Source of the DNA: an uncultured virus (IMG/VR IMGVR_UViG_3300028888_002345)
Taxonomy: Duplodnaviria > Heunggongvirae > Uroviricota > Caudoviricetes
Reading direction: 5' to 3' (one strand)
IMG/VR virus record: IMGVR_UViG_3300028888_002345
Length of the DNA: 64,000 bases
Of the stretch, positions 1 to 64,000 are shown one piece after another. Numbering within the stretch: the first letter of the stretch is position 1; each line of letters starts with the position of its first letter. The translations under genes and the position numbers were made by a program. Below the pieces are notes generated by a model, which saw nothing but the letters and a program-made list of their open reading frames with translations, was not told the DNA's origin and did no database searches.

Positions 1-1
1 T

Positions 2-2320
2 GTAAAAGCTGCTTCTACATATAATGTAAATACATCTAATCAAACTATTGCATCGGGGCAATATTTAACAGGAACACAGACAATTCGTGGTGTTACCACT
101 TCAAATATTTCAGCAGCAAATATAAAGAGTGGAGTTGTAGTTAAAGTTGGTGATTCAGCAGATGATGATAGAATTGCCGGTGTTACTGGAACTTTTACTG
201 CGGCAAACACTGTATCAAGCGGACAAACCGCGGCAGGTGCTTCCCAGATTTTATCTGGGTATTCAGGATTTGTAGACGGCGCGGAAGTTAAAGGTAATAT
301 TGTAACAAAAACATCTTCTAATTTAACAGCAAGCGGCGCTACTGTAACAGTTCCAGCAGGATACTATGCTTCCGAAGCAACAAAATCTGTTGCAACTGCA
401 ACTCATGCAAATCCTACAGCAAGTATTAATTCTTCTACAGGGGTAGTTACAGCGTCCCATACCCAGGCCGCGGGTTATGTTGCAGCAGGAACAACAACTG
501 GGACATTAAATCTTACCACGCAGGCAGCAAAAACTGTAACGCCAACTACTTCTGCTCAAACTGCTGTTGCAGCAGGCAGGTATACTACTGGTGCAGTTAC
601 TGTTGCAGCTATTCCAAGTTCTTATATTCAACCAGCAGGAACTATAAGTATAACTGCTAATGGAACTCATAATGTAAATGATTATAAGACTGCAAATGTA
701 AATGTACCAATTCCAGATGGATATATTCAACCAGCAGGTACTACAACTATAACTACTAACGGGACTCATAATGTGAATAATTATAAAGCAGCAGAAGTAA
801 ATATATAGCCTAATCTTGAATCTAATAAAAATGTTATTCCTTCTTAGGAGACGCAGATAATAACTGCTGGTACTTATAATATAGCAGGAACTACTGTATT
901 TTGGAAAGAAAGAACAGAAACAATTAATATATCTACTGGCCAGTCTAATGTTTATTATCAAGATTCAACAGCTGATCTTTACTATAAGTTATCTTATGAA
1001 AAACATGGGGCAGAACCAATCTTTTTTACTATTAAATGGAAAGTATATAATGAAAATCATACGGTACTCGATAGTGGGTCTTTCACTGAAATAAAAAATC
1101 CATCATCTTATTAGTATAATATAACTTTTGATAATCATATAGGATCTGGTGCAACAGAGGCCACACTTCGTTTTGATTGTTATAATAGTTATTATAGGCT
1201 TACTATGAATTCAGGAGCGACGCAGAATTTAATATATGAACTTACTATGAGTGGGGCAAACGTTGCTACTGGACAGTATGATGGTCTTGCACAGGTAACA
1301 GTAGAAGCTATACCAAGCTCTTATATTCAACCGGCTGGAACATTAGATATTACTACTGATGGGACTTATGATGTTAAAAATTACGCAAGCGCAAGTGTAA
1401 ATGTATCACCAACTTATACTTTAACTTTATTAGGTGCTCAAGGATCAACATATACTATAGAAAAAAATGGAGGAACTAGACAAGATTTTGTTACTGGTGC
1501 AACTTATAGTTTTGTTCCAGGTGATACATTTAAATTTAGAATTGTTGATGGTGGAACTATTTATCTTGATGGAGAGGTTGTATCAACTGGTGGTGGATAT
1601 ACAAATTCTTATACTTTTACTACATCAGATAATGATGTTAATGTAACAGCAAATAATTATAAAATATATATTGAAAACATAATTTCAACAATTTCTATTA
1701 CTGAAAATGGAACATACAATGTTAAAGATTATACTGTAGCTAATGTTAGTGTTAGTGCTCTATGTAATAATTATGATGATTTAATAACTCGTACAATTTC
1801 CGGAAATGTTAAGAATGAGACTGCTTCTATAGTTGGTAGGTATGCTTTTGCACAATGCTCGAAAATAGATAATGTAGAATTTACATTAGCAACATTAATT
1901 TCTCCAAGTGCTTTTATGTCTTGTTCTTCACTTCTATCAGTAAGTTTTCCTGTTGCAACAACAATAGATGCATATGCATTTTCCGGATGTAGCAAGTTAA
2001 GAAGTATTACATTCCCAGATTTACAATCTATTGGTAATTATGTATTTCAATATTGTTATTCTCTTTCGATTGTTAGTTTACCAAAAGCATCATTTATTGG
2101 AGCTGGTGCATTTTCTAATTGCAGAAGACTTGTTGATTTATATCTTCTTGGAAGCAGATTAGTAACACTTTCTAGTACTAATGCATTTAATAATACAATT
2201 TTTTCTGGATATTCAACATATACTAGCAATGGATATATCCACGTTCCATCATCTCTTTATTCATCATATTTAACTGCTACTAATTGGAGTTTCTTTTCAT
2301 CATTTTTCGTATCAGAATAA
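2..2320 (+). CDS. Tail fibre/receptor-binding-like protein with Thr-rich repeats and C-terminal BspA-type leucine-rich repeats (5' truncated; 3 in-frame TAG)
   Basis: Frame open from base 2 to TAA at 2320 apart from TAG at 806, 845, 1112; PSGYIQPAGT..ITTNG repeats; C-terminal IGxxAFxxCxxL repeats. Confidence 0.75.
612..810 (+). repeat. ~93-nt (31-aa) repeat units PxxYIQPAGTxxITxNGTHNVxxYxxAxVN
   Basis: Two tandem units here, one more near 1310-1410, three tandem units at ~3871-4170. Confidence 0.8.
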
Positions 2321-2343
2321 TTAAAATTGGAGTAAACTGAATA

Positions 2344-3321
2344 ATGAAATTACAAATTTTAATACCTCAATACCATGAAACTGATAATATCGTAAAACCA
2401 TTACTTGATAGCATAGCTCTTCAGCAAAATGTAGACTTTAATGAAATTGGAGTCGTCATAGTAAATGACGGCTCCGACGTCCACTTAAGTGACGCACTTA
2501 TAAATGGTTACCCATTTAAAATCGAATATTATTTTAATGAACATTTAGGAGTCAGTGCTACGCGTAATGCATGCCTTGATCATGCAACTGCAGATTATGT
2601 AATGTTCTGTGATGCTGATGATATGTTTTATAACATGTGTGGATTATGGATTGTATTTCGTGAAATTGAATATGGTGGTTTTGATAGTTTAACATCAGTA
2701 TTTGTTGAAGAAACAAGACACCCTGAAACAAAAGAACCTATTTATATTAATCGTGAAATGGATAGTACATTTGTTCATGGTAAAGTTCATAGACGGCAAT
2801 ATTTAATTGATAATGATATTCGTTGGAATCCTAATCTTACGATTCATGAAGATAGTTTCTTTAATATTCAATGTTCTAATCTTTCTCAGAATGTTAAATA
2901 TTGCCCTACTCCATTTTATTTATGGAAATGGCGAGATGAAAGTGTATGTAGACATGATCCAAAATATATATTAAAAACATATAAAAATATGATTGATAGT
3001 AATGATGCTCTTGTTGGTGAGTTTTTAAAACGTAACGCAAAAGATAAAGCATTATTCTATGTTGCTTTTATGATATTTGATGCATATTATACGATGAATA
3101 AAATTGAATGGATTAACCAAGAAAATAAAGAATATCGGGATATGACAGAAAAACATTTTCAAAAATATTATAAAAAGCATAAAAAACACTGGAATGAAAT
3201 TTCTCCAATGGATAAAATCCAAATTTCTCAAGGAATTAGAGGCAGAAGCGTAATGGAAGGAATGCAACTCGAATCAATGACTATTGATGGATGGTTAAAA
3301 CACATTGAAAGGATGAAGTAA
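2344..3321 (+). CDS. Glycosyltransferase family 2
   Basis: ILIPQY, IVNDGS, GVSATRN, FCDADD and HED motifs; no internal TAG. Confidence 0.9.
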   Translation: MKLQILIPQYHETDNIVKPLLDSIALQQNVDFNEIGVVIVNDGSDVHLSDALINGYPFKIEYYFNEHLGVSATRNACLDHATADYVMFCDADDMFYNMCGLWIVFREIEYGGFDSLTSVFVEETRHPETKEPIYINREMDSTFVHGKVHRRQYLIDNDIRWNPNLTIHEDSFFNIQCSNLSQNVKYCPTPFYLWKWRDESVCRHDPKYILKTYKNMIDSNDALVGEFLKRNAKDKALFYVAFMIFDAYYTMNKIEWINQENKEYRDMTEKHFQKYYKKHKKHWNEISPMDKIQISQGIRGRSVMEGMQLESMTIDGWLKHIERMK

Positions 3322-3363
3322 AATAAGATAAAATACTTTTATCCTATTTTAAGGAGAAAATAA

Positions 3364-5022
3364 ATGAGTGAAGAAACAATTAATAAAGTAATTATTACTA
3401 AACGCAAGCTTGACGATCTTGCTGAAGCAGTCCAGCAGAAAACAGTTTTTCATAATCCAATAACTATAAATCAAATGACAACTGCTATATAGGGTTTACA
3501 TCTTGCGCGAACTTATATGGCGACAATTACAGAACCAAATACAGGTTCTAATGGACCTTATATTGAATATAATGGTACAATATACAAATAGGGGTTTTTT
3601 TCATTTTATGCTGGAGATACTTGTAAAATATATGCTAATTCTGGTAATAATAATCAAGGAATTGTATATGATAATTTTGAATAGGTTTTAGGAGAAACGG
3701 ATACTAATAATCCTTATTATGTATTTTGTCTTCCAGGAAATGATATAAGTTTATAGTTATTATCTGGAGAAGATCAAGGCCAAGTTTGGATATTGTATCC
3801 TATTCGTCAAATTACTCAAAATGGTGTAGATGATGTTTATGGGTATCGTATGGTGGATGTACAAGTTCCTGTCCCTAGTGGATATATTCAACCAGCGGGT
3901 ACTACAACTATAACAACTAACGGAATCCATAATGTAAATAATTATAAAACTGCGAATGTAAATGTTCCTATACCTAGCGGATATATTCAGCCAGCAGGAA
4001 CTACAAATATCACTTCCAACGGAACTTATAATGTAATGAATTATGCAAGTGCAAATGTAAATGTTCCTATTCCTAGTGGATATATTCAACCAGCTGGAAC
4101 TACAAATATTACTACTAATGGAACTCATAATGTAACAAACTATGCAAGCGCAGAGGTAAATGTATAGCCTAATCTTGAACCTAATAGAACTATTACACCT
4201 TCTGCTACTGCACAAATAATAACTCCTGGAACATACGAAGAAACAAATGGGTCAACTACTGTTACTAAACAATATGATGGACTTTCACAGGTTACTGTTG
4301 AAGCGATAAAACCATATCCATATCTTGTTACTATAAGTCAATTAATTAAAGATGATTATAATGGATATATATTATATAAAGGAAATCGGTATCCAGATAG
4401 TTTAAATGCATCTAATCCATTACTTTTAGTAAATCCTGGAGATAACATACAAATTGTTATTCCTAATCAAAAAGATTATGAGATAACAGAAGGTGAAACA
4501 GTAATTGCATCTGGTACTGGAAATATAGATTTTACTTATACTATTAATAATATATTTCCTGATATACATATATACGAAGAAACTGAAACGTAGTAGCTTA
4601 AATTATACATAACTAATTTTATTCCAGAAACGAGTTTTTATTTTGGTGCGAGTCAATCTGAAGGACATATAAATGTTTTAGTTTCATCAGAACCCTTTAC
4701 ACAATTATCTAATTATATTTCGGCATGTTCTTTTGATCAATATGCTGGTGGTGGTAGAAGTTCTGTAGGAGGAAGTATATTTATTCCAATTGGAGCATAT
4801 GTTTCTGTTTATATATCTTTATCAGATTTAAATTATTCAATTAATATAAATGATATTCGTATTGAAACTTCAGATGAAGTAGATCAATTTGAAGATTTTG
4901 ATTTAAATTCATTTAATGATATTTCTATAACTGCTGAAAACACAGATTCGACAAATGCAATCTTTCATATTACTTATAAAAATAATATTCCTATTTCTAT
5001 TAGTTGTAGTATAGTTGGTTAA
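3364..5022 (+). CDS. Tail-fibre-like repeat protein (7 in-frame TAG, including tandem TAG TAG at 4591-4596)
   Basis: AAGGAG RBS and ATG at 3364; open to TAA at 5022 with TAG read-through; shares the 31-aa repeats with the first ORF. Confidence 0.75.
3871..4170 (+). repeat. Three tandem ~93-nt repeats
   Basis: ggatatattca(a/g)ccagc recurs at ~93-nt spacing. Confidence 0.85.
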
Positions 5023-5033
5023 GGAGCATTATA

Positions 5034-5570
5034 ATGGCATTTTCAAAAATTATATTAAATGGTTAGACTTTAATGGATGTCACTAAAGATACTATTACTG
5101 CTTCATCAGCTCTTGATGGAATAACTGCTCACAATGCAGCAGGAAATAAAATAACCGGTTCTCTTGGTACAGTCGCTCAAGCTATTCCTTCTATTTCAGT
5201 AAGTTCTTCCGGACTTATAACAGCAACTTCCGTTCAAGCGGCTGGAGTTGTTGAATCTGGAACTAAAACAGCTACACAGCAGCTTACAACGGTTGCAGCA
5301 ACGACATATAATACATCTACAACAGACCAGACAATTCCTTCGGGAAGATATACAACTGGAACTCAAACGATTAAAGCTGTTACTGTAAGTGGATTATCGG
5401 CAGCAAACATTGCATCTGGTGTAACAGTTAAAGTTGGTGACGCTAATGATGATGATCGTATTGCATCTGTAACAGGGACTCTTACTTTTGTAAATTATTA
5501 TACTGGTAGTTCAACACCATCAAGTTCAACAGGTTCTAATGGTGATATTTATTTAAAGACTGTGGGGTGA
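5034..5570 (+). CDS. Tail-fibre-associated protein (TAG at codon 11)
   Basis: AAGGAG RBS, MAFSKIILNG*TLMDVT; shares the SAANIxSGVxVKVGD..DDDRIA module with the first ORF. Confidence 0.75.
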
Positions 5571-5574
5571 GTAA

Positions 5575-6990
5575 ATGCCAACGATTAGACTTATCCCAAG
5601 TACATATTATTTAAGTAGTACCCAATATTTATCAGTTAGTAATGCTGCAAATATGTATCATAACACTGATAACACTTCATATGCAACCGTTACGAACTCA
5701 AGAACATCTACAACTTCTTATTATATTTATTTAAGAGGATTTAACTTTGATGATATTCCAAGTACAGCAGTTGTAAGCAGCTTTTCTGTTAAACTGAAAG
5801 CTTATGAGTCTGGTGTTTCTACTTCTGATTCATATAAGCCTTATCTTGCTGATGGAACAACCGCGATTAATGGCTCATGCCCGGCAATAACAGCTACTGC
5901 TTCGGTTCATACTTTTACAGGTATAACGGCCGATTGGGAAACCATTTCTGGATATGGAGATGATTTCGGTATTCGAATCAACTGCCGCAGAGCAAGTAGA
6001 AATACTACTGGTCATATGTACATCTATGGTGCAGAAATAGAAGTGACATATTCGATGCCCGACCCAAGAACCATTACCACAACATTATCCGGAAGTGGAA
6101 CAATTTCGCCTTCTGGACAATCAACCGCATATGATGGCGATGAATTCGAGCTGACTATTACCCCAACAAATATTTCCGATACAGTAACCGTAACTCTTAA
6201 TGGAACTAATGTTACATCTGAACTTGAGGAACACTATTCTGGTGGATCATCAACAAGCACTTCTCACACTGCGGAAAGTTTTACAACAGAACTTAGTGCA
6301 AGTGGAGCAAACTTTTATATAAGTTCAAGTTCTACGGGAAATTACTTTAACTATGCGGTAGGACATACAGCGGAAAGCCCCGGCTCAACCTCAACATCTT
6401 ATAACACATACGTTAAAGATAACGGCAGTAATACTGCGACTGGATGGGCGTGGTATACGTTTGATTTCAGTGCAATTCCTGAAACAGCAGAAGTTCAGAG
6501 CATTGAAGTAAAATGTTATGGCGCTTGTGAAAATACTACGCACGATGCCACGCATAAAGCCGATATGTCTTTATATTCTGGATCAGAACTTAAAAGTAAT
6601 ATTCAGCACTTTTCAAGTACATCAAATTCTACGGTTACAATTTCTGACCCTGGAGAGTGGACAAGAGACGAACTTCAAAATGCGAAGCTAAAATTTGAAG
6701 TTGCGTACTATGGCGGACGTTTATTTGGAATAACTTGGAAAGTTACATATTCTTATGGCGGCTCACTACATCATTATACATATACCTATACAGTAAGTGG
6801 AAACGCAACGATTGCAGTAGTTATTGGTGGCGGATCTGGATAGACAAATAAACTTTATGTAAAACTTAATAATACTTGGAAAGAAGTAGAAAAGGCATAC
6901 ATAAAATCAAATGGAACTTGGACAGAAATAGTTGATATAACTAATGTTTTTAGTTCATTAAATAACTATGTATATAAAGGTAATATATAA
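5575..6990 (+). CDS. Tail fibre/virion protein (1 TAG at 6841)
   Basis: Read-through adds a typical YVKLNNTWKEVEKAYIKSNGTW C-terminal motif and ends at TAA 6990. Confidence 0.75.
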
Positions 6991-7005
6991 TATATTATTA
7001 TTTTC

Positions 7006-7034
7006 TTTACTTTTTAAAAAATTTTTGATATAAT
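7006..7034 (+). promoter_or_regulatory. sigmaA-type promoter heading the RNA island
   Basis: TTTACT-17-TATAAT with extended TG. Confidence 0.6.
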
Positions 7035-7255
7035 ATTTATATAAAGAAAAGGAAATAAAAGTGAAAATCAAATATTATTTTTTTAAAATAATTCCGTGAT
7101 AGTCGGTAAATCCTACTTTTAAAGACCGCAACTTCAAAAGTAGGTTGGCAAGTCTAGGAAAAGACTAGACCGAGTATTCTTTCAGGAGTAATGAAAGAAC
7201 GTAAGGTAAGCCGATAGCCTTCCCTGTGAGTTTGCCGGCATAACTCACAGTATAT

Positions 7256-7328
7256 GCCGTCATAATTCAGTTGGTAGAATGACTGATTTGTAATCAGTTC
7301 GTCCCGGGTTCAAGTCCTGGTGGCGGCT
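7256..7328 (+). tRNA. tRNA-Thr(TGT)
   Basis: Cloverleaf; ACTGA-TT TGT AA-TCAGT; GTTCAAG T loop. Confidence 0.95.
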
Positions 7329-7330
7329 CT

Positions 7331-7526
7331 AGGTGAAAAATCCTACCCGACTCACGGGGAAAAAGAGTGACTTCATAGTTCAAGAAGAAACTGTTCGGCG
7401 GCTTGGTGAGCACGCGGCCCGGGAAGAGAAGCGGGTAACTAAAATAACTTCTTCGCCGAGATATAAGGTTGTAAAAATAATATCGGGTCATTCCCATCGT
7501 GTATAAAGGGCTGCAGACCTTTATAA
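7331..7526 (+). ncRNA. Unassigned structured RNA
   Basis: GC-enriched non-coding stretch with several complementary segments (ACCCGA/TCGGGT, TTCGGCG/CGCCGAG, TATAAAGG/CCTTTATA). Confidence 0.4.
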
Positions 7527-7531
7527 GATTT

Positions 7532-7560
7532 TTGCAATTTTAAAAAATTTATGTTATAAT
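7532..7560 (+). promoter_or_regulatory. sigmaA-type promoter
   Basis: TTGCAA-17-TATAAT with extended TG. Confidence 0.65.
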
Positions 7561-7652
7561 ATTTATATAAGGTAAAGAAAGGAAAAAGAACAGAGTAAAC
7601 GCCGTTCCTAAGGACTTGAAATCGTACTCGACCTTATATGAATATTAAACTT

Positions 7653-7723
7653 GGAGATATAGCTCAATAGCAGAGCATACGGCTGTTAACCGTAGTACCT
7701 AGGAGCGTTACCTAGTATCTCCG
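7653..7723 (+). tRNA. tRNA-Asn(GTT), atypical elbow
   Basis: TACGG-CT GTT AA-CCGTA; T loop AGCGTTA; D loop has AG instead of GG. Confidence 0.85.
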
Positions 7724-7923
7724 TTAGATAGTAAGGCAGAGCTATCGGTAAATAAAATAAAATCTCCGGCGTAAGGTTTTAATAAGTTTCAATCTCGCCA
7801 CATCCGTAACAATAGAAACTTATAGAGAGGAAAATATGTAGTCACGGTTCGAGTCCGTAGGAAATGGGAAACTGATATTTTAGTTGCAACCCTCTTGTTA
7901 GAAGTTATTGCAAAACTTCTATT

Positions 7924-7992
7924 CGGAGTATAGTAATAATAGGTAGAATGACACTGACGAGTGCGATGTGGGTTCGATCCCCACTACTCCAA
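7924..7992 (+). pseudogene. Degenerate tRNA-like element
   Basis: Acceptor GGAGTA/TACTCC and perfect T arm GTGGG-TTCGATC-CCCAC, but poor D and anticodon arms. Confidence 0.5.
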
Positions 7993-8140
7993 GCCGTTGA
8001 AGGCCATCGATAAACCTTCCTCAAGTTTAGTCCACTTGCAGAACAGACAATACCAACAGGACCGTGAATATTCACAAGACTTTCCATTATTGATTTGATT
8101 AGTCTATAAAATAAAGCAAATCAAAAAACTAGTTTTTAAA

Positions 8141-8211
8141 AGGTATATAGTGTAAAAGGGAGCACGCACCCCTAAAAAGGTGAGGTCTAGGTTCAAATCC
8201 TGCGTATACCG
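8141..8211 (+). pseudogene. tRNA-like element with 8-nt anticodon loop CCTAAAAA
   Basis: GGTATA/TATACC acceptor, GTGT/GCAC D stem, CACC/GGTG anticodon stem, TTCAAAT T loop. Confidence 0.55.
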
Positions 8212-8434
8212 CTTGTCAGATAAGACGTTAAAATCGACGTTAACACGGATTAAGGAAAGGGTAAACTACCACCGGCACTTGACTGTAGACCTAAATGGGA
8301 ATCTCGGCCCAAAGGCGCGAGGGAGTCAATGATATGTGGCTTAGCGGAAAACGTCTAATAAGAAAGCGAAGTAACCCCACCATTCCTCCAGTTTTTGGGA
8401 GTTCGTCGCGGAGGTAAAACCTAAACCCGTTTTT

Positions 8435-8507
8435 ACTCCTGAGGACAAACAGCAGAGTCACTTGCCTGTCACGCAAGAGATAGCGGGAGCATCACCCGTC
8501 GGGAGTG
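8435..8507 (+). tRNA. tRNA-Asp(GTC), atypical elbow
   Basis: CTTGC-CT GTC AC-GCAAG; acceptor ACTCCTG/CGGGAGT; T loop AGCATCA. Confidence 0.8.
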
Positions 8508-8835
8508 TTAATAAAAATAATAATGTCAATCGGTATTAATAAGACGTCTAAACTACCGAAGAGTCCACTGGAAGAACCCAGCCGTCCTGTCGCAGTGACA
8601 ATGATGAGAGACGATACAACAGTACCTGCCATAGTGCACATAAAAATTCCGGCTATAAAAAAGTCAGGGAGCCGTAGAAATGGACAAAATTATTTTTATT
8701 TAAAATGTTGAATCTCACGGCTAAGCGTAGAGGAAGTTCGAGGTAGATTGGTTTGGAGGTATAGAGAAGTAGAAGCCTCGGTACGTAGTCAACAAGATGG
8801 GACAGGCAGAGTGAGAACATTTACCCATATAATAA

Positions 8836-8906
8836 CGCGGATTAGAGGAGTAGTACCTTGCTTGGCTCATAATCAAGAGACACCGGCGCACATCCGGTAT
8901 CCGCTA
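8836..8906 (+). tRNA. tRNA-Met(CAT), initiator-like
   Basis: CGCGGAT/ATCCGCT with C1:T72 mismatch; CT CAT AA loop; T loop CGCACAT. Confidence 0.8.
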
Positions 8907-9263
8907 TTCAGTACTGACATAAGGTAGTTTAGTATACAAGTTAGTGAAGAATGAATCACGCAAGTTTCTATGATGGACAAGGACTAGTCGCTTGAAACGG
9001 TTATTTGGTCACAACCACTTGCAGACTATAGCCTTATGAATTTTTAGGTTTGCGGTGTAAAAATCCTATAAAACCGCATTCTTCTCTTTTATGTAGTTTG
9101 TGGTCTACGTCTTATATCAAAACCACATTAATCTTTTCAATGAGGAAGGTAACGGGTAAGATACTCACTTCCTCTTTACAATAGAAAAGAGTAAAAGGAG
9201 CGCGGGCGGCGGTCCATTCTAGAAATGGACTAATATTTTCTGGATTATAGCGGCGCCCGCAGG

Positions 9264-9347
9264 TCCCTAATGTGGAACTATATAGCAGCTAAATGTCTAT
9301 TGACTCTTACAGCAGCTTTAGGTCGGGTTCGATTCCCGAATAGGGAA
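9264..9347 (+). ncRNA. tRNA-like element (acceptor and T arm only) containing the GACTCTTACAGCA motif
   Basis: TCCCTA/TAGGGA closing stem; TCGGG-TTCGATT-CCCGA arm. Confidence 0.45.
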
Positions 9348-9352
9348 TTTCA

Positions 9353-9485
9353 ACCTGGGTAAGGCCTGAATTGACAGGATATGACGTGCTGGTTGAGGTC
9401 CAGCGTTGGTTAGCTTACCGCCGGCAATGATGCGCTCATACCGGAGGCAAAGCACAAGTCTCGTGAGCGACGAACGTGCCAGGTA
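9353..9485 (+). ncRNA. Unassigned structured RNA
   Basis: ACCTGG/CCAGGT closing helix with internal hairpins (CCTG/CAGG, GCTGG/CCAGC, CCGG/CCGG). Confidence 0.45.
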
Positions 9486-9530
9486 AGGTTTAGATTTGTA
9501 CCGAAACGATTTTAAAAACAAATCAAATTT

Positions 9531-9559
9531 TTGACAATTATAAAAAATTTTGTTATAAT
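9531..9559 (+). promoter_or_regulatory. Consensus sigmaA promoter
   Basis: TTGACA-17-TATAAT with extended TG. Confidence 0.8.
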
Positions 9560-9719
9560 ATACATATAAAGAACAAAAAGTTCTTAATTTATATGAATTG
9601 AAGGTAAACTCCATTGGACAAGTAAGATTTTAGTAATGTAACTATTGTTTTGTTTGTAACTGATGACATTTTCTTCGAGCGGTCTCCGGCAATCGCTATA
9701 GAAAAATGCCGTTTTACTT

Positions 9720-9748
9720 TTGACAATTATAAAAATTTTTGATATAAT
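9720..9748 (+). promoter_or_regulatory. Consensus sigmaA promoter (near-duplicate of 9531)
   Basis: TTGACA-17-TATAAT with extended TG. Confidence 0.8.
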
Positions 9749-9804
9749 ATACATATAATAAATAATAAATAATAAATATAGTTTTGAAAGGAAAGTAAAT
9801 TAAT

Positions 9805-10155
9805 ATGACAAAAGAAAGTGTACAGGGACTTCTGTATTATTATGAAAATAGTGCTGATCTTGATGAGGGTATTAGAGTTCAGACTGTCGAAGTTCTTAAT
9901 GATGTAATTGCAAAGATGGATGAAGAAGCTGCTATTCTGGCTAAGAAACGTAAGAGTCCAAATAAGAGTGGCGTTGTTCAGGTTGATCCAGAAACTGGTA
10001 AGATTGTTGCAGAATTTGCTTCTCAGAAAGAAGCTCTGATTGCTATCGGAAAAGATCCGAAGAAATCTGGAATCAGTGATGCTATTAATGGAAGAACATC
10101 TACTCATATGGCTTATGGTTTCAAATGGTACTTCAAGGACGAGTTTAAAGCCTAA
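9805..10155 (+). CDS. NUMOD1-like DNA-binding domain protein
   Basis: VVQVDPETGKIVAEFASQKEA...ISDAING...AYGFKWYF. Confidence 0.7.
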   Translation: MTKESVQGLLYYYENSADLDEGIRVQTVEVLNDVIAKMDEEAAILAKKRKSPNKSGVVQVDPETGKIVAEFASQKEALIAIGKDPKKSGISDAINGRTSTHMAYGFKWYFKDEFKA

Positions 10156-10284
10156 TAAGGTTTTATACATATTATAATCATAATTATCCTTTCTCGGTTT
10201 TATAGTTTTTCTCCTTAAAAAACTATTCTTTTTTACATATGTGCCGGTTAAATGATAAAAGTTCATATATAAAAAAGAAACTAA

Positions 10285-10367
10285 GCGGTTGTGGTGGAAT
10301 CGGTAGACACTAGGGTCTTAAAAACCCTTGGCTTCGAGCCGTGTGGGTTCAAGTCCCACCAGCCGTA
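10285..10367 (+). tRNA. tRNA-Leu(TAA)
   Basis: AGGGT-CT TAA AA-ACCCT; long variable arm. Confidence 0.95.
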
Positions 10368-10638
10368 TTTAGAGTGGCTGAAAGTTTGGTGCTTGAAAGT
10401 TTAAAAAATAATTATATAATGAGGGTGAAGGCTTATACTTCTTAATGAGGTCATGAAAAGGAACACTGGCGCAATGCACTGATGCGGTGATTATATACTG
10501 GGGCGAGTAGAATACCAGAAAACCTCTCGCGAGCAATCTCATTGGACATAACTAGGTAATTATTATATTTTTATTTTTTAAATGAGTAAGATAGTAGCCA
10601 ATAAGTGAACATGCTGTATAATATAGTTCTACTCTAAA
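10368..10638 (+). ncRNA. Unassigned ~270-nt structured RNA between the two Leu tRNAs
   Basis: TTTAGAGTGG/CTACTCTAAA closing helix; no ORF. Confidence 0.35.
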
Positions 10639-10642
10639 ATTT

Positions 10643-10722
10643 ACCCTTATGGTGGAATTGGTAGACACGTATGCCCTAGGAGCATATGCTTATGCGTAAG
10701 AGTTCGAGTCTCTTTAAGGGTA
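10643..10722 (+). tRNA. tRNA-Leu(TAG anticodon) with C33
   Basis: TATGC-CC TAG GA-GCATA; GGTGGAATTGGTAGAC D arm. Confidence 0.85.
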
Positions 10723-10779
10723 TCAGAAAACATTTTTCGTTTTCTTACCTCCTTTCTTTTTATAAATAAATAGTTTTTA

Positions 10780-10833
10780 AAGGCACATACAGCAATTTAA
10801 AACAGTTGTTATGGAGACTATTTTAGTGCCTTG
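10780..10833 (+). ncRNA. ACAGCAA-motif small RNA, copy 1
   Basis: AAGGCAC/GTGCCTT helix followed by ATACAGCAAT. Confidence 0.55.
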
Positions 10834-10839
10834 TTATTT

Positions 10840-10914
10840 AGGAATGTGGCGCAACTGGTTAGCGCAGAGGTCTTATAAACCTAAGGTTTACGGGTTCAAG
10901 TCCCGTCATTCCTA
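10840..10914 (+). tRNA. tRNA-Ile(TAT)
   Basis: AGGAATG/CATTCCT; AGGT-CT TAT AA-ACCT. Confidence 0.9.
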
Positions 10915-10993
10915 TTTTTATAGTCCAGGCTAGCTCTAGACTTTAAACTATGTTAGTATATCTTGTTGGCTAGTAGAGAGATATACTAATTAA

Positions 10994-11065
10994 GTCCCCT
11001 TGGTCAAGTGGTAAAGACTCCTGACTCTAAATCAGGCAACATCGGTTCGAATCCGATAGGGGGTA
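10994..11065 (+). tRNA. Amber suppressor tRNA(CTA) with tRNA-Glu-like body
   Basis: GTCCCCT/AGGGGGT acceptor, TGGTCAAGTGGTAAAGAC D arm, CCTGA-CT CTA AA-TCAGG (anticodon 11027-11029), 4-nt variable loop CAAC, ATCGG-TTCGAAT-CCGAT. Confidence 0.93.
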
Positions 11066-11070
11066 GTTAA

Positions 11071-11154
11071 GCCGATATGGAGTAATGGTATCTCAATAGA
11101 TTGCTAATCTATCCTACCAAAAAGGTAGTCTGCGTTCGAATCGCGGTGTCGGCG
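11071..11154 (+). tRNA. tRNA-Ser(GCT)
   Basis: ATAGA-TT GCT AA-TCTAT; long variable arm. Confidence 0.92.
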
Positions 11155-11157
11155 TTA

Positions 11158-11271
11158 AAGACTCGTAAACTGCAATAAACAAGTAAATGGATATAGAAGA
11201 ATAGATCACCTATTTGGTTTCTGATCAAAACCTAGTTTAGATTTTCTATAAAAAAATCAAAACGAGTCTTG
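11158..11271 (+). ncRNA. ACAGCAA-motif small RNA, copy 2 (ACTGCAA variant), with anticodon-like hairpins
   Basis: AAGACTCGT/ACGAGTCTT helix; GGTTT-CTGATCA-AAACC and GATTTT-CTATAAA-AAAATC hairpins. Confidence 0.55.
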
Positions 11272-11276
11272 TATAT

Positions 11277-11362
11277 GGTAAGATGACCGAGTTGGTCGAT
11301 GGTGCTTGTCTTGAAAACAAGAGAAGGTAAAACTTCCGTGGGTTCGAATCCTACTCTTACCG
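11277..11362 (+). tRNA. tRNA-Ser(TGA)
   Basis: CTTGT-CT TGA AA-ACAAG; long variable arm. Confidence 0.93.
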
Positions 11363-11382
11363 TTTCAAAAGGAGGGTTAATT

Positions 11383-11565
11383 ATGAAAAAATATGAAACA
11401 AGTAATGAAAATTATACTTTAAATTTTGCTTAGACACAAAATGAAATTTTAAATTAGGAATAGGATATTATTCCTCAAAGTATTTTTAATGAGAAACAAG
11501 AATAGGTTAAATTATTCTTTGGACCAAAAAGAAATATTCATACTCATTCAACATTAAAAGTATAA
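11383..11565 (+). CDS. 60-aa hypothetical protein with 4 in-frame TAG
   Basis: GGAGG RBS, ATG 11383, TAA 11565. Confidence 0.55.
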
Positions 11566-11572
11566 TTATTTA

Positions 11573-11868
11573 GGGGTAGTAAAGGGTTTCGACAAATTAA
11601 AAAAGTATATAATTCGTCAAAAGTTTAAAATTAAACGCAAATAATTATTCATATGCAATGGCTGCGTGATTAAGCCATACCAAAAAATATTAAGATGATA
11701 CTGGTAAATATTGAGGGTTAAAAACAAGTATATTAGTTTCTTATTTTATTAAAAAATAAGTGGTGGACTTGGTGAGAGAAGAATATCTCATTGAGATGTA
11801 TCCCTAACGACGTAAAGATTATATATGAGTATTAGTTATGGACACGGGTTCAATTCCCGTCTACTCCA
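11573..11868 (+). ncRNA. ssrA: tmRNA; tag (A)ANNYSYAMAA ending in TGA (11637-11669)
   Basis: GGGGTAG/CTACTCC acceptor with G3:U70, TTCGAC, resume codon GCA, 3' GGACACGGGTTCAATTCCCGT. Confidence 0.93.
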
Positions 11869-11878
11869 TCTATATTAA

Positions 11879-11951
11879 AGAGTATGTGGTGTAATCAGGG
11901 AGCACGCTACATTTGGGATGTAGAGGCGCGGTTCAAATCCGACATATTCTA
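11879..11951 (+). tRNA. tRNA-Pro(TGG)
   Basis: CTACA-TT TGG GA-TGTAG; T stem imperfect. Confidence 0.8.
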
Positions 11952-11953
11952 TT

Positions 11954-12334
11954 ATGAAAAAAATATGTGCTTATTGTAAAAAAGAATTTGAAATTATTCC
12001 TCGGCAAGGAGGAATGAATCGTAAAGTTTGTTATAGTTGTATTCCAGATAATTTAGAAAAAAATGAAAGGGCTAGATTAGAAAGAAGTATAATTAGAAAT
12101 ATACTAAATAAAGAAAAAGCTGAACGTGGATGTGATATATGTGGCTATAATAAGTGTCCAGCTGCATTAGAATGGCATCATACAGGAGATAATAAAAACT
12201 TTAATCCTGGAGATATTTCAAGAATAGGAACTGTATCAAGCTTAGAAAAATATAGAGAAGAAACAAAAAAATGTATTTTAGTATGTGCTAATTGCCATAG
12301 AGAAATACATTGGAATTTAGAATATAATAATTAA
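11954..12334 (+). CDS. HNH endonuclease-like protein (free-standing, inside the tRNA array)
   Basis: CDICGYNKCPAALEWHH...CILVCANCHREIH. Confidence 0.8.
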   Translation: MKKICAYCKKEFEIIPRQGGMNRKVCYSCIPDNLEKNERARLERSIIRNILNKEKAERGCDICGYNKCPAALEWHHTGDNKNFNPGDISRIGTVSSLEKYREETKKCILVCANCHREIHWNLEYNN

Positions 12335-12338
12335 AATA

Positions 12339-12410
12339 CGGGATATAAGTTAATAAGGAGACAGGCGGACATAAGTACGCGTAGTGTTAGTGCAAATCTA
12401 ACTATCCCGA
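12339..12410 (+). pseudogene. Degenerate tRNA (Pro-like acceptor)
   Basis: CGGGATA/TATCCCG; GTTAG-TGCAAAT-CTAAC; disrupted anticodon arm. Confidence 0.6.
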
Positions 12411-12601
12411 TTAACAGGTGAAGAAAATAATATATAGGGACGTTGTAGAGAACCAACTCTGTAAAGGTACGCAACCCTTCCTGTTATTTCCGATCTAGCA
12501 TGACTAGAAACGGATTATGCCGAAGGTAAGGCGGTAGCAAAAGAAAACCTTACTAATATTAAGAAAATGCCTAAGATGTGAGAACGGCAGAAGGAGATAA
12601 T

Positions 12602-12865
12602 ATGAAATATTTTTCAGAAATCACAAAAGAGTTATATGACTCAAAAGAAGATTTGGTAGCAGCAGAGGTTAAAGCCACTAAAGCTAAATCAGATCGTGAA
12701 GTAAAAGCAAAAGAAGTAGAAAAATTACTTAAAGAAGCAACAGAAGCAACTAAGAAAGCTAATAAGGCACTTAACGATTTTGTTAAGGAATATGGTAGTT
12801 TTAAAACTACTCTTAAAGAAAGTCCTTATGATTTCTTCGATGTTCTTGATAAATTTCTTTGGTAA
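12602..12865 (+). CDS. Hypothetical coiled-coil protein
   Basis: AAGGAG RBS, ATG 12602. Confidence 0.75.
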   Translation: MKYFSEITKELYDSKEDLVAAEVKATKAKSDREVKAKEVEKLLKEATEATKKANKALNDFVKEYGSFKTTLKESPYDFFDVLDKFLW

Positions 12866-12981
12866 TCGCGGGCGCCGGTATAACCAAGATTTGACTGGAC
12901 CATAACTGTATAAAGCAGCTCCCGCGGTCTAATAATATTTCTTTTACTATTGATTAGCTAATCGGGGACTTTGTCCCCTAA

Positions 12982-13053
12982 TGGGGTATCGGCAAGTGGT
13001 TAAGCCATAGCACTTTGACTGCTACATCCTTGGTTCAAATCCAAGTACCCCAG
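12982..13053 (+). tRNA. tRNA-Gln(TTG)
   Basis: T1:A72; TAGCA-CT TTG AC-TGCTA. Confidence 0.95.
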
Positions 13054-13065
13054 CTCTAAAATTAA

Positions 13066-13137
13066 GAGGTGATAGTGTAATTGGTAGCATAGTGATCTCC
13101 AAAATCATTGGTTTAGGTTCGAGTCCTAATCATCTTG
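13066..13137 (+). tRNA. tRNA-Trp(CCA)
   Basis: GTGAT-CT CCA AA-ATCAT. Confidence 0.9.
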
Positions 13138-13177
13138 CTAAATATTACATTATATTATATTTTTAAGGAGAAAAATC

Positions 13178-13387
13178 TTGAGTAAGAAAACGCATTGGAC
13201 TGAATTTGCAACCCTTAAACTTGGGGATTTTTATAACCCTGTTAAAGATTGTTCTTATACTCCTACTAAAGAGCAGTATAAAGCTTATCGCAAACGTATG
13301 TTTAAATGGGGTGTTAAAGTATCTAAAATGCCTATTGAAAAAGTTTCTTTTAATAAGAAAAAAGAGAAGAATGAAGTAAAAGAATAA
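13178..13387 (+). CDS. Small basic hypothetical protein
   Basis: AAGGAG RBS, TTG start. Confidence 0.6.
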   Translation: MSKKTHWTEFATLKLGDFYNPVKDCSYTPTKEQYKAYRKRMFKWGVKVSKMPIEKVSFNKKKEKNEVKE

Positions 13388-13421
13388 GAGCATACCGGTT
13401 GGTAACCGTTATGTATATATA

Positions 13422-13501
13422 GCCTAGGATGTTGCTTGGATAGAGTTGTATACATCATTTAAAGAGTAGATTAATCTTTTGGGAATATATCCACACTAGG
13501 C
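13422..13501 (+). ncRNA. Small RNA resembling the 23S rRNA GTPase-associated centre (H43-H44)
   Basis: GCCTAG/CTAGGC helix enclosing AGGATGTTG...CATCATTTAAAGAGT...CACT. Confidence 0.5.
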
Positions 13502-13536
13502 GGGTTTAGGGTTATCCTTTAAAACCCTTTTATTCT

Positions 13537-13608
13537 GTCTTCATAGTTCAATGGATAGAACAGAGGTCTTCTAAACCTCCGATCTAAGTTCGATTCTTAG
13601 TGAAGACG
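13537..13608 (+). tRNA. tRNA-Arg(TCT)
   Basis: GAGGT-CT TCT AA-ACCTC. Confidence 0.95.
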
Positions 13609-13655
13609 TCCTTATTAAAACATAGTTATTATAATATTTAAAGCAAGGAGATAAA

Positions 13656-14192
13656 ATGAATAAAAATATTAGACTTAAACTTTCTCCGCCTTGGGTAACT
13701 TATATTAATTAGATAATTGCCCTATTTGATGGCGACCCTCAGATTGCTTGTAATGTAGATTATTCTAAGCCTTCTATTACGTTAGCTTGTAATAATGGAG
13801 ATAAAGTAGCTGCTTTACTTCAAATTCTTCCTAATTAGATTACTTTTGGAAATATCGCTTTAGCTGTTTATGTAGATGGAACTCCAAGTAATCGTGTTTT
13901 TATAAACAAAAAAGAACTTTTTGAAACTGCTTTTGAAAAAAATCCAGCTTTTGCTTATGCGGTTTCTCCTACTGAAGAAGGTATTAACTGGTTTGATATG
14001 ACATATGTTGTATTTAAAAATCATGTTGTACAGTTTTTTAATGATAATTTAAATGATTGTCATGGTATTATTAGCACTCTTTATGAAGACATTGCCAGAG
14101 ATATTCTTGCTGGTGAAGGTGTTAATGGAGTATATTTTAATACAGATATTGAACATGGAAAATTTGGTAAACCTCTTGGTGAGTGGCCTTAA
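13656..14192 (+). CDS. Conserved hypothetical protein (2 TAG)
   Basis: RBS and ATG 13656; LKLSPPWVTYIN*I; in frame with track ORF 13998-14192. Confidence 0.8.
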
Positions 14193-14222
14193 TTAATTTT
14201 AAAATAAGAATAAAATAAAATA

Positions 14223-14299
14223 AAGACTCTTACAGCAATTAATAAAATTTGATCTGCAAAATCGAAAATATATTGAGATTGGAAATATATTGAGTCTTG
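14223..14299 (+). ncRNA. ACAGCAA-motif small RNA, copy 3, with Cys-like anticodon hairpin
   Basis: AAGACTC/GAGTCTT helix, TTACAGCAAT, TTGAT-CTGCAAA-ATCGA. Confidence 0.55.
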
Positions 14300-14327
14300 T
14301 CTATATAATATAGTTATGTTTATTTAT

Positions 14328-14360
14328 AGGCTTGACTTTTATGTCAAGCCTTTTTATTTT
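14328..14360 (+). terminator. Intrinsic terminator-like hairpin
   Basis: AGGCTTGAC/GTCAAGCCT followed by a T tract. Confidence 0.7.
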
Positions 14361-14444
14361 GGGTCGATATACCGTAAGTAGTAGCGGGGCAGACTGTAAA
14401 TCTGTTGACTAACGTCTCGGGTGGTGCAACTCCATCTCGGCCCA
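14361..14444 (+). tRNA. tRNA-Tyr(GTA)
   Basis: GCAGA-CT GTA AA-TCTGT; T loop TGCAACT. Confidence 0.9.
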
Positions 14445-14565
14445 CTGATATTGTAGCTACATTAAATATCCTCTGGTTTTTGGAGTTTTTCCTGTGAGAA
14501 AAAAAGAAAAAGCTTAGGCATTGGATGATTGCCTTTAGGTGGTAGAGCCATTCATCCCACTTTAT

Positions 14566-14636
14566 AGTACCATCTTCCAATGGTAGGAAGCCTGTCTGAT
14601 AAGCAGGTAATCTTAGTTCAATTCTAAGTGGTACTA
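14566..14636 (+). tRNA. tRNA-Ile(GAT)
   Basis: CCTGT-CT GAT AA-GCAGG. Confidence 0.9.
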
Positions 14637-14641
14637 TCTTT

Positions 14642-14715
14642 GGGTTGTTAGCTTAAGCGGTCTGAGCGCAGGTCTGAAAAACCTGAGGATGATGGTTCGA
14701 CACCATTACAACCCA
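14642..14715 (+). tRNA. tRNA-Phe(GAA)
   Basis: CAGGT-CT GAA AA-ACCTG. Confidence 0.93.
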
Positions 14716-14734
14716 CTGTAATTATCGTACATAT

Positions 14735-14809
14735 GAACGGTTGGCGGAGTTGGTCTATCGCGGTTGGTTGCAGCCCAACATTTCATTAGTTCGAATCTAA
14801 TACCGTTCT
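14735..14809 (+). tRNA. tRNA-Cys(GCA)
   Basis: GTTGG-TT GCA GC-CCAAC; U73. Confidence 0.9.
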
Positions 14810-14839
14810 TAGTTAACATTTCAAAAGGAGATAAGAAAT

Positions 14840-16327
14840 ATGTCCAATACTTTTATGAAAGCACTTGAAGAGCAGTATAACTATAAATTTACTGAAAATG
14901 GTGCCCTTGCACATCGGTCAACGGGTTCTAAAGTTTATGATATGTTTGCTTTTGGCGGTGCGTATCGTAATAGAACAGATGAAGATTGTATTCTTCTTTT
15001 TAAAAATGCCTTTGAAGAAGATGCAGACCTTGCTATGAAATGTCTGTTTTATCTCCGTGATTGCAGAGGTGGACAGGGCGAACGTAGATTCTTTCGTGTT
15101 TGCTATAAATGGCTGGCTGAAAATAAACCGGTCGCCGCGACTAAAAATCTTGAAAAAGTTCCAGAATTTGGCAGATGGGATGATCTTCTTTGCTTAATTG
15201 ATACTCCTATTGCTAATTATATTGGTGAACTTATTAAATATCAACTTGAACTTGATATGAATGATGCTATGGATGGAAAAGCTATTTCTCTTCTTGGTAA
15301 ATGGCTTCCTAGCGAAAATGCTTCTTCTAAAGATACTAAGAAAAAAGCAATTTGGCTTCGTAAATATCTTGGTATTAATTCAAAAGCATATAGAAAAACT
15401 CTTTCTCGATTAAGAGAACATATTAAAGTTCTTGAAAAGTTAATGTCTACCAATAGATGGGATGAAATTGATTTTTCTAAAATTCCATCTAAAGCTGGGC
15501 TTATTTATCGTAATGCTTTTGCAAGACGTGATATGATTGCAGAGCAGTATAGAACTTTTGCTATGAATAAAGATACAAAAGTAAATGCAAATACTTTATA
15601 TCCTTATGAAATCGTAGAAAAAGTAGCTAAAGAATTAAGCTGGTTTAATAATCTTTTTACTGGAGATGAAGTAGAAAGAGCGATGTTAAATAAATATTGG
15701 GAAAATCAAAAGGATTATCTTAATGGTGCATCTCCTTCTATGATTTGTGTAGTAGATACTTCTGGCTCTATGAGAGGAAGACCTCTTGATGTTGCCTGCT
15801 CTCTTGGATTATATTGTGCAGAGAGAATGACTGGACCTTTTGCAGGAAAGTATATTGCTTTTAGTGAGAGTCCGCGGCTGGTTAATTGTGAAGGGGTTGA
15901 CTTTGTTGATAAAGTTACTCGAATTTATAACGACAACCTCTGTGAAAACACTGATTTAACAAAAGTTTTTGATCTTTTGTTAAATATTATTAGAAAAAAA
16001 GATGTAAAACGGGAAGATATTCCTAAAACCATTTGTGTAATTTCTGATATGGAAATAGATTATATGTCTAATTGGAATAAATTAGATACTTTAACAGAAA
16101 TGGAAAAGGTTAGAAGAAAATGGGCACAATATGGTTTTGAACTTCCTAGACTTATTTATTGGAATGTAGAAGCTAGAAATAATACTATTCTAGATAAAGG
16201 GTCTAATGTAAGTTTTGTTTCTGGATGTAGTCCTGTTATCTTCGAACAGGTTCTTACCGGGAAAAATGGTTTTGACCTTATGCTTGAAGTATTGCTTAAA
16301 GAAAGATACAGAAATATTTCAGCATAA
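14840..16327 (+). CDS. DUF2828-family Ro/TROVE-like protein with vWA domain
   Basis: TENGA, RDCRGGQGER, EFGRWDDL, KWLPSE, VDTSGSM, ISDME motifs. Confidence 0.85.
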   Translation: MSNTFMKALEEQYNYKFTENGALAHRSTGSKVYDMFAFGGAYRNRTDEDCILLFKNAFEEDADLAMKCLFYLRDCRGGQGERRFFRVCYKWLAENKPVAATKNLEKVPEFGRWDDLLCLIDTPIANYIGELIKYQLELDMNDAMDGKAISLLGKWLPSENASSKDTKKKAIWLRKYLGINSKAYRKTLSRLREHIKVLEKLMSTNRWDEIDFSKIPSKAGLIYRNAFARRDMIAEQYRTFAMNKDTKVNANTLYPYEIVEKVAKELSWFNNLFTGDEVERAMLNKYWENQKDYLNGASPSMICVVDTSGSMRGRPLDVACSLGLYCAERMTGPFAGKYIAFSESPRLVNCEGVDFVDKVTRIYNDNLCENTDLTKVFDLLLNIIRKKDVKREDIPKTICVISDMEIDYMSNWNKLDTLTEMEKVRRKWAQYGFELPRLIYWNVEARNNTILDKGSNVSFVSGCSPVIFEQVLTGKNGFDLMLEVLLKERYRNISA

Positions 16328-16367
16328 AAAAACAGCGGGCGCTGCTTTAAAGATCTTTAGAATTAGA

Positions 16368-16526
16368 TTAAAAGATCTTTGAACCAACGCCCGCATATTT
16401 TTTTCTAGTTATCTAAAAAAACTCTTCTTCAGTGATTTCTTTTAAAATAACTAATCTTTTCATATCTTCTAAGTTATAAATACCATGTTCCCAAAGGTAA
16501 TTTATTACATTAATACTTTTATTCAT
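16368..16526 (-). CDS. XkdX-like small protein (1 TAG)
   Basis: LWEHGIYNLEDMKRLVILKEITEEEFF*ITRKKY; RBS upstream. Confidence 0.65.
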
Positions 16527-16688
16527 TTTTATCCTTCTTTAAAATACTCTTTTATTTTTATAACTACTTTTTTATTTTAAAAATCTTTTTAGAAGATAAA
16601 TAAAATTTGTCCTAATAGATTGACTTTTTAAAAAAAATATTTTATAATTTATATAGAAGAATATTAAAAGGAGAATAAAAAAAATAAA

Positions 16689-17312
16689 ATGGAAACGACT
16701 ACTGCAACCTCAATTACCACAGATAACACTATTCACACTGCTACTAATAATACTTATACTACTACAGCCACTCCAAATATTACAAGTAATAATATTTATA
16801 CTACACCTTCATGGATAAATATTCCTAATGCAACTGTTGCAACTACTAGTTATACTATATCTACTGCATAGACAGGTTTTATTACTATAAAAGATATTAA
16901 TGAATTTAAAAAAATTGAAGAATTAGTTCCTTAGAAAGTATATCGTTTTACTTTTCATGATGGAACAGTAGTAAAAACTATCTGTGCTGAAACTGATGTT
17001 TTTGATTTAGAATATGCTTTTTATCTTGCTTTAAGTAAAAAACTATTTTCTAAAACTCATACTTTTTCAGGTATATTATATAAAACATAGGAATTATATT
17101 TTTAGAAATATTATGCAAAAATAGTTAAAAAAGGAATAAAATTATTTAATAAGACTCAAAAAGAAAAGCAAGAGAAAGAAGAACAAAAAGAAATTAAAAA
17201 ACGTCAACATGAAAAATATGTTGCTAAAAAAATAAGGGCAAAAGAACGTAAAAAACTAGAGCAGATGCAATTAATTGCTGAAGCGATAAAATTAAGTAAA
17301 GAAGAAGAATAA
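16689..17312 (+). CDS. Hypothetical protein with Thr-rich N-terminus (4 TAG)
   Basis: Open to TAA at 17312 with read-through; promoter at 16620-16648. Confidence 0.75.
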
Positions 17313-17379
17313 TCTTCTTCTTTATTTTTTTAAAAAATTATGATATAATAAATTATAAAAAAGAAAGGAGATTTTTAAA

Positions 17380-17574
17380 ATGAGAAACCCAGAAAGACTT
17401 GATACTTTTTATGATGAACTTAAAGAAATTCATAAAAAATATTTTCCAGATTGGCGTTTTGGACAGTTTATTGAAAACATCCGAAGAATGACTAGAGCAA
17501 ATGATTTATTTTATTATGAAGAAGATAGTTTTCTTGAACTTGTAAAATCCTTTATTATGGAGGTGAAAGAATAA
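17380..17574 (+). CDS. Conserved small phage protein
   Basis: MRNPERLD...PDWRFGQ...DLFYYE. Confidence 0.75.
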   Translation: MRNPERLDTFYDELKEIHKKYFPDWRFGQFIENIRRMTRANDLFYYEEDSFLELVKSFIMEVKE

Positions 17575-18824
17575 TGCTTAATGCTAAAAGTGAACGTGAA
17601 TTAGCATATATCGTTATTATAGATGATATAACTTCAATAGAAGGATATGATAGAGTAGAACTTGCTCATGTAGGTGGCTGGACAATCGTAGTAGGTAAAG
17701 GAGAATTTAATCCTGGCGATCCTGCTATCTATTTTGAAATTGATTCTAAACTCCCAGAAGTAAAACCTTTTACTGATATGGAGTTTCTTGCTAAAAAACA
17801 TTATAAAATTAAAACCCAAAAGATGTGCAAATCATTGTCTCAAGGTCTATTAATGTCTGCAAATCAATTTGGATGGACAATAGAAAATGGACATGATTTA
17901 GAAACTAATAAGGTTATTTCTTTTGTCGTAGATGATAAAGGAAATAAACACTTTGCAGATGATGAAAGTAGATTTTTAACCGCGGCGCTCGGTGTAACCT
18001 ACGCTGAACCTGGTGACAATCTTCGTAAAGCGGCCGCCGCGGATAAATACAAAAAAATGGCACAGCGTCATGGAAAGCTTTTTTCTCATCAACCATTCCG
18101 TTACCTTATGAAACATACTTGGGGAAAGAAACTTCTCTTTATTTTTTTCGGCAAAAAAAGAGATAAAAAATCCAGTTGGCCTTCTTGGGTAACAAAAACA
18201 GATGAAGAGCGTGTACAAAATATGCCTTGGATTTTAAATGATAAAGATTATTGGATTGCAACTGAAAAAATAGACGGTTCATCTACTACATTCACAATTA
18301 AACGTAAGCCTTTTGGTAATTATGACTTTTTTGTTTGCTCTAGAAATGTTTGTTTTGATAAACCAGATAAAAAATGTTATTATGAAACAAATATTTACAC
18401 AGAAATGGCAGAAAAGTATGATATAGAAAATAAGATGAAAGCTATGCTCTTTAAAGAAGATAAGTTTGCTAATTGTGAATGGATTACTATCCAAGGTGAA
18501 ACTTATGGAGAAGGAGTCCAAAAAAGAAATTATTCTACCAAAGAACATGCTTTCATGGCTTTTAATCTTATTGATTCTAAAAGAGGTAGATGGAATAGTA
18601 TAGATATGAAAGATTATCTTGAATATTGTAATGGCATCCCTTGCGTGCCTATTCTTACAGAATTCTATGTATTTCCCGATACAGTAGAAGAACTTCTTGA
18701 ATATGCAACAGGAGGAAGTATGCTTGATAATGATATGCGAGAAGGGATTGTATTCCGTTCACAAGATGGAAGTAAATCTTTTAAAGCAGTAAGTAATGAA
18801 TTCCTTCTTAAATATCATGGATAA
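17574..18824 (+). CDS. RNA ligase (Rnl2/DRB0094-like)
   Basis: TEKIDGSS, QGETYG, EGIVFR, FKAVSN motifs. Confidence 0.88.
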   Translation: MLNAKSERELAYIVIIDDITSIEGYDRVELAHVGGWTIVVGKGEFNPGDPAIYFEIDSKLPEVKPFTDMEFLAKKHYKIKTQKMCKSLSQGLLMSANQFGWTIENGHDLETNKVISFVVDDKGNKHFADDESRFLTAALGVTYAEPGDNLRKAAAADKYKKMAQRHGKLFSHQPFRYLMKHTWGKKLLFIFFGKKRDKKSSWPSWVTKTDEERVQNMPWILNDKDYWIATEKIDGSSTTFTIKRKPFGNYDFFVCSRNVCFDKPDKKCYYETNIYTEMAEKYDIENKMKAMLFKEDKFANCEWITIQGETYGEGVQKRNYSTKEHAFMAFNLIDSKRGRWNSIDMKDYLEYCNGIPCVPILTEFYVFPDTVEELLEYATGGSMLDNDMREGIVFRSQDGSKSFKAVSNEFLLKYHG

Positions 18825-18938
18825 ATAAAAATGCGAGTATTATATAATTAATATTAATACTCGCATTAAACATATAAACTTTATTTTTTTTATTTTTTAT
18901 GATATAATATTATTATAAAAGAAAGAAGGTGAGTAAAT

Positions 18939-19238
18939 ATGCGACACACAAAAGATGAAAGAATCCAGAAACTTAGTGATTTTTATTGTACCTATTGTGG
19001 GAATAAAGGTATTCCTATTCTTCGAACAAGTAAGGCTCGAGAACCTGGACATCTTAAAAAAATGTTTTGTTTATATTGTCAAAAAGAAAATAATATGGTA
19101 GAAATTAAACAAAATGGTAAATATACACTTGAAGATTTTCTTCTTGAGTTTCAAAATGGTAATTTTGAAAACGGAGAAAGAAAACTTCCTTATAAACAAT
19201 TTATATCAGAATTAAGAAAGAAGGAATGTAAAAAATGA
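18939..19238 (+). CDS. Zn-ribbon hypothetical protein
   Basis: CTYC...GHLKKMFCLYC. Confidence 0.7.
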   Translation: MRHTKDERIQKLSDFYCTYCGNKGIPILRTSKAREPGHLKKMFCLYCQKENNMVEIKQNGKYTLEDFLLEFQNGNFENGERKLPYKQFISELRKKECKK

Positions 19239-19741
19239 TTAGACCAGGTATTTTATACGTTATATGTGGAACCCCTGGGAGTGGAAAATCAACCTTTTTA
19301 AAAGAAATTGCAAATGATAATGAAAAAATCATTTCAAGGGATGAAATTAGATTTTCTCTTCTTAAGCCTGGAGAAGATTATTTTTCACATGAAAAACAGG
19401 TTTATACAAACTTTCTTAATGCTATTGCATTAAATATTAAAAATGGAGTTAATGTATATGCAGATGCAACTCATTTAAATGAAAAAAGTAGATTTAAACT
19501 TTTACATGGTTTACACAATAAAGGATGTCGCCCTACTGAAATTAATGCTATTTATTTTAATGTTCCAGTTAATACTTGCTTAGAAAGAAATGAGTATCGG
19601 AAAGAAACAAAAGCATATGTTCCAAGAGAAGAAGTAATGAAAATGTATGGAGCTTATGTTTTTCCTCATAAATATGAAGGCTTTAATTATATATGGGAAG
19701 TGAATGAAGAGGGAGACGTGGAATTAATGGAGGGAGAATAA
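19235..19741 (+). CDS. Polynucleotide kinase-like P-loop protein
   Basis: GTPGSGKST, SRDEIR, DATHL, CLERN. Confidence 0.85.
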   Translation: MIRPGILYVICGTPGSGKSTFLKEIANDNEKIISRDEIRFSLLKPGEDYFSHEKQVYTNFLNAIALNIKNGVNVYADATHLNEKSRFKLLHGLHNKGCRPTEINAIYFNVPVNTCLERNEYRKETKAYVPREEVMKMYGAYVFPHKYEGFNYIWEVNEEGDVELMEGE

Positions 19742-20292
19742 TGATTTGGTTTACAAGTGATTGGCATATTGGTCATAATAAAGAATTCCTTTATGGTAAA
19801 AGAGGTTTCTCATCCATTGAAGAACATGATAAAGAAATTCTTAAAAGATGTAATGAAGTTGTAGGAATTGGAGATGAACTCTGGATTCTTGGAGACCTTG
19901 CTATGGGTGGAGATGAATACGAATGGAGCAGTGTTTATAAATCTCTTGTTTGTCGAAATGTTCATTTTATCCAAGGGAATCATGATACAGATAGAAAAAT
20001 GGATATTTATGAAGATGAATATAATTTTACTTTTCATGGATATGCAGATATGATAAAATATTCAAAAAAGAAAAGATTTTATCTTTGCCATTATCCCACT
20101 ATTTGTTCTCCTAATCATAGTGATAAAATTCCTATTGTATGTCTATATGGTCATACTCATCAAACTACTAATTTTTATGAAGATAATCCATATGTATATC
20201 ATGTAGGAGTAGATTCGCATAATTGCTATCCAGTATCTATTGAACAAGTAATTAAAGACATTGAAAAGGAAGTCGCTAAATATGAAAAATAA
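19741..20292 (+). CDS. Calcineurin-like metallophosphoesterase
   Basis: SDWH, LGD, GNHD, GHTH. Confidence 0.9.
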   Translation: MIWFTSDWHIGHNKEFLYGKRGFSSIEEHDKEILKRCNEVVGIGDELWILGDLAMGGDEYEWSSVYKSLVCRNVHFIQGNHDTDRKMDIYEDEYNFTFHGYADMIKYSKKKRFYLCHYPTICSPNHSDKIPIVCLYGHTHQTTNFYEDNPYVYHVGVDSHNCYPVSIEQVIKDIEKEVAKYEK

Positions 20293-20692
20293 AATTATTA
20301 ATTCTACTATTAATAAAGAAACTGGAATTTGTACTGTAACAATTCAAAATAAATATGGACAGTTTACTGGAACAGCAAAATGCTGTCCTGAAGATATTAA
20401 TGAATTTTCTATGTACGCGGGAGCCAGGTATGCGGAGATTAGAGCGGCCGCCGCGTTTGCAAAGGAACGACTAAAAGAAGAAAAAATTAAACTTAAAACT
20501 ATTCAGAATCTTAAAAAAGACTTTGAATATAACAATATTTCTCTTTTAAAAAGAGAACAGCATTTTATTAATCTTAAACTTAGAGATTATACTCAATCTA
20601 TCTCTGATTGGGAAAATTTATATACATATCTCTCCCATGCAGTAAAAGAACAGGACGAAGAACGTCAAAAAGTTTTATCAAGGACTAAATAA
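20282..20692 (+). CDS. Hypothetical protein
   Basis: Open frame; ATG at 20282 overlaps the upstream gene. Confidence 0.7.
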   Translation: MKNKIINSTINKETGICTVTIQNKYGQFTGTAKCCPEDINEFSMYAGARYAEIRAAAAFAKERLKEEKIKLKTIQNLKKDFEYNNISLLKREQHFINLKLRDYTQSISDWENLYTYLSHAVKEQDEERQKVLSRTK

Positions 20693-20750
20693 ATTAAATT
20701 ATCTTCCTCCATTTTTAATTATTTTTGATAATTAAAATGGAGGCTATTTT

Positions 20751-20996
20751 ATGTTAATTTATTTTATATTAGGAATTTTGCTTATTTCAGTAATTTTACC
20801 TATTACTAATTTTTTTCAATCATTTTTATAGATTTTTATTGAATATATAACATATACATATGCTTATAAAATATATAAAATAAAAGAAAAAATGAAAGAA
20901 AATGATTAGGAAGAAGAAGATAAAAATCCAATAGGTTTCCATACAGAAGCTATAGGATTTTCTGTTCCAGATATAGAATAGGAGGAATAGTATTAA
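20751..20996 (+). CDS. Small membrane protein with acidic tail (4 TAG)
   Basis: GGAGG RBS; ND*EEED and DIE*EE*Y; TAATG coupling to the next gene. Confidence 0.7.
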
Positions 20997-22240
20997 TGAA
21001 GTATTTTTTTGATACTAATATTTTATTACATGAAAATAAGCAATTCTTTTAGTCATTATCTTAGAAATTTTATATTTCAACAGTTACCTTAGAAGAATTA
21101 GAAAATATAAAAACTGCTTTAAATAAAGATAATGAAATAAAATATAAAGCACGAAAAATGGCACATTGGTTAATTTAGAATCAAGATAAATATATTCCTA
21201 TTCTTTATAATTAGAAATTTAAAAATTATATTTTTACTAATTTAAATTCAAATGATGAAAAAATAATTGCCACTGCGTCTTATATATCTAATACAAAAGA
21301 AAAGATAATCTTTGAAACTGCTGACTTAAATTGTTTTCTTATCGCTAAAGCTAATAAGTTATAGTGTAAATTAATAAATCTTTATAAGAAAAAAGAAAAA
21401 TATGACGGGTATATAAAAATTTATTGTAATTCAAATGAAGAATTAGCAGATTTTTATAATAATTATCTCTATACCGATAAAATAAAAGATTTTATTATAA
21501 ATAATCAATATATATTAGTTTATAATAAAAATAAAGAAGTAATAGATAAATATAGATATTTAAATGGTCAAATAATTCAAGTTCCTTTTACATCAGCCAA
21601 AAGTAAAATGTTTGGTAATGTAAAACCTATAGATCCATATCAAGAACTTGCTATGGACAGTTTTAAAAATAATAAAATTACATTAATAAAAGGACCAGCT
21701 GGCACAGGGAAATCTCTTCTTTCTCTGGCTTTTTTATTTAAAGCTTTAGAAGAAAATAAGATAGATAAAATTATTATTTTTTGTAATACTGTAGCTACCG
21801 CGGGATCAGCTAAATTAGGATTTTACCCAGGCTCCCGCACAGAAAAATTATTAGATAGTCAGATAGGTAATTTTTTAATTAGTAAAATAGGAGATCGAAT
21901 AGGAGTTTAGACTCTTATTGATAAGGGTCAATTAATTCTTCTTCCAATGTCAGATATTAGAGGTTATGATACTTCAGGTATGAAAGCTGGTATTTATATT
22001 ACATAGGCTCAAAATTTAAATATTTAGCTTATGAAACTTGCTCTTCAACGAATTGGATAGGATTCTATATGTATTCTTGATGGAGATAATGATACTCAAG
22101 TAGATTTAAATATTTATTCTGGAGAAAATAATGGATTAAAAAGGGTATCAGAAGTCTTTAGGGGATAGGATTTTTATGGTGAAATACTTTTACAAACTAT
22201 TCATAGAAGCAAAATTGCAGAAATAGCAAGTAAAATGTAA
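20996..22240 (+). CDS. phoH: PIN-PhoH fusion (PhoH2-like) ATPase (10 TAG)
   Basis: FDTNILL PIN motif; GPAGTGKS; LGFYPG; IRG; IYIT*AQN; RIG*DS; DGD..QVD. Confidence 0.88.
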
Positions 22241-22305
22241 TATAAGATAGGAGGCATGTATCGCAGATACGTGCCTTTTATTTTACTAAGAGAAAGGTTA
22301 TAATT

Positions 22306-22722
22306 ATGAACAAAATAAAAAAAATATATATATAGAAAAAGCTTAAAAATTGGGAAAAAGATAAAAATCTTTTAACCCAAATACAAGAAATGAAAGAAGA
22401 AAAAAATACTCTTTTAAAAAAAGAAGAAAAAAGGAAACTTACTACTACAAAGAGATTAACATTTTTTCTTTTTATTAATTGTACTTTAATTTAGATTTTC
22501 ACCTTATATGTTCTTTTAAAACAATTAAACATGGGAATGGAAGTAGATTTAACTCCTCTTCAAATGCTTATTACTACTATTGTTGGAGAAGTAATAGTAT
22601 TTGCTATTTATTCAATAAAGTCATTAAAAGAAAATACTAAAGGTGGAATTATTTATTAGACAACTTTAAATGAACAAAATAGTTTATTAAACTATAATAA
22701 TGACTAGGAGGCAATGGGATAA
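22306..22722 (+). CDS. Membrane protein in the lysis operon (4 TAG)
   Basis: Two hydrophobic segments; KENTKGGIIY*T; TAATG coupling. Confidence 0.75.
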
Positions 22723-23084
22723 TGAATTTTATTATTGAAAATTGGTATATGATACTTATTGCTGCTATTATTGTTGCAGTAGCAATATATATGGTAAAAG
22801 TATTTTTTCAAATGCCGAGAAAGGATCAAATAGCTAAAATACAAGAATGGTTATTATATGCAGTTACTTAGGCAGAGAAAGAATTTGGTAGTGGGACAGG
22901 ACAATTAAAACTTCGTTATGTATACGATAGTTTTATAGCTCGTTTTCCAAGCGTTGCTAAAATAATTACTTTTGAAGCTTTTAGTTTATTAGTAGATAAT
23001 GCATTAGAAAAATTTAATTCTATATTAAGTTCTAATGTACAGTTACAAAATTATATATCAGGAGAAATAAAATAGCATGAGTAA
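22722..23084 (+). CDS. Holin-like protein (2 TAG)
   Basis: N-terminal TM; EWLLYAVT*AEKEFGSGTGQLKLRYVYD. Confidence 0.75.
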
Positions 23085-24855
23085 TATAACTACAAATTCA
23101 AATCGAGAAAAGATTTGGGATGCTTTAATATTAGCTGGTTTAACTCCTCAAGGGGCAGCTGGAGTTATGGGTAATTTACAAGCAGAAAGTGTAGGATGCT
23201 TACCTTCTAGAGTAGAAGCTCTTTTAATTCAAAGATATAAAGAATAGGGTTTTCATTCCTGGCCTTATGGTTTATATGATTAGAAAACTAGTGAATTATA
23301 TACAAAAGAAATAGATAACGGAACTATTACAAAAGAAGAATTTCTTAGTCCAAGACAATATACTGGTAAAAAACATCAGTATGGTTATGGACTAGCACAA
23401 TGGACGACAAAAGAAAGAAAAGAAAAACTATGGAATTTTACTAGAGATAAAGGTAAATCAATAGCAGATATACAAGGACAAATAGATTTTCTTGTTTATT
23501 AGTTAAAAAATATATCTTCTTCAATTTGGTCTATTGTTTCTACTACTAATTCTATTAATGAAGCCAGTGATATTATTTTAACTAAATTCGAAGCCCCTGC
23601 CAATGCTAATAAATTAAAAGCCACTAGAAGATAGTATTCTAAAGAATATTATAATTTATATAAAAATAGAAAAGTAATATAGAGTAAAAAGGAGGAAAAA
23701 ATGGCAAAATAGAGAAAAATTACTGTAGATGAGGTTCTTGAACGTGCTGCTGCCTATGTTGGCTATGAAGAAAAAAAGAGTAATAATAATTTAGAAGATT
23801 TTCATGCTAATAAAGGTTCTAGTAATTATCAAAAATTTCAACCCTTAGCAAATGCCGGTAATGGAAATGAATGGTGCCAATTTTTTATAGATGGAATATT
23901 TGTAGAACAAACAGGAAGTCGTAAAAATGCTCAATTAATGCTTTGCATGGATACAAAAGAATCTTCTATGACAGGATATACTCCACAAGGTAAAGCTTAT
24001 TTTGTACAAGCCAAACGTTGGTATACTACCCCTCAACGAGGAGATATTATTTATTTTTACTCTAGTAATAAAGGTAGAGTAGGACATACTGGAATTGTTG
24101 AAAGAGTAGATAGTTCTAAAAAAATGGTTTATACAATAGAAGGAAATACTAGAGTTGATACATATGCTGAAAATGGTGGTTGTGTAGCAAGACATTCTTA
24201 TAGCTATGCTTCTATTGGAGGAACTAATAGAGTAAATGGTTTTGGTAGACCAAGATATAATGATCTTATAGTAACAACTTAGGCAAAACCAATGCCTTCT
24301 AATCAAGAAAAATCTTCTTCTAATTCTAATTCTACTATTTTATCAAAAGGCTCTAAAGGATAGAGTGTTAAAACTTTACAAACAATGTTAAATACATGCG
24401 GATATAATTGTGGTGAAATTGATGGTGACTTTGGGATAAAAACAGATACTGCTTTAAAAGCTTTTCAAAAAGCAAATAAACTTGAAGTTGATGGTCAATA
24501 TGGACCAAAAAGTAAAGAAGCCTTAGAGAAAATATATAAATAGAAAATCGCGGCGGCCGATCCAAAGATCCCTGAATCTAATTCAAAAAAACTTTAGATT
24601 AATACCACAGGGATATATAGTTAGACACCTAAAGCAGTAGGTAAAATTACTACTTACTTAAATATTAGAAAAGGACCAGATGCAAAATATCCTAATTTAA
24701 CTTCTTATCCTACTTTAAAACAAGGAACTAAAGTAGAAATATGCGATATGATAGAAAACAAAGAAACTCATAAAATCTGGTATTTTATTAAAATTACTGG
24801 AGAAAAGGGTAGCAAATTTGGTTTTGCTAATGCAAATTATATTAATATTATTTAA
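23077..24855 (+). CDS. Modular endolysin: phage-tail lysozyme + CHAP + peptidoglycan-binding + SH3 (11 TAG)
   Basis: GAAGVMGNLQAES, GYGLAQWT; WCQ/GHTGIV/IEGNT; KGSKG*SVKTLQ..DGDFG; LNIRKGP. Confidence 0.85.
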
Positions 24856-24861
24856 TCATTA

Positions 24862-24894
24862 TGGGAAGCAAATTTTGCTTCCCTATTTTTTTTA
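24862..24894 (+). terminator. Intrinsic terminator
   Basis: GGGAAGCAA/TTGCTTCCC followed by a T tract. Confidence 0.8.
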
Positions 24895-24983
24895 TGTATA
24901 AAAGTTCATAGACAAGTAATAATAATTTGAAATTTAAGAAAATTTATTGTATAATATAATAGAAAAATAAAAAGGAGATTTTT

Positions 24984-25199
24984 ATGAAAGATTATTTTGT
25001 CTTAACTTTTTCTAGAGGATGCGATGTAGAAACCGCCTCTAATGCAGTTAAAATGTTACAAAATGCTTTTCCAGATAAATGTATTATTGGATTACCTGAA
25101 ACGATAAACTTTCGAGATTATACTAAAAAAGAATTGATTAATTTATTAGAATCTTATTCATATTATATGAAAGGACTTATAGATGGGAAAAATTTATGA
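24984..25199 (+). CDS. Hypothetical protein
   Basis: RBS; promoter at 24927-24955. Confidence 0.7.
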   Translation: MKDYFVLTFSRGCDVETASNAVKMLQNAFPDKCIIGLPETINFRDYTKKELINLLESYSYYMKGLIDGKNL

Positions 25200-27102
25200 T
25201 AAAAACTCAATTGAGTCGCTTTCTCCGTTAGAGTTTACAAGATTAAAACCAGGAGTGTATGCAGGTGATACAACCTATTCTACTCAGCTTTTAGTAGAAA
25301 TACTTTCAAACTCTATTGATGAATTTCGACTTGGACATGGTAATGAAATAGATATAAAAATTGATAAAGATATTATTTATGTTCGAGATTATGGTCAAGG
25401 TTTTCTTGTTAATGAAATGAGAGAAGATGGAAAAACTGTTTTTGAAGCAGCTTTTTCTGTTTTAAATACTTCTGGTAAATATAGAGAAGATGGTACTTAT
25501 GAAGGAACAAGTCTTGGTTCTTTTGGTATTGGTAGTAAAATAACTACTTTTCTTTCTCATCATCTTGAAGCTGAAACATGGAGAGATGGAGAAACAGAAT
25601 GTATTTATTTTAATGAAGGTGTTTTTGTAAATAGAAGTGTTTCTAAATCTAAAGAACCAAATGGAACATATGTAAGATGGCAACCTTCAGAAGAATTTTT
25701 TACTCATACAGAAGTAGAGATTGATAAGGTTAAAAAACTTTGTCAAACTATTGTTTGTCTTTGCCCGGGATTAACTATTAATCTTTATATTACAGATTTA
25801 GACAAAGATGGTATAAAAATTGAAAAATATATTCGATATAATTCTGAAAATGGCATTGATGACCTTGTAGACCTTGCAGTAAAAGATACGGAACTTATTA
25901 AAAATCGTTTTCATATGAATTATGAAAAAGGTAAAAATAAGATGGATATGGTATTTACATATACTTCTAATTATTCATCTACTATTGTTCCGTATGTAAA
26001 TACAGGTCTTACAGATTCCGGTCAGCATATCACTCAAATTAAAACTACCATTACTAGAGTATTTAATAAGTTCTTTAAAGAAAAAGGTTGGATTAAAGAA
26101 AAAGATGAAAATCTTACTGGTGATGATATTCAAGAAGGAATGTATGTAGTATTTAATATTACAGCGCCGAATGTAGCTTATGATGCTCAGGTCAAGAGTA
26201 GAATAACTAAAATTGATATGTCACCTTTTACTGAAGCTTTTGCTGAAGAACTTGAGTATTGGCTGTATAATAATGAGAAAGATGTAAAAGGAATTGCTGA
26301 TAAAGCAATCAATGCAAAGAAAGCGCGGGAAGCGGCTAAACGGGCACGTGAAGCTGCTAGAGGGCAAGCTAAGAAAAAAGAAAAGGTTATTAAATTTGAT
26401 ACTAAACTTGCTGATTGCTATAGCAAGGATCGTTTAAATTGTGAAATATATATTACAGAAGGTGATTCTGCTTCTGCGAATCTTAAAACCGCACGAGATA
26501 ATGAATTTCAAGCAGTTATGCCAGTAAGAGGTAAAATTCTTAATACTCAAAAAGCTACATTAGATAAAATCCAAAAGAACGCTGAGATTATGAATATGAT
26601 CGATGCATTTGGATTAAAGATTGATACGAAATCAATGAAGGTTACATATGACCGTGATGACATTAGATATGGTAAAATTATTATTATGTCTGATGCAGAC
26701 GTTGACGGAGCACATATTAAGAACCTTTTTTATACTTTTATCTGGAACTTTTGTCCTGAGTTAATCATTGATGGATTTGTATATGCTGGTGTACCACCAT
26801 TATATAAGATTACTACATCTAAGGGATATAAATATCTTAAAAATAATGAGGAACTGATGTTATACAGACAACAAAATATCGGTAAAAAATATACTGTCAA
26901 TCGAATGAAAGGTTTAGGTGAGATGTCTGTTGAAGAAACAGAAGAAACTCTTACCGATCCAAACAATCGTATTTTACGAAAAGTAACGGTTAATGATATA
27001 CCGGCCGCGAACAAATTATTTGATGACTTAATGGGTTCACTTGTTAATCCAAGAAAAGAATATATTAAACTTCATTCAAAAGAGGCTACTTATGCAATAT
27101 AA
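25183..27102 (+). CDS. gyrB: Type IIA topoisomerase B subunit (GyrB/ParE-like)
   Basis: EILSNSIDE, DYGQG, EGDSA, PVRGKILN, DADVDG, KGLGEM. Confidence 0.92.
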   Translation: MGKIYDKNSIESLSPLEFTRLKPGVYAGDTTYSTQLLVEILSNSIDEFRLGHGNEIDIKIDKDIIYVRDYGQGFLVNEMREDGKTVFEAAFSVLNTSGKYREDGTYEGTSLGSFGIGSKITTFLSHHLEAETWRDGETECIYFNEGVFVNRSVSKSKEPNGTYVRWQPSEEFFTHTEVEIDKVKKLCQTIVCLCPGLTINLYITDLDKDGIKIEKYIRYNSENGIDDLVDLAVKDTELIKNRFHMNYEKGKNKMDMVFTYTSNYSSTIVPYVNTGLTDSGQHITQIKTTITRVFNKFFKEKGWIKEKDENLTGDDIQEGMYVVFNITAPNVAYDAQVKSRITKIDMSPFTEAFAEELEYWLYNNEKDVKGIADKAINAKKAREAAKRAREAARGQAKKKEKVIKFDTKLADCYSKDRLNCEIYITEGDSASANLKTARDNEFQAVMPVRGKILNTQKATLDKIQKNAEIMNMIDAFGLKIDTKSMKVTYDRDDIRYGKIIIMSDADVDGAHIKNLFYTFIWNFCPELIIDGFVYAGVPPLYKITTSKGYKYLKNNEELMLYRQQNIGKKYTVNRMKGLGEMSVEETEETLTDPNNRILRKVTVNDIPAANKLFDDLMGSLVNPRKEYIKLHSKEATYAI

Positions 27103-27316
27103 AAGATTAACTACTATGAATCAATATGGTGATATTCTTTATATAGGTAATTTTAAAAAGAATGATTATCGTAATATGGGAGATTATCCTGAATCAATAG
27201 TTCATTCAATAGATGATGCTTATAAAGAAAAAGTAATAAATGAAATTATAAGTAGATTATATTATTTTGAAGAAAGTTTAGAAGATATAATAGAGAATTT
27301 AAATATAGAAAAATAA
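27092..27316 (+). CDS. Hypothetical protein
   Basis: GAGG RBS, ATG 27092. Confidence 0.55.
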   Translation: MQYKRLTTMNQYGDILYIGNFKKNDYRNMGDYPESIVHSIDDAYKEKVINEIISRLYYFEESLEDIIENLNIEK

Positions 27317-27336
27317 ACATTCATAGGAGGCTCCAT

Positions 27337-27585
27337 ATGCAATTTAAAGTTAAATTAAATTTAATAAAAGACATTCCTAATATTAAACTTTCAACTTTAA
27401 AATCAATTATAAACGCTCCTGTTCTAAAAGATGGTAAAGTTGTTGGCACAATACTTGATTATAATTTAACAACAGATGAAGTTATAGGTTAGCTTTTTAA
27501 TAATAAATGGATTACAAATTTTAATCAAGAAGTTAATACAATAATAGATATAGAAATAAAGGAATAGAATAATGCAAACCTCTGA
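27337..27585 (+). CDS. Hypothetical protein (2 TAG)
   Basis: AGGAGG RBS, ATG 27337, TGA 27585. Confidence 0.6.
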
Positions 27586-29923
27586 TTTAATACAAGAATT
27601 AGGTACAAACTTTATTGAATATGCGGCGGCGGTCAATACCGATAGAGCTATCCCTGATGCACGAGATGGCTTAAAACCTGTAGCAAAGCGTATTCTTTGG
27701 GATGCCTATACCAATAAATTCTTTTATAGTAAGCCTCATGTAAAAGCAGCTCGTATTGTTGGTGATACACTTTCCAAATGGCATCCACACGGCGACTCTT
27801 CTGTATATGGCGCTATGGTACGATTAAGCCAACCATGGGTGATGCGATACCCTCTGATTGACTGGCATGGATCAAACGGGAATATTGCAGGTGATGGACC
27901 GGCCGCCGCGCGTTATACAGAAGCAAGATTGGCTCAAATTTCAGAAGATGGATTACTCGATCATGTTAAAGAAAATAATGTAGATTTTATACCAAACTAT
28001 GATGAATCTCTTGATGAGCCTGTGTGTTTGCCATCTAGCTTCCCTAATCTTTTATGTAATCCTAATTCCGGCATTGGAGTGGCAATGGCATGCAATTGGG
28101 CACCTCATAATCTTCGTGACGTTGCATTGGCGATTTGTGATTATATGGATGGTAACGTTCCTCAGTTACCAGGTCCTGACTTTCCTACCGGAGGAGTAAT
28201 TATTAATGGAAAAGACATTCCTAAAATTTATGAAACTGGTCATGGTACAGTAAAGATTAGAGCGAGGTATAAAGTAGATGGACAAAAACTTATCTTTACA
28301 GAAGTCCCTTATGGAGAAACTATCGAAGGACTCCTCCAAGAATTGGGAGAAGTTTGTGAGAAACAAGAAATCCAAGGAATCCGAGATGCGCATGATGAAT
28401 CTAATAAAAAGGGAATTAGAATTGTTATCACCTGTACAAAGGGAGTGGCTCCAGAAGCAATCGCAGAAGAAATCTATTTAAAAACAAATTTTCAAACTTC
28501 TTTTTCATTTAACCAAGTTGCTTTAGTAGATAAAACACCTACTGAATTAAATCTTACAGATTGTTGTAGAATATATATAGAACATAATAAAGAATGTCTT
28601 ATTAAAGAATTAAATTTTAATCTTCAAAAGGCAAAAGATAGACTTGAAATTGTAGAAGGTCTTTTAAAAGCACTTGAAGATATTGATAATATTATTGCTC
28701 TTATTAAAGCAAGTGAAAATAGTGCAAAAGCTAAAGAAAAATTAATTGAAAAGTATAATTTTACAGAAAATCAAGCTAAAGCTATTCTTGCTATGAAATT
28801 AAGTTCTCTCACTAAACTTGATTCTATTGAACTTAATGAAGAAAAAGAAGAATTAATAGATAAAATAGATAGAATTGTTTTAACTCTTGATTCTGAAGAT
28901 GAATTAAAACATATTATTAAACGTAGATTAGGTAAACTTGTTGAGAAATATGGTGATGAAAGAAAAACTGAAATCACTAATATCGAAATAAAAAAAGAAA
29001 TAAAAGAAAAAAAGGAAATTATTCCAGAAGATGTAGTAATAGTCCTTACTCAAGGAGGGGATATTAAACGTATACCTAAAATGAGTTTTAAAGTACAACA
29101 TAAAAATACAAAAGGAATAAGAACTTCTGAAGAAAATATTCTTACTTCTTTTGCTACTAATACTCTTGATACTGTAATGATTTTTACTTCAAAAGGTAAA
29201 ATGTATAAACTCCCTGTAGATAAGATTCCTGTAGGAGATAATAAATCAAAAGGAATTAATCTTAATACTATCTTTACTTTTGAACCTAATGAAAAACTTC
29301 AAGCTGCTATTAATCTTAAAGACGAAACTAATGCAGAATATGCAGTATTTTTTACTAAACAAGGATTAATTAAGAAAACTAAACTTGAAGAATATAAAAA
29401 TCTTAAAAAGAATTCCGGTTCTCCTGCTATTAAACTTAAAGAAGGAGATAGTTTAGCAAGTGTAACTTTTTTAAAAGATGAAGATGTTATTGTACTTACT
29501 GAAAAGGGTATATGCATTAAATTTGCAACTAAAGATATTAATCCTATTGGTAGAATTACTTCTGGAAGAAAAGCTATTAAACTTAGAGAAGATGACAATG
29601 TGTTAATAGGATTACCTATTAATAAGAAAAATGAAGAAAAAATATTAATTGCTGGCTCAAAAGAAGGTAATATAGTTAAAATTCCTATTGAAGAATTTTC
29701 TAAACAATCTTTAAATGGAAAAGGTGTTAAATATATGAAACTCGCGGCCGCCGATATAGTAATTAATGGCATCATTTGTACTAACGATGACAATTTATTA
29801 ATTATTGGTACTAAGTATAGTAAAGCAGTAAGTGTATCGGAAATTACACAAACTTCCCGTGATAGCACCGGCCGCGCGATCACCAAAGATGGAGAATTAA
29901 TTAAGAATATTGTGAAGTTCTAA
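27572..29923 (+). CDS. gyrA: Type IIA topoisomerase A subunit (GyrA/ParC-like)
   Basis: DGLKPV, HPHGDSS, AAARYTE, GPDFPTGG, C-terminal pinwheel repeats. Confidence 0.92.
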   Translation: MQTSDLIQELGTNFIEYAAAVNTDRAIPDARDGLKPVAKRILWDAYTNKFFYSKPHVKAARIVGDTLSKWHPHGDSSVYGAMVRLSQPWVMRYPLIDWHGSNGNIAGDGPAAARYTEARLAQISEDGLLDHVKENNVDFIPNYDESLDEPVCLPSSFPNLLCNPNSGIGVAMACNWAPHNLRDVALAICDYMDGNVPQLPGPDFPTGGVIINGKDIPKIYETGHGTVKIRARYKVDGQKLIFTEVPYGETIEGLLQELGEVCEKQEIQGIRDAHDESNKKGIRIVITCTKGVAPEAIAEEIYLKTNFQTSFSFNQVALVDKTPTELNLTDCCRIYIEHNKECLIKELNFNLQKAKDRLEIVEGLLKALEDIDNIIALIKASENSAKAKEKLIEKYNFTENQAKAILAMKLSSLTKLDSIELNEEKEELIDKIDRIVLTLDSEDELKHIIKRRLGKLVEKYGDERKTEITNIEIKKEIKEKKEIIPEDVVIVLTQGGDIKRIPKMSFKVQHKNTKGIRTSEENILTSFATNTLDTVMIFTSKGKMYKLPVDKIPVGDNKSKGINLNTIFTFEPNEKLQAAINLKDETNAEYAVFFTKQGLIKKTKLEEYKNLKKNSGSPAIKLKEGDSLASVTFLKDEDVIVLTEKGICIKFATKDINPIGRITSGRKAIKLREDDNVLIGLPINKKNEEKILIAGSKEGNIVKIPIEEFSKQSLNGKGVKYMKLAAADIVINGIICTNDDNLLIIGTKYSKAVSVSEITQTSRDSTGRAITKDGELIKNIVKF

Positions 29924-29992
29924 GGAACTTCACTTTATTTTCTTAAAAATTTATGTTACAATATTATTATAAAAAGAAAAGGAGATAATATT

Positions 29993-30256
29993 ATGAATGA
30001 AAAATGGCTTATTCGTCTCAAGGATTGCAATAATTTTAATATGATTGCTGCTTATTATACTGAAAATCCTTCTGAAAATCTTAAAACTTTTTATTTTTGT
30101 AAAGAACATGATATAAGTATTAAGATTCCTCATGATTTAGATAAAAGAGATAAATACTCTGAAACAGAAGGCGGAAGTATTTGTGAAATTGAAGTAGGGT
30201 TTGGGAATAAAGAATCTTATAGTTATATTGATGTTTGGCTGGAGAATATTTATTAA
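29993..30256 (+). CDS. Hypothetical protein
   Basis: RBS and open frame. Confidence 0.65.
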   Translation: MNEKWLIRLKDCNNFNMIAAYYTENPSENLKTFYFCKEHDISIKIPHDLDKRDKYSETEGGSICEIEVGFGNKESYSYIDVWLENIY

Positions 30257-30873
30257 TGATTAAATCACTTTATCCATGTTTTCAACACTGGTCTGAATTA
30301 GGAGCAGTTTATTTAGTTTCCGATACACATTTTAGAGATTTAGATAGAGAATATATGGGGTATCATATCTCTAATGAAGACCAGTGGTTTATTATAAATG
30401 ACACTTGTCATCGTTTTGATACTCTTGTTCATCTTGGCGATGTTGGAGATTTAGAATATATTAAACGCCTTAGATGTCATAAAGTTCTTATTATGGGTAA
30501 TCATGACCAGTCTATTGAAAAAATGCAAGAAGTTTTTGATGAAGTGTATTCAGGTCCACTCTGGATAAGTCAAAAACTTATTCTTTCTCATGAGCCTGTT
30601 GTTATTGAAGATTCTCATTTTTCTATGCCTATTGCTTTTAATATTCATGGTCATGACCATGGAGGAAATTTTTGGGATGATGAATATCATTTAAATATTT
30701 GTCAAAATCTTTTTGGATATACTCCTTTAAATTTAAACCAATTTATAAAAGGCGGATATTTAAAAAGAGTAAAAGATATTCATACTCTTGCTAAAGAAAA
30801 TGCAATAGCAGAAAAAGAAACTAGAGAAATATTACATGAATGGTATACTGATACCGGAGTAGAAAATATATGA
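30256..30873 (+). CDS. Metallophosphoesterase
   Basis: SDTH, LGD, GNHD, HGHDH. Confidence 0.85.
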   Translation: MIKSLYPCFQHWSELGAVYLVSDTHFRDLDREYMGYHISNEDQWFIINDTCHRFDTLVHLGDVGDLEYIKRLRCHKVLIMGNHDQSIEKMQEVFDEVYSGPLWISQKLILSHEPVVIEDSHFSMPIAFNIHGHDHGGNFWDDEYHLNICQNLFGYTPLNLNQFIKGGYLKRVKDIHTLAKENAIAEKETREILHEWYTDTGVENI

Positions 30874-31103
30874 TAAAAATACCTTGTAAAGTAAATAATA
30901 AATTTGGTTATAATTTTCTTCACTTTGGTGTAGATTATATTATTCCTCCAGGAGAATTTCCATGGGAGTACAATGGCGAATTTCCTGTAAAAACTTATGC
31001 TTTTGTAGAAGATAAATATGGTCATATTTTAAAGATAAAACCAGAAAAAGTTAGTTTTATAAAAAGAGGAGAACGTAGAAATACGAAAATAATAGATGTT
31101 TGA
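30870..31103 (+). CDS. Hypothetical protein
   Basis: ATGA coupling. Confidence 0.6.
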   Translation: MIKIPCKVNNKFGYNFLHFGVDYIIPPGEFPWEYNGEFPVKTYAFVEDKYGHILKIKPEKVSFIKRGERRNTKIIDV

Positions 31104-32205
31104 TATAAAAGAAGTAGAAAAACTTTATCCAGGTGCTGGTGGCTTAATGATAGAACCACAACTTATCCACAAAGGTACTGATTCACAACTTAAAGCTTGT
31201 GATGATGGTACTTGGTTTGCCCAATTAAAAAAAGACGGGGCATTATATATGTATGTAAAAGGATTGGGTGGAGAAAATTATCTTTTTGGTAGAACAATAA
31301 GTAAAAAGACTGGTCTTTTAACAGAAAAATCTGCTAATGTACCACATATTATAGAAGCGTTTCATGATATTCCTAACGGAACAATTATTCTTGGTGAAAT
31401 TTATTATCCAGGTAAAACATCAAAAGATTGTGTTTCTATTATGGGATGCCTTCCTGAGAAAGCAATAGAAAGACAGAATGGATCATATGGACTGATTCAT
31501 TATTATGTTTATGATTGTCTTGGATATAATGGAACTAGTCTTTTAAAATATGATAACTGGACAAGGTATCAAGTATTACAAGCCATATGGAAAAAGCATA
31601 TATTTGGAAGTGTTATTCCTTTCACATTAGAACTCGCGGCGGCGGTTGAAGAAGAAATATACCAGTCCATCGGGAAAGCCCTGGCCGCAGGTGAAGAGGG
31701 TATGGTAGTTAAGAAGAAAACTGCTTTATATGAACCAGGTAAGCGTCCTCAAACTATGCTTAAAGCAAAACAAGTGGATAATATAGATGCAGTTATTATA
31801 GGATTTAAAGATCCAGAAGTTCATTATACCGGTAAAGAAATTGAAACTTGGCAATATTGGGTAAATGGTTATGACGGTTCTCATCTTCCTGTGGGTTTTC
31901 ATTATGGAGAAAGCGATGCAGATCCAGTAACAAAACATTATTATTATGGCTGGAAAAATGCTATTGAAATTGGTGCATATGATTCTAATGGACAGTTAAA
32001 ATCTATTGGTACTATTGCATCTGGACTTACAGATTATATGCGTGAAGATATGTCTATCCATCCAGAAAATTATCTTGATAAAGTTGTAGAAATACAATGT
32101 ATGATGAAAGATAATAAAGAACAAACTCTTAGACATGGTTTTTATTTAAGAACAAGAGAAGATAAAAATCCAAAAGAGTGCAAATTACAAGATATTTTTA
32201 AATAA
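31096..32205 (+). CDS. ATP-dependent DNA ligase
   Basis: KKDG, GEIY, YDCL, EGMVVK, LKAK, C-terminal OB fold. Confidence 0.85.
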   Translation: MFDIKEVEKLYPGAGGLMIEPQLIHKGTDSQLKACDDGTWFAQLKKDGALYMYVKGLGGENYLFGRTISKKTGLLTEKSANVPHIIEAFHDIPNGTIILGEIYYPGKTSKDCVSIMGCLPEKAIERQNGSYGLIHYYVYDCLGYNGTSLLKYDNWTRYQVLQAIWKKHIFGSVIPFTLELAAAVEEEIYQSIGKALAAGEEGMVVKKKTALYEPGKRPQTMLKAKQVDNIDAVIIGFKDPEVHYTGKEIETWQYWVNGYDGSHLPVGFHYGESDADPVTKHYYYGWKNAIEIGAYDSNGQLKSIGTIASGLTDYMREDMSIHPENYLDKVVEIQCMMKDNKEQTLRHGFYLRTREDKNPKECKLQDIFK

Positions 32206-32211
32206 AATATT

Positions 32212-32240
32212 TTGACTTAAATAAAAATTTTTGTTATAAT
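32212..32240 (+). promoter_or_regulatory. sigmaA-type promoter
   Basis: TTGACT-17-TATAAT. Confidence 0.75.
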
Positions 32241-32284
32241 AAATATAAATCAATTAAGATAAAATAATTTAAGGAGATAAAAAT

Positions 32285-32578
32285 ATGAAACTCAAAGAAA
32301 ATAGTAAGCTTGTATATGATTTTGTGAAGGCTCATCAGGATGAGGACATTACCGCAGAAGATATTAAGAATGCAACTGGTCTTAGTGCTAGACAGGTAAA
32401 TGGTATTATCACAATGGCTTTCCAGAGACATAAAGAAGAAGTTGATGGAGAAAAGGTTGAAGTTCCGCTTATGACTAGAGTTCCAGCAGAAATGGAACTT
32501 GAAGATGGTTCTCATAAGCCGATTAAGCTGATTAAACTTACTGAAGCTGGAATGAATATTGAAATTGAAGCTGAATAA
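32285..32578 (+). CDS. Winged-helix DNA-binding-like protein
   Basis: ITAEDIKNATGLSARQVNGII...IKLTEAG. Confidence 0.65.
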   Translation: MKLKENSKLVYDFVKAHQDEDITAEDIKNATGLSARQVNGIITMAFQRHKEEVDGEKVEVPLMTRVPAEMELEDGSHKPIKLIKLTEAGMNIEIEAE

Positions 32579-32632
32579 AGTAAATCATAAAAAGAAAAGG
32601 GTTGAGTAAAAACTCAACCCTATATTTAAATT

Positions 32633-33697
32633 ATGGAATATATATTTTTAATTTTAGGAATTATATTAATTTGTATAAGTTTATTTATTTTTTCAAGAAT
32701 TTCTAAAATTAAAATAGAAAAAAATAAATAGATTTAGCAAAAAAAATAGTTAATTTAGGAAATTAATAAACTTACTTAGGAAAAAAAGAAAGTAAGTAAA
32801 GATTTAAAACAATAGGCATAGAATATTAAAAAAGATATTTCTTATTAGATTAGTTATTTAAAAAGTTCAAAAGAGTTCTATACTAAAGAATTAAATACTT
32901 TAAAATCAACTTATCAAGATAAATATTAGGAATTAAATAAAATTAATCAAGAAATAAATAAAACTAGAAAAGAAGCAGATACTTTGTATGAACAATAGAA
33001 AGAAATAGTTTAGCAAAGAATAAAAGATTTTAAAGAAAATGCTTCTAAAGCTGCTAGTTATTATTTTGATAATATTTAGGAAGCTTATAAACACGCGGAC
33101 GCCGCTCATGCGGAGAAAATAGCTAAACTAAAAGAAGAATAGGACAGGGCCGCCGCGGATCTTAATACATTGAAAAGAACTCGTCAAGAAGTTGCTCAAG
33201 CTATATTAAAAGAAGCTTAGGTTAAACAAAAAGCTAATAATTATCGTCTTTTACCTTCTTAGACAGACTTACAAGATATTCATTCTCTTGAACGAATAAA
33301 ATAGACTTTACATAAACCTCGTATTTTATCTATGCTTATATGGCAAACTTATTTTCAACCCTTGGCTAAAAAACAATTTCCTTTTATTCTTCAAGATAAA
33401 ACAAAAATAGGGATATATAGAATATCTAATTTAAAAACGGATCAATTTTATATTGGACAAAGTACTGATATATATACAAGATGGTGTTCTCATTGTAAAG
33501 CTGGCTTAGGTATAGATACCCCGGTTGGAAATAAACTTTACAAAGCTATGCAAGAATATGGTCTTTAGAACTTTACTTTTGAATTACTTTGTGAATGTCC
33601 TAAGGAATAGTTAGATGAAAAAGAAAGATATTTTATAGATCTTTATCAAGCAGATTTATTTGGATATAATAGTCAAAAAGGAAATAAAATATTATGA
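32633..33697 (+). CDS. Membrane-anchored coiled-coil protein with C-terminal GIY-YIG nuclease domain (18 TAG)
   Basis: N-terminal TM; GIYRI..YIGQS..RW..H; YGL*NFTFE; GYN; ATGA coupling to the next gene. Confidence 0.85.
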
Positions 33698-34500
33698 AAT
33701 TTAAAAATACTTCAGTTATGAATTTTTAGGGAGCTTTTAGAGGTCTTCGCAACCCTCTTGAATCCTGGGAAAAATCAGATAGTTTTTTTGGTTTAGTTAA
33801 TATAGAATATGATAATTATGAAATAGATACTGTAATTTCTTCTTGGGTAGCATAGGAGTTACATGCTGAACCTCTTGAAGGACCTTATGAAGATTATGAA
33901 TTAGATGATAAATATCAAGAACTTTGGGATAAGTATTGGGATTGGTGGTATAATCAAGGTATTTTAGATAGAGGAGAGGACCTTATAAATGTAGTTTGTC
34001 TTGGACCTAAAGACCTTGACCTTGCTCAAAGAATGATTCGTGCAGGTAGTTCAGATAGAAAATTCCTTCGTCAGATTATGGTATCTGTTGATATAACAGG
34101 ACCTCTTTACTGGTATAAGGAGTTTGATACATATAAAATTGGTACCACTGCTAATAGTACAAGCACTATGCATAAGATAAGTAGCACTCCTATTACTCCA
34201 ACTTGTTTTGAGTTAGATGATTATAATAACGAAGTATTTAATCCAGAACTTTTTATAGACAATCTTGAAACATTAAGAAAGAAATATAACGAAACTAAAG
34301 ATCAGAGATATTGGAAAGAACTTATTCGCTGGCTTCCAGAAGGTTGGCTTCAGACTAGAACAGTAACATTAAATTATGAAATTTTAAGAAATATCTATTC
34401 TCAAAGAAAAAATCATCGTCTCACAGAATGGCATCAATTTTGTGATTGGATTAAGACCCTTCCCTATTCAAAAGAATTAATTCTCTATGGTCTTGACTAA
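33694..34500 (+). CDS. ThyX-like (flavin-dependent thymidylate synthase fold) protein (2 TAG)
   Basis: MNF*GAFRGLRNP, KFLRQI, EFDTYK, STSTMHK, QRKNHRL. Confidence 0.7.
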
Positions 34501-34521
34501 ATAAAAAATTTATGATATAAT
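34493..34521 (+). promoter_or_regulatory. sigmaA-type promoter
   Basis: TTGACT-17-TATAAT. Confidence 0.75.
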
Positions 34522-34580
34522 ATTTATATAAGTTAAAAAGATTAATAATTAATAAACAATTTATAAAAAGGATTAAAATT

Positions 34581-35513
34581 ATGAAGAAAGATTTTAAAAA
34601 TGCAGAAAGTATCTCAGGACGTCTTTATCAGCACAATCTTGAAAAAAAGGTTGTTCAGAATAAGGATTCTAAAAATTATGGCACTGAATTTATTTCAGGT
34701 ACTGTTGATATTGCAACTGATGAAGACGGACTTAATGTTATTCCGATTCATTACACTTATGTAACAGAAGTAACTAGCAGTGGAAAGAAGAATGTTACTT
34801 TTGGAGTTCTTGAGTCTATTATCAATGGAGCAAAAACTTGGATTACAGACGGAAAAGATGCAGCTCTTAAAGTTCGTGCAAATACGGCTCTTGCTTTAAA
34901 TGATTTTTATAATCAGAGTGGTGAACTTGTTTCTGCAAGACGTAATGAAGGTGGTTTTCTTAATGTAATTAATGAACTTCCGCCAGAAAATGAAAGAGCA
35001 ACTTTTGCTTTTGATATGGTAATTACTTCTGCAACAAGAGTAGAAGCTGATGGAGAAAATATTCCTGAAGATTTTGTTAGACTTAAAGGTGCAATTTTTA
35101 ATTTCAGAAAAGACCTTCTGCCGGTTGAATTTGTTTGCAGAGATGAAGGTGGAATGGCTTATTTTGAAAGTACTGATGCTTCTCCAAAGAATCCAATTTT
35201 CACAGAAATTCGTGGTAATGTAGTAAGTAATACAATTAAAAGAGAAATTGAAGAAGAATCTGCTTTTGGTTCAGCAAGTGTTAGAACTGTAACAAGAACT
35301 GTTAGAGAATGGCAGGTTAACTGGGCAAGACCAACAGAATATACTTTTGGCGAGGAAGATACAATTACAGCAGAAGAACTGAATACAGCAATTCAGAATC
35401 GTCAGGTTTATTTAGCTGAAGTAAAGAAACGTGCTGATGATTATAAGGCTTCTAAAGCAACTTCAGCCGCTCCTAAAACAACAAGTGTTCCAGCAGGCGG
35501 ATTTGATTTTTAA
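34581..35513 (+). CDS. Putative single-stranded DNA-binding protein
   Basis: Beta-rich; flexible tail ending GGFDF; upstream of an AAA recombinase-like gene. Confidence 0.55.
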   Translation: MKKDFKNAESISGRLYQHNLEKKVVQNKDSKNYGTEFISGTVDIATDEDGLNVIPIHYTYVTEVTSSGKKNVTFGVLESIINGAKTWITDGKDAALKVRANTALALNDFYNQSGELVSARRNEGGFLNVINELPPENERATFAFDMVITSATRVEADGENIPEDFVRLKGAIFNFRKDLLPVEFVCRDEGGMAYFESTDASPKNPIFTEIRGNVVSNTIKREIEEESAFGSASVRTVTRTVREWQVNWARPTEYTFGEEDTITAEELNTAIQNRQVYLAEVKKRADDYKASKATSAAPKTTSVPAGGFDF

Positions 35514-35577
35514 TTAAAATATTAAAAGATTTTATAGGGAAGGGATTTAATTCCCTTCCTTTTTTAAGGAGAGTATA

Positions 35578-36540
35578 ATGGCAATTAATTTACTTTAGAT
35601 TAAACCACATAAAGTTAGTACAGATTTAACAGGATATATTACTTATATATATGGTGCCCCTAAAACTGGAAAGACAACACTTGCAACTCAAATGCCTAAT
35701 GCTATTCTTTTAGCTTTTGAAAAGGGTTATAATGCTCTTCCTGGAGTTATGGCACAGGATATTACCTCTTGGGGAGAAATGAAACAAGTTTTTAGAGAAC
35801 TTAAAAAGCCTGCTGTTAAAGAAATGTATCAAAGTATTATTGTTGATACAATCGATATTGCAGCAGATATGTGTCAGAAATATATCTGTGATCAGAACGG
35901 AATTACAACTCTTGGATAGTTAGGTTTCGGTAAAGGCTGGACATTTTTTAAAAATGAATTTAGTCAAGTTTTTAGAGGATTAACTCAGCTTGGATATGCT
36001 GTTTTATTTATTGGACATGATAGAGAAATCATGGATGATGCTGGAAATAAAACAATTAGACCTGCATTAAGTAATTCTACTAGAACAGTTATCGCAGGAA
36101 TGGCAGATATTATTGGGTATGCACATCAAGTTAAAGGAAAAGATAGTGATAAAACTTCTACTTTAACGATTAGATGTACTGATGATAGCATCGAATGTGG
36201 TGCTAGATTTAAGTATATTAAATCTGAATTTCCAATGAGTTACGATAATCTTATTAAAGAATTAAAAGAAGCAATAGAAAAAGAAGCTGCTGAACATAAT
36301 AATGAATTTATTACAGATGAAAAAGAAACAGTAGTAGAAAAAGAAGAATATAATTTTGATACTTTAATGAAAGAGTTTCAAGGTCTTGTTCAAGCCCTTA
36401 TGGATGAAAATGAAAATAATGCAGGGAAAATTACTGCTACTGTGGAGCATTATCTTGGCAAAGGTAAGAAAGCTAGTGAAATTACACCTTATCAGGCTGA
36501 ATTTTTAGCTTTAATTAATGAAGATTTAAAGAATTTATAA
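35578..36540 (+). CDS. AAA_24/Sak4-like ATPase (2 TAG)
   Basis: YGAPKTGKTT, FEKG, IIVDT, LG*LGFGKGW; read-through joins two track ORFs. Confidence 0.82.
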
Positions 36541-36541
36541 T

Positions 36542-36757
36542 ATGGAAGAAAATAAATTTATTAATATTTCTATAGAACAATATTCTCAATCAATTATTGC
36601 TTTACAAAAATTAGATGATATTAAAAAAATAGCATAGGGGTGGAGAATGGGAATTAACTCTGGATCTACAGATGATTCTGGAGAATATATTTATCATACA
36701 ATAGATGATGATGATGCTATGTTGGCTATTTGTTCAATATTAGAAATAGGAATTTAA
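36542..36757 (+). CDS. Hypothetical protein (1 TAG)
   Basis: Open with read-through. Confidence 0.55.
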
Positions 36758-36817
36758 AATTATAACTCACAACTGTGAGTTTTTAACTTTAATTAATGAG
36801 GATTTAAAAAATCTTTA

Positions 36818-37003
36818 ATGGATAAAGATATAATTCATATTATTTTTAGTAATAAAGAAAATCATGATATAGTAGATTTATTTCATGAAGCTTATATAGA
36901 AAGAGAATTTACTGAAAATAAATTAAAAGAATTTTTTATTTTTGATTTAACAAAAGAAGAAATAAAAGAACTTGCTAAGAATTTAAACGCGGCGGCGGAT
37001 TAA
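36818..37003 (+). CDS. Hypothetical protein
   Basis: Track ORF. Confidence 0.55.
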   Translation: MDKDIIHIIFSNKENHDIVDLFHEAYIEREFTENKLKEFFIFDLTKEEIKELAKNLNAAAD

Positions 37004-37015
37004 CCGTTGCCGTGT

Positions 37016-37044
37016 TTGACTTTAATAATAATTTTTGATATAAT
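37016..37044 (+). promoter_or_regulatory. sigmaA-type promoter
   Basis: TTGACT-17-TATAAT. Confidence 0.75.
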
Positions 37045-37068
37045 ATAAATATAATTTAAAAAGAAGGT

Positions 37069-37578
37069 ATGTTTATGCCCAAAGCAATGGTAAAATGTCT
37101 TTATTGTGGGCAACAATTTGATAGACTATCAGAACCAAATATTAAAATAGGAAGAAGATACGCACATAAATCATGTTATGAATCTCAAGATGCTGAAGAT
37201 TTAAAAAGGCAAAAAGATGAACATGATTTTTTTGAGTACATAAAAGAAATATATGGAGAAGACTATAATTATATTTCAATCCATAAACAAGCAGAAAATT
37301 ATATAAAACAATATAATTTTACATATAGTGGTATGTTAAAATCTCTTAAATGGTTTTATGAGGTTAAAGGAAGCAATAAAGATTCCGCTAATGGAAGAAT
37401 AGGTATTATTCCATATATTTATGAAGATGCTAAAAAATATTATTATAATCTTTATTTAGCACAACAAAGAAATAAGGATATTAAAGAATATCGATTAGAG
37501 GTTAAGGAGATCGTGATAGCCTCCCCGCGTATGTATATAGCACCACCAAAATTATTTGACTTAGGAGATGAAGATTAA
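37069..37578 (+). CDS. Zn-finger protein upstream of the helicase
   Basis: CLYC...HKSC; GIIPYIYE. Confidence 0.7.
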   Translation: MFMPKAMVKCLYCGQQFDRLSEPNIKIGRRYAHKSCYESQDAEDLKRQKDEHDFFEYIKEIYGEDYNYISIHKQAENYIKQYNFTYSGMLKSLKWFYEVKGSNKDSANGRIGIIPYIYEDAKKYYYNLYLAQQRNKDIKEYRLEVKEIVIASPRMYIAPPKLFDLGDED

Positions 37579-37847
37579 TGGATTATAGTAAATATAGTAA
37601 AGAACAATTAGAAATATTTTGTCATAATAAGGATTTAGAAATAGAAAGAAATAGAAATAAAATCCTTCTTCTTGCAGGGTGTGTTGCTTTTGGTGATAAT
37701 GATGGTATGAATGGAACGTGCGTAGATTGCTCTTATGAAGATCTAGTTTTATGGGAAAGATGTAGTTCTTTCAAATTTGCTTTCAAAAAATATCTTGATA
37801 GAATAAATGCAAGAAAACTAGGTGATAAAGATGCCAAATTATACTGA
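37578..37847 (+). CDS. Hypothetical protein
   Basis: TAATG coupling. Confidence 0.6.
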   Translation: MDYSKYSKEQLEIFCHNKDLEIERNRNKILLLAGCVAFGDNDGMNGTCVDCSYEDLVLWERCSSFKFAFKKYLDRINARKLGDKDAKLY

Positions 37848-39342
37848 TGTACCAGCATGTATGCAAATTATAGGAGCAGTTTATAATAATCCCTCTCTCC
37901 TTGATAATGAAAAGTATCATTTTAATAATGAAGATTTTACAGAAGAATTTCATAAAATTCTTTTTGGTTCTATTTATAATCTTCATCAACTTGGGGCTAA
38001 AGAAATAAATGTAAATACAATAACAGATTATCTTGAAACACGTCCTTCTAAACTTGCAGTATTTAAAGTAAATAATGGAGTAGAATATTTACATAAACTT
38101 TCTGAGAATACTCAGCTTGCTGCTTTTGATTATTATTACAATAGAGTGAAAAAAATGACTCTATTTCGTATGTATCAATCTATTGGATTTGATTGCTCAA
38201 GTATTTATGACATAGATAATATTTTTGATGTAAAGAAAAAACAGGCTCAAGAAGATTGGTTAGATAATACACCTATTGAAAAAATAGCCGATTTAATTGA
38301 TGGCAAAATTCAACAGATAAAGATGAAATATGTAGATAATGCAGATACAGTATTTCAACAAGCTGGTGAAGGAGTTGAAGATTTAATTGTTAAGCTGATG
38401 GAATTTCCAGAAGTCGGCTATCCTTTATATGGTAGATTAATTAACACAATAACACGCGGCGCCCGGTTAGGGAAGTTATACCTACGCTCTGCGGCGACAG
38501 GTGTTGGTAAAACACGTGCAATGATTGCAGACTGTTGTTATGTAGGATGTAATGAATTATATAATCCAGAAACTAAACAATGGGAAGAAAATGGCACAAA
38601 AGAGCCTTGTGTATATATTACGACTGAACAACAAATAGATGAAATTCAAACCATGATGTTAGCTTTTATATCTAATGTAAATGAAAAAAATATTCTTAAT
38701 AATGAATATTATGGAGATGAATTAGACCGTGTAAGAAAAGCTGCACAGATTTTAAAAAGTAGTAATATATATATAAAACGATTACCTGATTTTACTTTAC
38801 AAGATATTGAAAATACTATTAAATATGGTATCCGCGAATGGGAAGCAAGATATTTTTTTCATGATTATGTTCATACTAGTATGAAAATCCTTAGTGAAGT
38901 AAGCGGAAAGAGTAGAGTTGAAGGATTAAAAGAATATAATATTCTTTTTATGATAGCTGTTAGATTAAAAGACTTATGTGTTGAAAATGGAATTTTTATC
39001 GAAACAGCAACTCAGCTTAATAGTGAATATCGACATGCTCAAGTTTATGATCAGAATCTATTACGAGGTGCGAAGAGTATTGCCGATAAAATTGACTTAG
39101 GGGAGATTATGTTAGAAGTATCGTCAGAAGACCGTGACGCATTAAGTGATGTAATTAATAGAAATGGTCTTCCAATGCCAGATATAAAGATTAGTGTTTA
39201 TAAAAATAGACGAGGAGAATATAAAGATATTCTTCTTTGGTGTGTAAGTAATCGAGGGTGTTGTAAGATAGATCCTGTTTTTGTGACCAATTATCAATAT
39301 GAACTTATTAATATTCCAGATATAAGGATTAAAGTAAAATGA
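37831..39342 (+). CDS. dnaB: DnaB-like replicative helicase
   Basis: AATGVGKT, ITTEQ, HDY, TQLN, KNRRG. Confidence 0.85.
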   Translation: MPNYTDVPACMQIIGAVYNNPSLLDNEKYHFNNEDFTEEFHKILFGSIYNLHQLGAKEINVNTITDYLETRPSKLAVFKVNNGVEYLHKLSENTQLAAFDYYYNRVKKMTLFRMYQSIGFDCSSIYDIDNIFDVKKKQAQEDWLDNTPIEKIADLIDGKIQQIKMKYVDNADTVFQQAGEGVEDLIVKLMEFPEVGYPLYGRLINTITRGARLGKLYLRSAATGVGKTRAMIADCCYVGCNELYNPETKQWEENGTKEPCVYITTEQQIDEIQTMMLAFISNVNEKNILNNEYYGDELDRVRKAAQILKSSNIYIKRLPDFTLQDIENTIKYGIREWEARYFFHDYVHTSMKILSEVSGKSRVEGLKEYNILFMIAVRLKDLCVENGIFIETATQLNSEYRHAQVYDQNLLRGAKSIADKIDLGEIMLEVSSEDRDALSDVINRNGLPMPDIKISVYKNRRGEYKDILLWCVSNRGCCKIDPVFVTNYQYELINIPDIRIKVK

Positions 39343-39641
39343 AAAATTAGTATTGGTATTTTAAAGATGGAGTTCAATCAGATAAAACTAAATAGGAATA
39401 GGTAAAAGGAAAAAATCCTTTTATTATATGGAATTACTTAGATTTATTCAAAAAATATGATATTCCTATGATATATAAAGAATGGTATTATAGATTATAT
39501 AATTAGTATAAAAGAAATAGAACCTATTAGGAAATGCAAAGAATTGTTTTTGGTAAATATTTAGCATTAATGAAATTAAAAGGTTATAAAGATTTTTCTT
39601 TTAAGGATAGTGAATATTTTAATAATTATGAAAAACTATGA
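39339..39641 (+). CDS. Hypothetical protein (5 TAG)
   Basis: ATGA coupling to the helicase; VFGKYLALMKLKGYKDFSFKDSE. Confidence 0.65.
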
Positions 39642-40770
39642 TAAAAATAAGATTAAAAACTCATTATCTATAGAACAAGTGTTTGACCTTGTTTCAGAAT
39701 TAGGTGGAGAGCCAATAATGAATAATGGCTACTTCACCTCTGAAACTATATGTCATAATCATCCTGGTGATGGTAGCCATAAACTTTATTACTATGACAA
39801 TACAAAACTTTTTCGTTGCTATACAGAATGTAATGATACTTTTGATATTTTTCAACTTGTATGCAAAGTAAAAAATATTGCTCAAGAGTATAAAATAAGA
39901 TATGATGAAGAAGGAAAAGAAGTTTTTCGAGAATGGGGGCTATATGATGCAGTACAGTTCGTTGCTGTATTTTATGGTATCGAAGCAGAAAATGAAAAAT
40001 TTTTTGAAAAACGTATAGAACTTCAGGATTGGGAATTTTTAAATAAATATGAAGCAAATAATCTTGAAAAACAAAGACAAATTATTAATTTACATATTTA
40101 TGATGAAAAAATATTAGAGTATCTCCCGCGGCCGCGGTTAAAAGATTGGGAAGACGAGGGTATAAGTGACGAAGTGGCGGCCGCCGCGAATATTTGTTAT
40201 GACCCTCATGCAAACGGAATTATTATTCCTCATTATAATATAAACGATCAATTAATAGGAATTAGAATAAGAACATTGGTTAAGGAGCAAGAGCAATATG
40301 GTAAATATCGACCTGCTATACTCAATGGTAAAATGTATAATCATCCTCTTGGGTTTAATTTATATAATATTAATAATAGTAAAAAACATATCGCAACTTT
40401 CAAAAAATGCTTTATATTTGAAAGTGAAAAGTCTTGTCTTAAATACGCTTCTTATTTTGGTCTTAATAATGATATTTCTGTGGCTATATGTGGAAACGCA
40501 TTAAATAATTATCAAGTTGAATTACTTTTATCATTAGGAGTTAAAGAAATAGTTATTGCTCTTGATAAACAATATAAACAAATTAGAGATGAAGAGTGGA
40601 AAAGATGGACTACAAAGTATTATCAAATTCATAATAAATATGGAAAAGAAGTGCAGATAAGTTATATGTTTGATTTTGATAAGTATCTTGACTATAAGGA
40701 TAGTCCTATTGATAAAGGAAAAGAAGTTTTTCTTAGATTATATCAAAACAGAGTAATTGTATCAAAATAA
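39628..40770 (+). CDS. dnaG: DNA primase (Zn finger + Toprim)
   Basis: CHN...CYTEC; IIIPHY; FESEKS; ALDKQY. Confidence 0.82.
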   Translation: MKNYDKNKIKNSLSIEQVFDLVSELGGEPIMNNGYFTSETICHNHPGDGSHKLYYYDNTKLFRCYTECNDTFDIFQLVCKVKNIAQEYKIRYDEEGKEVFREWGLYDAVQFVAVFYGIEAENEKFFEKRIELQDWEFLNKYEANNLEKQRQIINLHIYDEKILEYLPRPRLKDWEDEGISDEVAAAANICYDPHANGIIIPHYNINDQLIGIRIRTLVKEQEQYGKYRPAILNGKMYNHPLGFNLYNINNSKKHIATFKKCFIFESEKSCLKYASYFGLNNDISVAICGNALNNYQVELLLSLGVKEIVIALDKQYKQIRDEEWKRWTTKYYQIHNKYGKEVQISYMFDFDKYLDYKDSPIDKGKEVFLRLYQNRVIVSK

Positions 40771-40839
40771 ATTAATTTATTTTGATACTTTTTTTATTTT
40801 CTATAGAAAATTTAATTTTATTCAAAGGAGAATAATTTT

Positions 40840-41745
40840 ATGATATAGAAAATAAAGAATTTAAAAGGATATATTGATTGTCCTAAATGTTTTTCTTTAT
40901 TACAATGGGATGATATAAAAGATATAAAAGTTTTTAATGGTAATAAATATATAGTTTGTCCAGTATGTGGACAGAGTTTAATGCTCGATCCTAAAAAAGA
41001 TTATTGGATAGGGGAAGAAAATAATAAATAGAATAATTCTTTTAATTTTATAAAAGTCGTAACGAAATTACCTGAAACTGGCGATCCTAATTATATTTAT
41101 GCAATTAAATATCATTTATATACTGCTTATATAAAAGATGAATAGGCTCAAATAAATATTAATGGAGATCAAGATTTAGTTATAGTAGAAAAAGAAATAC
41201 CAAATATTCTTTTATAGACTTTTTTTATAGGACTTTTACCAGACTATAAGCTTTATTTTAATTTAGGAACATTACAAATAGATACAAATTATATGTTAGA
41301 CAAAGAGTCAATTCATTATGTATCTACTCCACCGGCAGTAATAGAAGATAAACATGCTTATCTTATTGATAAAGGATAGTTTTATAAAACATATACTTAT
41401 TCTTCCTCTATGGGATGGATTAATACAAATAAAAAAGAAATGACTTTTTATTTTGAATATCCAGGAACAGCAAGCGAAGCTGGAATAACAGGTTATCTTT
41501 ATTCTGATAAAGAACATACTACAAAAATTACTAGCGGTGATTTAGAACTTTATCGTGCAAATTAGATAAAATAGTATTCTATTACTTATATTGGAAATAA
41601 TGAAGAAGAAGAAATAATTTTTTATCCTATGGATATTAATTATTCAGAAGAATATAATATTTATTATTATTCTAGAGTAAGCACTTATAATAAAAATACA
41701 AAAGAAACAATAAGTTTAGAAATTGCAGAGAATATAATTCATTAA
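40840..41745 (+). CDS. Family-A protein: N-terminal CPxC..CPxC Zn ribbon plus variable C-terminus (7 TAG)
   Basis: Paralogous N-terminus with 42724 and 44948. Confidence 0.75.
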
Positions 41746-41758
41746 AAAGGAGAATAAT

Positions 41759-42706
41759 ATGGCAGTTTTAATTGGACATGCTAGATCAGATGAATACAGC
41801 CGCGCTTCAGGCGGAGCAGCAGGAGACCAAAAACAATCTGCTATTCCTGATTATAAAGGATAGGTAAGTATAAGTGCTTGGTATCTTCATAATTTAGGCT
41901 GGGTTCTTATTCGTGCAAAAAATGCCACGGCTCGTTAGAAAATAGCAAAAAATGCAGAATATGCATGTAATAATAAAAATATAGGATACGATCAATCACA
42001 AAATAGAACATTATATGACGTAGTAAAAAATTTAAACTATGATTGTTCAAAAGTAACAACTAAATGTGAAACTGATTGTGCTCAATTAGTCCGTGTCTGT
42101 GTATTATATGCAGGTATAAAATGCGGAGACTTTTGGACAGTAACTGAAAAAGATGTTCTTAATGCAACAGGGCAGTTTGATATTTATACTTCTGATAAAT
42201 ATTGCAAATCAAGTGATTATCTTCTTAGAGGAGATATTTTAGTTACAAGAAGTAAAGGACATACTGTAGTTGTTCTTTCAAATGGAGCAAAAGTAAATAA
42301 TAATAATGATAATAATACTTTTAAGACAAAAGTTAAAGATTTTCAGAGTTTCTTAAATAAAAATTATCTTCAAATTTTAACAACAGCAAAAGTAAATCAA
42401 CTTACTGTAGATGGCGAATATGGTCCTAAAACACGCGCGGCCGCCGTTGCAGTCTGGAAATACATGGCAAATAAATACTATGGATCTAATTTAACTATTG
42501 GAAATAGCAATTTCTTTGAATCTTGTAAAGCGGTAGCTGTTAAAATGACAGATGAAGAAGTTAGTAAACATTTTACTTTAGAAGAAATTTTAAATGGAGT
42601 TTTAGCTGGGAAAGGATATAATAATATAAAAGTTTACCAAGTAGCTAAAAAAATAAATGGAAATGGCAGTTTAAATGCAGATACTTGGTATAGTTTATTT
42701 AACTAA
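41759..42706 (+). CDS. Cell-wall hydrolase (NlpC/P60-like) with peptidoglycan-binding motif (2 TAG)
   Basis: GDQ..KG*VS, IGYDQ, ETDCAQLV, GDILV..GHT, VDGEYGPKT. Confidence 0.8.
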
Positions 42707-42723
42707 GGAGAAAAATAATACAT

Positions 42724-43374
42724 ATGATAAAAAAGATAGCAAATTTAAAAGGAAGAATAGATTGTCCTAAATGCTTTTCTTTGTTAGAATGGGATAATGC
42801 TAAAGATATAAAAGTTTCAAATGGAAACAAATATATTATTTGTCCAGAATGTGGACAGAGTTTAATATTGAAAAAAGGAAAAGATTACTGGGAAGAGGAT
42901 AGCTCTAATGGAAGTGTAGATGGAATAACGGTTTATGATACAATTCCAGAAAATCTTCAAGAAGGTGACGTCTTCACGTTAAATACAATGCTTGCTATTG
43001 TAGGCAGTTCGGAAGAGGATACGGAGATATGGGGTACTAATTATTATAAATATTATGCGATTGACGCTGAAACATTGCCGATCTTTCCAGTATATAATGT
43101 GGCTATCATAATCAACAATGTAGCATACAATTACTTTGACGGCGAATGGCACGAAACACCTGTTGTTGGACGCGCAAATGAGTTTCCATCTGAGGAAGAT
43201 GATGCATATGAACTGCTTCAATACGTAGACCAAGAAAATTACATCAAAGCAGGGGTTATAATAAAAGAAACTCCTAATTATGCGCGCTCTTATGTATATT
43301 ATAACGGCAAGGTAGATACGAACGAGAATTACATTTCAGAGATGCTTTTCCCTGAATATGCAGATTCTTACTAA
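42724..43374 (+). CDS. Family-A protein, different C-terminus
   Basis: IDCPKCFSLLEW...CPECGQS. Confidence 0.8.
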   Translation: MIKKIANLKGRIDCPKCFSLLEWDNAKDIKVSNGNKYIICPECGQSLILKKGKDYWEEDSSNGSVDGITVYDTIPENLQEGDVFTLNTMLAIVGSSEEDTEIWGTNYYKYYAIDAETLPIFPVYNVAIIINNVAYNYFDGEWHETPVVGRANEFPSEEDDAYELLQYVDQENYIKAGVIIKETPNYARSYVYYNGKVDTNENYISEMLFPEYADSY

Positions 43375-43486
43375 TTTTACTTTGTATTAATCGCACATGA
43401 TTTATTTTTCATAAAACATCATGAAAAATTACATCACCCGAAGTGAGTACCAAGTACAATAAATAATAGATAAGGAATAAAATATT

Positions 43487-44023
43487 ATGAAATAGATAAT
43501 TGCTTTACAAGAATATACTGATAAATATGTATCATTATATTAGGGAGAAATTAGAAATATTGAAACTGAATTAGCTAATAGATTAATTGAATAGGGAATT
43601 GTTGCTGAACATGATAATGACAATAATACTAATAAAGATAAAGAAGAAGAAGGAACACCTTTTAATGGATTAATAAAATTTATAATAAAGAAATCTGAAA
43701 TAAGTGATGAAAGAGCAGAATCTTTCTTATATGTAGGAGATATATTACTTTATACTACTATTTCTTTTTTTACAGATACAGACACTTAGGCACCTAGTGC
43801 TATATGTTCTTTAGGTGAAATAACTTTTAATCCATAGAGTAAAGATGGTCAATATTGTAGTTAGCATTTGGACGAATTTTCTGCAATTACTGATTTTATC
43901 AAAGATACTTTTATTGACAAATATTCAGGCACAAAAAATGGAGAAGTATTAGAAAATATCTTTTCTTACTTATAGCAAGATCCTAATATACCTGCTGAAT
44001 ATACATATTCATTTTATTTATAA
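43487..44023 (+). CDS. Family-B protein (7 TAG)
   Basis: MK*IIALQEYTDKYVSLY*GEIRNIE. Confidence 0.75.
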
Positions 44024-44048
44024 AATATAAACAAAAAGGAGAACATAA

Positions 44049-44885
44049 ATGAAATAGATAATTGCATTACAAGAATATACTGATAAATATGTATCACTAT
44101 ATGAAGGAGAAATAAGAAATATTGAAAATGATTTAGCTAATAGATTAATTAGATAGGGTATTGTTGCAGAACATGATGAAACTGGTCCAGGAGGAGAAAG
44201 TGGATATAGTAGAACTGTTGAATTAACGACTCCGTTTGAAGGTAATGTTCATTTTAATTCAGTTGATGATACTGATTATACAAAGACCTAGATTGAATAG
44301 TTAGCAATTTCAGCAGATGAAATTAATGTGACTTTTGATGGTATAGAATATGAAGTAACAAAAACTACTATTGATGGTATTAGTATATATGGTAATCTTG
44401 GACCTAATAGTGATGAACCATCTTTTCTTGAATATCCTTTTTGTATTATATCATACCCTGAAGGTGAAGGAACAGTAATCACATCTAATTCTACAGCAGA
44501 AAATCATAATATAAAAATAGAAGCAAAAACTGAAACACTAGAAACTACAGAAGATTTTAGAAAAGCTGTTGAATCTATTATTATTAATAATAATTTAAAA
44601 ATTATTCAAGGAACAACTAGCTAGGATCGTGAAAATGGTATTATTTATTTAAATATCCCTGCTAAAGAATTATATACTTATTTTATAAATGGTAATCGTA
44701 TATTTTTTCAATTAAAAATTGATTCCACTATAACATATTTTTATATAATAGGAGCTGATTTAATTAATAATTCTAAATTTACTTTTACAGTTAGTGCAGA
44801 TCTTAACAATAATAATACTTTATCTTATTTTACAGCTATTTCAGAATCTGCTTTTCCAAGATTAACCCTAGACGATGCTGATTAA
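44049..44885 (+). CDS. Family-B protein (5 TAG)
   Basis: MK*IIALQEYTDKYVSLYEGEIRNIE; includes track ORF 44328-44624. Confidence 0.75.
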
Positions 44886-44947
44886 ATTAAATCTTATTTA
44901 ATTTAATTATTTTTAAAAATAAAAATATTTTAAAAAGGAGAAAAAAT

Positions 44948-45151
44948 ATGATTACAAAAATTGCAAGTTTAAAGGGACAAATTGATTGTCCTAATTGCTT
45001 TTCATTACTTCAATGGGATTCTGTTAACGATATAAAAACCAGTAATGGAAATAGATATATCGTATGCCCAGAATGTGGACAAAGTATTCTTTTAGATCCT
45101 AAAAAAGATTACTGGATTACCGTAGAAGAAAATGGAAATGGACCAAGCTAA
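44948..45151 (+). CDS. Family-A Zn ribbon, stand-alone
   Basis: IDCPNCFSLLQW...CPECGQS. Confidence 0.8.
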   Translation: MITKIASLKGQIDCPNCFSLLQWDSVNDIKTSNGNRYIVCPECGQSILLDPKKDYWITVEENGNGPS

Positions 45152-45213
45152 TTTAAAATTATTTTAAATACTTTAATAAAATGCTATAAATTATTAATTT
45201 ATAGCATTTTTTT

Positions 45214-45242
45214 TTGACTTTTTTTATTTTTTATGATATACT
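45214..45242 (+). promoter_or_regulatory. sigmaA-type promoter
   Basis: TTGACT-17-TATACT. Confidence 0.7.
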
Positions 45243-45279
45243 AATAATAGAAAAATTTTAAAGGAATAAAAATAAAAAT

Positions 45280-47091
45280 ATGAAATTTAAATTAATTAAT
45301 CCAATTAATCAATAGTATTCAACAGTATAGCAAATATTAACTAATAGAGGAATTACAAGAGAACAAATAAAACACTATCTTCATACAACAGACAAAGATA
45401 TTAATAATCCTGAATAGTTTGGAGAAAAAATACTTAAAAACGCGGCGGCGCTTGTTATTCAAACGGTACAGTCTAATAAAAAAATGGTGGTTATTGTAGA
45501 CTGTGACTGTGACGGTTATACCGCAGCCGCAATTTTTATTAACTATTTACATGATTTTTTCCCGGCCTACGTTGAAAATAATTTAATTTATTATGTTCAC
45601 GATTCAAAGCAACATGGTCTTTCTGATTGTATAGATTGGGTTATTAATACCGAAAATTTAGGATTGGTTGTATGTCCAGATTCTTCTAGTAATGATTATC
45701 ATGAACATAAATGTTTAAAAGAACGTAAAATTAACGTTTTAGTTCTAGATCACCATGACGCAGAAAAGATTAGTTAGGATGCAGTAGTTATTAATAATCA
45801 GCTTTCAACTTATCCAAACAAAGACCTCTCTGGCGCAGGCGTTACATGGCAATTTTGTAGATACCTTGATAAATTATTAAAAGTTAATAATGCAGAACAA
45901 TATAGAGATCTAGTTGCCCTTGGTAATGACGCAGATATGATGAGTTTACGTTCTATAGAGACTAAACACTTAATTAGTACCGGTTTAGCCTCTCCGCGTA
46001 ATCCTTTTATAGCAACTATGGCATAGAAAAATTCTTTTTCCCTTAAAGGAAAACTTACTCCAATTGGAGTTGCTTTCTATATTGCTCCTTTTGTTAATGC
46101 TATGACTCGTTCTGGGACTATTGAAGAAAAGCTTCTTCTTTTTGAATCAATGCTTAAATACAAAGCATTTTAGGAACTTCCTTCTACTAAAAGAGGCCAT
46201 ACTCTTGGAGAAATATAGACCCTTGTTGAACAAGCGGTCCGCGTCGCAACAAATGTAAAAAATCGCCAAACTAAAGTTCAAGATGAACTTATGTAGAAAG
46301 TATAGGCTAAAATTGAAAAATATAATCTTCTTTCTCATAAAGTTCTTCTTTTCCTTATGGATCCTGGTCAAATTGATCGTAATGTAGCTGGTCTTGTAGC
46401 AAATAAAATAATGGCTAAATATCAACGTCCAGTTTGTATTTTAACAAAAACTGAAACTAAAATACAAGGATCTAAAAAAGATCTTCCTTGGGACTAGTAT
46501 GAAGAAGAAACTATTATTTCTTATGCGGGTTCAGCGCGAGGATGTGATAAAGTTGGATTATTAGATTTTAAACAAGTTTGTCTAGATACTGGAGTATGTA
46601 ATTATGCTTAGGGTCACCCTAATGCTTTTGGACTTTCAATTAATGAACAATTTATACAAACTTTTATTCAAAAAACAGATTAGATTTTATCTAATATGAA
46701 AGATGAAGCTGTATATTACGTTGATTATATTTACAATGCAGATACTATAAATGAACAAAATATTCTTGATATTGCAAACCTTGATGATCTCTGGGGAAAA
46801 GATATGGATTAGCCTTTTATAGCAGTCCGTAATTTAAAAATAACACCAGATATGGTAACAATCTATGATAAACGAGGATATACTATTAAAATAAAAACTC
46901 CAAGTGGAGTAGATATAATTAAATTCCGAGCATCTGAATAGGACTGTTAGAAACTTCAAACAAATAACACTGGTTTTATTGAACTTAATATAGTTGGTAG
47001 ATGCAGTCAAAATGAATGGCTAGGTAACATATCTGCACAGATTTTTATGGAAGACTATGAAATAATTGACTCAAATAAATATTACTTTTAA
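45280..47091 (+). CDS. recJ: RecJ-like DHH exonuclease (15 TAG)
   Basis: DCDCDG, HGL, PDS, DHH, LSGAGV, ADMM, GSARG, GHPNAFG. Confidence 0.88.
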
Positions 47092-47100
47092 GGAGAAACA

Positions 47101-47319
47101 ATGACAGTTCATCAATGTGATTTTTGTAAAAAAATAATTAAAGATAATGATTATACTGTTTATATAGTACCTATTAATGAATATGTATATGCGGAAAGCG
47201 AAGGAATAAAACTTGCTAAAATTAAAAAAGGAGTAACTACTCAAAAAATAGATTTATGCGATAAGTGTTCACAAACATTAGCTAATTTTTGTGATTCTTA
47301 TTTATATTTAAATGATTAA
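47101..47319 (+). CDS. Small Zn-binding hypothetical protein
   Basis: CDFC...DLCDKC. Confidence 0.7.
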   Translation: MTVHQCDFCKKIIKDNDYTVYIVPINEYVYAESEGIKLAKIKKGVTTQKIDLCDKCSQTLANFCDSYLYLND

Positions 47320-47409
47320 ATGTTACTTTTAATTGCTCGGCACGCTGGCGGCCGAGCCTTCCTTTCATTTTTAGTCTTGGTATTTTTCATTTCAAAAAAG
47401 GAGGTAAGT

Positions 47410-47613
47410 ATGAATAATATACAAGATTTAGATATTTTATAGATTCTTGCACTTTATATACAACTTAAAAATATAGAATGGGATTAGAATCAAAATAATT
47501 ATATTCATTCTGTTATCGAGACCATCAATACTTAGATTGCAAAGCTACATTAGGAAAATGACTACATTATGAAACAAAATGCCGAAATATTGCATAAACT
47601 TGACAACCTATAA
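47410..47613 (+). CDS. Small coiled-coil protein (4 TAG)
   Basis: GGAGGT RBS, ATG 47410, TAA 47613. Confidence 0.65.
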
Positions 47614-47628
47614 TTTTTATGATATAAT
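47600..47628 (+). promoter_or_regulatory. Consensus sigmaA promoter
   Basis: TTGACA-17-TATAAT. Confidence 0.8.
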
Positions 47629-47662
47629 TAATATACGAAAAACAAAAAAGGAAAGAAATAAT

Positions 47663-47935
47663 ATGAGTATAAAATTAGATAATATAGAAATTATTAATAT
47701 TAATGGAGAAGAATATCAAATTCAAAATAAAAAACATTTAAATGGATATTTGTATGATTCTTTATGTTATCGCTACATTAGAGCTAGAGAACAAATGGCA
47801 GAATATGAATATTTAAGAGATTGTCAAAGCAGAAAAAACGATACTACAGATTGGAAAGTATATCGTCAAAGAGCAAATGGAGATATTATGAGATTTTGTC
47901 AAATTCTAGATGAAGCTATTGGAGAACATGATTAA
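47663..47935 (+). CDS. Hypothetical protein
   Basis: ATG 47663 follows the promoter and RBS. Confidence 0.65.
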   Translation: MSIKLDNIEIININGEEYQIQNKKHLNGYLYDSLCYRYIRAREQMAEYEYLRDCQSRKNDTTDWKVYRQRANGDIMRFCQILDEAIGEHD

Positions 47936-49119
47936 TGTCAATAGTACTAACTAAAAAACAAGAAGAAGGTTTAAGAATTTCAATTCAGCGGTTTTTAGAT
48001 GGAGAAAAATATACTGTAATTAGTGGCTATGCGGGTACTGGTAAAAGTACCCTTGTTAAATTTATAACTCAATCACTTCCAGGAATAGATCCTGACGAGG
48101 ATGTTGTATATGCAACATTTACAGGCAAGGCAGCTCAAGTTTTAATGTCAAAAGGTAATAAAAATGCAATGACATTACATAGACTTTTATATGAGTCTAT
48201 TCCAAAGCCAGACGGTACTTTTTTACGCCGGCCGCGTTTAAGTATTGATTTTCCTGTTGTTGTAGTAGATGAAGTCTCAATGGCACCTATTGAAATGATG
48301 AGACTTCTTTTTATGCATCCTGATATTTATGTTATATGTTTAGGTGATCCTTTTCAGCTTCCACCTATAAATAAAGACTCAGATAATCATCTTCTTGATA
48401 ATCCTCATGTTTTTCTTGACGAAGTAATGCGTCAAGCTAAAGAATCAGAAATTATTTGTATGACAATGGATATTCGAGATGGAGTCAAATTAGATGATTT
48501 TGATGGAAAAGATGTAAAAATTTATGACCAGTCTGCATTAAATACAGGTATGCTACTTTGGGCAGATCAAATTATTTGTGCAACTAACAAAACAAGAACT
48601 CAAATTAATAATAATATTCGAGACCTCTTAGGACGAGGAGATGTGCCTGAAGATGGAGATAAAGTTATTTGTTTAAGAAACTATTGGGACTATTGGGCAG
48701 ATAATGGAGATTATTTAGTAAATGGTACTATTGGTTATATAGATAATGTATATGCAAGTTTTAATGTAATTCCTTATTATTATGGAGGAGGAACAATTAA
48801 TATAACCAGAGCAGATTTTATATCTGATACAAATGCTAATTATGGTAATCTTCAAATGGATACCAAAGAAATTCTTACAGGTGAAAGATGTCTTGATAAT
48901 AAAACTATTTATCGTTTAACAAAAAGTAGAAGATATGCTCATCTTGTACCAATGGAATTTACTTATGGATATTGTATTACATGTCATAAAGCACAGGGTT
49001 CTCAATGGGGAAAAGTTCTTGTTATTGAAGAGAATTTTCCATTTGATAATTTAGAACATGCTAAATGGCTTTATACGGCAGCGACTAGGGCGGAAGAAAA
49101 ATTAGTTATTGTGAGGTAA
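47935..49119 (+). CDS. RecD/Dda-like SF1 helicase
   Basis: GYAGTGKS, DEVSM, GDPFQLPP, TCHKAQGSQW, YTAATRA. Confidence 0.9.
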   Translation: MSIVLTKKQEEGLRISIQRFLDGEKYTVISGYAGTGKSTLVKFITQSLPGIDPDEDVVYATFTGKAAQVLMSKGNKNAMTLHRLLYESIPKPDGTFLRRPRLSIDFPVVVVDEVSMAPIEMMRLLFMHPDIYVICLGDPFQLPPINKDSDNHLLDNPHVFLDEVMRQAKESEIICMTMDIRDGVKLDDFDGKDVKIYDQSALNTGMLLWADQIICATNKTRTQINNNIRDLLGRGDVPEDGDKVICLRNYWDYWADNGDYLVNGTIGYIDNVYASFNVIPYYYGGGTINITRADFISDTNANYGNLQMDTKEILTGERCLDNKTIYRLTKSRRYAHLVPMEFTYGYCITCHKAQGSQWGKVLVIEENFPFDNLEHAKWLYTAATRAEEKLVIVR

Positions 49120-49124
49120 AATAA

Positions 49125-49421
49125 ATGGCAGATATGATGACTTTTCCACCAACTTTTGAAGAATTTATTAAACAATATGAATTTAAAGATGAAGATGAAG
49201 TATATACTAATGGTGCTGAATTAATCCCCTCTTTTAGAGTAATGCAAGCATGGGAACACTATATAGAGCCTTTAAAAAAAATTCAAACAGAAATTACCAA
49301 TATGGTAAATATTATAAATATGACTGAAGACAGTATTTCTGATCTTAGCACTTATATTGACACACTTCAAAATAATATTTATAATATGGAGGATGAAATA
49401 GATGAAATATATTCAGACTAA
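49125..49421 (+). CDS. Hypothetical protein
   Basis: GAGG RBS. Confidence 0.7.
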   Translation: MADMMTFPPTFEEFIKQYEFKDEDEVYTNGAELIPSFRVMQAWEHYIEPLKKIQTEITNMVNIINMTEDSISDLSTYIDTLQNNIYNMEDEIDEIYSD

Positions 49422-49671
49422 ATTTTGTAAAGGAACTTTTATTCTTGAAAAACGTATTAATTTAGATAATTTTTTAACTCAACATGAGCAAGAAAGGTTT
49501 TATTATTTAAAAAATACTAATGAAAATAAAATGTCTGATGAAGATTTTGATTGGTATGAAAATGTTTTAAATAGAATTAAAGAAGAATCTGATTTTATTG
49601 AATCAGAAGTAGTTTCTTATGAAGTTGATGATTGGGAAGAATATGATAATGAAAATCGAATTATTTCATAA
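49402..49671 (+). CDS. Hypothetical acidic protein
   Basis: GGAGG RBS. Confidence 0.65.
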   Translation: MKYIQTKFCKGTFILEKRINLDNFLTQHEQERFYYLKNTNENKMSDEDFDWYENVLNRIKEESDFIESEVVSYEVDDWEEYDNENRIIS

Positions 49672-49683
49672 AAGGAAGAATAA

Positions 49684-49887
49684 ATGAAATATAAATGGAG
49701 ATTAATTTATAAACCACCAATAGAACAAATAGATTATAATAATATTGATTCTTTACCAAAGGTATTTTATCTTTCTGTATATGATTGCCCTGAAAAATTA
49801 GATTTAGGAATAAAAATTAAGCAGCTTAAAAAACTTTATAATATGAAAGATGAATATATTGAACTTGAAGATTTAGAAAATTTATGA
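49684..49887 (+). CDS. Hypothetical protein
   Basis: RBS and track ORF. Confidence 0.6.
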   Translation: MKYKWRLIYKPPIEQIDYNNIDSLPKVFYLSVYDCPEKLDLGIKIKQLKKLYNMKDEYIELEDLENL

Positions 49888-49925
49888 TATAATATTAGTA
49901 TACTGAAAAAGAAAGAGGTATATTA

Positions 49926-52900
49926 ATGACGAGATTCTCAGTACATAATCATACGGAGATGTCAAACTTCCGTTTATTGGATTGCATTATAAAATTACCA
50001 GACCTTATTAAAAGAGGAAAAGAGATTGGGTTAGCTGGATTGGCAATTACTGACCATGAAACAATAGCCCAATCTATTCGTGTGTGTAAATTACAAAAAG
50101 AAAATCCAGATTTTAAAATTGCAATAGGTAATGAAATTTATCTTACTGATACAAGAGATAAGGGACAGAAATATTATCATTATATTTTAATTGCAAAAGA
50201 CAAAGAAGGACATAAACAACTGCGGCGGTTGTCCTCAAGGGCATGGCTTTGTTCATATTGGGATAGAGGTATGGAAAGAGTCCCAACGTTAAAAGAAGAA
50301 CTTGAAGCAGTCGTTAGAAAAAATCCTGGTCATCTTATAGCTACATCAGCTTGTATCGGCAGTGAGTTAGGAAGTTCAATTCTTGAATTAACCTCTGCAA
50401 GAACAACCGGTAACGTGAAAGCCGAGTCCGCGGCTTATCAGCGCATCATAGATTATATTAATTTTAATAAAACCCTCTTTGGGTCTGATTTCTATCTGGA
50501 AATAGCGCCGGCCGCGAGTAAAGAGCAGATTATAGTAAATAAGATGATTTCTAAACTATCATCTCTTTATTCTATTCCTATTGTTATTGGCGATGATAGT
50601 CATTATCTTAAAAAAGAAGATAGATACATTCACAAAGCGTATCTTAACTCAAAAGGTGGAGAACGTGAAACAGATTTATTTTATGAGTATTCTTATCTTC
50701 AAGATGAGAATGATATAAGAAAAAATCTTGAGCCAAGTGAAATTGATATTGACTCTTGCTTTAATAATAGTATGGAAATATTTGATAAAATTGAAGTATA
50801 TAATTTACTTCATAGTCAAACAATTCCAAGTGTACCTGTTAAAGATTATTCAAAAGGACAAATTCAAGGTAGATTAGAAACTTCAAAAACACCAGGAATT
50901 GCTTATACTTTTACTATTCCTGATGAAGAATATTATCCAGAAATATATCGAATGTATTATTCAGAAGATAAATATGAAAGATATTGGATAAACGAATGTT
51001 GTAAAGAATTAGTTAATAAAAATCTTGACAAAAAAGAATATTGGAATGAACTTGAAGAAGAAGCAAGAGTAAAAAGAGTTATAGGTGAAAAACTTGGAAC
51101 AAATATGTTCAAGTATCCTATTACTCTTAAATATTACATTGACATGATGTGGGATTGTGGTTCTCTCGTAGGCGCAGGTCGTGGATCATCTTGTGCAGCC
51201 CTTAATCATTATCTCTTAGGTATTACTCAGCTTGATCCTATTAAATGGAATCTTCCATTCTTTCGATATATGAACGATGAACGAGTAGAACTTGGTGATA
51301 TTGATATAGATATATGCCCTTCAAAAAAAGGAACAATAGTAAAAGAGATTAAGAAAGAGCGCGGCAGCCGGTTCAACCCGGATATAGACCAGCTTTCCAG
51401 AGATAATCTGGGTTGTACTTTGATAGCTACATATGGAACGGAAGGAACTAAGTCAGCAATTCTTACGGCTTGTCGTGGTTATCGTCATTTAGAATATCCA
51501 AATGGCATTGATAATGATGAAGCGCAGTATATTGCAAGTCTTGTTCCAAGTGAACGTGGATTCTTATGGTCTATTGATGAAGTTGTAAATGGCAATCCTG
51601 AAAAAGGAAGAAAACCTGTAGATTTATTTATTAAAGAAGTAAATGAATATCCAGGACTTCTTGATATTATAAAAGGTATTGAGGGTCTTATAAATAAACG
51701 ATCTTCTCATGCAAGTGGTGTTATTTTGTTTGATGAAGATCCATATGAATTTGGTTGTTTTATGAGAACTCCAAAGGGAGAGGTTATTACTCAATATGAT
51801 CTTCATGACTGTGAAGCTGCGGGTTTAACAAAGTATGACTTTCTTGTTACTGAAGTGCAGGATAAATTAGCACAAGCAATAAAATTCCTTCAAGAAGATG
51901 GTTGTATTGAAAAAGATATGAGTCTTCGTGAAGTTTATAATAAATATTTTCATCCTAATGTACTTCCATTAGATCGACAAGATGTATGGGATGCAATTAG
52001 AGATGGTAAAGTTATTAACGTGTTTCAGTTTGATAGTGAAGTAGGTAGTCAGGCTGCAAAGAAAATTAAGCCACAAACTATTTTAGAGTTAAGTGATGCT
52101 AACGGTTTGATGAGACTTATGACTTCAGAGCAAGGTGCTGAAACGCCAATGGAAAAATATATCAGATTTAAAAGTAATATTAAACTCTGGTATAATGAGA
52201 TGGATAGATATGGACTTACAAAAGAGGAACAGAAAACTCTTGAACCATATTTCTTATCATCTTATGGAGTCCCACCATCACAGGAACAGTTAATGACAAT
52301 GTTGATGGATAAAAATATATGCGACTTTTCTCTTAAAGAAGCGAATGCAGCTCGTAAGATAGTCGGTAAGAAGCAGATGAATAAAATCCCAGAATTACAT
52401 CAAAATATTCTTGATAAAGCAAAAAGTAATGCTTTAGGACAGTATGTATGGGATTGTGGTGTTGGTCCTCAGATGGGGTACTCTTTTTCAACGATTCATG
52501 CATTAGCATATAGTTTTATCGGTTATCAAACTGCTTATATTGCGACAAATTGGAATCCAATATATTGGGATACAGCTTGTTTAGTTGTTAATAGCGGTAG
52601 TTTAGAGGATAATGATAATGAATACGATGACGATGAACTTTATGAAAATGAACAGCCAAGCAAGAAAAAAGAAACTGGCACAGATTATGGAAAGATGGCC
52701 AAGGGGCTCGGCGAAATCATTGCAGCTAACATCAAAGTTAGTTTAGTTGATATTAATAGATCAGATTATGGATTCAAACCAGACGTAGAAAATAACCAAA
52801 TCTTATTTGGAATGAAAGCATTGGGTTATGTTGGTCAAGATGTCGTTAATAAAATTAAAGAAGGTAGACCGTATAATAGTTTAAAAGATTTTATGGATAG

Positions 52901-53918
52901 GTGTTATTTAAATAAAACAGCTATGATAAATCTTATTAAAGGTGGTGCATTTGATGAATTAGAGTCCGCTTGGGCAAAACAATTAAATGTATCTCCAAGA
53001 ATTTTAGCGATGGTTTATTATCTTAGTGTTGTATCTGAACCGAAGAAAAAATTAACTTTACAAAATTTTAACGGTTTAATTGAACGAGGTCTTATTCCTG
53101 AAGAATTAGATTTTCAACGTAGACTTTTTAACTTTAATAAGTATTTAAAAGCACATAAAGAAGCAACATATTACGTGATAGTTGATAAGCCGGCCGCGGA
53201 TTTCTACCAAAAATATTTCTCTCTTGATAACATAGAAAAAATAGAAAATGGAAAAGCATATTTACCTCAAAAAACCTGGGATAATATTTATAAAATAAAT
53301 ATGGATGAAGCAAGAGATTATCTTAAAATTCATCAAGAAAAAGTATTAAAAGAATATAATACTCTTCTTTTCAAAGAACAATGGGATAAATATGCAAAAG
53401 GAAATATTTCATCTTGGGAAATGGAAGCTTTATGTTTTTATTATCATGACCATGAATTAAAATATATAGATAATCAAAAGTATGGAATTAAAAACTTTTT
53501 TGATCTTCCAATAACTCCTGAAGTAGAATATTTTTTCAAAAGGAATGGAAAACAGATTCCTATTTATAAACTTTGTAGAATCGCTGGAACCGCTATAGGG
53601 AAGAATGATACTAGACATAGTGTAACATTACTTACAGTTAATGGTGTAGTAAATGTTAAATTTTCTCGTGATTATTATGCCATGTTTAATCGTCAATTAA
53701 GTGAAAAAAATGAACAAGGAGTTAAAAAAGTAAAAGAAAAAGGTTGGTTTACTCGTGGAACAAAACTTCTTGTTACAGGTTATCGTCAAGATGATACTTT
53801 TATTTCAAAAAAATATCAAAAAACCGGTGGTCATCAATTATATATGATTACTGAAGTTGAAGGAAGAAATATAAATATAACTTCAGAAAGATATGGTATT
53901 AACGATGAATAGCAATAA
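49926..53918 (+). CDS. dnaE: DNA polymerase III alpha subunit (family C); the only TAG is at 53910, two codons before TAA
   Basis: PHP HNHT/TDHE; GAGRGS; DIDID; HASG; KYDFL; YSFS..H. Confidence 0.93.
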
Positions 53919-54483
53919 ATATAAATTAATAGTTCTTTTTGGAAAAGCTGGAGCAGGTAAAGATTACCTACTTCAGCAGATATATAAAAGACATAAGGAT
54001 ATATTAAACTTAGTTGTGTCCGATACAACCCGACCGCCGCGTTTTGGAGAAGAGAATGGAAAAGATTATTATTTTTTAACTGAAGAAGAATTTAAATCTA
54101 AAGAGCATCTTGAACAATCATATTTTAATAATTGGTATTATGGAACTCCATTATCTTCTTTTAATAAGACTAAAATTAATATATGCGTTATGAATCCAGA
54201 AGGGATTAAACAAATTTATTTAAAAGAAGACTTAGATATTAAATTATTCTATGTAAGTGCTCCAGATATAACTCGTTTTTTTAGACAAATTGAAAGAGAA
54301 CAATATCCAAACTTTTCTGAAATTTGCAGAAGATATTTAGCAGATGAAGAAGATTATAAAAATCTTTTTCATTATCCATTTACTGAATTAAGAAATTCTT
54401 TTAGTTTTGATGTAGAACAATGTATCACAACAGTTGAAGAAACAATTAACCAATTTAAATCTGATTTGGACAGAATGGATTAA
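53905..54483 (+). CDS. Guanylate kinase-like protein
   Basis: GKAGAGKD, TTRPPRFGEENGKDYYF, WYYGT. Confidence 0.85.
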   Translation: MNSNKYKLIVLFGKAGAGKDYLLQQIYKRHKDILNLVVSDTTRPPRFGEENGKDYYFLTEEEFKSKEHLEQSYFNNWYYGTPLSSFNKTKINICVMNPEGIKQIYLKEDLDIKLFYVSAPDITRFFRQIEREQYPNFSEICRRYLADEEDYKNLFHYPFTELRNSFSFDVEQCITTVEETINQFKSDLDRMD

Positions 54484-54538
54484 TTTTACTCTTTTGGTTT
54501 TAATATAATATATCAATCACAAAAAGGAGAATAATATA

Positions 54539-54772
54539 ATGAAAATTATTTTATATACTACACATTGTCCAATGTGTACAGTACTGGAAGAAAAACTTCA
54601 AGATGCAAACTTTGAATATGATACAGTAGAAGATCCTTAGGAGATTATTAAACTTGGTTATCGTTCTGCTCCAATTCTTTCTGTTGATGAAAATACAATG
54701 ACTTTTAAAGAAGCTTGTAATTGGATTGAATATATGGAAGATTTAGAAATGGAGAAGGATAATGCAAATTAA
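54539..54772 (+). CDS. Glutaredoxin/NrdH-like protein (1 TAG)
   Basis: LYTTHCPMC...SAPIL. Confidence 0.8.
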
Positions 54773-56708
54773 TATAAAACTTTCAAAAAACTTTACAACT
54801 CAGTGGAATAAACTTCAAGCATAGTTTGGAGAAGAAATAGCTAGAATTAATGGTTTTGATGACCCTCAGTTATCGTATACTAATTTTATTGATAATTTTA
54901 TAGATGAAAAAGTGGTAGCAGATGCTTCTATAGATGGCAATAGTAATGTAAGTCATAAAGATATTGTTACTCTTGAAAAAGAAATGCCCAAACCTCATGA
55001 AAAGCTTTTAGCCTTTAATAAAATTTATTATGAAATTCAAAAGAAATATGGTTTTAAAGCAGCTAATGAATGGCTAAGAGCGGAGTGGATTGGACAATTA
55101 TATATGCACGATGCTAATACAGCAACTTTTAAATCATATTGTTTTGCTTATGATTTAAAAGATTTAGCTGAAAAGGGACTTTATTTTATTGAAGGGCGTA
55201 ATGCAAAACCTGCACAACACTATATAACTTTTATCGATTTTATTAAAGAATTTATTTCATTTGCTGCAAACAGAACATCTGGTGCAGTAGGTTTACCTAA
55301 TCTCATTCCTTATATGTGGTATTTTTGGAAGAAAGATATGGATGAAGAATATTTAGGTATGCATAAAGCTTGGGGCGAATATTATGCTAAACAAGGTTTT
55401 CAAAGATTTATTTATGCAGTAAATCAACCCTATGTTCGTGATGGCAGTCAATCTGCTTTTACCAATACATCAGTTTTTGATAGACCTTATTATGAAGCTT
55501 TGTTTGGTGGTAGTAAATTTCCAGATGGAAGTTACATGATTGATGCCGAAGAAGAAATTATTGAATTCCAGAAATGGTATATGGAAACCATGTCTGATAT
55601 TAGATCAGAAAATATGTTTACCTTCCCAGTAAGCACAATTTCTCTTCTTAGACAGAATGGAGAATTTGTAGATAAAGATTTTGCTGAATGGGCAGTTAGA
55701 CATAATATGAAATGGTCTGATTCAAATCTTTTTGTAGATGATAGTGTAAATAGTTTAAGTAATTGTTGTAGGTTAAAAAGTGATATACGTGACTTAGGAT
55801 ATTTTAATTCAATAGGTGGAACAGCACTTAAAGTAGGCAGTGTCAAAGTTTCTACAATTAACTTAGCAAGATTAGCTTTAGATACGAATACAGAAGATGA
55901 ATATTTAGCCGAACTCGAGCGTCGCGTGGAAACCAATTTACAGGCTTTGGATGCAGTTCGACATATTATCAAAAGGAACGTGGATAAGGGACTGTTGCCT
56001 AACTTTACAAATGGACTCATAGACTTTGAACACCTTTATAACACAATTGGTTTCATAGGAATCTATGAAACAATGAAATCTTTCGGTTATGTAAAGAAAG
56101 ATGAATTTGGTAATACATATTATACAGATAAAGCAGCAGCCTTTGGTAAAAAGATTTTTGATACCATGAGAAAGACCGCAGACGTATTTATTGAAAAGTA
56201 TGATCTTGATTATAAGATTAATACGGAACAGATTCCTGGTGAATCGGCTGCCGCGAAATTAATGAAAAAAGATAAATTTTTCTATCCTGATGCAGATATT
56301 TATGATTTACCTCTTTATGGTAATCAGTTTATGCCTCTTGGTATTCAGAGTACACTCCAAGAGAGAGTAAGAGTTCAAGCATTATTTGATAGTTATTGTA
56401 ATGGTGGTAGTATTCTTCATGCAAATATAGATGCTCCTTTTGATAGTTTTGATAAAGCTTGGAAGATGGTAAATTATATTGCAGAACAAGGCGTAACATA
56501 TTTTGCTTTTAATACTAAGATTCAGGCTTGTGAAGAGAACCACGCTTTTTATGGAAGAACTTGTCCTATTTGTGGTAAACCAGTAGAGACTGAATATACA
56601 AGAATAGTTGGTTTTTATACTCCCGTAAGAACATGGTCAAAAGAAAGAACCAAAGAATATAAAATGAGAAGATGGTAGGGTATTAATAAGACTGCTGAAA
56701 ATATATGA
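54762..56708 (+). CDS. nrdD: Anaerobic ribonucleoside-triphosphate reductase (TAG at codon 21 and at 56676)
   Basis: YMHD, YC, TFPV, NCCRL, PGES, CNGG, TRIVGFY; read-through yields ATGA coupling with nrdG. Confidence 0.9.
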
Positions 56709-57199
56709 TTAATAATATTATTGAAGTAAAAGGTATTATCTGGGAAGATACAGTAAATTATAAAAAAATAGGAACTACGCTTATGTTTCCTAAATGTAGT
56801 TTTAAATGTGATAAAGAGAATGGAATTCAATTATGTCAAAACTATGGACTCGCGGCGGCCCCTTCTCAAACGGTACATATTGATAGTTTTATGAGAAACT
56901 ATATGAACAACCCGATAACGGAAGCAATAATTTTACAAGGACTTGAACCCTTTGATAGCCTTATTGATCTCTATACCGTTGCCGCAGCTCTTTCTGATTT
57001 TAATTGTACTGATGATTTAGTAATTTATTCAGGCTATAATAGAGAAGAAATTGGTTCTTATTTAAAACCATTATATTCAGTTCCAGGGCATGTTATTATA
57101 AAATGGGGAAGATACATTCCAAATCAAACTCCCCATTATGACCCGGTTCTCGGAGTAAACCTTGCTTCAGATAATCAACATGGAGAACTTATTAAATGA
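56705..57199 (+). CDS. nrdG: Anaerobic RNR activating protein (radical SAM-like)
   Basis: CSFKC...CQN, GLEPF, YSGY, KWGRY, ASDNQ. Confidence 0.85.
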   Translation: MINNIIEVKGIIWEDTVNYKKIGTTLMFPKCSFKCDKENGIQLCQNYGLAAAPSQTVHIDSFMRNYMNNPITEAIILQGLEPFDSLIDLYTVAAALSDFNCTDDLVIYSGYNREEIGSYLKPLYSVPGHVIIKWGRYIPNQTPHYDPVLGVNLASDNQHGELIK

Positions 57200-57381
57200 T
57201 TAAAGTAACTGATGATAAAGCTTATGCAGAAAAAATAAGACAAAAACTTAAAGAAAATAACAATTACTGTCCATGTAAACTTCTTAAGACTCCAGATACA
57301 AAATGTATGTGTAAAGAATTTAGAGAACAAGAAGAAGGTTTTTGTCATTGTGGATTATATTATAAAACTAAGGAGAACTAA
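57196..57381 (+). CDS. Ferredoxin-thioredoxin reductase catalytic subunit-like protein
   Basis: YCPC...CMC...CHCGLY. Confidence 0.8.
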   Translation: MIKVTDDKAYAEKIRQKLKENNNYCPCKLLKTPDTKCMCKEFREQEEGFCHCGLYYKTKEN

Positions 57382-57792
57382 ATGAGTAAGACAATTAACT
57401 TTACTCCTAATTATAAAAAGAAATCTATTCCAGCTGGAACATTATATGATCTTAATAAACAAATTATGAAAGATAGAAAACCTTTAACTGAATTAGAAAT
57501 AGCTGCTATTCAGCCAAAAATCTCTGAATGGTTTAATATGATAATTGATACATATGCTATGTTACTTTGTCATGAACGAAGAGATTATACTATCTTTCAT
57601 CTTTATGAGACCCAGAACCAAGATCCACCAGCGGTCGCCGCGAAAGAATTGATTGGTTGTCTTACTGATCGAGGAAAAATTCTTTCTATTGATGAAACTT
57701 CAGATCATGCTTGGGAAATTTGGTTAAATATTAACGGTTCTCCAGCTTGTTATTATCTTTTCCGTTACGATAATGCAGTAATAGAATGCTAA
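57382..57792 (+). CDS. Conserved phage protein
   Basis: LYDLNKQ, MLLCHERRDYTIF, EIW. Confidence 0.75.
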   Translation: MSKTINFTPNYKKKSIPAGTLYDLNKQIMKDRKPLTELEIAAIQPKISEWFNMIIDTYAMLLCHERRDYTIFHLYETQNQDPPAVAAKELIGCLTDRGKILSIDETSDHAWEIWLNINGSPACYYLFRYDNAVIEC

Positions 57793-57802
57793 AGGAGGAA
57801 TT

Positions 57803-58048
57803 ATGAAATAGATAGTTGTTAAATTTGAACCTTTTGATTTTAGACAGACAGTATTTATAAAAGATGATACAACAGGAAAAATTGAACAAGAACTTGTTCC
57901 ACAAAAAGAATTAGTTAGTTATCTTTCTTTAAAAGAGGATGTTTATAAAATACATTTCTTTGGAAATGAAAATTTTGCTAATAAAATAAAAACTGAATGT
58001 ATGACTAAATATAATTTTAATGAATCTGTTTTTTGTATTAATTGCTAA
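57803..58048 (+). CDS. Hypothetical protein (TAG at codon 3)
   Basis: GGAGG RBS; ATG AAA TAG then open to TAA 58048. Confidence 0.7.
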
Positions 58049-58057
58049 GAGGTATAT

Positions 58058-58309
58058 ATGTCGAAATATTTAATTAAAACAACTGAAACATATAGATGCG
58101 ATTCAGAAGAAGAAGCTAAGGCTCTTATTGAAGAAGCTAAGAAAAATCATATTTATACTGTAACTAAAAATAGTTCTGAAATTAAAACTCTTAAACAAAA
58201 AGGTGAAATTGTAGATGAATGGCGAAGAGTAACTATCACAAAAGAGTTTACATCTGAAAAAGAACCTGGTTTTAGTGTTGATATTCATTATGGAGACGAT
58301 GATGAATAA
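58058..58309 (+). CDS. Conserved phage protein
   Basis: GAGG RBS; track ORF. Confidence 0.75.
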   Translation: MSKYLIKTTETYRCDSEEEAKALIEEAKKNHIYTVTKNSSEIKTLKQKGEIVDEWRRVTITKEFTSEKEPGFSVDIHYGDDDE

Positions 58310-58310
58310 T

Positions 58311-58757
58311 ATGAATACAGAATTAAATATTAATTTTATTCCATAGAATTTTAATTTTGTTCCTCATAGAGGTTCAGATAAAGCGGCTGGATATGATTTA
58401 AAAGCTTTTATAGAAGAAGAAGAGTTACGAATCTGGCCTCATGAAACTGTTAAAATTAATACGGGAATTAAAATTGCAATTCCCGATTACTATTGTGGAT
58501 TAATTCTACCTCGTTCAGGTTTAGCTTCAAAAGAAGGATTAAGACCTGCTAACACACCTGGGCTTATTGACAGTGATTATAGAGGAAGCATTATTGTTGC
58601 TTTACATAATGATAGCAATGAAATAAGAACTATAAAAAAGGGTGAACGTATAGCACAGCTTGTTATTATACCTTTTACTGTAGCAAATTTTATTCCTGTA
58701 AGTGATTTAGATGATACATCTCGTGGAGCAAATGGCTTCGGAAGTACAGGCAAATAA
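58311..58757 (+). CDS. dut: dUTPase (TAG at codon 12; absent from the ORF track)
   Basis: AAGYDL, PRSGL, GLIDSDYRG, ERIAQL, RGANGFGSTG. Confidence 0.93.
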
Positions 58758-58761
58758 AAAA

Positions 58762-58796
58762 AGGAGTGATATATATAATATCACTCCTCTTTTTTA
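58762..58796. terminator. Bidirectional terminator between convergent transcription units
   Basis: AGGAGTGATAT/ATATCACTCCT flanked by A and T tracts. Confidence 0.8.
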
Positions 58797-59090
58797 TTAC
58801 ATCATCATTTCTCGATCATGCATATTTCCCATATTTTCTTTTTTTATCATTAAATCGTCATGGTCATAATACATTGGTCTTCTATATCCATAAGAAGAAC
58901 TTCCATTGCGTCCTCCGCGATTTTCATACATAGGATAATAACCATAATTATATTGATTATATTGACTTTCTTTCTGTCTTAACTAATCTCTGACAATATA
59001 TAATGATGCTAATTTCATGCAATTATTATAAGTAGCAGAACTACTCTATAAATCTCGAATAGCTTCTTCAACTTCATGAAGGTTTAACAT
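58797..59090 (-). CDS. Hypothetical protein (2 TAG)
   Basis: MLNLHEVEEAIRDL*SSSATYNNCMKLASLYIVRD*. Confidence 0.7.
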
Positions 59091-59673
59091 GGTCAAACTC
59101 CTTTCTCAACTAACTAAATTTTTTAGTATATTTTTTAATTAATAACTATTGTTCAGAAACAATAGTAGGTAAATCATAATCTGTAGCTTTTATCTATAAA
59201 TATTTTCTCTAAGCTTCTTTAATCTATTCATCTACAAAACATATATATTTTTTAATTTCAATTAAAAGTGTTATATACCTTTGATTAAAAGCCTAAGTAT
59301 ACATTTCTTCAAGAAAAGCTTTTACCTATTTTTCCCAGCGTATATATTTTTCTAACCCGCTTTTTACTGCATTTCTTCGAGTAATTAAATCAACATCTTC
59401 TCTTGCATAACCGTACCAATTGGATGGGATAATAGAAAAGGATGAAGATGTTAATGATTCAGTAGAAAACTAAGGAATTATTTTATTCTAATGCTATATA
59501 TAATAAGTTATAAAATCTCTATAGTGAAACATCTATTCAAAAAAATGATATTCATGAGCAAGTTTATAACCCTATAATCCTATAAAATTATAATAATTAG
59601 CAAATTCCTAATGATTCATACACCCTTGCAATAATTTTTGAGCAATTAATTTACAAATTTCTTCAATAGGCAT
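59074..59673 (-). CDS. Ferritin-like helical protein (13 TAG)
   Basis: H*EFANYYNFIGL*GYKLAHEYHFFE*; WEK*; VDE*IKEA*RKYL*. Confidence 0.7.
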
Positions 59674-59687
59674 TATGATTCTCCTTA

Positions 59688-60095
59688 TTAACAAATTTTA
59701 GTTACTGTTATACCAACAATAGGAAAAGTTCCAGCCTATCCAGTATTAATTATTTGAATAGTAGTGGGGCTTGTATTACAGCAACAAGTATTATTTTCTC
59801 TTACTTGTACAAGAGTAGTAAAACCTAATGTTGTAGTCTAATCCGCGGCGCCCGTTGCAGTACTGAATGAACCCTGGTCTAATAAACCATTTTTAGCCAG
59901 TTGAATACTGACATCACCGGCGGCCGCAGGTGTAATACTAGCATCTACAGATACCATATAAATTCCACTTCTATTAAACTGAATTGTAGCAGGCGCACTT
60001 AAAACTGCACTTTGTCCTTTTGCTAAACTTATATTATTAAATGGAATTGAACCATTCTAACCCACTTCTACATTTAAACTATACAATTTTAACAT
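59688..60095 (-). CDS. Beta-sandwich hypothetical protein (3 TAG)
   Basis: IPFNN, IQFNRSGIYMVSV, TCCCN. Confidence 0.7.
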
Positions 60096-60173
60096 TTTAT
60101 TTTCTTATCTCCTTTTAATAGGGCAGAGATAGATTATCCCTGCCCTGGTGTACTAAATACACTCGTTTAAAAA

Positions 60174-60893
60174 TTACATACCACAGCCACAGCTGCAGCC
60201 ACATCCGCACCCAGTATTACAGAATGGAGATGTACCGGCATTATAAGCCCAAGAATTTGGGTATCTTAATACACCTGCCATAGCATTTTGAAGTTCTAAT
60301 GCATTAATCTTAGACTGGAGTTCTTCAATTTTATTTTGAGAAAGAACATCTAAAATTTTCTGTGTTTGAGCTGCTGTATTGGCATTAATAGCTGCTGTGT
60401 TCATAGCCGAATCATATCTAGATTGAGCTATATTAGAATTTATACCATTTCCAGTTTCAAGAATAGCCATTCTAGTATCGCAGCAACATGCATTCTGATT
60501 AGCTATTGCTTGCTGTTGAGCGAGACTTAAATTGCCAATATCTCTTGTAATTTCTGAATATTTATCACTTAAAACTGAAATAGTATCATGGAAAGTTTGG
60601 TTAGTAGCAGAGACAGCTTGTGCAGTACCATTTGTAACAGCTGCAAGAATATCTCTTTGATTTGACATACTATTTTGATTATCAAAACCACGCTGTACTT
60701 CATTTGAAGTAGCAAGATTTTCATAACCAATTGCGTTAGCAAAACCATTATTTCCACCCCATCCTCCAAAACCGTTACCGGCAAGAAGAAGAAGAGCAAA
60801 AATCCACATAAAAGAAGCATCACCCCAACCATTATTATTTCCATTTCCACTGAGTAAAGCGACATCGCTAGGACTTAAATTTCCGTTTTCCAT
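60174..60893 (-). CDS. Conserved Gly/Asn-rich protein with Cys-rich tail (spore-coat-like family)
   Basis: GFGGWGG, VQRGFD, QNACCCD, TQKILD, CGCGCSCGC. Confidence 0.75.
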   Translation of the reverse strand: MENGNLSPSDVALLSGNGNNNGWGDASFMWIFALLLLAGNGFGGWGGNNGFANAIGYENLATSNEVQRGFDNQNSMSNQRDILAAVTNGTAQAVSATNQTFHDTISVLSDKYSEITRDIGNLSLAQQQAIANQNACCCDTRMAILETGNGINSNIAQSRYDSAMNTAAINANTAAQTQKILDVLSQNKIEELQSKINALELQNAMAGVLRYPNSWAYNAGTSPFCNTGCGCGCSCGCGM

Positions 60894-60915
60894 TTTTTCT
60901 TTCCTTTTCTTTTTA

Positions 60916-61176
60916 TTATTTTAGCATATTCAAAATAGAATTAGGATCAATTCCTCTTTGCTATGCTAATAGATAAAATAATTCTTTTGGAGACTTGTTA
61001 CTTGTTTGCATTAAAGAATAGATATTTTGTATATTTGGATTATTTTTTATTAAGTTATTTAAAAACTCTTGTTGATTTGAACTATTTTTAAAACTATTTA
61101 TTAATCGTTTTATATTGCTGTTTTCTGGAAGACTATTGCTATTTTGTCTATTCAGCTGTTGATAAAGACTATTCAT
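60916..61176 (-). CDS. Hypothetical protein (1 TAG)
   Basis: Read-through adds LA*QRGIDPNSIL. Confidence 0.7.
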
Positions 61177-61606
61177 GTTTTCTTATCTCCTTTATTGCCT
61201 ACTAAAATTCATTTTTTGTAACATAATTAGATAAATCTAATTCTAAATTATTTTGATTGCTTTGAGTGTCACTGTTTATATCTGGCTATTCCATATAGTT
61301 AAAAATCCTTAACTTACCTAAGCCAATATCATCAGTCGTTTTAATATAAAATTTACCAATTTCACTATCTAATAATATAACCGTACTATTAGGAGGAAGT
61401 TGCATAGACCGCGCGTTTTCTTTGCCTTTCACCCATATAATATTATTAGATGTTTGTTGAGTAGGCGATATAGAATTATTATGATTATTGTTTAAATAAT
61501 TATAATTATATGGATTGGAAGGAAAAGAAAACTGATTAGGATTATTCCATAAATAATTTTGATTAGAAAAATTATTCATTGGATTAGACATATTCATGTT
61601 ATTCAT
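61088..61606 (-). CDS. Hypothetical protein (several TAG; 3' end uncertain)
   Basis: IIWVKGKENARS..PNSTVILLDSE..FYIK; YVTKNEF**AIKE. Confidence 0.65.
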
Positions 61607-61741
61607 TTTATTTATTTCTCCTTTTACAAAATATTTATTCTTTATTTTTTTTGTCAATATTATACAAAAATACTTTAAGATATTTTATCTATTTTGTCTA
61701 AAAACGAGCAAAAAAATAAAGGCTTAATGTAAAAATTTACA

Positions 61742-62794
61742 TTAAGCCTTTAAATATTTTTTATCTCGTATCCAATAAAGCCATTCTCTAAATGAAAATT
61801 CAAAAAGAAAAGTTTCAATTTGATTTTTAGCTACATTAAAAATAAGCTAATATTCTTCTGGACTGTCTGTTTTAAAAAACTTATATATATCTTCTATTGT
61901 TATATTAAACTATTCTTCTAAAATAAGTATATACTTTCTTATATGGTCACAGTTTTTTATTAAATACTAAGGAGTTTTGTATCTTCCATATTCATTATAA
62001 AAATAAGAATAAAGTAAAACTTTTTCAATTTGTTTTTCTGTAAAATCCCTATTTAATCCAGATTCTTTATAAAAATTATATGCTATACCTGCTGTTGATT
62101 CTATATAGTCAATTAAGAACATATCTATAAAAACACGCTATTTACTTTCAGCCATATATTTACGATTTGAAAGTGAATCAGGGTTAGCTACCCAAATATA
62201 AGTAATTAAATCTGTTTTATATAAAGGAAGATTATAAGCAAGACGAATAAATTCCATCTAAGTAGAAATACATATATCTTCATGAGAAGTCATATCTTTT
62301 ATATAATGAAGATTATATTTTTTCCAAAAGTTATCAAGATTAAAAACTTTTCCATGTGTCCATCCTGCAAATTGAGGCATTTCAAAAAATTTATCATTAA
62401 CCTTTTTTACAAATTTAGTAAGAAAAACAGTATCACAACCAGTCTCTTCTATTTCTTTTTTTAATTTAGGAAGAGCACCTTTTACAAGCTAATCATCATG
62501 ATCCATAAAAATTAGCCATTCTCCAAGGGCTTGATCTGCTCCCTTTTGTCTTGTATTTCCAGGACAACAATTATAATCAGTTTTAGTTTGAGTAATAAAT
62601 AATTTGTCTGTGTATTGATTTACAATATCTTGATAACTTTCTGTAGAACAATCATCAGAAAGAATTACTTGAATTTCATCATATCCCATCTATTGAGATA
62701 TAATACTATCTAATGCTGTTCCAATAGTTTCTCTTGAATTATAACAAGGAATAACTATTGAATAAAAAGGTCTATTATTTGTTAATGTAGGCAT
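61742..62794 (-). CDS. Glycosyltransferase family 2 (7 TAG)
   Basis: SIVIPCYN, SDDCS, PGNTRQ, DHDD*, THGK, HED. Confidence 0.85.
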
Positions 62795-63248
62795 ATCCTA
62801 ATCCTATTGCATCTGCGATGTCATCATTTACCTATATATTGAAGTGGTCTTTTACCCATTGAATATCTAATTCTTTTTGTTGTTGACGTCTAACTCCTCG
62901 TCCTTGTTTTATTTGACAAGTTTTACGCCAACTTGATGGATATAAGAAATCTATTTGTAAGTGTTTAAAGTTCTAATGTATCATCATTGATAAACAACCT
63001 TGTAGATACATTAGAACTTTATAAGTTTGTACATTAACAAAGCTCTCTTGTCTAACCTACTCAAGAACCACATATTCTAAATCTGGATTTTCAATAAGTA
63101 TTTTTTGTATACTATCAACCATAACTTTTATTCGATTTAAGAAGTCTAAAGATGTAGCTGTAATACAAGTATAATACTAAAGTTTATTATGTTTATAAAT
63201 TGCTATACCAGTACTTTTAGAGCTAGCATCGATTGCTAATAAATTCAT
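62775..63248 (-). CDS. RuvC-like Holliday junction resolvase (4 TAG)
   Basis: LAIDASSKSTG, VVLE*V, PSSWRK, NDDIADAIGLG. Confidence 0.82.
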
Positions 63249-63317
63249 TTATTTTCTCCTTTTGTTTAGTTATAGTATAACAAAATTTTTTAAAAAAATC
63301 AAATATTAAATAAGATT

Positions 63318-63998
63318 TTATGAAAATAGTTTAGATAAATCCTTACGACCTACAATTTTACGAATAACAGCAAAACCATTAGGATAAGTTCCTCCAGTGT
63401 CGGTAGTAACACTATATGTTGCACTTGAACCTGCAGCAGCTCCATTCCAAGACCATATAGTATGCTCTCCTAATTTAAGTTGATTAGTATAAGATTCATT
63501 TAAACCAAAATTAAGTGAACAAATAGCTAAATTTCCCTGTGCATCTATTTGTACTTCTCTAAGGAAACCTCCACTCATTGATAAAAAAGAAGATGTTTCA
63601 ATAGTTCTTGTTTCATTCTAACCATAAAAATCAACATAAAAATCAAGATAATCATAGTTAGTAATATCATCTATTAAATTAAATATTGTACCTACTGCTC
63701 TTTTAGTACCTGTCCATAGAACTTTTTCACTATTAGTTATTGCAGCTTTTTGTTCATTTAAATCTTCTTGTAACTGAAGTATTAAAGCCATATCAGCATT
63801 ACCGCCTTCTGCGGTAATGGTTCCTATAAGATTTCTTAAATCTTTAACCTGTTCTCTAACAGCCTATCCAGCAGAATTATATTGAGTACTGTCATAACCT
63901 ATTCTAATGTCATTAACTTCAGTATTTTCAACTAATTTACGACCCACAATTTTCTTTAAAGTTATTAAAGTTCTTTGACCACTTACTGGGTCAGAATA
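63318..63998 (-). CDS. Virion/tail-like protein, 5' truncated (2 TAG)
   Basis: EVNDIRIGYDSTQYNSAG*AVREQV; frame open to the window edge. Confidence 0.7.
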
Positions 63999-64000
63999 AG

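Follow-up and report, generated by a model that had tools for sequence, protein, structure and literature searches.

The question raised by this locus is what the codon TAG means to the phage that carries it. The window, by which we mean the whole 64,000-nucleotide stretch analysed here (read from position 2 to 63,998), is only about one third of a large, AT-rich phage genome, and we take it to come from a large phage of virulent type that inhabits the gut of sheep and cattle. A sequence-only reading of the window had proposed that TAG means glutamate, not glutamine. Codon-level comparison with the DNA of relatives points to Glu, as does the Glu-type body of an encoded suppressor tRNA, and we consider it very probable, at about 0.9, that TAG in this phage is a sense codon read mainly as Glu.

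When TAG is treated as sense, 77 non-overlapping ORFs of at least 70 aa, chosen greedily, cover 87.3% of the window and have 191 TAGs in frame. The terminator is TAA in 63 of them and TGA in the other 14, as the sequence-only reading had described, although this is a consequence of the ORF definition; none of them requires a TAG terminator. The share of the window covered by stop-to-stop ORFs of 100 aa or more is 0.608 under code 11, 0.855 when TAG is sense and 0.662 when TGA is sense. Outside the tRNA region (7000-14800), 36 of 64 ORFs hold 172 TAGs and the other 28 hold none, which agrees with the earlier estimate of about 35 interrupted genes, and TAG accounts for approximately 12% of the Glu-type codons across the genes of the window. 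Interrupted genes identified by Pfam encode PhoH/PIN, holin, lysozyme-CHAP lysin, GIY-YIG, RecJ (DHH), NrdD, dUTPase and GT2 proteins, and the domains of PhoH, RecJ, lysin, GT2 and NrdD extend across the TAGs. In-frame TAGs restored by read-through in conserved genes, together with a phage-encoded CUA suppressor tRNA (10994-11065), place the window among the stop-codon-recoded phages. The start/stop overlaps reported earlier (ATGA at 56705 and 33694, TAATG at 20996 and 22722) are all present, and in-frame TAGs were confirmed at 22004, 22058, 33566, 23500, 24361, 22869, 46810 and 43541, and on the minus strand at 63864 and 16413. The TAG-bearing features are as follows.

16368..16526, minus strand: small ORF, putatively XkdX-like (the name given in the sequence-only reading), with TAG at 16413 (codon read)
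20996..22240, plus strand: PIN-PhoH ATPase, 10 TAGs, one of which (22004) is the Walker-B glutamate (Pfam; PDB 3b85 alignment)
22722..23084, plus strand: holin, 2 TAGs (Pfam Phage_holin_6_1)
23077..24855, plus strand: lysin with phage lysozyme, CHAP and PG-binding domains, 11 TAGs (Pfam)
32633..33697, plus strand: GIY-YIG nuclease with a coiled-coil N-terminus, 18 TAGs among 43 Glu-type codons (Pfam)
43487-44023 and 44049-44885, plus strand: two paralogous genes, with TAG and GAA respectively at codon 19 (from the translations)
45280..47091, plus strand: RecJ-like DHH exonuclease, 15 TAGs among 45 Glu-type codons (Pfam)
59074..63947, minus strand: TAG-rich block (ORF TAG counts), with 13 TAGs in a 206-aa protein, 3 in a BclA-C-like protein, 8 in a 189-aa protein, 9 in GT2, 4 in a RuvC-like protein and 2 in the ORF at 63318-63947

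The distribution of these codons is markedly uneven. TAG is dense in genes for nucleases, recombination, lysis, glycosyltransferases and fibre-like proteins and is avoided in the core replication genes for gyrase, PolIII alpha, ligase, primase and helicase. This follows the pattern of recoded phages, in which the codon is avoided in early and replication genes (here 0/64 in gyrA versus 18/43 in the GIY-YIG gene). Two features stand out.

25183..32578, plus strand: largely TAG-free block with gyrB, gyrA, a phosphoesterase, an ATP-dependent DNA ligase and small ORFs, one of which (27337-27585) has 2 TAGs
49926..53918, plus strand: PolIII alpha, with TAG only at codon 1329/1330, so that the gene ends TAG-CAA-TAA

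TAG accounts for 0/50 Glu-type codons in gyrB (P=0.0013), 0/64 in gyrA (P=0.0002) and 1/106 in PolIII alpha (P=1.2e-5).

The residue at TAG was tabulated, as had been set beforehand as a test, by codon-level alignment of the window's TAG sites with G002, a relative that uses the standard code. Glu is the partner at 23 of the 43 sites and Gln at 1; the others face Asp (4), Lys (3) or further residues (12), so that 19 pair with neither Glu nor Gln. Glu ranks highest of the 20 residues, 33.7 log-likelihood units above Gln and 28.7 above Asp. Columns dominated by Gln were looked for, but the aligned columns are not of this kind, and the alignment of TAG with Gln in homologues that characterises code 15 is not seen. 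True Glu codons of the window pair with Glu in 48% of cases, similar to the TAG sites, whereas its Gln codons pair with Gln in 39% and with Glu in 9%; the ranges for Gln codons in the same genes are 39-44% and 7-9%. Across all relatives (16 loci, with the identical contig L006 excluded), the partners of TAG in 292 pairs, which are not independent because single sites are shared by several relatives, are Glu in 103, TAG in 42, Lys in 36, Gln in 25, Asp in 17 and others in 69. In the reverse direction the relatives' TAGs (n=212) face Glu 93 times, TAG 42, Lys 21 and Gln 12. The log-likelihoods are -561.6 for Glu versus -718.9 for Gln, and -323.9 versus -488.9 in reverse. Counted by site, 38 of 91 TAGs have Glu but no Gln partners, 10 have Gln but no Glu, 11 have both and 32 neither; GAA sites show a like division (169/11/20/73), and CAA sites the reverse (10/72/18/36). 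As a positive control we used phAss-1, published as TAG=Gln (PMC10607447, in the text available). The same pipeline and reference gave Gln 11 and Glu 6 of 52 sites with a Glu-minus-Gln log-likelihood of -18.3, and a comparison against G001 also favoured Gln (-14.9). Since phAss-1 comes out as Gln, the pipeline is able to separate the two residues. Amino acid composition follows the same direction: Glu makes up 7.84% of TAG-free genes, and Glu plus TAG 8.07% of TAG-bearing genes.

Individual sites illustrate the tally. TAG 22004, claimed earlier to be the Walker-B glutamate of PhoH, does fall on the E of DEAQN in the PDB 3b85 alignment, and is GAA in G002, L007 and L011 and TAG in L014. The holin TAG at 22869 faces GAA in three relatives, CAA in two, GCA in one and TAG in one; the lysin TAG at 23500 is GAA in G002 and L014; and the GIY-YIG TAG at 33566 faces GAA in four relatives, TAG in three, AAG in one and TAC in one. 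In RecJ, 14 of the 15 TAG sites could be aligned with G002, where they are GAR at 9, CAG at 1 and other codons at 4. The paralogue pair on which the sequence-only reading had drawn also holds, both codons (TAG at 43541, GAA at 44103) being verified.

The second line of evidence comes from the tRNA genes.

7256..14809, plus strand: tRNA array, 16 tRNA calls and a tmRNA (ARAGORN, Rfam)
10994..11065, plus strand: tRNA with anticodon CUA, an amber suppressor with a Glu-type body (ARAGORN; Rfam tRNA 62.4 bits)
12982..13054, plus strand: ordinary tRNA-Gln (UUG), with U1, G2, G3 and G73 and a D stem that differs from the suppressor's

The cloverleaf of tRNA(CUA) has the pairs G1.U72, U2.G71, C3:G70 and U11:A24; the discriminator base is A73 and the variable region is 4 nt long. 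In both of these, and in the D arm, the molecule is of tRNA-Glu and not of tRNA-Gln type, and its body was aligned with the tRNA-Glu of G002 and L030. The D-arm pattern (U11:A24, GUCA...AGAC type) belongs to tRNA-Glu in 96 of the 99 viral tRNAs that carry it among the matches listed (112 loci). Scored against a Glu profile with the anticodon masked, tRNA(CUA) reaches 44.7 and ranks third among the tRNAs scored, after two true tRNA-Glu (70.0 and 69.6) and ahead of the best other tRNA (39.3) and tRNA-Gln (8.7); with the D arm also masked it scores 22.6, under two tRNA-Asp. Because the YUC anticodon and Watson-Crick G1:C72 pair of tRNA-Glu are replaced by CUA and G1.U72, it is a derivative of tRNA-Glu and not an ordinary one. 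Set against the GluRS identity set it deviates by A36 and by G1.U72 and U2.G71 in place of Watson-Crick pairs. Features of tRNA-Gln are a weak 1:72 pair starting with U1, then G2:C71 and G3:C70, and G73. The U1/GG/G73 pattern is common to the window's own tRNA-Gln and that of G002, and tRNA(CUA) does not have this acceptor end. ARAGORN and Rfam found no tRNA-Glu with a Glu anticodon in the window's array. Relative G005 has a syntenic array, with a CUA tRNA at the same place whose D stem is that of G005's own tRNA-Glu.

These results bear on three other explanations. TAG could mean Gln, as in the genetic code 15 phages, with the Glu partners representing tolerated E-to-Q replacements. The 10 sites that pair with Gln and not Glu would fit this, as would PhoH codon 391, a TAG that is CAA or CAG in four close relatives (GAA in G002), the Q present in database translations of these proteins, and the use of Gln by the related phAss-1 and probably L012. 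However, we judge it very unlikely given the G002 tally and the behaviour of true Gln codons in the same genes; moreover, it would convert the PhoH Walker-B Glu into Gln, would raise Gln to 4.88% in TAG-bearing genes versus 2.85% in TAG-free genes, and would require a tRNA without the tRNA-Gln acceptor end to serve it. Decoding might instead be ambiguous, mostly Glu but part Gln, Lys or termination, according to the abundance and charging of the tRNA. Lys (36/292) and Gln (25/292) are indeed commoner opposite TAG than opposite true Glu codons, the acceptor end and A36 of the suppressor are unusual, and the TAG-CAA-TAA end of PolIII alpha functions under either reading. Nevertheless, the single-base neighbours of TAG (AAG and CAG) would give the same Lys/Gln excess if TAG is Glu, and Glu at TAG is conserved as highly as at true Glu codons, so ambiguity appears improbable.

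The remaining explanation, that the TAGs are errors, marks of pseudogene decay, or edited to GAG in RNA, found no support in our analysis and is extremely improbable; as errors, they are refuted at the DNA level. The genes with 191 TAGs have no in-frame TAA or TGA, and the window encodes a cognate tRNA(CUA). Since the public contig L006 is 100% identical to the window across 13 genes, TAG faces TAG in relatives in 42 aligned pairs, and the same TAGs recur in contigs from further runs on sheep and cattle gut, these are not assembly errors. The GAG codons that the sequence-only reading had named as contrary evidence were not encountered: contigs from other samples keep TAG where they cover the sites, as do identical contigs from one RNA library at 21908, 22869 and 23500, where DNA carry-over in the library is possible.

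If TAG is Glu, a plausible route is that tRNA(CUA) arose from a tRNA-Glu by one change at position 36 (CUC to CUA) and would be charged with Glu by the host glutamyl-tRNA synthetase. The host amidotransferase would then leave this Glu unconverted to Gln, because the U1-A72 end of tRNA-Gln is absent, and Glu would be inserted at TAG while release factor 1 competes for the codon. TAG-dense proteins may be completed only after the suppressor appears, as proposed for other recoded phages. We lean modestly towards this charging route and timing role, the timing being read from the TAG distribution only. A phage-encoded synthetase is also possible, since about two thirds of the genome lie beyond the window.

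Several known systems resemble this one in part. The E. coli supE suppressor is a tRNA-Gln with a CUA anticodon that inserts Gln at low efficiency while TAG stays a stop in the cell. Here too one anticodon change would let an elongator tRNA read UAG while the host synthetase still charges it, but the scaffold is tRNA-Glu and about 12% of Glu-type codons are TAG. Peritrich ciliates read UAR as Glu in their nuclear code (NCBI table 30). The nuclear code of Blastocrithidia is likewise described as UAR=Glu in the text available (PMC12153298). These codes share with the window the reassignment of a stop codon to glutamate, but they are cellular and eukaryotic and reassign UAA too, whereas here a virus would reassign TAG only, through its own tRNA and in a host whose code is presumed to be standard. 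The closest likeness is with the code 15 phages, namely the crAss-like, Lak, Garnet/Topaz and phAss-1 groups (10.1101/2021.08.26.457843; PMC9523058; PMC10607447), which, as far as the available portions of these sources describe them, also have many genes with in-frame TAG, a phage tRNA(CUA), TAG-poor early and replication genes and a presumed standard-code host. They differ in that TAG is described or shown as Gln, whereas the window's TAGs pair with Glu and its suppressor has a Glu-type body. The accessible text of the preprint by Borges et al. gives TAG-to-Gln and TGA-to-Trp as the only recodings observed (10.1101/2021.08.26.457843). As the sequence-only reading had stated, the phage literature we searched has TAG as Gln only, and none of the papers found describes TAG=Glu for a virus or a bacterium.

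phAss-1 is distantly related, with 49 ORFs that match G002, and one suppressor of this phage (62536-62610) resembles tRNA-Gln at the acceptor end, unlike the window's. Among the relatives G002 is standard, G001 has TGA=Trp, phAss-1 TAG=Gln and L012 probably TAG=Gln; TAG=Glu is assigned to the window and to eight or more related contigs. It is an even call whether stop codons have been reassigned repeatedly, and over short distances, within a single group of large rumen and gut phages (standard, TGA=Trp, TAG=Gln, TAG=Glu), TAG=Glu arising each time that the tRNA converted to CUA is a tRNA-Glu and not a tRNA-Gln. This may be an easy route in hosts without GlnRS, because GluRS alone suffices. On that view, a sizeable share of database code 15 entries would actually encode Glu.

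Table 15 is applied by gene callers and databases to every TAG-recoded phage, and the database copies of this phage's RecJ and PhoH have Q at 15/15 and 10/10 TAG positions. As TAG is very probably Glu, the phage's proteins would therefore be mistranslated. A similar picture emerges from 119 database homologues of each protein, in which columns that are otherwise invariant for Glu contain 17-28% Gln, and Gln-invariant columns contain 0-0.2% Glu. Replacing the glutamate of a Walker-B motif, or another catalytic glutamate, by Gln is a classic inactivating substitution, so the wrong residues would fall where function is inferred, folded or engineered. If TAG=Glu is true, it would be the first stop-to-Glu code for a virus of bacteria, the tRNA scaffold would set the residue at a recoded stop with options not limited to Gln or Trp. 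The group offers a natural setting in which to study code switching between closely related phages, and tRNA(CUA), a putative natural amber suppressor that inserts glutamate, might find use in the genetics of Gram-positive bacteria.

The window has a G+C content of 30.5% and is clearly phage DNA, with Pfam-assigned genes in the following groups.

DNA replication and repair: gyrase B, gyrase A, ATP-dependent DNA ligase, DnaB, PolIII alpha, SF1 helicase, RecJ
Nucleotide metabolism: NrdD, dUTPase
Lysis: holin, lysozyme-CHAP lysin
Other: PhoH, GIY-YIG nuclease, glycosyltransferases, BspA-type repeat proteins

Under code 11 these genes are fragmented. Reading TAG as sense yields 77 ORFs (minimum 70 aa, without overlaps), which occupy 87.3% of the window, contain 191 TAGs in frame and terminate at TAA (63) or TGA (14); stop-to-stop ORF cover rises from 0.608 under code 11 to 0.855, compared with only 0.662 when TGA is made a sense codon. 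Both the ORF cover and the 191 TAGs confirm the use of in-frame TAG as a sense codon proposed in a sequence-only reading, whose coordinates and start/stop overlaps were all checked and found as given.

The TAGs are real and not artefacts. A public contig (L006) is identical to the window across 13 genes, a window TAG stands opposite a relative's TAG in 42 aligned pairs, and the stretch from PhoH to the lysin is covered by contigs from other sheep and cattle gut runs, several pieces being identical. The other runs were compared as contigs only, and TAG conservation was tallied on the 40 of 99 variable places listed for a 2,994-base piece that is 98.5% alike; among those 40 differences a single TAG is touched (22335, G to T). 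If the TAGs were instead edited at the RNA level, transcripts should differ from the DNA; three RNA-library contigs identical to the window retain the TAGs at 21908, 22869 and 23500, a weak argument against editing given that such a library may contain DNA.

For the identity of the residue, relatives' DNA was taken from viral contigs, ORFs were translated with TAG as X and aligned by BLASTP, and the paired codons were read back. One relative (G002; 194 kb, 99% complete, with tRNA-Glu (UUC, CUC) and tRNA-Gln (UUG, CUG) among its 34 tRNAs) served as a standard-code reference, because none of those 34 tRNAs is a suppressor and the genes that align with the window contain no TAG in frame. At 43 window TAG sites its partner is Glu in 23 cases, Gln in 1, Lys in 3, Asp in 4 and another residue in 12. 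Under an empirical substitution table drawn from the remaining codons in these alignments, Glu outscores the other 19 residues (logL -82.9; Asp -111.6; Gln -116.5), in support of the earlier proposal that TAG means glutamate. As an internal control, window Glu codons pair with Glu in the reference in 48% of cases and window Gln codons with Gln in 39% and with Glu in 9%; in TAG-bearing genes only, the figures are 48%, 44% and 7%.

The same preference is seen across all relatives (16 loci, the identical L006 left out), where 292 pairs comprise E 103, TAG 42, K 36, Q 25, D 17 and others 69, and in the reverse direction, where the relatives' TAGs (n=212) meet E 93, TAG 42, K 21 and Q 12 in the window. 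The corresponding logL values are -561.6 for Glu vs -718.9 for Gln and, in reverse, -323.9 vs -488.9. Since pairs are not independent, sites were counted as well, and the pattern at TAG sites is like that at GAA and the mirror of that at CAA.

Residues in relatives opposite window codons, by site (TAG: the 91 sites with a non-TAG partner)
Window TAG: Glu without Gln 38; Gln without Glu 10; both 11; neither 32
Window GAA: Glu without Gln 169; Gln without Glu 11; both 20; neither 73
Window CAA: Glu without Gln 10; Gln without Glu 72; both 18; neither 36

At the level of single positions, PhoH structure 3b85 has the E of its Walker-B motif DEAQN opposite the TAG at 22004, where the codon is GAA in the reference and in two further relatives (L007, L011) and TAG in another (L014). 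The residue is conserved at only one of the five TAG sites of the PhoH domain in the PDB alignment, and comparison of the RecJ TAG sites with PDB structures gave no informative site. As the sequence-only reading had it, the paralogues at 43487 and 44049 have TAG and GAA, respectively, at codon 19, and the surrounding stretch is otherwise the same. Codon usage is also consistent with Glu: Glu codons account for 7.84% in the 28 genes that lack TAG, and Glu (6.43%) plus TAG (1.63%) for 8.07% in the 36 genes that contain it; Gln plus TAG would come to 4.88% vs 2.85%. From these comparisons TAG is very probably read mainly as Glu, a reading to which we give a probability of roughly nine in ten.

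Several results run against this assignment. The partner in the reference is neither Glu nor Gln at 19 of the 43 sites, and at 10 of the 91 sites the relatives show Gln and no Glu; at one of these, codon 391 of PhoH, four close relatives have CAA or CAG and the reference has GAA. Lys and Gln stand opposite TAG more often than opposite true Glu codons, possibly because one base change turns TAG into AAG or CAG, and there may be a minor share of non-Glu residues at TAG. The main competing reading, TAG=Gln, is the one published for phAss-1 (OQ749652), where the accessible text bases it on a TerL alignment and tRNAscan-SE (PMC10607447). This phage is a distant relative in the same group, with 49 ORFs matching the reference, and the same pipeline returned Gln for it: 11 Gln and 6 Glu at 52 sites against the reference, with logL(E)-logL(Q), in which positive values favour Glu, at -18.3, and at -14.9 against another relative (G001). 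The pipeline is thus able to return Gln, and the Glu result for the window is not an artefact common to TAG-recoded genomes.

Database proteins appear to carry the Gln reading forward. As deposited in the database, RecJ and PhoH of the window have Q at 15 of 15 and 10 of 10 TAG positions, and so the relatives' entries are probably table-15 translations too. Among 119 homologues per protein, columns otherwise invariant for Glu contain 17-28% Gln, compared with 0-0.2% Glu in invariant Gln columns and 0.2-0.9% Asn in Asp columns, and the PhoH Walker-B Glu column has Q in 33 of 120 sequences. Translating a Glu codon with table 15 would give such an excess, and to judge by the protein entries, P0001, P0121 and 238 other database homologues look like mistranslations of this kind. 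Database homologues were consequently set aside as the main tally, their E/Q asymmetry being an indirect sign only. If TAG is Glu, the public translations of this phage's proteins, with Q at every TAG, are mistranslated.

Phage stop-codon recoding is a known phenomenon; what is new here is the probable reading as Glu, a residue not described for phages. Code-15 phages have been described with TAG=Gln, whereas in the window TAG behaves as a Glu codon. The stop-codon assignments for phages in searchable papers are TAG=Gln, TGA=Trp and, for phages of code-25 hosts, TGA=Gly only, and full-text literature, subscription journals and closed supplements aside, held no account of a phage or bacterium that reads TAG as Glu. 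Among eukaryotes, UAR=Glu occurs in peritrich ciliates. In the accessible portions of the sources, it is also given for Blastocrithidia (PMC12153298), only TAG-to-Gln and TGA-to-Trp are observed in phages whose code differs from the host's (Borges preprint, 10.1101/2021.08.26.457843), Al-Shayeb et al. leave the residue open as 'TAG to X' (PMC7162821), and Cook et al. use table 15 (PMC11210395).

By the same pairing tests, the relatives are a mosaic of codes.

Codes of related phages, with logL(E)-logL(Q) or other evidence
G004: TAG=Glu; +25.1; Glu 17, Gln 1 of 49 sites
L011: TAG=Glu; +17.7
L003: TAG=Glu; +11.9
L001: TAG=Glu; +7.8
L004: TAG=Glu; +4.8
L014: TAG=Glu; +4.6
G003: TAG=Glu; +5.7 and +7.5
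G005: TAG=Glu, weakly; +1.8 and +3.6
G001 (L157-L162; 111,855 bases; includes L005): TGA=Trp; 72% GyrB identity to window
L012 (11,572-base viral contig): leans Gln; -7.4; small sample

The lean to Gln of a partial locus (L017, -3.8) was overturned by its full contig, G003. G001 is a TGA=Trp member of the window's phage group: 30 of the 57 in-frame TGAs in its genes aligned to the reference pair with TGG, and making TGA a sense codon lifts its ORF cover from 0.725 to 0.873. It has no in-frame TAG, an apparent 13 being rejected as lying in off-frame ORFs, and standard code was likewise rejected for it and for L005. L012 has 27 in-frame TAGs in four ORFs, with all aligned relatives showing CAA or CAG at two sites, and is, on this small sample, a possible TAG=Gln lineage with about 69% GyrB identity to the window. 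L013 is essentially devoid of in-frame TAG. A GyrB tree groups the window with G005, L008 and L010, and places G003, G001, the reference, L012 and L013 in a second clade (support 96/99); because the tree rests on one gene and a midpoint root, and its phAss-1 branch is very long, no order of code changes was drawn.

The window also carries a tRNA whose anticodon matches the codon.

7256-14809: tRNA array, 16 tRNA calls and a tmRNA
10994-11065: tRNA(CUA), normal cloverleaf, Rfam 62.4 bits

This tRNA has G1.U72, U2.G71, a D stem with U11:A24, a 4-nt variable region and A73. Its D arm and variable region align with tRNA-Glu of the reference and of a viral contig (L030), and the tRNA-Gln of both window and reference differ from it in the acceptor end (U1, G2, G3, G73) and D stem. 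A scan of viral contigs for the D-arm pattern, two of its positions being degenerate, gave at least 112 loci and at least 99 tRNAs; those listed were 96 tRNA-Glu (72 UUC, 24 CUC), one further CUA suppressor and two 93-base oddities. The latter (L076, L087) combine a 5' half of tRNA-Glu type with an insert around the anticodon, are called Pro(agg) by ARAGORN and may be interrupted tRNAs. When scored with a masked anticodon against a profile built from the 66 distinct tRNA-Glu (training range 43.6-97.9), the suppressor reached 44.7, the two true tRNA-Glu of the reference 70.0 and 69.6, the next tRNA (Asp) 39.3 and tRNA-Gln 8.7; with the D arm masked too, the suppressor's 22.6 fell below two tRNA-Asp, a weak signal. 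The main grounds for its apparent Glu type are therefore the D arm, the variable region and an acceptor end unlike that of tRNA-Gln. Raw pairwise identity did not discriminate between tRNA types, the top match being a tRNA-Thr at 69%.

Comparable suppressors occur elsewhere. The tRNA array of G005 is syntenic with that of the window and has, by ARAGORN, a CUA tRNA in the same position whose D stem is shared with G005's own tRNA-Glu; more CUA suppressors with a Glu D arm are found in other viral contigs (L144/L128, L145), and the acceptor end of one phAss-1 suppressor is Gln-like. The consensus of the 66 viral tRNA-Glu is G1:C72, and a G1.U72 wobble opens two unrelated suppressors with a Glu D arm, those of the window and L144/L128. 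BLAST of the suppressor against contigs of five relatives found a 17-base match in the reference only, and a scan for the exact anticodon-arm string returned no match. The exact 19-base D-arm string has two viral matches, a tRNA-Glu (CTC) and a TTA suppressor; one bacterial match was rejected as not a tRNA. The TTA tRNA, an ochre reader at 145-218 of a 497,513-base viral contig (L029), also has a Glu-like variable region.

Inside the array lies a tmRNA (11573-11868; Rfam 61.3 bits; tag peptide ANNYSYAMAA), with one at the same place in G005. At 8142-8212 there is a borderline tRNA-like element whose anticodon loop is irregular (ARAGORN '???'; Rfam 29.5 bits, gathering score 29); it sits in a stretch of about 3 kb (7000-10300) without a convincing ORF.

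TAG accounts for 172 of 1377 Glu-type codons overall, very unevenly between genes: the share is low in gyrA (0/64), gyrB (0/50) and PolIII alpha (1/106, the single TAG being near the end and followed by CAA-TAA, at the penultimate codon position), and high in the GIY-YIG gene (18/43), RecJ (15/45), the gene at 59074-59694 (13/29) and PhoH (10/30). Bacterial GluRS, non-discriminating GluRS and the recognition of U1-A72 by GatCAB form the basis of a possible mechanism. The host GluRS would charge tRNA(CUA) with Glu despite A36, and the amidotransferase would pass over it because the tRNA-Gln end is absent; Glu would then be put in at TAG in competition with RF1, and TAG-bearing genes for nuclease, recombination, lysis and surface-modification functions might be completed only once the tRNA accumulates. 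Our confidence in this charging route, drawn from general knowledge, is clearly lower than in TAG=Glu itself. The same timing model is put forward for other recoded phages in the accessible text of the Borges preprint (10.1101/2021.08.26.457843). The runs containing the phage are sheep and cattle gut metagenomes, and the lysin domains suggest a Gram-positive host.

TAG is the third codon (MKX or MIX) of four genes (43487, 44049, 57803, 40840), whose translation would, without a suppressor, halt just after initiation. An apparent partial duplication is seen at 36597-36818, a small ORF with five TAGs whose last 13 residues repeat almost exactly the C-terminal end of the AAA_24 gene before it (35578-36540).

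Follow-up and report, generated by a model that had tools for sequence, protein, structure and literature searches.

The tRNA gene with anticodon CUA at positions 10994..11065 of an uncultured phage genome raises the question of which amino acid this phage inserts at TAG codons. In the accessible text of Borges et al. (bioRxiv 10.1101/2021.08.26.457843), the only stop-codon changes given for phages are TAG read as Gln and TGA read as Trp, with the explanation that GlnRS and TrpRS are easy to hijack. Phage annotation and survey papers, in the passages accessible, likewise treat TAG as Gln. The DNA analysed here, referred to as the window, is a stretch of 64,000 nucleotides with about 30% G+C and is part of a large phage genome. 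A first-pass annotation of the tRNA gene had proposed that TAG stands for Glu.

The gene is a real, intact tRNA with anticodon CTA. It covers 72 nt on the plus strand (10994-11065) and scores 62.4 bits against Rfam RF00005 (E 4.9e-12), above the gathering score of 29. ARAGORN places the CTA at tRNA position 34, which corresponds to 11027..11029 (plus strand) within the loop CTCTAAA, and the cloverleaf and anticodon had been read in the same way before. The acceptor stem is formed by G1:U72, U2:G71, the pairs C3-G70 to C6-G67 and U7-A66, followed by the discriminator base A73 and without an encoded CCA. The D arm reads TG GTCA AGTGGTAA AGAC with a D loop of 8 nt, the anticodon arm reads CCTGA CTCTAAA TCAGG, and the variable loop is the 4-nt CAAC. 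The GG in the D loop and the T loop TTCGAAT belong to an ordinary cloverleaf. The minimum-free-energy fold was near-cloverleaf, with an uninformative z-score of -0.68. Contigs from four RNA-library runs covered neighbouring parts of the array and left 10705-11108 uncovered, which has no bearing on expression. The ARAGORN label 'tRNA-Pyl' was rejected, because it is merely the default name given by the program to anticodon CTA; tRNA-Pyl has an atypical architecture and PylRS as its partner.

The gene is located in an array of 16 tRNA or tRNA-like genes plus a tmRNA (7256..14809, all on the plus strand; ARAGORN and Rfam), in which it is the only CUA tRNA called by ARAGORN. A tRNA-Ser(GCT) gene (11071..11154, plus strand) starts six bases after the suppressor tRNA end according to ARAGORN and is its conserved downstream neighbour, found in the same order in relatives. 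The phage tRNA-Gln(TTG) (12982..13053, plus strand), which has U1-A72 and G73, was used as a comparator. The difference between its first pair and the G:U pair of the CUA tRNA, pointed out in the first-pass annotation, is read directly in the sequence of both genes. No tRNA-Glu with a Glu anticodon was found by ARAGORN or Rfam in the array at 7256-14809.

Other parts of the array were also observed to have unusual features. The tRNA-like gene at 8142-8212 has a two-base 'anticodon' (aa) in ARAGORN and reaches 29.5 bits in Rfam, at threshold. The segment 10368-10641, which is the exact spacer between tRNA-Leu(taa) and tRNA-Leu(tag), is joined from 10641/10639 back to 10368 in RNA-library contigs of two studies (depths 48.5 and 12.8), and no Rfam family matched this spacer. 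The junction may reflect a circular RNA of ~273 nt produced by tRNA processing and ligation, or an assembly artefact. Downstream of the array, an RNA-repair-like gene cluster without TAG (14840-20292) encodes a DUF2828/DUF7788 protein, an RNA ligase (PF09414 and a PHA02142 OB domain), an AAA_33 kinase-like protein and a metallophosphoesterase.

The window encodes DnaE, GyrA/GyrB, DnaB, DNA and RNA ligases, NrdD, PhoH and a RecJ-like DHH protein, together with a CHAP/PG-binding endolysin and tail-fibre-like proteins. Reading TAG through brought the number of ORFs of at least 100 aa to 66, compared with 42 otherwise. Single genes contained as many as 18 TAG codons, and conserved domains in the window genes ran across in-frame TAGs. 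TAG was missing from most replication genes: those for GyrB, GyrA, DNA ligase, SF1 helicase and RNA ligase were free of it, as was the gene for guanylate kinase. The RecJ-like gene (45280..47091, plus strand) contained 15 in-frame TAG codons, the endolysin gene 11, the PhoH gene (20996-22240, plus strand) 10, a GT2 glycosyltransferase gene 9 and several tail-fibre-like genes 3-7. In total, about 214 TAG codons were counted in the analysed window frames, compared with 168 GAG and 1170 GAA. These comparisons of gene models show that TAG is a coding codon and is read through in this phage. At the 3' end of the DnaE gene (53910-53918), the sequence runs D-E-TAG-CAA-stop, so that the standard code ends the protein at TAG and suppression adds two residues; this TAG position is N in 13 of 14 relatives.

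We then asked which residue occupies the TAG positions in related proteins. A near-identical PhoH in the public databases (P0001, encoded on a 75,096-bp NCBI contig) shows Q wherever the phage gene has one of its 10 TAG codons, the Walker B position among them, and table 15 was therefore used upstream for public records of this phage type. As a Q in a database protein may itself be a TAG, we relied on codon-level comparison of DNA, on a standard-code relative, on distant homologues and on a PDB chain. For the DNA comparison, stop-to-stop frames were taken from the window, from five whole relatives and from 21 loci, and of these the longest that did not overlap were aligned. A leucine signal at TAG was an artefact of off-frame ORFs in DnaE (52435-52788) and NrdD (55795-56058), and it was gone with non-overlapping frames.

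Glutamate was the residue most frequently found at TAG positions. In the window, 75 TAG sites had a sense codon in one or more relatives, and the residue of most relatives was E at 33 of them, D at 8, N at 6, Q at 6 and K at 5. With substitution tables built from the window's own sense codons, Glu had the highest log-likelihood and Gln was 56.7 lower. Across the family, 567 TAG sites with at least four relatives gave majorities of E at 279, D at 57, K at 57 and Q at 25, and the sites that were at least 80% conserved were E in 103 cases, D in 10, K in 6 and Q in 4. The family TAG profile resembles that of the GAA/GAG controls, unlike that of CAA/CAG. Genome by genome, E was counted at 166 of 379 TAG sites in G001 (Q at 22), 115 of 243 in G002 (Q at 17), 153 of 331 in G003 (Q at 22) and 82 of 180 in G005 (Q at 17).

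The window and the other genomes were also compared with G004, a relative that uses the standard code. Against this genome, the 38 window TAG sites were E in 37%, D in 21% and Q in 8%, and the 803 TAG sites of the other genomes were E in 41%, with Q below 5% and outside the top six residues. In the controls, GAA was matched by E in 51%, CAA by Q in 40% and CAG by Q in 50-52%. Conservation at TAG sites was thus somewhat lower than at true Glu codons, with E in 37-41% compared with 51-60%. The RecJ-like protein was aligned with 128 distant homologues of 31-59% identity; the commonest residue was E at 12 of the 15 TAG columns and Q at none, and two of the sites (46216 and 46303) were E in 16 of 16 relatives. 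The TAG at 22004..22006 (plus strand) lies on the Walker B glutamate of PhoH, opposite the E of the motif DEAQN in a PhoH-like protein of solved structure (PDB chain 3b85_A), and a TAG close to the C-terminus of NrdD (56676..56678, plus strand) corresponded to E in 15 relatives and to TAG in one.

A few positions lean towards glutamine. The window TAG site at 35917 is Q-conserved (Q in 8, E in 1, D in 1), and two TAG columns were Q-rich among PhoH homologues in the protein database, where the counts are confounded by translation of TAG as Q. Sites with a Q majority made up 25 of 567 TAG sites and 168 of 7634 GAA sites, so that within error they are no more frequent at TAG than at true Glu codons. 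Under code 15, TAG columns would be occupied by glutamine in homologues, and this was found neither in the window, nor in the family, nor in the RecJ-like protein. The proposal that TAG means Glu was borne out by these counts (E 33 versus Q 6 at 75 sites, E 279 versus Q 25 at 567 sites), which give good support to the view that TAG behaves as a Glu codon, and not as a Gln codon, in this phage.

The body of the tRNA is of glutamate type. A pattern made of its acceptor 5' strand and D arm occurred at 51 loci in a bacterial collection with one genome per species, and ARAGORN called 50 tRNAs at these loci, of which 42 were Glu(CTC), 8 were Glu(TTC) and none was Gln. All were from Bacillota, including Anaerovoracaceae, Oscillospiraceae, Peptostreptococcales and Periweissella. 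The claim of a tRNA-Glu-like acceptor strand and D arm thus held for 50 of 50 tRNAs sharing the 5' half. The strict 5'-half pattern of the suppressor had no match in viral contigs. G1:U72, A73 and a variable loop of 4 nt, in some cases exactly CAAC, are already present in the matched Glu(CTC) tRNAs. The G1:U72 pair, which the first-pass annotation had taken as a special feature for escape, occurs naturally at this place in the bacterial tRNA-Glu(CUC) sharing the 5' half, and on this comparison it is inherited from such a tRNA and is no special adaptation. The 4-nt variable loop, also cited as a likeness to tRNA-Glu, is present, but the phage tRNA-Gln has a 4-nt loop and an 8-nt D loop as well.

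Because the pattern-matched bacterial set was chosen by similarity and is hence biased toward the suppressor, we built Glu and Gln models from an unbiased sample. For these, tRNAs were picked solely by anticodon-loop and T-loop patterns from 61 evenly drawn Clostridia genomes, yielding 26 Glu and 21 Gln sequences with cloverleaf structures. The window CUA tRNA scored 67.8 bits with the Glu model and 45.8 bits with the Gln model, and it was the top of 65 Glu-model hits in the window and the arrays of relatives. Such isotype scoring had been proposed beforehand as a check, with a best score for Gln counting against a Glu identity; Glu came out higher. True tRNA-Gln controls scored the opposite way in 3 of 3 cases (Gln versus Glu model: 72.1 versus 57.1 bits for the window tRNA-Gln, 87.0 versus 41.3 for that of G003 and 85.8 versus 42.0 for that of G004), and the tRNA-Glu(ctc) of G003 scored 50.4 bits with the Glu model and 28.1 with the Gln model. 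The models cover Glu and Gln only; for the remaining isotypes, the comparison was a nearest-neighbour search in a set of 137 tRNAs that contained the full complement of 45 from one bacterium. Here the tRNA closest to the suppressor was a bacterial Glu(ctc) with 54 of 72 identical bases, and the best Gln reached 61%. In near-full-length blastn against annotated phages, 59 of the 60 matches listed were tRNA-Glu and one was labelled Gly.

Bacillota tRNA-Glu(CUC) and the suppressor share the acceptor 5' strand, the D arm, the 4-nt variable loop, G1:U72 and A73, and are identical at 54-55 of 72 positions. They differ in the anticodon (CUA, not CUC), the anticodon stem (CCUGA/UCAGG), U2:G71 and the T stem. 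T11/A24, the 8-nt D loop and the CAAC loop agree with the alignment of 26 Clostridia tRNA-Glu sequences. A true tRNA-Glu is marked by anticodon YUC and the stem CCGCC/GGCGG; as the suppressor has CUA and CCUGA/UCAGG instead, it is classed as a tRNA-Glu derivative and not as a true tRNA-Glu. The marks of tRNA-Gln, namely U1-A72 or A1-U72, G73, G2 and G3 (the last three also found in the Clostridia tRNA-Gln alignment), are replaced here by G1:U72, U2:G71, C3-G70 and A73. These comparisons lend good support to the assignment of the suppressor body to a tRNA-Glu scaffold.

The anticodon arm has a different character. The stem CCGCC/GGCGG, nearly invariant in the 26 Clostridia tRNA-Glu sequences, is replaced in the suppressor, and 4 of the 5 pairs of CCUGA/UCAGG match the Clostridia tRNA-Gln consensus compared with 2 of 5 for tRNA-Glu, so that the earlier remark on a Gln-like arm has a basis. 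The chimeric origin that this arm had been taken to hint at is weakly suggested, as the same arm is carried by CUA tRNAs on several scaffolds and the stems vary among suppressors. The exact 17-nt arm was found at 29 IMG/VR loci, 10 of which were CUA tRNAs, on 5 unrelated scaffolds. Seven other Glu-type suppressors had six different stems around one loop, CTCTAAA, and only that of L014 shared the stem of the window. Compared with bacterial tRNA-Glu(CUC), the loop differs by CTCTCAC to CTCTAAA, with changes at positions 36 and 38. The arm may owe its form to the decoding of amber codons, or may have passed from one suppressor to another, and we do not take it as a mark of Gln identity.

Relatives of the phage were identified through DnaE, which gave 26 loci (63-88% identity). 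Among them are G003, a record of 142 kb that has terminal repeats and is complete, and G001, a record of 133 kb. Both of these carry a CUA tRNA beside tRNA-Ser(gct), plus ordinary tRNA-Glu and tRNA-Gln, and the order suppressor then tRNA-Ser(gct) is common to G001, G003, L260 and L263. The closest DnaE proteins of cultured phages, at about 37% identity, are those of Enterococcus phages EF1/EF5 (37.5%) and SPbeta-like Bacillus phages, and the labels of the sequencing runs indicate gut metagenomes, of sheep and bovine origin, as the source of the DNA.

The Glu model also gave the higher score, by 4.8 to 37.0 bits over the Gln model, for seven further CUA tRNAs of Glu type, carried by related or by other phages: G001 (63.0 versus 36.4), G003 (57.4 versus 52.6, nearly ambiguous), L264 (54.8 versus 31.5), L260 (68.7 versus 31.7), L259 (67.3 versus 54.4), L262 (64.1 versus 38.5) and L014 (63.6 versus 44.9). 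A 5'-truncated copy in L263 favoured Glu by 20.5 bits. CUA tRNAs are not all of Glu type, as the L001-type scaffold scored 50.0 bits with the Gln model and was absent from the Glu list. Five closer-relative fragments had no Glu-model match, but each is 22-36% complete and too partial to weigh. The first pair in the eight Glu-type suppressors was G:U in four, C-G in four and U1-A72 in none. L264, a closer relative with 79% identity in the DUF2828 protein, has besides its Glu-type CUA tRNA a tRNA with anticodon TTA by ARAGORN (L264:2021-2094), which may be an ochre reader.

The standard-code relative G004 (L107-L113; 131 kb, 63% DnaE identity) is un-recoded, with 1 TAG site, and a scan of 10 kb in its tRNA region revealed no CUA tRNA. 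The family has therefore either acquired or lost recoding in the course of its history.

Neither a catalytic domain of GluRS/GlnRS nor an RF-1 domain turned up in five relatives, one of them the complete 142-kb genome, or in the window ORFs, and we therefore infer that the tRNA is charged by a host enzyme. In the accessible text of PMC9976931, the determinants of the E. coli tRNA-Glu body are U11-A24, the lack of nucleotide 47, U35 and A37, with C36 listed as a strong GluRS determinant. The suppressor keeps U11-A24, the absence of nucleotide 47, U35 and A37, and has A36 in place of C36. The same text reports that, in E. coli, weakening of the 1-72 pair makes amber suppressors insert glutamine. 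For bacterial GatCAB, the accessible part of PMC2811023 describes a need for U1-A72 and rejection of the extra D-loop base of tRNA-Glu. The similarity of the tRNA points loosely to Clostridia as the host group. In the five bacteria with the closest tRNA-Glu(CUC), GlnRS was present in four and GatB was detected in none. Among the 61 sampled Clostridia, 37 had GlnRS over the curated cut-off and 42 had GatB; of the 22 in which GlnRS had no match at all, 21 had GatB.

Taken together, we consider it probable that 10994-11065 is a working phage amber suppressor derived from a Firmicutes-type tRNA-Glu(CUC), charged by host GluRS and inserting Glu at TAG. Changes at positions 36 and 38 of the anticodon loop would have turned CUC into CUA, and the anticodon stem would have been swapped while the Glu-type body was retained (5' strand of the acceptor stem, D arm and its additional loop base, 4-nt variable loop, G1:U72 and A73). 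Host GluRS would then charge the suppressor with glutamate, and the suppressor, as the presumed TAG decoder, would insert Glu at roughly 200 in-frame TAG codons of the window. The PhoH, RecJ-like, endolysin, tail-fibre-like and glycosyltransferase genes are rich in TAG, and their products would therefore be completed only when the suppressor is present. Points against this explanation are A36 in place of C36, the weak G1:U72 pair, the Gln-like stem, the Q-conserved site at 35917, the lower conservation of TAG sites relative to true Glu codons and the near-ambiguous suppressor of G003.

The same outcome could be reached in a host without GlnRS, in which a non-discriminating GluRS that tolerates position 36 glutamylates the tRNA and GatCAB spares it for lack of U1-A72 and because of the extra D-loop base, as the first-pass annotation had in part suggested. 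This route is compatible with the sequence, given the GatCAB preferences described in PMC2811023 (in its accessible part), the absence of U1-A72 from all eight Glu-type suppressors and the GatB genes of nearly all GlnRS-negative Clostridia. It presumes a host without GlnRS, and the GlnRS in four of the five bacteria with the closest tRNA-Glu, none with GatB detected, and in 37 of 61 Clostridia speaks against it; we regard it as possible but rather doubtful. As G1:U72 is native to the donor-type tRNA-Glu, no selection for GatCAB escape is needed. Both routes would yield Glu, and the choice between them depends on the host. Decoding could also be ambiguous, with a tRNA pool carrying Glu and Gln, or Glu insertion with some termination, giving mixed TAG products. 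The lower conservation of TAG positions relative to GAA/GAG, the 6 of 75 window sites with a Q majority and the preference of E. coli GlnRS for a weak 1-72 pair and a CUA anticodon (PMC9976931, accessible text) would fit such a pool, but within error Q majorities are no more frequent at TAG than at GAA, and TAG occurs at catalytic or invariant Glu positions, which makes mixed decoding unlikely.

That the tRNA carries glutamine and TAG is read as in NCBI table 15, with GlnRS recognising U35 and the weak first pair, seems very unlikely, although it would agree with the Q at 10 of 10 TAG positions in the near-identical public PhoH, with the Gln assignment by tRNAscan-SE and TerL alignments given in the accessible part of the phAss-1 paper (PMC10607447), with the Gln mischarging of E. 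coli amber suppressors in that of PMC9976931 and with the Gln-like stem. Such a reading has a log-likelihood 56.7 below that of Glu, leaves 103 conserved family sites at E against 4 at Q, has Q as the commonest residue at none of the 15 RecJ-like columns and would substitute Q for the glutamate of the PhoH Walker B motif. The Gln model also scores 22 bits below the Glu model, and A73, U2:G71 and C3-G70 are unlike Clostridia tRNA-Gln. Least probable of all, to the point of being hardly credible, is that the suppressor gene is decayed or unused and TAG is read by a host suppressor or by a phage tRNA outside the window. The RNA-library contigs do not cover the gene and the window is only part of the genome, but the cloverleaf is intact and high-scoring, it is the only CUA tRNA in the array, and a CUA tRNA lies beside tRNA-Ser(gct) in recoded relatives and was not found in the scanned tRNA region of G004. 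Charging with Glu by the host GluRS remains the reading that we prefer.

Many features of this phage are known from code 15 phages, which include crAss-like phages, Lak phages and the clades of Borges et al. and Peters et al. (PMC9523058). These phages also encode a CUA tRNA, concentrate in-frame TAG in some genes while sparing the replication core, and lack a dedicated aaRS, with charging by the host presumed; the difference is that TAG is read as Gln in them, whereas the scaffold and the TAG columns are of Glu type here. The accessible text on phAss-1 and the proposed Phassvirus group (PMC10607447) describes relatives of Enterococcus phage EF1 whose genomes (133-138 kb) encode DNA polymerase III alpha, 28-36 tRNAs and 2-3 tRNA-SUP-CTA genes but lack an aaRS. 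The window DnaE is also closest to EF1/EF5 among cultured phages, with the phAss-1 genomes compared by description only, and the authors assign Gln to TAG in their phages. UAG is glutamate in the ciliate nuclear code of peritrichs (NCBI table 30, TAA and TAG = E, checked by translation), as it would be here, but ciliate codes are eukaryotic nuclear codes of whole organisms, whereas here a virus would override the host stop with its own tRNA. In open full text, supplements apart, the accessible passages with wording on a stop codon read as Glu concerned ciliate codes only, the other matches being unrelated. Laboratory amber suppressors of E. coli likewise place CUA on a non-Gln body; where they become Gln inserters when the 1-72 pair is weak (PMC9976931, accessible part), the comparative data here point to Glu.

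If TAG is Glu in this phage, public records based on table 15 give Gln in place of the Glu made by the virus, which concerns about 1% of codons. Gene callers and depositors that use table 15 would put Q at catalytic glutamates, such as that of the PhoH Walker B motif, and databases built in this way would bias later inference of the code, as in the PhoH case. A natural CUA tRNA compatible with GluRS may also interest engineers of suppressor systems. A Glu-inserting amber suppressor would add a third synthetase to GlnRS and TrpRS, and GluRS would be open to hijack although the anticodon is among its strong determinants. We think it quite likely that UAG encodes Glu across a whole family of ~110-180-kb rumen/gut Firmicutes phages by means of fast-diverging CUA tRNAs derived from tRNA-Glu, which would represent a third kind of stop-codon takeover.
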